Positions 1 through 18,515 of a DNA stretch of 18,515 nucleotides are shown in pieces. Source of the DNA: an uncultured Deinococcales bacterium (lineage in GTDB: Bacteria > Deinococcota > Deinococci > Deinococcales > JAAFIG01); the NCBI GenBank assembly GCA_964247135.1, contig CAXTTL010000081.1, positions 1-18,515 on the forward strand, written 5' to 3'. The notes under the pieces were generated by a model, which was not told the DNA's origin, made no database searches, and was given only the letters and a program-made list of their open reading frames with translations. Every line of letters begins with the position of its first letter. Position 1 is the first letter of the stretch. The translations under genes and the position numbers were made by a program.

Positions 1-390
1 AAAGTACGAATGCGTCGGGGTGTTCTCGAGGTAACTGTAATACTCTTTGACATCCTCACCGTGATTGCCTTCAGTTCCACTCAGACCAAACAATCTTTCT
101 TTGATGATCGGGTCGCGCCCATTCCAGACTGCCAGCGCCAGGCACAAATGCCCGTGGTCGTCGCTGATGCCCAGAAGACCATCCTCGTTCCAGCGGTACG
201 CCCTGGCTCGAGCTTGATCGTGCGGGAAATACTCCCAAGCCGCGCCGTTCGTGCTGTAATCTTCGCGCACCGTTCCCCAGGCGCGATCTGAAAGGTACGA
301 ACCCCACTGCTTCCAAGATTCAGTGCCAAGGCGGTCACGCTCGAGCCGTTCGCGCTCTGGGTTCAAGGCAACACCTGAACGGTGTGCCAT
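1..390 (-). CDS. MGH1-like glycoside hydrolase (GH63-type glucosidase), N-terminal part; runs off the window edge
   Basis: Translated by hand from ATG at 390: [77 protein letters not shown]...[44 protein letters not shown]. These are the characteristic N-terminal motifs of this family. An in-frame TGA lies just upstream, so 390 is the start. TATGAT lies 5 nt before the ATG. Not in the ORF track because there is no stop in the window. Confidence 0.88.
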
Positions 391-602
391 TTCAAATCAT
401 AACGGGCGCCAGCGCATTGTGGGTGATGTTGTATCGACATTTTTTGGTGTGTCCTCTCCGAAACCTGATCTGCATGGTACTTGAAATTTGCATTTTGGGC
501 AGGAACTGTTCCAAAAATGTTGCTCACGCTTTTCCTGAAGTTCGAGCGGTCTATTAATTAAATGGCTCGGTTAACACCAAAGCATGAAACCCACAACTCG
601 GA

Positions 603-3600
603 TTAGTGCTGCGGCACCAATTGCCCTGTCTCGAGTTTGGGTTCTTGCACGACTGCTGGGCGTTTGCGTTCAAACAAATAAAACGCCGCAGGCACCACAA
701 AGAACGTCAAAATTGCCGAGAGCAAAATCCCACCGAGCATAATCACACCCAAACCCTGCCCGTATTCTGAGCCTTCGCCACTGCCAAAAATCAGTGGAAA
801 GCTGATGACCAGCACGGTCAGGGTGGTCATGACAATCGGGCGAAAGCGCAGTTTGGCAGATTCGATCAGGGCATCTTCGAGCGGCATTAAACCAATGCGT
901 TCCATGACAAAATCGAGGTACAAAATCGCGTTCTTGGCGGAGAGTCCAATCAAGAGCAAGAATCCCATCAGGCTGAAAATATCGAGGCTGCCACCTTTGA
1001 AAAAGATAAACCACAACGCCCCAGCGATAGCCAGCGGTACGGGCAACAGCAGGTAAAGCGGGTAACGAAACGAGTTGAACTGAGCGCCCATGACCAGGTA
1101 CGCCAGGAACAGCGCTAGTGCAAAGACTTGTGGCAGCAACGAGGTCAATTGGCTGGCTTGGGCGGTTTGACTGAACGCACTCGAGGGGGCAAGGGTCACT
1201 TGATCGTCGAGGATTCCGGCTTTGGTCAGGTCAACAATAAATTGCTGTTGAAAGGCAAGCTGGGCTGGCGCATCAGGTCCAAGGTTAATCGAGAGCTGCG
1301 CGGTGTACAAACGGTTGGTGCGCGTGATGCTGAGTGGCGCTTGGCGTTGAACAATGCTGCCCAACTGCCCAACGCTGAGGTTGGCTTGTTGCACGCTCGA
1401 GTAGACCGGAAACGACAGCAAACTTTGCGCGTCCACCAAACTGGCGGGGTTGAGTTGCACTTGAATCGGGTAACTGAGCGAACCGATTTGCACGTTGCCC
1501 GCCGCAGAACCGCTCGTGTAGGTTTGAAGCACGCTGGCAACCGTGGCGGGGGTGATGCCCGTGCCAGAAAGCTTGTTGGGGTCTGGGATAAATTGATTCT
1601 CGAGACTCGATTGCGTGAGGTTGGTGGTCGCCGACAGCACGTTCGGGTTATTTTGCAGCATGTTCAAAGCGAGGTTGGTGCGTTGTTGCAAGACATCAAA
1701 ACTCGGCGCGGCAAGATTGACGTTCAAGCTCGAGCCTTGCCCGCCAAAGCCACCGCCGGCGCTGATCGAAACGCTAACACCTGGTTGGTCGGAGAACATG
1801 GTTCGGGTGACGCGTTGATACTGTGGAATCAGCGCGAAGACGTTCTGGCGTTGTGCCGATGGCACAAGTTGCAAGGTCAACGAGGCGCGATTGTTGATTT
1901 CGGTTTGAATGGTTTTGATTTCTTTGCGGTTTGAAAAATAACCCTCGAGCCGAGCCGCCAGTTGGTTGATGGTGTTCAGGCTTGTGCCTGAAGGCGTGCG
2001 CAGGTTCACGCTGATTGAACCGCTGTCGCTTTGCGGCACAAAATTAAACTGCATTCTCGGACCAACAAATAACAGTGTGCCGACAAAGAACACCACGGCA
2101 GCCAGCAAGACCCAAGAACTGCGTTTCAGCACGCCAGCCAGCGAGTTGACATAAGCATCACGGATGCTCGAGACAACACTTTCAGTCCATTGGTGCAAGG
2201 TTGTGGTCAGTGCCTCGAGGAAGTTGAACACGATGCGCACCAGGTAGTTGATGATGCCAAGCGCGAAGGGGTAGACGAGCATTGCTGCCAGCACAGGCAG
2301 GGGCAAGAATTTATAGATGGCGACCAACAACGCCAAACCGAGCGCAATCCCCCAAGTCGAACGCCACCAACTCAATCCCCAACGCATGGCTTCGGGGAAG
2401 CGTTTCAGGCTGCTCGAGAAATCATGCCATGAAAGCGGTTCAGAGTCGGGCGTGTACGCCATGCGAACGGTCAGGAAGAGCAAGGCTTCAAACCACGAGA
2501 AGAACACGGCTGCCGCCAAACCCAGCGCGAATTGTTGCAGGTAGACGCCAGCAAATCCGCCGATAAAACTGACGGGAATCAACACCGAAAGCACCGACAG
2601 CGAGGCGGCAGCCACGGCACTGAACACCTCGGATGCGCCCTTGAGAACTGCTTCTTTTCTCGAGAAACCCATCTCGCGGTATCGTTCGATGTTTTCGGCA
2701 ACGACAATCGAATCGTCCACCACAATGCCAATGGCAACCACCAAGGCGAGCAGCGAAACCAAATTGAAGGTAAAACCGAGCAAACTGTACAAAACTGGCG
2801 CGGCAGCCAGCGCGATTGGAATGGCGAGCACCACGGTAAACGCCGTGTTCAAACGCCCCAAGAACAACAAGACGATAAACGAAACCACCAACGCGGTGAT
2901 GAACAACTCGCGGTAGGTCGCGTTGACCGAAGCCGAAATCGGCGTGGTCGTGTCGGTGCTGACGGTCAGGTGATAACCCGCAGGCAAATTGGCTTTCTTG
3001 AGCGCGGTACGAACATTTTGCGCCACCGCCACTGCGTTGCTGCCTTGGGTTTGTTGAATGGCAACCAAAATAACGGGCAAACCATTGACGCGCACAAAAC
3101 CACTGGCGCTCGAGCTGTCCTGCACTTGCCCGAGGTCGGTGACGCGCACGCCGTGGGTGGGGTCAACCAAAATTTGATTGATCTGGTCAATGTTGGTCGG
3201 AATGTTTTGGGTCGAAAAACTGAGCGTGTCCGAACCTCGAGTGATCGTGCCAATCGGTTGGTTGATCGCAGCGCTGGTGATGGCAGTCGTGACGGTTTGC
3301 GGGTTGAGGTTGTAATAATTCAGTTTGCTCGGGTCGAGCAGCACTTGAAATTGACGGCTTGGACCACCCGAAAGGGTGACGTTCGCCACGCCATTCACCC
3401 GTTCTATTTGGGGAACGAGAATATTGGTCGCGTAATCTTGAACTTGCGCCATGCCGATGCCATTGGCAGCCAACCCAAACTCGAGAATCGGTTGTGAGTT
3501 GGAATCAAAAGTTCTGACGGTTGGCGCGGTGACACCTGTCGGCAAACGCCGCAACAACGAACTGGTCAGCGCCGCGACTTGGTTGGCGGCGCTGTTCTGG

Positions 3601-3947
3601 TCGATGCTCTGGTCAAAGGTTAACGTCACACGGCTCGAGCCTGCCGAACTGGTCGAGGCAATCGTGTTTAAGCCCGACAAACTCGAGACTGTGCCTTCGA
3701 CGAGTTGCGTCACTTGCTGGTCAACGATGGTTGGGGTCGCGCCAGGATAAGACACCGAAACGGCGACCACTGGTGTGTTGGAACTTGGCAGCAAATCCAC
3801 GCCGAGTTTGGTGGTGGCAACCAAACCGAAGACCACCACGGCGATAAAAATACCGATTGAAAACACGTACCTCGAGACGGAGAACCCCACCAAGGGATTG
3901 ATCCGATCAAACAAGCGTTCTTGCAAGTTCTTGAGTGGCTGTTGCAT
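603..3947 (-). CDS. RND efflux transporter permease subunit (AcrB/AcrD/AcrF family), 1114 aa
   Basis: TM4 motif GIVVDDSIVVAENI, KNAIL and LRFRPIVMTT proton-relay motifs, two large periplasmic domains. The start overlaps the MFP stop (TGATG). Confidence 0.96.
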   Translation of the reverse strand: MQQPLKNLQERLFDRINPLVGFSVSRYVFSIGIFIAVVVFGLVATTKLGVDLLPSSNTPVVAVSVSYPGATPTIVDQQVTQLVEGTVSSLSGLNTIASTSSAGSSRVTLTFDQSIDQNSAANQVAALTSSLLRRLPTGVTAPTVRTFDSNSQPILEFGLAANGIGMAQVQDYATNILVPQIERVNGVANVTLSGGPSRQFQVLLDPSKLNYYNLNPQTVTTAITSAAINQPIGTITRGSDTLSFSTQNIPTNIDQINQILVDPTHGVRVTDLGQVQDSSSASGFVRVNGLPVILVAIQQTQGSNAVAVAQNVRTALKKANLPAGYHLTVSTDTTTPISASVNATYRELFITALVVSFIVLLFLGRLNTAFTVVLAIPIALAAAPVLYSLLGFTFNLVSLLALVVAIGIVVDDSIVVAENIERYREMGFSRKEAVLKGASEVFSAVAAASLSVLSVLIPVSFIGGFAGVYLQQFALGLAAAVFFSWFEALLFLTVRMAYTPDSEPLSWHDFSSSLKRFPEAMRWGLSWWRSTWGIALGLALLVAIYKFLPLPVLAAMLVYPFALGIINYLVRIVFNFLEALTTTLHQWTESVVSSIRDAYVNSLAGVLKRSSWVLLAAVVFFVGTLLFVGPRMQFNFVPQSDSGSISVNLRTPSGTSLNTINQLAARLEGYFSNRKEIKTIQTEINNRASLTLQLVPSAQRQNVFALIPQYQRVTRTMFSDQPGVSVSISAGGGFGGQGSSLNVNLAAPSFDVLQQRTNLALNMLQNNPNVLSATTNLTQSSLENQFIPDPNKLSGTGITPATVASVLQTYTSGSAAGNVQIGSLSYPIQVQLNPASLVDAQSLLSFPVYSSVQQANLSVGQLGSIVQRQAPLSITRTNRLYTAQLSINLGPDAPAQLAFQQQFIVDLTKAGILDDQVTLAPSSAFSQTAQASQLTSLLPQVFALALFLAYLVMGAQFNSFRYPLYLLLPVPLAIAGALWFIFFKGGSLDIFSLMGFLLLIGLSAKNAILYLDFVMERIGLMPLEDALIESAKLRFRPIVMTTLTVLVISFPLIFGSGEGSEYGQGLGVIMLGGILLSAILTFFVVPAAFYLFERKRPAVVQEPKLETGQLVPQH

Positions 3948-5692
3948 CAGTTACCACCGCCCGTTTGACCTGCGGGTTGGGTTGCTGGTTGCGTTGTTGG
4001 TGGGGTGCTCGAGCTTCCAGTTGGGTCTGCCCCGATTGCCGCTGGCTTTTTGTGATGGTGTTTAACTGGCGTTGTGCCATCAGCGCCTGTCGCTGCGCCT
4101 TGGCTCGGAGCGGCATTGTTGGCATCTGCTGGAGTTGCGGAATTGTTCGCTCCTGCTGGCGTGGCAGCCTGTCCAGGAGTTCCGTTTTGACCGTCAACGC
4201 TCGAGTTATTTCCTGGTGGCGTAGCGCCGCCCTGAGTGTTGCCCTTCCATTTTCCTGCTCCACCCGAAGGAATGCTTGGAGCGCTCGAGCCTGGAGTGTT
4301 TTGTTGAGTTCCACCTTGACCACTTCCACCCGCAGCACCATTTTGTCCACCTCGAGTCCCGAAGCTGGTTTGCGTTAAATCGGTGGTGACTTTCGCACCC
4401 TCGAGCAGTCCTGGCGGTGGGTTGAGAATCACCTGAGCGCCCGCTGGTACGCCACTGACGGCGGCATCGCTGCCAGCCTGGGCGAGTACGGTGGCGGTCA
4501 GGGATTTGACTTGACCCGCCTGAATCGTGAAGACAAATGTGCGCGTGCCGTCGCTTTGCAACGACGAAATCGGTACGATTGTGCCTTTGGCAAGGTTGAC
4601 GCTGTAATTCACAATGCCAACCACTCCCGAAGCGGGCGCACTGGCATCAATCACTCGAGCAATCAACGGCACGTTTTGCGTGACAGGCGCGGCGGGACGT
4701 TCATCCACTTTGACCTGAAAATGCCCGTTGCCCGCATCAAAGCGGTAAATTCGCCCTGGCACAAAAGCGATGGCGTCGGCTGGCGGAACGCTGAATTTCA
4801 CTTCACGACTGGCGCTCGAGAGTGAGAACGCCGCCGCGCCTGGTGTGACCGCCTGCCCTGGGACGGCGTTGATGGCGGTGATCTGACCCGAAAACGGGGC
4901 TTTCAAGGTGGCGTTTGCCAAATTCAGTTTGGCTTGGCTGAGTTGAATTTGTGCCTGCGAAATGGCGAGTTTGAGTTGTGCCAGACCTTCGCCACCCGCC
5001 CGTTGATTTTGCGACAACGAATCCTGCGCGTTGGAAAGATTCCCCTGTGCCGTCTCGAGCGCGGTTTTGGCATTCTCGAGATCGGTTTTGGAAATCCCGC
5101 CCACCGCGTAGACTTTTTGATCGGAGACATACGTTCTGTTTGCCGCGTCCAAGGCACTTTGCGCGGCTGAGACTTGCTGCTCGAGTTTTTGGGTGGCTTG
5201 CACGGTGTTGGTGTCTTGGCTTTTGAGATTTATTTGTGCGTTCTCGAGCGCCAGTTGCGCGTTCTGGGCGGTCAGTGCCAGTTGCGTGGTATCGAGTTGC
5301 ACCACGGCTTGACCAGCCTGCACGCTGTCGCCGACTTTGACCAAAATCTTGCTGGCAGTGCCAGAGGCTTGCGCGGCAACCTGGCTGACCATCACTGGAA
5401 CAACCGTGCCTGCGCTGTTGCGGTTTGCAGCCAAAGAGCTGGCTTTGACCGTGACGGCTTGAACCGGAATGATCGCATTGCGACCTCCACTTCTGCCGCC
5501 CTGCCGCCCCGAACCGCCCTGAGAAAATGAACCTTGACCTGCACCCGCTCCTGTTTGACTTGCGCCTGCAACCCCATTCTGACTCGGGTTGTGAATCAAG
5601 TAACCGCCAGCGCCAGCCGCCACAACCAAAGCGCCAAAGACCAAATTTCGTCCAACATTACCGCCGCGTTTGGGGGGTTGAGCCGCAATCAT
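3947..5692 (-). CDS. RND periplasmic adaptor (membrane fusion protein) with a long low-complexity C-terminal tail, 581 aa
   Basis: N-terminal TM anchor, lipoyl half-motifs (VKVGDSVQAGQ; LKAPFSGQI), long alpha-hairpin, GGAGG RBS, directly upstream of the RND permease. Confidence 0.93.
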   Translation of the reverse strand: MIAAQPPKRGGNVGRNLVFGALVVAAGAGGYLIHNPSQNGVAGASQTGAGAGQGSFSQGGSGRQGGRSGGRNAIIPVQAVTVKASSLAANRNSAGTVVPVMVSQVAAQASGTASKILVKVGDSVQAGQAVVQLDTTQLALTAQNAQLALENAQINLKSQDTNTVQATQKLEQQVSAAQSALDAANRTYVSDQKVYAVGGISKTDLENAKTALETAQGNLSNAQDSLSQNQRAGGEGLAQLKLAISQAQIQLSQAKLNLANATLKAPFSGQITAINAVPGQAVTPGAAAFSLSSASREVKFSVPPADAIAFVPGRIYRFDAGNGHFQVKVDERPAAPVTQNVPLIARVIDASAPASGVVGIVNYSVNLAKGTIVPISSLQSDGTRTFVFTIQAGQVKSLTATVLAQAGSDAAVSGVPAGAQVILNPPPGLLEGAKVTTDLTQTSFGTRGGQNGAAGGSGQGGTQQNTPGSSAPSIPSGGAGKWKGNTQGGATPPGNNSSVDGQNGTPGQAATPAGANNSATPADANNAAPSQGAATGADGTTPVKHHHKKPAAIGADPTGSSSTPPTTQPATQPAGQTGGGN

Positions 5693-5835
5693 GATGCACC
5701 TCCAAGCTTCAGAATTTCGTGCGAATCAACTCGAGTGTTTTCGGCGCGAGTTGAATCGCAAATCAGGTTTTCAACACGAGTTTTGTCACTCGAGTCGCTC
5801 AGGTTTTGGTTTAAGAATGCTTGGCTGTTTTTCAT
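5689..5835 (-). CDS. Putative 48-aa leader or small protein, translationally coupled to the MFP gene
   Basis: AAGGA RBS 6 nt before ATG 5835. MKNSQAFLNQNLSDSSDKTRVENLICDSTRAENTRVDSHEILKLGGAS; its stop overlaps the MFP start as ATGA (5689-5692). Confidence 0.45.
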   Translation of the reverse strand: MKNSQAFLNQNLSDSSDKTRVENLICDSTRAENTRVDSHEILKLGGAS

Positions 5836-5891
5836 GGTTGTTCCTTTCCGCTCCAAAGTTGTTCTTGGCACAATCACTTGCCTGTGCGTTT

Positions 5892-5926
5892 AGGAGACAT
5901 CCAAATCGTGGAGTGAAGATGAAGGC
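5892..5926 (-). promoter_or_regulatory. Regulon box 1 plus -10 position, upstream of the RND operon
   Basis: GCCTT CATCTTCACTCCAC gatttggatg TCTCCT on the minus strand. 18 nt (5906-5923) are identical, in inverted orientation, to 13997-14014. Its -10 is the weakest of the set. Confidence 0.75.
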
Positions 5927-5938
5927 TCGAATGCAAAA

Positions 5939-5973
5939 GCCTCCATGATTGCTCCATTTTTGAGTAACATAAT
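5939..5973 (+). promoter_or_regulatory. Regulon box 2 plus -10; leaderless promoter of the orphan response regulator
   Basis: GCCTC CATGATTGCTCCAT ttttgagtaa CATAAT, then 6 nt to ATG 5980. Confidence 0.72.
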
Positions 5974-5979
5974 TTGGTC

Positions 5980-6660
5980 ATGAAAGTTTTGTTGCTCGAA
6001 GACGACAACTCCATACGAATGCCCCTCGCGGCGAATTTGCGCGAAGCGGGGCATGAGGTGATTGAAGCAGATCGGGTCGCCGTTGCCGAACCAATTGCGC
6101 TCGTGCAAAGCTTTGACGTGTTTTTGTTTGATGTTGGTTTACCAGAGGGCAAAGATGCCGGTTTTGGATTGGTACAGCGCTTACGTTCAAAAGGGGTGCA
6201 AACACCTGTTCTGTTCTTGACCGCCCGAGATGCCCCCGAAGATCGCGCTCGAGCGTATGGTGCTGGGGCTGACGATTACTTGCTGAAACCGTTTTTACTG
6301 TCCGAAGTTCAAACCAGACTGAAAGCACTCGTCACTCGAGCGCCAGATTCCGCGCACGGTGTGATGGTGTGCGGAGATTTGCGACTGGATTTTTTCAACA
6401 AAACCGTGTACCTCAACGGCAACCCCGTGCGGCTTTCCAACAAAGAATACGCGACCCTCGAGTTGCTGGCATCCAATCCAGGTCGGGTTTTCAGTCATTT
6501 GGAGTTGATCCAACGCATCTACGATGATGCTCAAATTGTTCCAGCCGTGGTTGATCTGAACGTCATGAACATCCGCCGAAAGCTTGCCGCCTGGACGCTC
6601 GAGACCGTGGATCAGGTGGGCTTTCGCTTTCCATCGTGCGGAGCTATGGCAGGCGATTGA
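5980..6660 (+). CDS. OmpR/PhoB-family response regulator (orphan; paralog of 11125-11790)
   Basis: REC motifs LLEDD, FDVGLP, FLTARD and DDYLLKPF, plus a winged-helix C-terminus. Start set at ATG 5980, 6 nt after CATAAT. Confidence 0.93.
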   Translation: MKVLLLEDDNSIRMPLAANLREAGHEVIEADRVAVAEPIALVQSFDVFLFDVGLPEGKDAGFGLVQRLRSKGVQTPVLFLTARDAPEDRARAYGAGADDYLLKPFLLSEVQTRLKALVTRAPDSAHGVMVCGDLRLDFFNKTVYLNGNPVRLSNKEYATLELLASNPGRVFSHLELIQRIYDDAQIVPAVVDLNVMNIRRKLAAWTLETVDQVGFRFPSCGAMAGD

Positions 6661-6689
6661 AGTTTAATCTCGAGGATCATTGGGGGTTT

Positions 6690-7946
6690 ATGAGCACTGA
6701 AATCAATCCGATTCGCAAAGCATGGTTTACAAATCTCAAACGTGGTTTTCAGGCGCTCGAGGTGCGCAATTACCGACTCTACTGGTTCGGGCAGTTGGTC
6801 AGTTTGACTGGCACTTGGATGCAAACCACCGCGCAAGCCTTGCTGATTCTGCGCTTGACCAAATCGCCTTTTGAGGTTGGTCTGGTCTCGAGCCTGCAAT
6901 TTTTGCCTGCGCTGTTGCTGTCGTTGGTTGGCGGTGTGATTGCAGATCGCGTCAACCGTTTTAAAATGCTGCTGACCACGCAATCGACCTCGCTCGTGAT
7001 CGCCGCCATTTACTCGGCGCTGATCGTGACCAATTCGATTCAACTCTGGGAAGTCTACGTGCTGGCGTTTCTGGGCGGTTTGGTCAACGCGCTCGACCAG
7101 CCCGTGCGTCAATCGTTCTCGGCTTCGCTCGTGCCAAGCGAGCGCCGCGCCAACGCCGTGGCACTCAACTCAATTTTGTTCAATTCCTCGAGAATCATCG
7201 GTCCTGCGCTGGCTGGCGCATTGATTGGTTTTCTGGGCATCGGAGCGATTTACGCCCTCAATGCCCTCAGTTTTGTCGCCGTGCTGATTGGCTTGCTGTT
7301 GATGGATCGCTCGAGTTTTGCCGCTATTCCCGCTCGAGCCGAAAGTTCTGGTTTGGAACGTCTGAAAGAGGGTTTGCGTTATGTTCGCAGCACGCCCGAA
7401 GTGCTGCTGGTGTTGTTGTTCGTTGCCGTGATTGGAACGTTTGGTTATAACTTCAGCATCACCATGCCCTTGATTGGCGGGTTTTTGCTAGGCTTGACCA
7501 ACAATGCCCCAGCCTATGGTCTGCTTGGCGCGGCATTGGGTGTTGGCTCGCTGCTGGCGGCATTTGTCACGGCGTACACCCGAAACGTCAGCCTGAGCCG
7601 CCTGGTGATGGCAGGAACAGCCTTTAGTGTCTTGTTGGGACTGGTTGCTTGGAGTCGAAATTACACCATCTCGGTGGCATTGCTGCTGTTGTTGGGTTTT
7701 GCTGGCGTGACCTTCACCACCAACGCCCAAACCATGATTCAAGTTCGAGTTCCAGACGCGCTGCGCGGACGAGTCTCGAGTTTGTATTTTATGTTGTTCA
7801 TGGGCAGTACCCCCATCGGTGGTTTGCTGACGGGCGCGTTGGCGCACGTGTTTGGTGTCGGTCTGGCGCTCGGGATTTGTGCGGGGTTGTGCCTGGTCGG
7901 GGTTGGTGCGGTCATGACGTATCACAACACGTTGCAACGAACATAA
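6690..7946 (+). CDS. MFS transporter (DHA3 / transmembrane-secretion-effector type)
   Basis: RNYRLYWFGQLVSLTGTWMQ N-terminus, GGVIADRVNR motif A, VPDALRGRV, about 12 hydrophobic segments. Start at MSTEINP after GGGGG. Confidence 0.92.
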   Translation: MSTEINPIRKAWFTNLKRGFQALEVRNYRLYWFGQLVSLTGTWMQTTAQALLILRLTKSPFEVGLVSSLQFLPALLLSLVGGVIADRVNRFKMLLTTQSTSLVIAAIYSALIVTNSIQLWEVYVLAFLGGLVNALDQPVRQSFSASLVPSERRANAVALNSILFNSSRIIGPALAGALIGFLGIGAIYALNALSFVAVLIGLLLMDRSSFAAIPARAESSGLERLKEGLRYVRSTPEVLLVLLFVAVIGTFGYNFSITMPLIGGFLLGLTNNAPAYGLLGAALGVGSLLAAFVTAYTRNVSLSRLVMAGTAFSVLLGLVAWSRNYTISVALLLLLGFAGVTFTTNAQTMIQVRVPDALRGRVSSLYFMLFMGSTPIGGLLTGALAHVFGVGLALGICAGLCLVGVGAVMTYHNTLQRT

Positions 7947-8044
7947 GTAAAACCACTAGGTTGACAAGGGTCAAATTTCGCCTCAACAATCACAAATTTT
8001 AACATTCTGACTCGAGCAACTGAACGTGATTTTTGTTTCGTCGC

Positions 8045-8079
8045 GCCTTCACCCTCACTCCACTTTGCTGCGTCATTCT
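8045..8079 (+). promoter_or_regulatory. Regulon box 3 plus -10
   Basis: GCCTT CACCCTCACTCCAC tttgctgcgt CATTCT; 17/19 identical to box 1; upstream of the 8153 gene. Confidence 0.75.
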
Positions 8080-8152
8080 GAAACAAAGACTTCAAACTCG
8101 AGCTTGAAAGCTGATAACTGGGTTTGGTCAACATGATCCTGGAGGCTTGACA

Positions 8153-8446
8153 ATGGAATTGCGCATCAACAATCAAAAGGTCAACGTGTTGCTATGCTCG
8201 GACGAATCTTTAAGTGCTGAAGAGATCAAAATCTTTGAACGCTTTGACCACATTTTAAGAGCCAATCCCAAATTCCAAGCGCGTTATCCAAGGGCGTGCC
8301 TCGAGTCGGCGGCATTTGACCCAGATCAAAAATCGAAAATGCGTTTGTCGTACACGTGCAAACATGGGCGCGTCGAATTTGAAGGGTCGTTGGCATTTAT
8401 GACCGCCATTGATTTCAAGCACCACACCGTGATGCTGGCAATCTGA
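8153..8446 (+). CDS. Hypothetical cytoplasmic protein, 97 aa
   Basis: GGAGG RBS at 8141-8145 before ATG 8153, preceded by regulon box 3. No family recognised. Confidence 0.72.
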   Translation: MELRINNQKVNVLLCSDESLSAEEIKIFERFDHILRANPKFQARYPRACLESAAFDPDQKSKMRLSYTCKHGRVEFEGSLAFMTAIDFKHHTVMLAI

Positions 8447-8464
8447 AACTCGAGCCAGTTTTCG

Positions 8465-9367
8465 TTATGCACTGAATTTTGGGTTTGTTATTTTGGTCTC
8501 GAGCTTTTGGTTTGAAACATCATCGTACTTTGGGTAAAGCGCGTACTTGATGCCGTTTCGACCATTGTGCTTGACCAAATACATCAGTTGATCCGCCATT
8601 TCAAGCACTTGGTTTGCCGTGGTGGGCGTTTGCAAACAGGTCAATACGCCGATGCTAAACGTGATTCTATCGGCTTGCACCACTTGTGCCAGCCGACTCC
8701 GAACCCGTTCCAGGACAACTCGAGCGTTCCCCGCGTCAGTCTCTGGCAACAACACGGCAAATTCATCGCCACCCAACCGAGCCAACGTGTCGCTTGGGCG
8801 CAACGTCGAGCTTATGGTGGCGGCAATCAAACGCAACAAGCCATCGCCTGCATGATGCCCGAGCGAATCATTGACGGTTTTAAAATGGTCAACATCAATG
8901 TAGGCAAGCGTGAAAGCTCGCCCATGACGACCCACACGGTTTAATTCAGATTCGATGGTTTCCATAAAGGCTCGAGCGTTGGCTGCACCCGTCAAACTGT
9001 CCACCCTCGAGAGGTTGCGTTCTCGTGCCAGGGATCGTTTGAGTGACTCGAGCACCAATACCACAGCCGTCAACTCGAGCAAGCGCACGGTGAGATTCCA
9101 AGCGGCAAGTAGCAACCCGTGAGAACTGCTGAGCGCTGGCGTATCGACCACAAACCAAACAATGGCGCTCAAGACAGTGCCGCTTAAGGTGACAGCAAAG
9201 CTCGAGTTCCAGACCATGAACGCCACCGGCACAAAATAAAATGGCGCGAGCGTCACCTCTTGCCCAGTGATAAAATCAAGCCCACCAATGATCGGGACAC
9301 TCAGGAACGCCAAAACAGTCCAAGTGTCGGATCGTTTGAGGCTGAGGTTTTGAAAAAAGTTATCCAT
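8465..9367 (-). CDS. Membrane-anchored diguanylate cyclase (GGDEF), 300 aa
   Basis: About four N-terminal hydrophobic segments, DSLTGAAN, YIDVDHFKTVND, intact RLGGDEF with the RxxD I-site (RPSD); GGAGG RBS at 9377-9381. Confidence 0.93.
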   Translation of the reverse strand: MDNFFQNLSLKRSDTWTVLAFLSVPIIGGLDFITGQEVTLAPFYFVPVAFMVWNSSFAVTLSGTVLSAIVWFVVDTPALSSSHGLLLAAWNLTVRLLELTAVVLVLESLKRSLARERNLSRVDSLTGAANARAFMETIESELNRVGRHGRAFTLAYIDVDHFKTVNDSLGHHAGDGLLRLIAATISSTLRPSDTLARLGGDEFAVLLPETDAGNARVVLERVRSRLAQVVQADRITFSIGVLTCLQTPTTANQVLEMADQLMYLVKHNGRNGIKYALYPKYDDVSNQKLETKITNPKFSA

Positions 9368-9424
9368 ATTCCAGAGCCTCCATGACCGCCAACTCGAGAT
9401 GCAGGTTCTATCTCATTGCAGTTC

Positions 9425-9459
9425 ACCTTAAAAGTTATTTGTGGAGTGGGCGTGAAGGC
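9425..9459 (-). promoter_or_regulatory. Regulon box 4 plus -10, upstream of the GGDEF gene
   Basis: GCCTT CACGCCCACTCCAC aaataacttt TAAGGT on the minus strand. Confidence 0.78.
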
Positions 9460-9488
9460 TCGAGCTTGGTATTTGGTACGTGCACAAG

Positions 9489-9528
9489 AAATAAAAATCG
9501 AGCAACACCAAAACATGGCGTTGCTCGA
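9489..9528 (-). terminator. Intrinsic terminator of the lipoprotein gene
   Basis: Minus-strand RNA UCGAGCAACGCCA-UGUUU-UGGUGUUGCUCGA (13-bp stem with one G-U pair) followed by UUUUUAUUU, about 25 nt after the stop at 9554. Confidence 0.75.
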
Positions 9529-9553
9529 GATGTGTAAAACTAAAATTTAAAAC

Positions 9554-10021
9554 TTACTGTACATTGACATTGATGGTGACCGTTCCAAGCTCGACACCAC
9601 TGGTTGCAGTTCCAGAGGCATCATTGAGCGTGATCATAACAGGGTACGAACCTACTGCTGTGCCTGCGGCTGCCGTCACGTTGAAGCTGAGGGTATCAAC
9701 CACAGCACCCGAACTGGCGCTGTTCAATGCCACCTGAATGCCACTTGGAGACTGCACATCAGAAATACTGACCGTACCCGTAGCATCAAAACCCGTTGAA
9801 CCTGCAACAGCACTTTGCACCAATTCGGACAACGCCTGCGTGGTGTTTGCAGCCAAAGTGCTCGAGTCTCCAGCTCCCAAGGTCACGGTTGGGGCGGCGA
9901 TAACGGTACCGCTTTGATCCACCGCCGAAAGCGCTCCTGCGCTTGGCGTGGCTGTTGAGCAGGCTGCCATCGAGAGTGCGAGAATAACCGAACCGAGAAC
10001 TGGCGCAAAGGCTTTTTTCAT
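9554..10021 (-). CDS. Putative lipoprotein with a predicted Ig-like beta-sandwich domain, 155 aa
   Basis: AAGGAG RBS before ATG 10021; MKKAFAPVLGSVILALSMAA-C lipobox; beta-rich mature part (FNVTAAAGTAVGSYPVMITL); paralog of 10318-10779. The fold is inferred. Confidence 0.82.
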   Translation of the reverse strand: MKKAFAPVLGSVILALSMAACSTATPSAGALSAVDQSGTVIAAPTVTLGAGDSSTLAANTTQALSELVQSAVAGSTGFDATGTVSISDVQSPSGIQVALNSASSGAVVDTLSFNVTAAAGTAVGSYPVMITLNDASGTATSGVELGTVTINVNVQ

Positions 10022-10031
10022 AATGATCTCC

Positions 10032-10066
10032 TTGCTCGAGGGTCGCTCGAGACTTGTTGAAAGGGC
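10032..10066 (-). repeat. Duplicated 5' leader element, copy A
   Basis: 33/35 identical to 10792-10826; contains two CTCGAG 5 nt apart just upstream of the RBS. Confidence 0.9.
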
Positions 10067-10122
10067 GGTTGTCGTGTTTCGAGTCATGACCGATCTGGCT
10101 TTTGGTGAGCGCTTACAAGGTC

Positions 10123-10157
10123 AGTATGTAAGTGTTTGGTGGATTGAACGTGGGGTT
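10123..10157 (-). promoter_or_regulatory. Regulon box 5 plus -10, upstream of the lipoprotein gene
   Basis: AACCC CACGTTCAATCCAC caaacactta CATACT; 10123-10183 aligns without gaps (48/61) to 10946-11006. Confidence 0.75.
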
Positions 10158-10254
10158 TTTTGGTCTGTTTGGCTTCATTTTTGTTTGGTAATTCCAAATT
10201 GAATGCTTTGTTTTGACGTGAGAAGTTGCAATAAAAATCTCGAGTTTGGAATTC

Positions 10255-10288
10255 AAAAAAAAGTGGTGACGTTTTTGATACGTCACCA
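10255..10288 (-). terminator. Intrinsic terminator of the 10318-10779 gene
   Basis: Perfect 9-bp stem TGGTGACGT/ACGTCACCA with a 7-nt loop; the A8 tract at 10255-10262 is a U-tract on the minus strand. Confidence 0.8.
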
Positions 10289-10317
10289 AGTAGGAGGGGA
10301 AAGTTCTGGGGTAATTC

Positions 10318-10779
10318 TTAGTACACGCTGACATCAATGGTAACGATGCTTTGCTCGGTGTGGTCTGCATTTTCAAGCGTGACGAGCACCACGTATGATC
10401 CTCTTGCTGTGCCGGCAGGAGCTGTAACCATAAAGTCCAACTTGTCTGCCGCAGTCCTGCTGCTCGCATCGGCGAGGCTCACACCGAAGCCGCCATCGAC
10501 ATTGACGATGCTCAAACCACCATTGGCACTGTTGTTCAGTTCGCCCAGACTCCAGTGTGGCACATAAGCGGTTAACATTTCCGAGCTGCCGAAATCCAAG
10601 ACTGCGTTATGGCGAGATTTGTGGAAGCCCTCGGTGTCAAAAGTAACTACAGGTGCAGATGTTGGAATGCCAGAATCATCAACTGCGGTGACTTGTCCGA
10701 TAGAACTACCAGCGAATGCTCCAGCACTGAGTGAAATTGCGAGGACTGAACCGAGGACGGATGCGATAACTTTGTTCAT
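10318..10779 (-). CDS. Secreted protein with a predicted Ig-like domain, 153 aa
   Basis: AAGGAG RBS; Sec signal MNKVIASVLGSVLAISLSAGAFA; shares blocks with the lipoprotein (TAVDDSG..SAPVVT; DFMVTAPAGTARGSYVVLVTLENA; VTIDVSV). Confidence 0.84.
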   Translation of the reverse strand: MNKVIASVLGSVLAISLSAGAFAGSSIGQVTAVDDSGIPTSAPVVTFDTEGFHKSRHNAVLDFGSSEMLTAYVPHWSLGELNNSANGGLSIVNVDGGFGVSLADASSRTAADKLDFMVTAPAGTARGSYVVLVTLENADHTEQSIVTIDVSVY

Positions 10780-10791
10780 GGTGTTGCTCCT

Positions 10792-10826
10792 TTGCTCGAG
10801 GGCTGCTCGAGACTTGTTGAAAGGGC
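10792..10826 (-). repeat. Duplicated 5' leader element, copy B
   Basis: 33/35 identical to 10032-10066. Confidence 0.9.
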
Positions 10827-10858
10827 TTGGTGTCGATGGTGCGCGGGTTTTGATTGAC

Positions 10859-10897
10859 TTATTGCTGGTACTGCCTCGGGTTTTTCGTTTGGGTCAT
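10859..10897 (-). CDS. Possible 12-aa upstream ORF (MTQTKNPRQYQQ)
   Basis: Perfect AAGGAG (10903-10908) 5 nt before ATG 10897, TAA at 10859-10861; lies between box 6 and the 10779 gene. Confidence 0.35.
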   Translation of the reverse strand: MTQTKNPRQYQQ

Positions 10898-10945
10898 TCA
10901 GTCTCCTTCGTTGAGTCGCAGGTGGTTCTTCCTGCTGATGGGTTT

Positions 10946-10980
10946 AGTATGCGAGGATTTGGTGGATCGAACATGTAGCG
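10946..10980 (-). promoter_or_regulatory. Regulon box 6 plus -10, upstream of the secreted-protein gene
   Basis: CGCTA CATGTTCGATCCAC caaatcctcg CATACT on the minus strand. Confidence 0.75.
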
Positions 10981-11112
10981 ATTTAGTCTGTTTGGCTTCA
11001 TCTTTGCGTTATTTTTTGTTAACTGATTGCCTCTCAATTTTTGAGTTTTTGGTGTCTGTCACGCCTTCAAAAGCAATTCTCGAGCCTCGAGTTTGCAACC
11101 TACCCAAAGCGG

Positions 11113-11118
11113 TATACT
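11113..11118 (+). promoter_or_regulatory. -10 element of a leaderless TCS operon promoter
   Basis: TATACT 6 nt before ATG 11125; no Shine-Dalgarno; no regulon box at the 10-nt spacing. Confidence 0.7.
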
Positions 11119-11124
11119 TCATTC

Positions 11125-11790
11125 ATGCGAATTTTGGTGCTCGAGGATGATCCCGCAATTCGTTTGCCGTTGGCGGCAGGATTGCGCGAGGCTGGTTACG
11201 CGGTGGACGAGTGTGACCGTGCACTCGAGGCTGAAGGTTTGGCTTTGATGTACCCGTTTGATGTGCTGGTTGTGGATGTGCGCCTGCCAGAAGGTCCAAA
11301 CGCGGGTTTTGAATTGGTTGGGCGGCTTCGCAGCCAAAACCTAAAAACATCAGTCTTGTTTTTAACCGCCCGCGACGCGCTCGAGGATCGAATTCATGGG
11401 CTTGACGCGGGTGGCGACGATTACCTGGTCAAACCGTTTCATTTGGGCGAGGTCCTGGCGCACGTGCGGGCTTTGCTGCGCCGAAATCGTCCCGATGTGC
11501 AAACCACGCTCGAGTTGCGCGGTTTAAAAATTGATTTCACGGCGCGTTCGGTGTTGTTTCAGGGTGTGGCGGCAAAACTTTCGGCAAAAGAATACGCGGT
11601 GCTCGAGTTGCTTTCCTCGCATCCTGGTCGAATTTTTTCTCGAGACGAAATTTCTGAACGGGTTTGGGATGGTTCGTTCGAGGCGGTCACGAACGTTGTC
11701 GATGTTTACGTCAAGAACGTTCGCAAAAAGACTGTGGATTGGGTGATCGAAACCATCCGCAACATGGGTTACAGGTTTCCCAGCGAATGA
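11125..11790 (+). CDS. OmpR/PhoB-family response regulator, 221 aa
   Basis: MRILVLEDD, VDVRLP, FLTARD, DDYLVKPF; recognition helix NVVDVYVKNVRKK and wing ETIRNMGYRF; ATGA overlap with the kinase. Confidence 0.95.
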   Translation: MRILVLEDDPAIRLPLAAGLREAGYAVDECDRALEAEGLALMYPFDVLVVDVRLPEGPNAGFELVGRLRSQNLKTSVLFLTARDALEDRIHGLDAGGDDYLVKPFHLGEVLAHVRALLRRNRPDVQTTLELRGLKIDFTARSVLFQGVAAKLSAKEYAVLELLSSHPGRIFSRDEISERVWDGSFEAVTNVVDVYVKNVRKKTVDWVIETIRNMGYRFPSE

Positions 11791-13130
11791 CACCGCTCAA
11801 CGAACGGCTTAGTCCTCGTACTTTAATTGGGTTATTCTCGAGTCTGGTGCTGCTGTTGTCATTGGCGACGTTGACGGTGGTTTCTGGTTTGACACTGCAA
11901 GCCTCAAACTTACGGGACATTGATGCGGTCTTGAGCGAACAATCACGAATTATTGTGACCGAGGCGCAGTCGAAAACCAACCTCAACATCAAAGACCCGA
12001 CGGTTGTGCTCGAGGCTTTGCGACTTCGCACTGGCTCGAGTGTGGCGGCGGTTTACCGCGATCAAAGACCAGTCTGGAGAGGTGGTTCGATCAAAGCACC
12101 AAATGAACCATTTGATCTCAATTTTTTCTCGAATCCGGCAAGACGGTCTGTGGTGACCAGCAACGATTGGCGTGTGCTTAGTCGCCGCGACAATGATGTG
12201 ATCGTGCAGGTCGCGCAACCGCTGGCAGTGTTGAACTCAACCATGCTCAACTATTGGCGCAACACCGCCATTGGAACGGCTGTGATTGCCTTGCTGGCTG
12301 GTCTTTTCATCAATTATATGCTCGGGCGTTTGATTCGACCACTCGGCTTGCTGGCGGCTCGAGTTCAACATTTGGATTCAGACAAACCCATTCCTGCCAC
12401 GCGGGTCAAAGGTGAAATTGGCATTTTGGCAAGGGGTTTGGAAAAAAGCATTACAGATTTAAAAGAAACCCGACTTCGAGAATCACGGTTTCTTGCCGAT
12501 GCCAGCCACGAGTTGCGCACACCAATCACGGCACTGCTGGCAGACCTCGAGCACAGTTTGTCGCGCACACGATCATCGGAGGATTTGCTGGGGGTCATCA
12601 CCAGATCGCAAAAATCGGCGGTGCATTTGCGCGATCTGGCTTCAAACCTGCTGGCACTCTCGCGTACTGGGGCGGGCGCTGCACCCGTTCGGGTGGCAGT
12701 TGATGTGCTCGAGGTGGCGCTCGAGGTCACAGACCGCCTTGTGCCTTTGGCGGCGCAAAAAGGTTTGGGCTTGGATGCCGACGGCGATTTGGCAATCATT
12801 CAGGGCGATCCGGTTTTGTTGGCGCGGATGCTCGAGAATCTGGTTTCAAACGCGATCAAGTACACCAGCGCGGGCAGCATCAGCGTTCATGTCGCAACCC
12901 AACCCGATAGCGTTATTTTGACCGTGAAAGACACGGGCATCGGCATTCCGAACGACAAACTCGAGCATTTATTCGAGCCGTTCAAACGCGCCCACCTCGA
13001 GCACCGCGACGGTTTTGGACTTGGGCTAGCTGTGGTCAAAAGTGTGACTGAGGGGCATGGTGGACACGTGCGCCTCTCGAGTGAAGTCGGGATTGGCACG
13101 AATATTGAGGTTGTCTTGCCAAAAAATTGA
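11787..13130 (+). CDS. Sensor histidine kinase (2 TM, HAMP, HisKA, HATPase), 447 aa
   Basis: H-box FLADASHELRTPI, N-box ENLVSNAIKY, G1 DTGIGI, F-box LFEPF, G2 GFGLGL; starts at ATG 11787 overlapping the regulator stop. Confidence 0.95.
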   Translation: MTPLNERLSPRTLIGLFSSLVLLLSLATLTVVSGLTLQASNLRDIDAVLSEQSRIIVTEAQSKTNLNIKDPTVVLEALRLRTGSSVAAVYRDQRPVWRGGSIKAPNEPFDLNFFSNPARRSVVTSNDWRVLSRRDNDVIVQVAQPLAVLNSTMLNYWRNTAIGTAVIALLAGLFINYMLGRLIRPLGLLAARVQHLDSDKPIPATRVKGEIGILARGLEKSITDLKETRLRESRFLADASHELRTPITALLADLEHSLSRTRSSEDLLGVITRSQKSAVHLRDLASNLLALSRTGAGAAPVRVAVDVLEVALEVTDRLVPLAAQKGLGLDADGDLAIIQGDPVLLARMLENLVSNAIKYTSAGSISVHVATQPDSVILTVKDTGIGIPNDKLEHLFEPFKRAHLEHRDGFGLGLAVVKSVTEGHGGHVRLSSEVGIGTNIEVVLPKN

Positions 13131-13159
13131 GTTCACAAAACGGTAGTCTGAAATTGAAT

Positions 13160-13432
13160 TCAGTGATTGTTGACGGTTATGCTGTAAGCAATTAACAATG
13201 CCAAAACCATGCCCAAACCCAGGCTTTCAATCAGCACCTCGAGCGATGTGATGTGAAATCCGTAAACGTCATTCAAAAGGTACGTGGGCATCAGGCTGAA
13301 AATTCCAACCGCCAGCGAAAAGATGACAGCCAGCGATCCATACCAAAGCACGGATTGCAACACCACAATCAAATTTCTGTGGTCGCTCGAGTGGGCTATG
13401 GGTTGATGAACTGGGATTTGTAAACTGTTCAT
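13160..13432 (-). CDS. Small membrane protein (2 predicted TM), 90 aa
   Basis: GGAGG RBS at 13439-13443, two hydrophobic stretches, preceded by regulon box 7. Confidence 0.75.
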   Translation of the reverse strand: MNSLQIPVHQPIAHSSDHRNLIVVLQSVLWYGSLAVIFSLAVGIFSLMPTYLLNDVYGFHITSLEVLIESLGLGMVLALLIAYSITVNNH

Positions 13433-13450
13433 GGTGTACCTCCACCAGGA

Positions 13451-13485
13451 ATGTTGCGCCCCTCACATGGATTGACCGTGAAGCC
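13451..13485 (-). promoter_or_regulatory. Regulon box 7 plus -10
   Basis: GGCTT CACGGTCAATCCAT gtgaggggcg CAACAT on the minus strand. Confidence 0.72.
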
Positions 13486-13520
13486 ATAAAAAATCAGACC
13501 GCACAATGGCGGTCTGATTT
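13486..13520 (-). terminator. Intrinsic terminator of the basic exported-protein gene
   Basis: Perfect 12-bp inverted repeat AAATCAGACCGC-acaatg-GCGGTCTGATTT (13491-13520) running into a U-tract on the minus strand. Confidence 0.85.
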
Positions 13521-13547
13521 GGGGGTGGAAGCATTTAAAGCAAAAAC

Positions 13548-13850
13548 TTATTTGGATTTTGTGTTGCCAGTACGAATTTTGCTGCCACGAGCCTTGCTGG
13601 TGCGTGCTTTGCTGGTGCGTGCTTTGCTGGTGCGTGCTTTGCTGACACGACGCTTGTTGGTGCGGGTGCTTGCCTTGTTGCGGTTGTGGCGCTTGGTTTG
13701 AACGCTCTTTTTGCTGTGCGTAGTCTTGGCAACCGTGGTGACAACGGGTTTGGTGGCAACGGCTTTGCTGGTTGGTGCAGCGTTGGCAATCATGACACTC
13801 GAGAGGGCGGCGGCGAGGATCAAACCAATGGTACGGACTTTGATGTTCAT
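13548..13850 (-). CDS. Exported, highly basic, low-complexity protein (Asr-like), 100 aa
   Basis: AAGGAG RBS; signal peptide MNIKVRTIGLILAAALSSVMIANA; mature part rich in K/R/T/S with no acidic residues and SKART repeats. Confidence 0.8.
   Translation of the reverse strand: MNIKVRTIGLILAAALSSVMIANAAPTSKAVATKPVVTTVAKTTHSKKSVQTKRHNRNKASTRTNKRRVSKARTSKARTSKARTSKARGSKIRTGNTKSK
13594..13644. repeat. 15-bp coding tandem repeat, 3.4 copies
   Basis: TTGCTGGTGCGTGCT x3 plus TTGCTG; encodes (SKART)n on the minus strand. Confidence 0.95.
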
Positions 13851-13918
13851 AAGAACTCCTTTTTCTTGAACCTCGAGCGATCCACCGCTGCTGCGGTGGT
13901 CTTCTTTGGTCTGGGCGT

Positions 13919-13953
13919 AGTTTCTATCTTTCAGATGGACTACACATGAAACA
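13919..13953 (-). promoter_or_regulatory. Regulon box 8 plus -10, upstream of the Asr-like gene
   Basis: TGTTT CATGTGTAGTCCAT ctgaaagata GAAACT on the minus strand. Confidence 0.62.
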
Positions 13954-13993
13954 CCGTTCGAGGTTTGATGTTCGGTTTGACCTGGCTGGGTTT

Positions 13994-14028
13994 GCTTTCA
14001 TCTTCACTCCACGAAGAGCTTGCAAACT
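13994..14028 (+). promoter_or_regulatory. Regulon box 9 plus -10; probably leaderless promoter of the GluR0-like gene
   Basis: GCTTT CATCTTCACTCCAC gaagagcttg CAAACT, then 7 nt to ATG 14036. Confidence 0.78.
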
Positions 14029-14035
14029 TCGCCAC

Positions 14036-15199
14036 ATGAAAACCAAAATTCTCTCCAGACAAAATCCGACCCGTCCATCAAGCCACCTCAGCTCGAGTCT
14101 CGAGGATCAAGGACACAGAACGATGCTGGCATTTATGGCGTGGTTCATGGCACTTTTCCTGATTTTCAGCCCTAATGTTTTTGCCCAGCAAGCGCCGCAA
14201 AAAACCTTGCGCGTGGCGATCAAACCGCTGACCCCGTTCGTCACCAGCGCCGCCTCTGGGGTGGGTTATGAAGGCTTTAGCATCGATCTTTGGAATGCGA
14301 TAGCGGCAAAAAACGGTTGGAAAACCGAGTTTCAAATCAAAAAGAGTGTTCAAGAAGTCATCGCGTCGGTGCAACAAGGGCAAGCCGATGTCGGTATTTC
14401 GGGCATCAGCATCACCAAAGAACGCGAGTCAATACTGGATTTTAGTCTGCCAATGTTCAACGCGGGTTTGCAGGTGGTCGTGCCGAGCCATCCCGCGTTT
14501 GACCCATTGCAGGCACTCAGCAACCTGTTCTCGCCGCAACTCGAGTTTATTGGTTTGCTGATTTTTGGCTGCATCTTGGTTGCCGGTCACGTGATTTGGT
14601 TGGTCAACCGCAAGAATCCAGATTTCCCCAAAGGTTATCTGCCTGGGGTGCTCGAGGGCATGTGGTGGGGGGTGGTGAACTTTCCGCAAAGCAGCCTGGG
14701 GAGCGAAAACCCCAAATCCTGGTTGGGACGAGGCTTGAGCGTGATTTGGTTGGTGCTTGGGGTTGGACTGCTGGCAAACTTTACCGCCAACGCCACGGCA
14801 ACCTTGACCGTGCAACAGATTCAAGGTTCGATTCAGGGCGTCTCGGACTTGCCTGGCAAGCGCGTTCTGACGGTTAAGGGAACGACCTCGGAATCGTACT
14901 TGAATGCCAGCAACATCAAGAACTCGAGCGTTGCCACCGTTGAAGATGCTCTGACGCAACTCGAGGCAGGTCAAGCCGATGCTGTGGTTTACGACGCGCC
15001 TGTGCTGCAATATTTTGCCAGTCACGACGCCAAGGGCAAAATTGCGGTGATCGGCAGCGTTTTTAAACCCGAGTATTATGGCATTGCGCTGGCAAACAAA
15101 AGCCTGCTGCGCAAACCCATCAATGAAACCCTGACCGACTTAAGTTCCAGCGGCAATTTGCTGGTCTTGCAGCAAAAATGGTTTGGCGATGGCAATTAA
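14036..15199 (+). CDS. GluR0-like ligand-gated ion channel (split family-3 amino-acid-binding domain around a TM-P-TM pore)
   Basis: Signal-like segment; S1 (EGFSIDLW, ISITKERESILDFSLP); TM1; pore helix EGMWWGVV; TM2 ending ANFTANATATLT; S2 (KGTTSE, AVVYDAPVL, YYGIAL). Start at 14036 (leaderless) or 14123. Confidence 0.85.
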   Translation: MKTKILSRQNPTRPSSHLSSSLEDQGHRTMLAFMAWFMALFLIFSPNVFAQQAPQKTLRVAIKPLTPFVTSAASGVGYEGFSIDLWNAIAAKNGWKTEFQIKKSVQEVIASVQQGQADVGISGISITKERESILDFSLPMFNAGLQVVVPSHPAFDPLQALSNLFSPQLEFIGLLIFGCILVAGHVIWLVNRKNPDFPKGYLPGVLEGMWWGVVNFPQSSLGSENPKSWLGRGLSVIWLVLGVGLLANFTANATATLTVQQIQGSIQGVSDLPGKRVLTVKGTTSESYLNASNIKNSSVATVEDALTQLEAGQADAVVYDAPVLQYFASHDAKGKIAVIGSVFKPEYYGIALANKSLLRKPINETLTDLSSSGNLLVLQQKWFGDGN

Positions 15200-15270
15200 A
15201 CTCACCTCAAGGTAGGGGATTTTAAACTCGAGCCTGTGATTTTTCCCGAGTCAAACGGTTGGTTCTCGAG

Positions 15271-15276
15271 TATGCT
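15271..15276 (+). promoter_or_regulatory. -10 element of a leaderless deacetylase promoter
   Basis: TATGCT 6 nt before ATG 15283; no RBS; no regulon box. Confidence 0.65.
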
Positions 15277-15282
15277 GAAAAA

Positions 15283-16503
15283 ATGCGATTCTGGCAATTC
15301 ACAGCGGGTATTGCCACCCTGCTGGTTGGGGCGGTTCTGGCTCAAAGCACTCGTCAACCCTTGCCAACCGTTCAACCCCCTGGCGCAGTGCAACCAATTG
15401 CACCTGGCTATCGCCCGACGGCTGGGCTGCCGCAAATCAAACTCGAGCCAGCCATTCCAGAGGTCAAAAAAGTCGAGTACGCCAGCAACGGTTTTATCGA
15501 GGTGGCTCATGCTTTGGTGCTCGAGCCAAGACGCGAGGCTGGGGAGCAAAACGATTTCAGGTTGGCACACGCGGCGGTCAGCGCCAGCTACGCGGCGCGT
15601 CCTGGTTTGGCGGAGGTCGATGTCAGCGTCTATGAAGCCGAGAGCTTTGACGGCATTGGTGGTCCACTACCGCGCTTGACCGCCGGCGTGCCTCGAGCGG
15701 AGTTGCTCAATTTTTTAAACGCCAAACCGAATGCCAACAATGGCTACGACCGTCAATGGCTCAATCCAAACATCACCGCGCCCAAGCGAGCGCCGCAGCC
15801 AGTGCTCGAGCAAACGCCTGTTTTTCACGGCACGACCCCGCAGTTGCGATCCATGCAGGTTCAACAGCTTGCCGCACAAGTTTCAGGCGGCGCGAAGGGT
15901 GGCTTGTACTTTTTTGGCAACTCGAGAAAACCTTATGTTGCCCTGACTTTTGACGACGCCCCGCACCCGTTGTTCGAGCCTTTGTTGCTTGACTCTTTGC
16001 GACGGGCGGGTATCAAAGCCACATTTTTTTGCATTGGACGAAATGCTCTGGCGTACCCGTATTTTGTTAAAGACATGGTGAGAGACGGTCATGAGATTGG
16101 CAATCACACTTTCCATCACGTTCGCTTGCCCAAGCTGCCCGCAATTGAAGTTCAAGACGAACTCGAGCAAACCAATGCCTTGCTGCAAAAAATTTCTGGT
16201 CAAACCATTCGCTACTTTCGTCCTCCTGGCGGTGAATATTCGGCGCAAACGCTAAAAATCGCCACCAGCCTGGGTTTGATTACCACCTTCTGGACGGACG
16301 ACCCAGGTGATTTTGACAACCCAGGCGATAAAGTGCTCGAGTCGCGCCTGAAAGCCAAATTGCGTCGCGGTGGCATAGTTTTACTTCATGACAACGTGCT
16401 CGAGACGATTCAGATTGTCGTGCCGTTTTTGAAGGTGGCAAGTCAAGAACGCTTTGATCTTGTGCCAATCGGTCAACTCGATGCCCAAGATGGCAGACCT
16501 TAA
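15283..16503 (+). CDS. Exported polysaccharide/peptidoglycan deacetylase (CE4, NodB domain) with an unknown N-terminal domain, 406 aa
   Basis: Signal peptide MRFWQFTAGIATLLVGAVLA; CE4 motifs TFDDAP, GNHTFHH, FRPPGG, DPGDF, LLHD. Confidence 0.92.
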   Translation: MRFWQFTAGIATLLVGAVLAQSTRQPLPTVQPPGAVQPIAPGYRPTAGLPQIKLEPAIPEVKKVEYASNGFIEVAHALVLEPRREAGEQNDFRLAHAAVSASYAARPGLAEVDVSVYEAESFDGIGGPLPRLTAGVPRAELLNFLNAKPNANNGYDRQWLNPNITAPKRAPQPVLEQTPVFHGTTPQLRSMQVQQLAAQVSGGAKGGLYFFGNSRKPYVALTFDDAPHPLFEPLLLDSLRRAGIKATFFCIGRNALAYPYFVKDMVRDGHEIGNHTFHHVRLPKLPAIEVQDELEQTNALLQKISGQTIRYFRPPGGEYSAQTLKIATSLGLITTFWTDDPGDFDNPGDKVLESRLKAKLRRGGIVLLHDNVLETIQIVVPFLKVASQERFDLVPIGQLDAQDGRP

Positions 16504-16516
16504 ACGCAACAATCGA

Positions 16517-16551
16517 GACTCCATCTTCGCTCCATTTTTGTGCCGCATCCT
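16517..16551 (+). promoter_or_regulatory. Regulon box 10 plus -10
   Basis: GACTC CATCTTCGCTCCAT ttttgtgccg CATCCT, upstream of the 16609 gene. Confidence 0.75.
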
Positions 16552-16608
16552 GATGAGCGAAGAACGCCAGCCCGAGAGACACTCGGAACGGCAGAAAAAG
16601 GAGTCAAG

Positions 16609-16971
16609 ATGAGCTTTCAAGATTTGGCAAACAACGCACAACAAACCGCCGCCCAAGGTCTCGAGACCGCCAAGCAAGCCACCGAGGGCTTGGTCAGTAA
16701 CCCGGGAGCGACCCTCGAGGGTGGTGCGGCGGCAGCCGGTCAAAGCGCACAAAGCGCCGTAGCAGATATCAAACAGGTGGTCACCAACCCAGGTGATATC
16801 CTGCACAGCACCGAAGATACCCTCAAGCATGGTTTTGAAAGCGCCACCGGTGCGGTCGGCAGTGTCGTGAAAGAAGCCGAAGAAGCCGTGAAGCATGGCA
16901 TTGAGAGCATCGGCAACATGGTTTCTGGAATTTTTGGTGGCGGCAAACACGAAGAAGAACCAAAAGCGTAA
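16609..16971 (+). CDS. Ala/Gly-rich amphipathic-helix protein (LEA/apolipoprotein-like composition), 120 aa
   Basis: AAGGAG RBS before ATG 16609; internal repeats VSNPG/VTNPG, and LKHGFES/VKHGIES 22 residues apart. Confidence 0.78.
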   Translation: MSFQDLANNAQQTAAQGLETAKQATEGLVSNPGATLEGGAAAAGQSAQSAVADIKQVVTNPGDILHSTEDTLKHGFESATGAVGSVVKEAEEAVKHGIESIGNMVSGIFGGGKHEEEPKA

Positions 16972-16976
16972 TCCGC

Positions 16977-17195
16977 ATGAGACAAATTCGTTGGTTTATA
17001 TTCATACTGGTCAGCGCTGCGGTGTTGTTGTTTGGTCTGAGCAACCTGATTCCGCTTCGCGTCAACTTCCTGTTCTTTTACGCTTGGGTCAACCTGCTCG
17101 CCTTGATCGCCGGAACCTTTGTTCTGGGCGCACTGGTCGGTCTGATTCTTGGACTGTGGCATGACCACAAAGCCAGACCCGCAACCATTCGCTAA
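16977..17195 (+). CDS. Small membrane protein, LapA/DUF1049-like, 72 aa
   Basis: Two TM segments with the pattern LFGLSNLIPLRVNFLF...LIAGTFVLGALVG; starts 5 nt after the previous stop. Confidence 0.72.
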   Translation: MRQIRWFIFILVSAAVLLFGLSNLIPLRVNFLFFYAWVNLLALIAGTFVLGALVGLILGLWHDHKARPATIR

Positions 17196-17271
17196 ATCCT
17201 AAAACCGAATTGGGTCGCTTGAATTTTCTCGAGCGACCTTTTGTGTTGTGTCTGATGCCATGCTCTGAACT

Positions 17272-17306
17272 GACTTCACGTTGACTCCATCAAACCAACG
17301 CAAACT
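17272..17306 (+). promoter_or_regulatory. Regulon box 11 plus -10; leaderless promoter
   Basis: GACTT CACGTTGACTCCAT caaaccaacg CAAACT, then 7 nt to ATG 17314. Confidence 0.78.
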
Positions 17307-17313
17307 AAAGACC

Positions 17314-18018
17314 ATGAAGCCCGCAACCCTCAATCTAAAGCCTGCCTTCAGCAACCTGCCAGATGAATCCGACCAAAGCCCAGGTGTGCCACTCGAGCCG
17401 TTGTGGTACGCACGCTTGGCAATCGTGGTCATTATCGTGCTGCAAATTGCGCTCAGCCAACGGTTCACGCTCGGTCCAAACTGGTTGCTGCCGATGCTCG
17501 AGATGCTGATGTTGATTCCGCTGGCGTTTACCCCTCGAGACCATGTGATCGGCAAGCACCGTTCAATGCGTGTCGTGGCAATCGCTTTGATTGCCCTGAC
17601 CAATGTTTCAAACATGATTTCACTTGTCATTTTGGTGCGCTCATTGCTGCACGGCAACAAAGCTGGCGGCACAACCCTATTGCTCGAGGCACTGAATATT
17701 TGGTTCACGAACATGATTATTTTCGCTTTGTGGTACTGGGAACTTGATCAGGGTGGTCCGCATGAACGCGGTCAGGTTGGTTGTGAAGCACCAGATTTTT
17801 TGTTCACCCAAATGGGCAGCCCTCAATTTGCCAAACCAGGCTGGCGTTCTGGTTTTATGGATTATCTGTTTTTGTCCTTTACCAACGCCACCGCCTTCAG
17901 CCCAACCGACACTTTGCCGCTCTCGAGTTGGGCAAAGTTACTCATGATGGTTCAGTCTGGCACGTCACTTTTGACCGTGGCGTTGGTTGCCAGCCGTGCC
18001 GTGAATATTTTGACCTGA
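17314..18018 (+). CDS. DUF1345-like membrane protein, 234 aa
   Basis: Motifs IWFTNMIIFALWYWELDQGGP, PDFLFTQM, DYLFLSFTNATAFSPTDTLPL, SRAVNIL. Confidence 0.8.
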   Translation: MKPATLNLKPAFSNLPDESDQSPGVPLEPLWYARLAIVVIIVLQIALSQRFTLGPNWLLPMLEMLMLIPLAFTPRDHVIGKHRSMRVVAIALIALTNVSNMISLVILVRSLLHGNKAGGTTLLLEALNIWFTNMIIFALWYWELDQGGPHERGQVGCEAPDFLFTQMGSPQFAKPGWRSGFMDYLFLSFTNATAFSPTDTLPLSSWAKLLMMVQSGTSLLTVALVASRAVNILT

Positions 18019-18045
18019 GCGTTCGCCTAAAAAAGGAGTGAGAAA

Positions 18046-18309
18046 ATGATTGAAAGTATTCCAGATATTGCCGTGGTTGTTATTTTGGGTTTCGTGCTGT
18101 TCGGTGCAAAAAACATTCCCGATATTGGACGCAACCTGGGGCGCGGCTTGCGCGAATTTAGGGGCGGTATGAAAGACCTGAAAAATGAAATGGATTCGAT
18201 CCTCGAGCCACAAACATACGAGGTTCAAACCGTGACCGCCCGTGCGACAGACCCAATTACGCCCACCGTCATAAGTGTCGAAGATCAAGCTAAACGGCTC
18301 GAGTCATAG
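18046..18309 (+). CDS. tatA: Twin-arginine translocase TatA/TatE family subunit, 87 aa
   Basis: Short N-terminal TM ending in LFG, amphipathic helix KNIPDIGRNLGRGLREFR; AAGGAG RBS. Confidence 0.9.
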   Translation: MIESIPDIAVVVILGFVLFGAKNIPDIGRNLGRGLREFRGGMKDLKNEMDSILEPQTYEVQTVTARATDPITPTVISVEDQAKRLES

Positions 18310-18515
18310 CGCAAAATCATAGTCAGCCTGGGCAAATAGACCGATGGCGCTGTGATGAAACGGCACAAGCGCTTTTGATTCGGCACTTTCCGTTTTGACA
18401 GTCCTACAGCACCTTGCACAATGTTTGACGCGAAGCGATTCCGCCCGAAGGTGTGTTTTGGAATCAAGAAGCGTCGAACATTGGCGACCAAAGGGAGTAG
18501 CAACAGACAGCGGTT

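What the first reader, a model, noticed from the sequence alone, without database searches (positions are those of the whole stretch)
25..18303. CTCGAG is a HIP1-like highly iterated palindrome (about 112 copies in 18.5 kb)
Seen: about 112 exact CTCGAG by manual count, one per ~165 bp, against ~4-5 expected for a hexamer at near-even base composition (roughly 25-fold). It occurs in all three coding frames (Leu-Glu, Ser-Ser/Arg, x-Arg-x) and in intergenic DNA, and sometimes in close doublets (11079/11086, 14092/14099, 12708/12720, 10035/10046, 10795/10806). Codon or dipeptide bias alone therefore does not explain it. Established: palindromic restriction sites are usually avoided in bacterial genomes; cyanobacterial HIP1 (GCGATCGC) is the known exception and has been linked to methyltransferases. 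CTCGAG is the XhoI/PaeR7I site. Inference: a genome-wide mark maintained by an orphan methyltransferase with methyl-directed repair, or a nucleoid, recombination or uptake signal. It may be shared with other Deinococcota; I cannot check how well it is described.
Basis: partly seen in the sequence, partly recalled or inferred. Interest (0 to 1): 0.85.

Follow-up and report, generated by a model that had tools for sequence, protein, structure and literature searches.

The report
Hyper-abundant CTCGAG word without matching methylase
This uncultured relative of Deinococcus carries the six-letter palindrome CTCGAG about every 150 bases, dense enough to have changed its proteins. It resembles the unexplained HIP1 word of cyanobacteria, but no matching DNA methylase could be found.

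Summary
The window holds exactly 112 CTCGAG (3.0 expected), and the 5.09-Mb genome holds 33,925 (6.7/kb), which makes it the commonest hexamer. That is 25-60 times Markov expectation and 7 times a synonymous-codon shuffle. The word occurs in all frames and is denser still in non-coding DNA. All 18 sampled genomes of the family have 4.3-6.8/kb. Weaker codon-pair bias occurs in several other genera of the order, and Deinococcus avoids the word.

The close doublets are not special, because short spacings are under-represented. Spacing is near-random.

Each of the six type II methylases found in this 84%-complete genome sits beside a restriction enzyme of another specificity (SacI, PvuII, NgoPII, Eco29kI, BcnI and NotI types). 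Each of those specificities matches an avoided word. None of the methylases is conserved across the family, and no XhoI-type nuclease was found.

Counts fit a weak per-site bias (scaled advantage about 3-4) for the intact hexamer. I think the most likely cause is an unidentified symmetric DNA reader linked to recombination or DNA uptake. The mechanism stays open.

This scan has reported the same word at least nine times before, once on another piece of this genome. I found no publication of it.

The parts
25..18303 (.). Span holding all 112 exact CTCGAG copies of the window. Mean spacing is 165 bp, minimum 7 and maximum 556.
   Evidence: positions, shuffles; spacing; 44/14/32 sites in frames 0/1/2 of 13 ORFs, 22 outside them.
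603..5692 (-). AcrB-like RND pump gene (603-3947, 16 sites) and HlyD-like fusion-protein gene (3947-5692, 11 sites). These are examples of ordinary genes carrying the word at 4.8-6.3/kb.
   Evidence: Pfam; counts.
11079..11091 (.). Doublet, two copies 7 bp apart (11079 and 11086).
   Evidence: Spacing 7 occurs 87 times genome-wide against about 226 expected, so it is not a favoured arrangement.
14092..14104 (.). Doublet, two copies 7 bp apart (14092 and 14099).
12708..12725 (.). Doublet, two copies 12 bp apart.
   Evidence: 100 pairs at distance 12 against about 226 expected.
10035..10051 (.). Doublet, two copies 11 bp apart.
   Evidence: 70 pairs at distance 11 against about 226 expected.
10795..10811 (.). 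Doublet, two copies 11 bp apart, outside the listed ORFs.
8011..8454 (.). Four copies (8011, 8097, 8300, 8449) between the MFS gene and the GGDEF gene. This is an example of non-coding occurrence.

Best explanation
CTCGAG is a genuine highly iterated palindrome, genome-wide and clade-wide. It is the exact 6-bp word, with only a weak symmetric context (A at -3, G at -1, C at +1, T at +3).

I think a weak but pervasive DNA-level fixation bias keeps it at about 40-60 times expectation. An intact hexamer has a population-scaled advantage of roughly 3-4 over any one-mismatch neighbour. The bias acts on all resident DNA, coding or not, and is still acting in every lineage of the family. It also acts more weakly in several other genera of the order.

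My preferred mechanism is inferred, not shown. A conserved two-fold-symmetric DNA reader, which is not one of the recognisable restriction-modification methylases, favours motif-bearing alleles during recombination. That recombination could be between genome copies or with DNA taken up from kin. This would be a molecular drive like that of uptake sequences, and it could also mark DNA as 'self'.

Shown: the enrichment, its DNA-level nature, its breadth across the clade, the rewriting of proteins, ongoing turnover, and the absence of a cognate or conserved methylase among those detectable.

Inferred: the size of the bias (which assumes equilibrium), the existence of a reader, and the link to recombination or uptake.
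For: Enrichment:
- The genome holds 33,925 copies. With the word masked from the background, Markov expectation is 564-883.
- Coding DNA holds 29,427 copies. A synonymous shuffle that keeps each protein and its codon counts gives 4,106 ± 65; a codon-order shuffle gives 1,734.
- Non-coding DNA is denser than coding DNA, 7.6 against 6.5/kb.

Unit and arrangement:
- The palindrome does not extend beyond the hexamer: 79% of sites have no complementary flank pair, against 75% by chance.
- Flank information is at most 0.12 bit per position and is symmetric.
- Spacing is near geometric, with CV 0.96.

Ongoing force:
- In SecA of 15 family genomes (73-97% protein identity), 116 of 148 Leu-Glu pairs are CTC-GAG. 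The share is the same for lineage-restricted pairs (13/17) and conserved pairs (67/85). Genome codon usage would give 11%.
- Among six congeners aligned over about 57 kb, a partner keeps the word in 826 of 1,002 cases, against 50% for other hexamers. Sites still turn over: 37 single-lineage presences and 80 single-lineage absences.
- Some gains are multi-base synonymous rewrites, such as Ser AGC to TCG in secA.

Strength: in non-coding DNA there are 4,547 copies against a mean of 146 per one-off variant, which gives ln 3.4. Genome-wide, ln(O/E of the word / O/E of a variant) is 2.9-4.3.

Foreign DNA: the longest word-free gaps are low-GC islands (27-40% GC).

No methylase.
Against: - No reader protein was identified, and nothing here shows biased uptake or biased conversion.
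- Known uptake sequences are longer and not palindromic (recalled).
- An exact 6-bp palindrome is the classic signature of a type II methylase or nuclease, which favours the methylation rival.
- The assembly is only 84% complete, and even rpoB is missing. N6_Mtase-only, MT-A70 and EcoRI-methylase-type families were not searched across the relatives.
- Conserved one-off precursors were not converted faster than background: 1 of 118 instances, 0.85% against 0.77%. That fits a 3-fold acceleration but gives no positive support.
- Single-lineage absences outnumber presences 80 to 37. This could mean slow net decay rather than equilibrium.
Confidence: 0.4

Rival explanations
1. HIP1-type model. An orphan CTCGAG (or TCGA) methyltransferase marks the sites, and methylation-biased mismatch or very-short-patch repair creates and keeps them.
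For: - An exact 6-bp palindrome is a typical methylase target.
- In cyanobacteria, every alternate HIP comes with a cognate methylase (abstract and passages of PMC4390886).
- CTCGAG-specific m5C methylation exists elsewhere, for example in Halorubrum (passages of PMC8112702).
- The genome has four DUF559 (Vsr-like fold) genes. A DUF559 protein acts as a Vsr-like partner of a solitary methylase in Caulobacter (passages of PMC12907096).
- The assembly is 84% complete, so the gene could be missing.
Against: - Each of the six type II methylases found is paired with a nuclease of another specificity, and each of those matches an avoided word.
- The seventh candidate, L021, has no nuclease neighbour. 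Its orthologues carry in-frame stops in two relatives, and it occurs in 3 of 18 family genomes.
- Orthologues of every G000 methylase occur in at most 6 of the 18 family genomes.
- Eco57I-family matches across relatives are type I or IIG proteins 24-56% identical to one another.
- The CpG transition class makes up 21 of 46 transition losses, with 15 expected if even, so there is no m5C-type hotspot.
- No one-off variant is depleted.
Confidence: 0.22
2. Chi-like or self-marker model. The word tells the clade's end-processing helicase-nuclease (AddAB-like) to stop degrading DNA. Selection then keeps it dense in resident DNA, and foreign DNA lacks it.
For: - AddAB-like pairs (two adjacent PDDEXK_1 proteins of about 750-1,150 aa) occur in this family and in three other families. 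They are missing from two of the three genomes of the motif-avoiding genus g7.
- Recently acquired low-GC islands lack the word.
- A palindrome would work from either end.
Against: - The g9 genomes have the same kind of nuclease pair but no enrichment.
- Known Chi sites are asymmetric, strand-oriented and far less enriched (recalled).
- Nothing links the nuclease to this word.
Confidence: 0.12
3. Architectural model. An abundant dimeric nucleoid-associated protein prefers CTCGAG, and weak selection for chromosome compaction or segregation keeps the sites.
For: - The context is symmetric out to ±3.
- There is a deficit of copies closer than about 20-50 bp.
- The per-site advantage is weak.
Against: No candidate protein was found. 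Nucleoid proteins rarely demand an exact hexamer (recalled). Nothing here tests this model.
Confidence: 0.1
4. Fossil model. The word was written by a force that acted in an ancestor and is now only decaying.
For: - Single-lineage absences (80) exceed presences (37) among congeners.
- Conserved one-off precursors are not converted faster than background.
Against: - Family genera with saturated synonymous sites still encode about 78% of Leu-Glu pairs as CTCGAG, and young pairs do so as often as old ones.
- All 18 family genomes keep 4.3-6.8/kb over locus GC of 45-60%.
- The word is lost less often than other hexamers.
Confidence: 0.05
5. Artefact of composition, codon or dipeptide usage, or of a dispersed repeat family.
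For: The order-4 Markov ratio is only 1.24. Leu-Glu is a common dipeptide.
Against: - Dinucleotide shuffles, Markov orders 0-3 and masked backgrounds give 3.5-60-fold enrichment.
- The synonymous shuffle gives 7-fold.
- Non-coding DNA is denser than coding DNA.
- Flanks carry almost no information, so the sites are not copies of a repeat.
- By my derivation, about 88% of the order-4 model's CTCGA pentamers come from the word itself.
Confidence: 0.01

Closest known systems
HIP1 (GCGATCGC) and the alternate HIPs of cyanobacteria (Elhai 2015, PMC4390886; Xu et al. 2018, PMC5861425, search listing and abstract only)
   Same: - It is a GC-rich palindrome far above expectation.
- It lies in genes in all frames and between genes.
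- It is shared by a whole clade and conserved beyond background.
- Its function is unexplained.
   Different: - It is a different word in a different phylum.
- It is a hexamer rather than an octamer.
- It is several times denser: 6.7/kb, against about 0.5-2.5/kb quoted for HIPs (passage of PMC4390886).
- Spacing shows no periodicity beyond codons.
- No cognate or clade-conserved methyltransferase was found, whereas HIPs always come with one (abstract).
DNA uptake sequences (USS of Pasteurellaceae, DUS of Neisseriaceae)
   Same: - The word is hyper-abundant genome-wide on both strands.
- It is present inside genes, at a cost to protein sequence.
- It is rare in recently acquired DNA.
- It is enriched just after genes.
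- A weak per-site drive suffices to explain it.
   Different: - Those signals are 9-12 nt and asymmetric, at about 1/kb (recalled).
- Here the word is a 6-bp palindrome at 6.7/kb.
- No uptake bias has been shown, and no receptor is known.
Chi sites of RecBCD/AddAB
   Same: It is a short over-represented word that could mark self DNA. AddAB-like genes are present.
   Different: Chi is asymmetric, oriented with replication and only a few-fold enriched (recalled). The nuclease pair also occurs in genomes without enrichment.
XhoI/PaeR7I/BsuMI-type restriction-modification targets (CTCGAG)
   Same: It is the same word. The neighbouring genus of named Deinococcus species avoids it, as expected of a restricted site.
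   Different: Here the site is enriched about 60-fold rather than avoided. No XhoI-family nuclease and no candidate methylase were found.

Membership tests
Highly iterated palindromes (HIP1 and alternate HIPs) | A palindromic word at hundreds to thousands of copies per Mb, far above expectation | tested here: met
   6,663 copies per Mb. O/E is 25-35 for Markov orders 0-1 and 38-60 with the word masked from the background.
Highly iterated palindromes (HIP1 and alternate HIPs) | Present in coding DNA in all frames and in non-coding DNA, so not a codon effect | tested here: met
   Frame counts are 17,974, 4,624 and 6,829. Non-coding DNA has 7.6/kb. The synonymous shuffle gives O/E 7.2.
Highly iterated palindromes (HIP1 and alternate HIPs) | The same word is shared across the clade | tested here: met
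   All 18 family genomes have 4.3-6.8/kb. Seventeen loci titled as Deinococcales or Deinococcota MAGs have 3.6-7.0/kb.
Highly iterated palindromes (HIP1 and alternate HIPs) | A methyltransferase specific for the word is present whenever the word is frequent (Elhai 2015 abstract) | tested here: not met
   - Six type II methylases were found, and each is paired with a nuclease of another specificity.
- None occurs in more than 6 of 18 family genomes.
- No small Eco57I-family methylase was found.
- Caveat: the assembly is 84% complete, and not every methylase family was searched across the relatives.
Highly iterated palindromes (HIP1 and alternate HIPs) | Quasi-periodic spacing (stated in the abstract of PMC13756078 and the title of PMC5861425) | tested here: not met
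   The gap distribution is near geometric (CV 0.96). Only the 3-nt codon period is visible up to 300 bp.
DNA uptake sequences | Preferential uptake of DNA that carries the word | not testable with these tools
   This needs transformation or uptake assays.
DNA uptake sequences | An asymmetric core of about 9-12 nt (recalled) | tested here: not met
   The word is an exact 6-bp palindrome, and flanks carry at most 0.12 bit per position.
DNA uptake sequences | Scarce in recently acquired DNA and enriched just downstream of genes | tested here: met
   - The 16 gaps longer than 1.5 kb include low-GC islands; all 10 that I examined have 27-48% GC.
- Density is 11-12/kb in the 40 nt after stop codons, against a baseline of 6.5.
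Chi sites | Cognate RecBCD/AddAB-type nuclease present | tested here: inconclusive
   PDDEXK_1 proteins of AddAB size occur in 12 of 18 family genomes. They also occur in families without enrichment.
Chi sites | Asymmetric word oriented with replication | tested here: not met
   The word is its own reverse complement.
XhoI-type restriction-modification target | Cognate nuclease and methylase encoded, and the site avoided or protected | tested here: not met
   PF04555 gave no match, though its control rang in none of the 14 control genomes either. No candidate methylase was found. The site is enriched, not avoided.

The most novel reading that the evidence does not exclude
A methylation-independent 'genome word'. 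An as yet unknown two-fold-symmetric reader, conserved in much of the order Deinococcales and most active in one uncultured family, biases recombination or DNA uptake toward alleles that carry CTCGAG. This has written about 34,000 copies into the chromosome, added some 13,500 extra Leu-Glu pairs to the proteome, and made word density a marker of self DNA. It would be a second, mechanistically distinct kind of highly iterated palindrome.
Probability: 0.3. Interest if true: 0.9.

Novelty: new variant of a known kind. Interest (0 to 1): 0.78.

Why it matters
Highly iterated palindromes have been a cyanobacterial puzzle for thirty years, and the main clue to them is their cognate methylases. This case lies in another phylum. 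It is several times denser and strong enough to make Leu-Glu the most over-represented dipeptide of the proteome, yet it shows no cognate methylase.

If that absence holds, methylation is not required for such words to arise, and attention shifts to recombination, uptake or self-recognition. A weaker form of the same codon-pair bias appears in near-complete genomes of other genera of the order. If some of those are cultured, methylomes, XhoI digests, pull-downs and transformation assays become possible.

There is also a practical point. Composition-based binning, gene finding and horizontal-transfer detection in these genomes are affected by a word that makes up 4% of all bases.

Tried and rejected
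- **Cyanobacterial origin.** No Photo_RC match was found.
- **Close relatives for polarising gains and losses in the window.** Congeners are only 66-70% identical there, so I used four better-conserved regions instead.
- **Metagenome scan with SecA.** No relative above 73% identity.
- **Public runs.** Two runs held 6-8% of the sampled words. When laid, they gave only 130-335-base contigs at low depth. None of the 40 listed differences falls in a CTCGAG, with about 1.5 expected, so this says nothing.
- **Viral contigs with three close copies.** The 120 loci returned are mostly 64-69% GC and also rich in GAGCTC. A few are low-GC and GAGCTC-free, but they are 1-5 kb long and have no similarity to this genome. 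I could not tell whether the clade's phages carry the word.
- **rpoB as a marker.** It is missing from the assembly.
- **The ~500-aa Eco57I-matching ORFs in relatives as a possible conserved orphan.** They are mutually 24-56% identical HsdM-like proteins.
- **A motif scan for further N6/N4 methylases.** Of 41 ORFs with (D/N/S)PP(Y/F/W), the new ones I checked were a BpsA-like protein, two DUF559 proteins and an ORF that I judge by eye to be an aminotransferase.
- **Multi-base gains as evidence for a templated 'writing' event.** With the others identical, 5 of 7 strict single-lineage gains differ by 2 or more bases, against 15% of background changes. But 30% of losses do too, and the numbers are small. 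I treat this as an unexplained hint.
- **Dicodon-preserving shuffle.** Not run, because it keeps in-frame hexamers by construction.
- **Supplementary tables of the HIP papers.** I could not see them. They may list words or genomes that I did not see.


Full report
**Observation**

The window holds exactly 112 CTCGAG at the stated coordinates. Two hundred dinucleotide-preserving shuffles give a mean of 3.02 (largest 11). The window is contig C81 of a 5,091,702-base, 386-contig assembly with 52.7% GC and 84% estimated completeness.

Genome-wide there are 33,925 copies (6.66/kb), which makes CTCGAG the commonest hexamer. The next eight hexamers in the ranking all overlap it, and the first independent one, GGTTTT, has 6,081 copies. 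All 297 contigs of 5 kb or more carry 2.6-10.5/kb, with mean 6.7 and sd 1.2.

**Null models**

- Observed/expected is 24.8, 35.2, 14.4, 3.45 and 1.24 for Markov orders 0-4.
- The fall at high order is circular. From the expectation and the TCGA count, I derive that about 88% of CTCGA pentamers lie inside the word.
- With the word masked from the background, orders 1-3 expect 586, 564 and 883 copies, so the enrichment is 38-60-fold.
- I used a crude ORF call of my own (4,583 ORFs, 88% of the DNA). Coding DNA holds 29,427 copies. Shuffling synonymous codons within each gene gives 4,106 ± 65, and shuffling codon order gives 1,734 ± 35 (10 replicates each).
- Non-coding DNA is denser (7.60/kb, 4,550 sites) than coding DNA (6.53/kb).
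- Enrichment over order-0 expectation is 21-26-fold in every GC class of 2-kb windows.

Composition, codon usage and dipeptide usage are therefore excluded as causes.

**Anatomy**

- The unit is the bare hexamer. 79% of sites have no complementary flank pair (75% by chance), in coding and non-coding DNA alike.
- In 3,889 fully non-coding sites the flanks show a weak, symmetric preference: A at -3 (44%), G at -1 (34%), C at +1 (36%) and T at +3 (43%). Information is at most 0.12 bit per position.
- The 33,523 gaps have mean 148 bp and CV 0.96, close to geometric. The only periodicity is the codon period.
- Distances below about 20-50 bp are under-represented. For example, there are 87, 70 and 100 pairs at 7, 11 and 12 bp, against about 226 expected.
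- Density doubles in the 40 nt after stop codons (12.3 and 11.4/kb against 6.5) and rises to about 9/kb just upstream of starts.
- There is a sharp peak for a site starting 5 nt after the first base of the stop codon: 131 of 2,966 ORFs, against about 30 at neighbouring offsets. This places the stop codon's last A at position -3.
- Eight of 66 predicted tRNAs contain the word.
- The longest gap in 5 Mb is 2,644 bp. Of the 16 gaps above 1.5 kb I examined ten. They are 27-48% GC, and seven are at or below 40%. I ran Pfam on ORFs from seven of the ten gaps. Hits included STAND-type ATPases, a reverse transcriptase fused to a trypsin-like protease, and an O-antigen ligase; several ORFs had no hit. 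I read these as recent acquisitions that have not yet taken up the word.

**Effect on proteins**

- Frame 0 (CTC GAG, Leu-Glu) holds 17,974 sites, frame 2 (xxC TCG AGx) 6,829 and frame 1 (xCT CGA Gxx) 4,624.
- Leu-Glu is the most over-represented dipeptide, with 23,460 observed against 9,893 expected (2.37-fold). Glu-Leu is at 1.01, and Met-Glu (0.52), Val-Glu (0.73), Leu-Gln (0.85) and Leu-Asp (0.90) are depleted.
- 76.6% of Leu-Glu pairs are CTC-GAG, where codon usage predicts 11%. CTC is only 15% of Leu codons when the next residue is not Glu.
- In SecA, 15 family sequences have 7-15 Leu-Glu pairs, and 116 of 148 are encoded by the word. Eleven sequences from loci titled Deinococcus or Deinococcaceae have 2-8 such pairs.
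- At alignment columns 248, 857, 914 and 600 the family has Leu-Glu where outgroups have mostly Leu-Gln, Ile-Glu, Leu-Ser or Ile-Glu.

**Distribution across the clade**

- All 18 other genomes of the family (five genera) have 4.3-6.8/kb.
- Seventeen loci around secA titled 'Deinococcales bacterium' or 'Deinococcota bacterium' MAGs have 3.6-7.0/kb over 45-60% GC. Loci of named Deinococcus species have 0-7 copies in 12-23 kb, with 4-13 expected, so they avoid the word. Trueperaceae MAG loci mostly have 1.3-2.6/kb.
- I also drew 200 genomes of the phylum at 80% completeness or better:
  - genus g7 (83 genomes) has 0.01-0.2/kb;
  - g9 (30 genomes of about 2.2 Mb) has about 0.85/kb, equal to the control word GAGCTC;
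  - g13-g15, G196 (g35) and several f2 genera have 1.4-3.6/kb.
- Codon-pair analysis of SecA in 30 of these genomes shows the bias is real in many of them. The table gives Leu-Glu pairs encoded as CTCGAG, with the number expected from codon usage in brackets.

| Genus | Leu-Glu as CTCGAG (expected) |
|---|---|
| g13 | 41/57 (12.6) |
| g14 | 38/48 (12.6) |
| g15 | 24/24 (8.5) |
| g35 | 7/7 (1.2) |
| g11 | 6/8 (1.8) |
| g37 | 8/12 (1.0) |
| g28 | 7/12 (0.9) |
| g9 | 4/23 (7.5) |
| g7 | 0/8 |
| g6 | 1/14 |
| g27 | 6/23 (6.6) |
| g41 | 2/12 (2.8) |

The phenomenon is thus order-wide but patchy, and strongest in this uncultured family. Kin are not independent, and these are single-gene samples.

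**Dynamics among six congeners**

- I aligned four regions (about 57 kb of G000, 84-90% identity) to five congeners.
- A partner keeps the word in 826 of 1,002 ordered comparisons (82%), against 50% for all other hexamers (the pairs are not independent).
- Where all six genomes are aligned, 99 sites are in all six, 59 in five, 24 in four, 22 in three, 17 in two and 24 in one.
- Single-lineage presences number 37 and single-lineage absences 80. I cannot tell whether this means mild net decay or a weakness of unrooted parsimony.
- With the others identical, an ancestral word is lost in 9.7% of focal instances, against 16.1% for other conserved hexamers. Conserved one-off precursors became the word in 1 of 118 instances (0.85%, background 0.77%). 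This excludes a large acceleration but not a 3-fold one.
- Of 58 single-step losses, 46 are transitions: 21 at the CpG, 14 at positions 1/6 and 11 at 2/5. That is no marked CpG hotspot. None of the 19 single-step gains came from the CpG-transition class.
- Some gains are coordinated synonymous rewrites with untouched flanks. In secA, ACC AGC AGC (Thr-Ser-Ser) in five relatives is ACC TCG AGC in G000, a three-base switch between serine codon boxes. ACC AGG became ACT CGA in another lineage.
- Lineage-restricted Leu-Glu pairs in SecA use the word as often (13/17) as conserved ones (67/85).
- Family genera whose SecA is only 73-76% identical keep this occupancy, so the force must still be acting.

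**Strength (inference)**

If counts are near mutation-fixation equilibrium, the log ratio of the word to a one-mismatch neighbour estimates the scaled advantage.

- In non-coding DNA there are 4,547 copies against a mean of 146 per neighbour, which gives 3.4.
- Genome-wide, ln(60 / 0.8 to 3.3) gives 2.9-4.3.
- By standard fixation formulae, such a value predicts loss at roughly a tenth to a third of the neutral rate and gain at about three times the neutral rate.
- This is compatible. It means no single site matters much.

**Test of the methylation model**

Family searches of G000 found the following methylases:

- two MmeI-like enzymes;
- a 1,499-aa N6_Mtase/Eco57I protein;
- one HsdM;
- four N6_N4 genes;
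- two C5 genes;
- one Dam-class gene.

Each of the six ordinary type II methylases lies beside a nuclease of a recognisable family, and each pair matches an avoided word. I assigned the words from recalled specificities of the name-giving enzymes.

| Methylase | Neighbouring nuclease family | Word | Copies in genome |
|---|---|---|---|
| L025 | SacI family (29.7 bits, cut-off 19.3) | GAGCTC | 0 |
| L019 | PvuII | CAGCTG | 15 |
| L023 | NgoPII | GGCC | 380 |
| L024 | Eco29kI | CCGCGG | 11 |
| L018 | MvaI/BcnI | CCSGG | 856 (CCWGG has 13,311) |
| L020 | NotI family (25 bits) | GCGGCCGC / CGGCCG | 0 / 3 |

- The remaining gene, L021, has no nuclease neighbour. Its orthologues in G005 and G012 carry in-frame stops.
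- Orthologues at 50% identity or more occur in few of the 18 family genomes: L018 in 0, L019 in 2, L021 in 3, L023 in 3, L024 in 3, L020 in 4-5 and L025 in 6.
- With these queries, the single-contig genome G011 gave no N6_N4 hit and only one C5 hit. G008 and G015 gave no C5 hit.
- Eco57I-family matches across relatives are long type IIG proteins or proteins of about 500 aa. Eight of the latter that I fetched are mutually 24-56% identical, and seven of the eight match G000's HsdM gene region best.
- No XhoI-family nuclease was found, but that model rang in none of the control genomes either.

So the feature that defines cyanobacterial HIPs, a cognate methylase, was looked for and not found.

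The caveats are real. The assembly lacks about 16% of its genes, and rpoB is absent. PF02384-only, MT-A70 and EcoRI-methylase-type families were not searched in the relatives. Different genomes could also use different methylases.

**Other candidate readers**

- AddAB-like nuclease pairs are present, but not only where the word is enriched.
- Four DUF559 (Vsr-like fold) genes exist, two of them 92% identical. This is a lead only, prompted by the Caulobacter VsrA work (passages of PMC12907096).
- Nothing tests uptake.

**Comparison with known systems, and novelty**

The closest known systems are the cyanobacterial HIPs. The differences are the word, the phylum, the density, the lack of periodicity and the missing methylase.

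I found no paper describing this. The searches were:

- CTCGAG with 'highly iterated palindrome' (0 papers);
- CTCGAG with over-represented, palindrome and genome (0 papers);
- CTCGAG with Deinococcus and methyltransferase (6 papers held the terms, 5 were listed, none relevant);
- CTCGAG with Meiothermus (2 cloning papers);
- 'highly iterated palindrom' with Deinococc (2 cyanobacterial papers);
- a broader search.

Elhai's text contains no CTCGAG. Subscription journals and supplements were not searchable.

Within this scan the word has been reported at least nine times, including once on another piece of this genome. One of those reports is marked 'part of it fell', without saying which part.

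- the restriction-modification bookkeeping that leaves no methylase for the word;
- its order-wide but patchy reach;
- the estimate of a weak per-site force;
- near-random spacing;
- the 12-bp symmetric context with its stop-codon offset.

Noticed in passing
G000 contig C320:1061-2985 (locus L290); not in the window: A Dam-class methylase gene overlaps a 364-aa SacI-family nuclease gene (PF09566, 29.7 bits). GAGCTC, the SacI word and the letter-reversal of CTCGAG, has 0 copies in 5.09 Mb (about 864 expected) and 0-25 in most family genomes. The pair is present in 6 of 18 family genomes, yet the avoidance is wider than that.
   Followed up: partly
G000 contigs C36, C14, C178, C189, C207 (loci L005, L011, L012, L004, L006): Five further complete type II restriction-modification pairs (PvuII-, NgoPII-, Eco29kI-, MvaI/BcnI- and NotI-family nucleases). 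Each matches a strongly avoided word (CAGCTG 15, GGCC 380, CCGCGG 11, CCSGG 856, CGGCCG 3 copies). The genome avoids well over a dozen palindromic hexamers.
   Followed up: partly
window 18405-18515: A repeat of about 110 bp at the contig end has dozens of copies at 82-100% identity in all five congeners. It resembles the REP/RAYT elements that earlier notes describe in this genome.
   Followed up: no
G000 C13:4758-14537, C70:14168-16419, C4:51525-53438, C1:102561-104483: Low-GC (27-35%) islands free of CTCGAG. They encode a 1,183-aa BTAD/AAA_16/TPR protein, an AAA_16 protein, a reverse transcriptase fused to a trypsin-like protease next to a tRNA gene, and several ORFs without Pfam hits. They look like recently acquired defence islands.
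   Followed up: partly
G000 C290:108-440, C252:2763-3125, C61:2806-3117, C142:2030-2329: Four DUF559 (Vsr-like endonuclease fold) genes, two of them 92% identical. Their function is unknown, and I could not test whether their presence tracks the word across the order.
   Followed up: partly
genome-wide; ORF ends: CTCGAG starts exactly 5 nt after the first base of the stop codon in 131 of 2,966 ORFs, about four times the neighbouring offsets. The stop codon's last A then falls at the favoured -3 position.
   Followed up: partly
secA alignments, G000 C155 column 3274 and others: Single-lineage gains of the word often involve 2-3 simultaneous base changes with unchanged flanks (for example Ser AGC to TCG). 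Losses also show an excess of multi-base differences (30% against 15% background). It is unexplained whether these are tandem mutations, imported patches or fast successive steps.
   Followed up: partly
window 13946-15199 (+): A 417-aa protein combines a periplasmic solute-binding domain with a ligand-gated ion-channel domain (a GluR0-like bacterial glutamate-receptor channel).
   Followed up: no
G000 assembly: No rpoB (PF00562) and no 16S 515F primer site were found. This is a reminder that absence of a gene from this MAG is weak evidence.
   Followed up: no

Follow-up and report, generated by a model that had tools for sequence, protein, structure and literature searches.

Which regulator reads a set of eleven 35-nt elements that lie together on one contig of an uncultured Deinococcales bacterium (JAAFIG01; assembly GCA_964247135.1, contig CAXTTL010000081.1), and what do these elements do? 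An earlier note on this stretch of DNA, the whole of which (18,515 nt) is referred to here as the window, had proposed that the elements are promoters in which an activator box takes the place of the -35 region, and that they form an envelope-stress regulon under a local two-component system. As judged from sequence comparisons, it is probable that they represent 11 primary-sigma promoters gated by the OmpR/PhoB-family activator RR1 together with its kinase HK1.

Eleven box elements are concentrated in the window

A pattern check of the window recovered all eleven 35-mers with the layout (5 nt)-CAY-N6-TCCAY-N10-hexamer at the coordinates and on the strands given in Table 1, and their core is, as claimed, a direct repeat of YTYCAY half-sites with a period of 11 bp. 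According to our own gene calls, by which intergenic DNA makes up 13% of the window, every element (11/11) is intergenic and aimed at a gene start. Three of them are located 6, 7, and 7 nt 5' of the ATG of RR2, the GluR0-like gene, and DUF1345, respectively, as had been noted, and the remaining eight lie 18 to 199 nt ahead of a start that is preceded by a purine-rich Shine-Dalgarno-like stretch.

To express this density relative to the genome, the core alone was counted 14 times in the window (3 within genes), where 1.03 per 18.5 kb would be expected from its 283 occurrences genome-wide, and the core followed by NANNNT 10 times against 0.15 expected; the Poisson values are overstated, because the motif was defined on these same sites. 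In 300 order-3 Markov simulations the core with a final T turned up 0.39 times on average and never more than twice, and of 385 other contigs, 321 carried none, 60 carried one, and 4 carried two, so that the genome-wide frequency check proposed earlier yielded at most 2 such elements per 18.5 kb on any other contig. In a leave-one-out matrix scan the 11 sites scored 14.5 to 32.7 bits, and nothing in the other 5.07 Mb matched the score of 9 of them; the scores of sites 9425 and 13919 were equaled at 2 and 10 places, respectively. Simulation, contig counts, and the leave-one-out scan thus rule out both chance occurrence and a general genome-wide motif. Sites 10123 and 10946, 79% alike over 61 nt, are duplicates of a single promoter, which leaves 10 independent sites. 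Two other candidates were rejected: none of 15 consensus matches to classical -35/-10 promoters falls on a box, and no Rfam match to an RNA family was found in the window.

Table 1. Box promoters, genes, and unboxed -10 elements of the window, in order of position
Feature	Coordinates	Strand	Remarks
5' part of gene downstream of RND	1..390	-	
RND permease	603..3947	-	Best with multidrug-type models, all below cut-off
RND periplasmic adaptor	3947..5692	-	TIGR01730 above cut-off
Box promoter 1	5892..5926	-	Toward MFP-RND; 199 nt to MFP start, 56 nt to 48-codon upstream ORF; poor hexamer (TCTCCT)
Box promoter 2	5939..5973	+	Leaderless (6 nt), RR2-MFS; back to back with box 1
RR2, orphan RR1 paralog (51%)	5980..6660	+	Receiver intact, recognition helix altered (PAVVDLNVMN)
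MFS_3 transporter	6690..7946	+	77% homolog in relative genome G008 has its own box
Box promoter 3	8045..8079	+	Serves 97-aa ORF, no known family
97-aa ORF	8153..8446	+	No family
Membrane GGDEF protein	8465..9367	-	
Box promoter 4	9425..9459	-	Serves membrane GGDEF protein
Exported protein 1	9554..10021	-	
Box promoter 5	10123..10157	-	Serves exported protein 1; duplicate of box 6
Exported protein 2	10318..10779	-	Paralog of exported protein 1, 39% identical
Box promoter 6	10946..10980	-	Serves exported protein 2
-10 TATACT, T-starting	11113..11118	+	6 nt 5' of RR1 ATG; no box upstream
RR1, OmpR/PhoB-family response regulator	11125..11790	+	Helix TNVVDVYVKN; proposed activator
HK1	11787..13130	+	Single extracytoplasmic PDC/Cache-like domain, HAMP, HisKA, HATPase
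90-aa membrane protein	13160..13432	-	No family
Box promoter 7	13451..13485	-	Serves 90-aa membrane protein
Basic, repeat-rich exported protein	13548..13850	-	
Box promoter 8	13919..13953	-	Serves basic exported 100-aa protein; lowest by leave-one-out
Box promoter 9	13994..14028	+	Leaderless (7 nt), GluR0-like channel; best site
GluR0-like channel	14036..15199	+	SBP_bac_3, Lig_chan, Lig_chan-Glu_bd
Polysaccharide deacetylase	15283..16503	+	Unboxed -10 TATGCT at 15271-15276
Box promoter 10	16517..16551	+	Serves LEA-like/LapA pair
LEA-like 120-aa protein and LapA-domain protein	16609..17195	+	LEA by composition; LapA below cut-off
Box promoter 11	17272..17306	+	Leaderless (7 nt), DUF1345-tatA
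DUF1345 and TatA	17314..18309	+	DUF1345 below cut-off

The elements resemble primary-sigma promoters with a weak -10

As described earlier, T is the last base of every one of the 11 hexamers, A occupies position 2 in 10 of them, and the first base is C in 8 (T in 2, G in 1). This preference stands against a T-dominated genomic background: among 408 NANNNT hexamers located 6 nt before an ATG in this genome (2700 ORFs), T is the first base of 274 and C of 40. The most fitting reading of the elements is as primary-sigma promoters whose -35 would be replaced by the 11-bp-period repeat, 10 nt above a weak, mostly C-starting -10, and this replacement gains independent comparative support from relatives and from loci selected by their response regulator (RR). 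It is very improbable that the elements are instead ECF alternative sigma promoters with TCCAY as the -35. The genome has 7 Sigma70_r2 matches and the first base of the -10 is off consensus, but the upstream half-site always recurs 11 bp further on, a spacer of 10 nt is less than expected of a promoter of the sigma-70 family, and the hexamer retains the A2/T6 and the leaderless spacing of primary sigma. In D. radiodurans, according to the available text of PMC12340547, a -10 alone is a working promoter and its conserved bases matter.

RR1, rather than its paralog RR2, is the probable reader of the boxes

RR1 contains a receiver and a Trans_reg_C domain (both Pfam, above cut-off) and adjoins a HisKA kinase. 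Its phospho-Asp, Thr, and Lys (D51, T81, K103) are intact and invariant in a response-regulator alignment. More specifically, when aligned with the base-contact residues of PmrA given in the available part of PMC10570014, RR1 equals PmrA at three of four positions (T187, N188, V192) and has K for H195. The equivalent residues are P/A/L/M in RR2 and P/A/V/E in its 71% ortholog, so that both carry a change of the N188A type, which abolishes PmrA binding (PMC10570014, as far as available). Since its base-reading residues are lost and its phospho-site is kept, RR2 is more readily seen as a target, possibly an induced brake, than as an activator, and from its helix it is unlikely to bind this box. 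The grouping of RR1 and RR2 as sisters is weakly supported (95/71, long branch).

We consider it highly improbable that RR2 is the binder or that the boxes are repressor sites. RR2 is boxed as if autoregulated, and boxes over the -35 would be able to repress; against this, RR2 bears the residue change that abolishes binding by PmrA, a search of 60 box-bearing relatives found no RR2 ortholog, and weak C-starting -10 elements favor activation.

As for the signal, the HK1 sensor fold predicted from an alignment (pLDDT 84) matches generic PDC domains with Z 7.4 to 9.5 (the single-sequence fold was poor), and the PhoQ sensor compares with it at Z 8.0, level with other PDC folds. In the sensor alignment, HK1 is without a His or Met cluster, and an acidic patch present in relatives is weaker in HK1.

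Boxes tend to accompany one regulator clade in relatives

To relate boxes to regulators, we used 32 loci fetched by RR homology and not by motif (L038, L289, and L290, without an RR, were excluded). Of the 18 loci with an RR helix of the form N-x-x-(D/E)-V-Y-x-K-N, 13 contained CAY-type sites, 19 in total and reaching Thermaceae, and 5 contained none; such sites occurred in none of the other 14 loci (0/3 with an R-N helix, 0/11 with other helices) and not at all in the reversed control. In these loci a gap of 6 accounted for 19 sites and any other gap for at most 1, and 19 of 25 cores had NANNNT at spacer 10. The counts are not independent, because the loci are related. Homologs of window targets boxed in relatives include the MFS transporter (77%), DUF1345 operons (82%, 72%), and TatA. 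The RR itself is boxed in G008 and in Thermaceae relatives; RR1 in the window is without a box of its own. A homologous regulator locus on a Thermus brockianus plasmid has one weak CAG-type site. From these comparisons, the window motif is taken to be a local, more stringent variant of a box that is distributed over the Deinococcota.

Within the same genome, 11 looser copies lie on other contigs, so the regulon probably reaches past the cluster. TCCAY is present in 11/11 window boxes versus 4/11 on other contigs, and T at position 11 in 9/11 versus 1/11; this tighter variant fits a dedicated local reader. The dispersed copies also bear on a rather unlikely alternative, in which a core-genome paralog pair on contig C5, RR3/HK3, reads the boxes too or instead, and the cluster is an accessory block in an existing regulon. 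RR3 (60% to RR1) has the same helix residues and is adjoined by a box, the His-box region of HK3 is near-identical to that of HK1, and in G005 and G007, where an RR of the RR3 type is the sole RR1 match with more than 50% identity, near-perfect TCCAY boxes are present. Nevertheless, there is a consistent difference between window and dispersed sites, and the cluster has its own intact RR/HK pair. The earlier assignment of the 11125-13130 pair as activator thus gains comparative support and is qualified by a paralog with the same recognition helix.

Pattern matches exceeded those of the control in G012 (5 versus 0), G014 (4 versus 2), G016 (8 versus 2), G002 (5 versus 1), and G003 (9 versus 2); enrichment was absent or weak in G001 (4 versus 4) and G009 (11 versus 8). 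G002 and G003 are without the HK-RR-box-HhH block of contig C5, the flanks of which are adjacent on one contig, and no close RR1 relative was found in either. They keep boxes without RR1 or its paralog, which makes the assignment of RR1 as reader a provisional one. Boxes kept without a K-N regulator would suit another winged-helix regulator, either the OmpR protein on contig C164 (helix SNVVDVYIGY), which is adjoined by a TTCAG repeat of the same spacing, or a SARP/BTAD activator, a family with 29 BTAD matches in the genome. We regard this as improbable: CAY boxes in the RR-selected loci keep to K-N regulators, each of the 11 window sites has CAY and not CAG at its end, and no BTAD gene was found among the 17 window proteins scanned. 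The local RR at 11125 is therefore retained as the likeliest reader, as far as sequence can tell.

Separately, position 21 is A or T in 11/11 window sites. Selection of an A/T tract after the half-site by a wing Arg found no support, with A/T at position 21 in 7/12 sites of G008 and 3/10 of Thermaceae, both of which have that Arg.

Gene content of the cluster and a proposed mechanism

Some earlier labels were modified. The two 'Ig-like' proteins are indeed exported, and Ig-like similarity amounted to weak Atlas leads (<0.9, protein 1). The 'Asr-like' protein is basic and exported; its Asr label reflects composition alone, with no Pfam match, and it is not similar to the single boxed K/H-rich protein of Thermaceae with which it was compared. 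No usable Atlas match was found for the 97-aa ORF. The gene at 1..390, a putative GH63 glucosidase gene (no family match), is 80% alike to the neighbor of a boxed glycogen-debranching gene on contig C22. The polysaccharide deacetylase is syntenic with the RR/HK in many relatives. As it and the RR/HK pair have a T-starting leaderless -10 and no box, their status as targets is not supported.

The whole block was not found in the 18 family genomes examined, with scattered matches in 12 of them, and a related-locus search returned distant kinases and distant RRs only. Contigs of a related population carry an identical gene order. An island of foreign origin was rejected on composition: GC (52.8%) equals the median, CTCGAG occurs at 6.05/kb versus a median of 6.63, and by tetranucleotide distance the window has rank 122 of 148.

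We propose that RR1/HK1 would be produced from its unboxed -10, which is probably constitutive and leaderless, and that HK1 would phosphorylate RR1 upon sensing an extracytoplasmic cue. In the region from about -39 to -23, where a -35 would otherwise lie, head-to-tail RR1-P dimers would occupy the two YTYCAY half-sites, which are spaced by one helical turn, and allow polymerase to use a -10 that would be too weak alone because its first base is C. The box would also induce RR2, with its phospho-acceptor kept and base-reading lost; as a phosphate sink or an inactive heterodimer partner RR2 might most readily damp the response, a role that its residues suggest tentatively. If so, feedback through a DNA-blind induced paralog would make for an unusual type of circuit. 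The targets (efflux, channels, exported and surface-modifying proteins, TatA) hint at envelope or ionic stress, for example acid or cation imbalance, a stimulus class that, judged from gene content, has about an even chance of being correct; copper and phosphate are not supported. Of the proposed co-located envelope-stress regulon, the clustering of boxes stands, its confinement to the cluster probably does not, and 'envelope stress' derives from gene content. More speculative, and somewhat doubtful, is a reading of the system as a Deinococcota envelope-stress system extending from this family to Thermaceae, in which a broken -10 first base is rescued by an activator box and, in the clustered copy, a duplicated and box-induced RR, DNA-blind but phosphorylatable, acts as a brake. 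The phylum-specific problem in that reading is that a bare -10 is enough to fire.

Few Deinococcota two-component regulons have a defined binding site. The box would link several uncharacterised families (DUF1345, DUF1003, YidB, secreted HhH proteins, and DUF5009) to one candidate signal, and the cluster would offer a set of tightly gated promoters. Because the box is recognizable in sequence and occurs with Thermaceae homologs, the system is testable in cultivable hosts.

Comparison with known systems

The earlier note did not recognize the motif as a described site, and our literature search, mostly of open-access main texts, likewise found no account of the box or regulon. The design, a paired OmpR-type site, is familiar; for the combination of this site with an envelope-stress gene set we found no description in the phylum. 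DrRRA, RadSR, and DrtSR (PMC6300522) and DhqSR (PMC12907556) belong to the same phylum, and the available main texts mention no such box, the DhqR motif being placed in Fig. S8. Unlike RR1 and HK1, DhqS and DhqR are encoded apart from each other, and they signal by phosphorylation of Tyr (PMC12907556, main text). An HssR repeat was not confirmed in the available text of PMC3968170. With respect to PhoPQ, RR1 scores 139 against a PhoP cut-off of 336, and IMG labels homologs 'PhoP'.

Half-sites of the pho box have an 11-bp period, as here. At pstS the pho box spans -25 to -41, compared with about -23 to -39 here (PMC10570014, in the part available). In contrast to PhoB, RR1 falls under both cut-offs (150/296, 149/270), and no pst or phosphatase genes are among the window targets.

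The C. glutamicum CopR site TGAAGATTTnnTGAAGATTT reads, on its other strand, CTTCA at an 11-bp period, as here (PMC3140484), and the Synechocystis CopR repeat TTCAT-N4-5-TTCAT resembles the window half-site (PMC4182526), both as given in the accessible text. TIGR01387 and TIGR01386 are the best NCBIfam scores of RR1 and HK1, both sub-cut-off (175/279, 170/293). Unlike CopR/CusR/CzcR systems, the window has no copper oxidase or P-type ATPase, and the HK1 sensor has no His/Met cluster; the RND permease scores 259/701 on CusA/CzcA, below the multidrug models. CopR regulons have one or two sites in the portions of these papers available (PMC3140484, PMC4182526) and the cluster has eleven.

PmrA/BasR (PDB 8jo2, 4s04/4s05) is the best PDB sequence match to RR1. 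As in the pmra-box, two hexamers 5 nt apart replace the -35; the half-site differs, XTTAAY in PmrA versus YTYCAY here, along with the H195-to-K change in RR1 (PMC10570014, available part). RR1 further reaches 160 on the PmrA model, for which the cut-off is 330, and no lipid A modification genes were found among the 17 to 18 window proteins scanned. A functional analogue is BfmRS of Acinetobacter baumannii, an OmpR-type direct-repeat regulon for envelope and osmotic/desiccation stress, which, in the accessible text of PMC11806355, differs in its TTACA repeats, its 10-bp period, and its dispersal genome-wide.

Promoter boxes form a local cluster

Eleven 35-nt elements of the layout [5]-CAY-N6-TCCAY-N10-hexamer had been claimed in the earlier note, and all 11 were recovered as described, each in an intergenic position. 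Against an expectation of 1.03, the window holds 14 copies of the core CAY-N6-TCCAY; the core followed 10 nt downstream by a NANNNT hexamer occurs 10 times versus 0.15 expected, with a maximum of 2 elements in simulations (n = 300). The motif is local rather than equally common genome-wide: every other contig holds at most 2 per 18.5 kb, and upon leave-one-out scoring, 9 of the 11 sites surpassed everything in the remaining 5.07 Mb. Sites 10123 and 10946 are one duplicated promoter, leaving 10 independent sites; the hexamer of site 5892 is poor. The boxed cluster is predicted to be a real and unusually readable regulon. Between box 1 and the adaptor gene there is a 48-codon open reading frame (ORF) with a good Shine-Dalgarno sequence, whose stop codon overlaps the adaptor ATG; the ORF covers an inverted sequence rich in CTCGAG. 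This hexanucleotide occurs at 6.7 per kb genome-wide, including within the spacer of some boxes.

The window is an entire contig of a draft genome (5.09 Mb, 386 contigs, 84% complete) that its protein relatives place in Deinococcota, and its composition is ordinary relative to the rest of that genome. The cluster probably extends ~3 kb further left, because contig C114 aligns at its right end with window 4-130 (94.5%) and there supplies the remainder of the window's first gene, followed by a twelfth TCCAY box upstream of a short-chain dehydrogenase; this continuation perhaps belongs to a strain variant. It ends just after a 606-aa gene, which resembles glmS. The 3' end of glmS is an insertion hotspot. 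At the window's right end, a multi-copy repeat breaks the assembly and also lies at contig ends in several relatives. In a related population (X2 records 9 and 10), the cluster is present with its order unchanged, at ~89-96% identity; as a block, it was found in 0 of 18 family genomes.

Locations of features discussed in the text
Feature	Sequence	Position
48-codon ORF	window	5689-5835(-)
Multi-copy repeat	window	18405-18515
Probable left continuation	G000:C114	10246-15466
TTCAG- or YCAG-type box	G000:C164	6582
TTCAG- or YCAG-type box	G000:C83	5987
TTCAG- or YCAG-type box	G000:C104	70
TTCAG- or YCAG-type box	G000:C121	1239
TTCAG- or YCAG-type box	G000:C50	7227
HK3-RR3-box-HhH absence	G002:C117	
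HK3-RR3-box-HhH absence	G003:C751	
Boxed HhH gene	L035	10864-11181
Boxed HhH gene	L141	4340-4660
Boxed HhH gene	L036	
Boxed HhH gene	L120	
Boxed HhH gene	L121	
Boxed HhH gene	L123	
Boxed HhH gene	L124	
Boxed HhH gene	L286	
Boxed HhH gene	L287	
Boxed plus unboxed promoter	L021	6298
Tandem boxed promoters	L286	9434/9568
Tandem boxed promoters	L282	
Box near distant kinase homolog	L055	2446
Box near distant kinase homolog	L089	7579
Box near distant kinase homolog	L053	5617

The boxed hexamer is a predicted -10 element

The boxed hexamer is predicted to be the -10 element, and at three boxes an ATG follows only 6-7 nt past it. Genome-wide, NANNNT before start codons peaks at 6 nt (408 of 2700 ORFs), its first base being T in 274 and C in 40 of these. 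Since 8 of the 11 boxed hexamers begin with C, they look like weakened -10 elements needing help. In this phylum, leaderless transcription is reportedly widespread (60% in D. deserti; PMC4007540), and a TANNNT element is reported to act as a promoter by itself (PMC12340547). The response regulator RR1 and the deacetylase have a T-starting hexamer 6 nt before ATG without a box. Some homologous regulator genes elsewhere carry two promoters, either one boxed and one unboxed and T-starting, or two boxed in tandem.

RR1 is the favored reader of the boxes

Among solved structures, RR1 aligned best with PmrA, whose target is described as two hexamers 5 nt apart in place of -35, contacted by T187, N188, V192, and H195 (PMC10570014); the corresponding RR1 residues are T, N, V, and K. 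A real rival is RR3, a paralog on contig C5 (60% identity), because it shares all four residues and a box adjoins it; moreover, near-perfect TCCAY boxes occur in G005 and G007, where the closest RR1 relatives are RR3-type. Against this, the window boxes vary less than the 11 found on other contigs (TCCAY, 11/11 versus 4/11; T at position 11, 9/11 versus 1/11), which favors a dedicated local reader. Counting against a clean assignment, boxes remain in G002 and G003 (assemblies 82% and 88% complete), in which no close RR1 relative was found and the C5-type HK-RR-box-HhH block is lost; these boxes may be relics or read by another OmpR protein, or the assemblies incomplete. As this block is cleanly missing between conserved flanks, it appears to be gained or lost as a unit. 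Same-spaced TTCAG- or YCAG-type boxes, one adjoining the C164 regulator, probably represent a second OmpR regulon.

The second regulator, RR2, is 51% identical to RR1 (receiver, 59%; DNA-binding domain, 43%); its phospho-Asp, Thr, and Lys are all retained. It is an unlikely reader, since its four base-contact positions are altered (P, A, L, M; P, A, V, E in a 71% ortholog) and N188A is reported to abolish both binding and activation by PmrA (PMC10570014). Because RR2 is itself boxed and no kinase gene adjoins it, box-induced RR2 might, tentatively, exert negative feedback on RR1 and its kinase HK1; the main alternative is a changed DNA specificity. Among 60 relatives, no RR2 ortholog was found.

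Boxes tend to occur beside a single regulator clade

RR1 belongs to the OmpR/PhoB family, and both RR1 and HK1 fall under every NCBIfam cut-off listed. Loci around RR1 homologs were fetched without using the motif and then sorted by recognition helix. Of 18 loci whose regulator has the N-x-x-[DE]-V-Y-x-K-N helix, 13 contained CAY-type boxes followed by a hexamer at spacer 10 (19 sites in 286 kb), versus 0/3 R-N-helix and 0/11 other-helix loci; the reversed pattern gave 0. Across these loci, a hexamer followed 19 of 25 cores at a spacing of 10, and the gap between half-sites peaked sharply at 6. These counts support a box that travels with one regulator clade; as the loci are related, they are support, not a p-value. 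Whole-genome matches exceeded the reversed control in most relatives (17 versus 1 in G008, 10 versus 1 in G007, 12 versus 2 in G005), barely in G009 (11 versus 8), and not in G001 (4 versus 4). Order-wide, 84 of 121 sampled genomes had a match, most with few apiece.

Boxed homologs of window genes in relatives comprise the MFS (77%), two DUF1345 operons (82%, 72%), and the regulator itself. Further boxes within the family precede secreted HhH proteins, YidB, fasciclin, AlgF, DUF1003, a low-affinity iron permease, a Castor/Pollux channel, and a glycogen-debranching gene. Boxed loci extend to Thermaceae, upstream of RR, HK, HhH proteins, PIG-L deacetylases, and DUF5009, with CAG-type variants upstream of TatA, PAP2 phosphatase, and polysaccharide deacetylase. 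The most constant targets are small secreted helix-hairpin-helix (HhH; ComEA-like) proteins, often in several copies per genome. In Chloroflexota and Actinomycetota, similar boxes lie close to distant kinase homologs, and one of these boxes precedes a cation P-type ATPase, so the architecture may reach beyond Deinococcota.

Stimulus and comparison with known systems

The sensor region of HK1 consists of one PDC-type domain, which lacks a distinctive match and shows neither a His nor a Met cluster. Copper or phosphate as stimulus is unsupported by model scores and by targets. Envelope or ionic stress is a tentative candidate, suggested by the channels, efflux, surface-sugar enzymes, TatA, and small exported proteins, and by the Nramp and VIT genes of a Thermus locus homologous to this one.

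The box appears to be new, since literature searches, confined to openly available main texts, returned no description of it in Deinococcota. The half-site resembles the CopR sites reported for C. glutamicum (PMC3140484) and Synechocystis (PMC4182526), and RR1 lies under the membership cut-offs of PmrA, PhoB, and CopR alike. The promoter design of the boxed genes is a known one, shared with promoters controlled by PmrA and PhoB.
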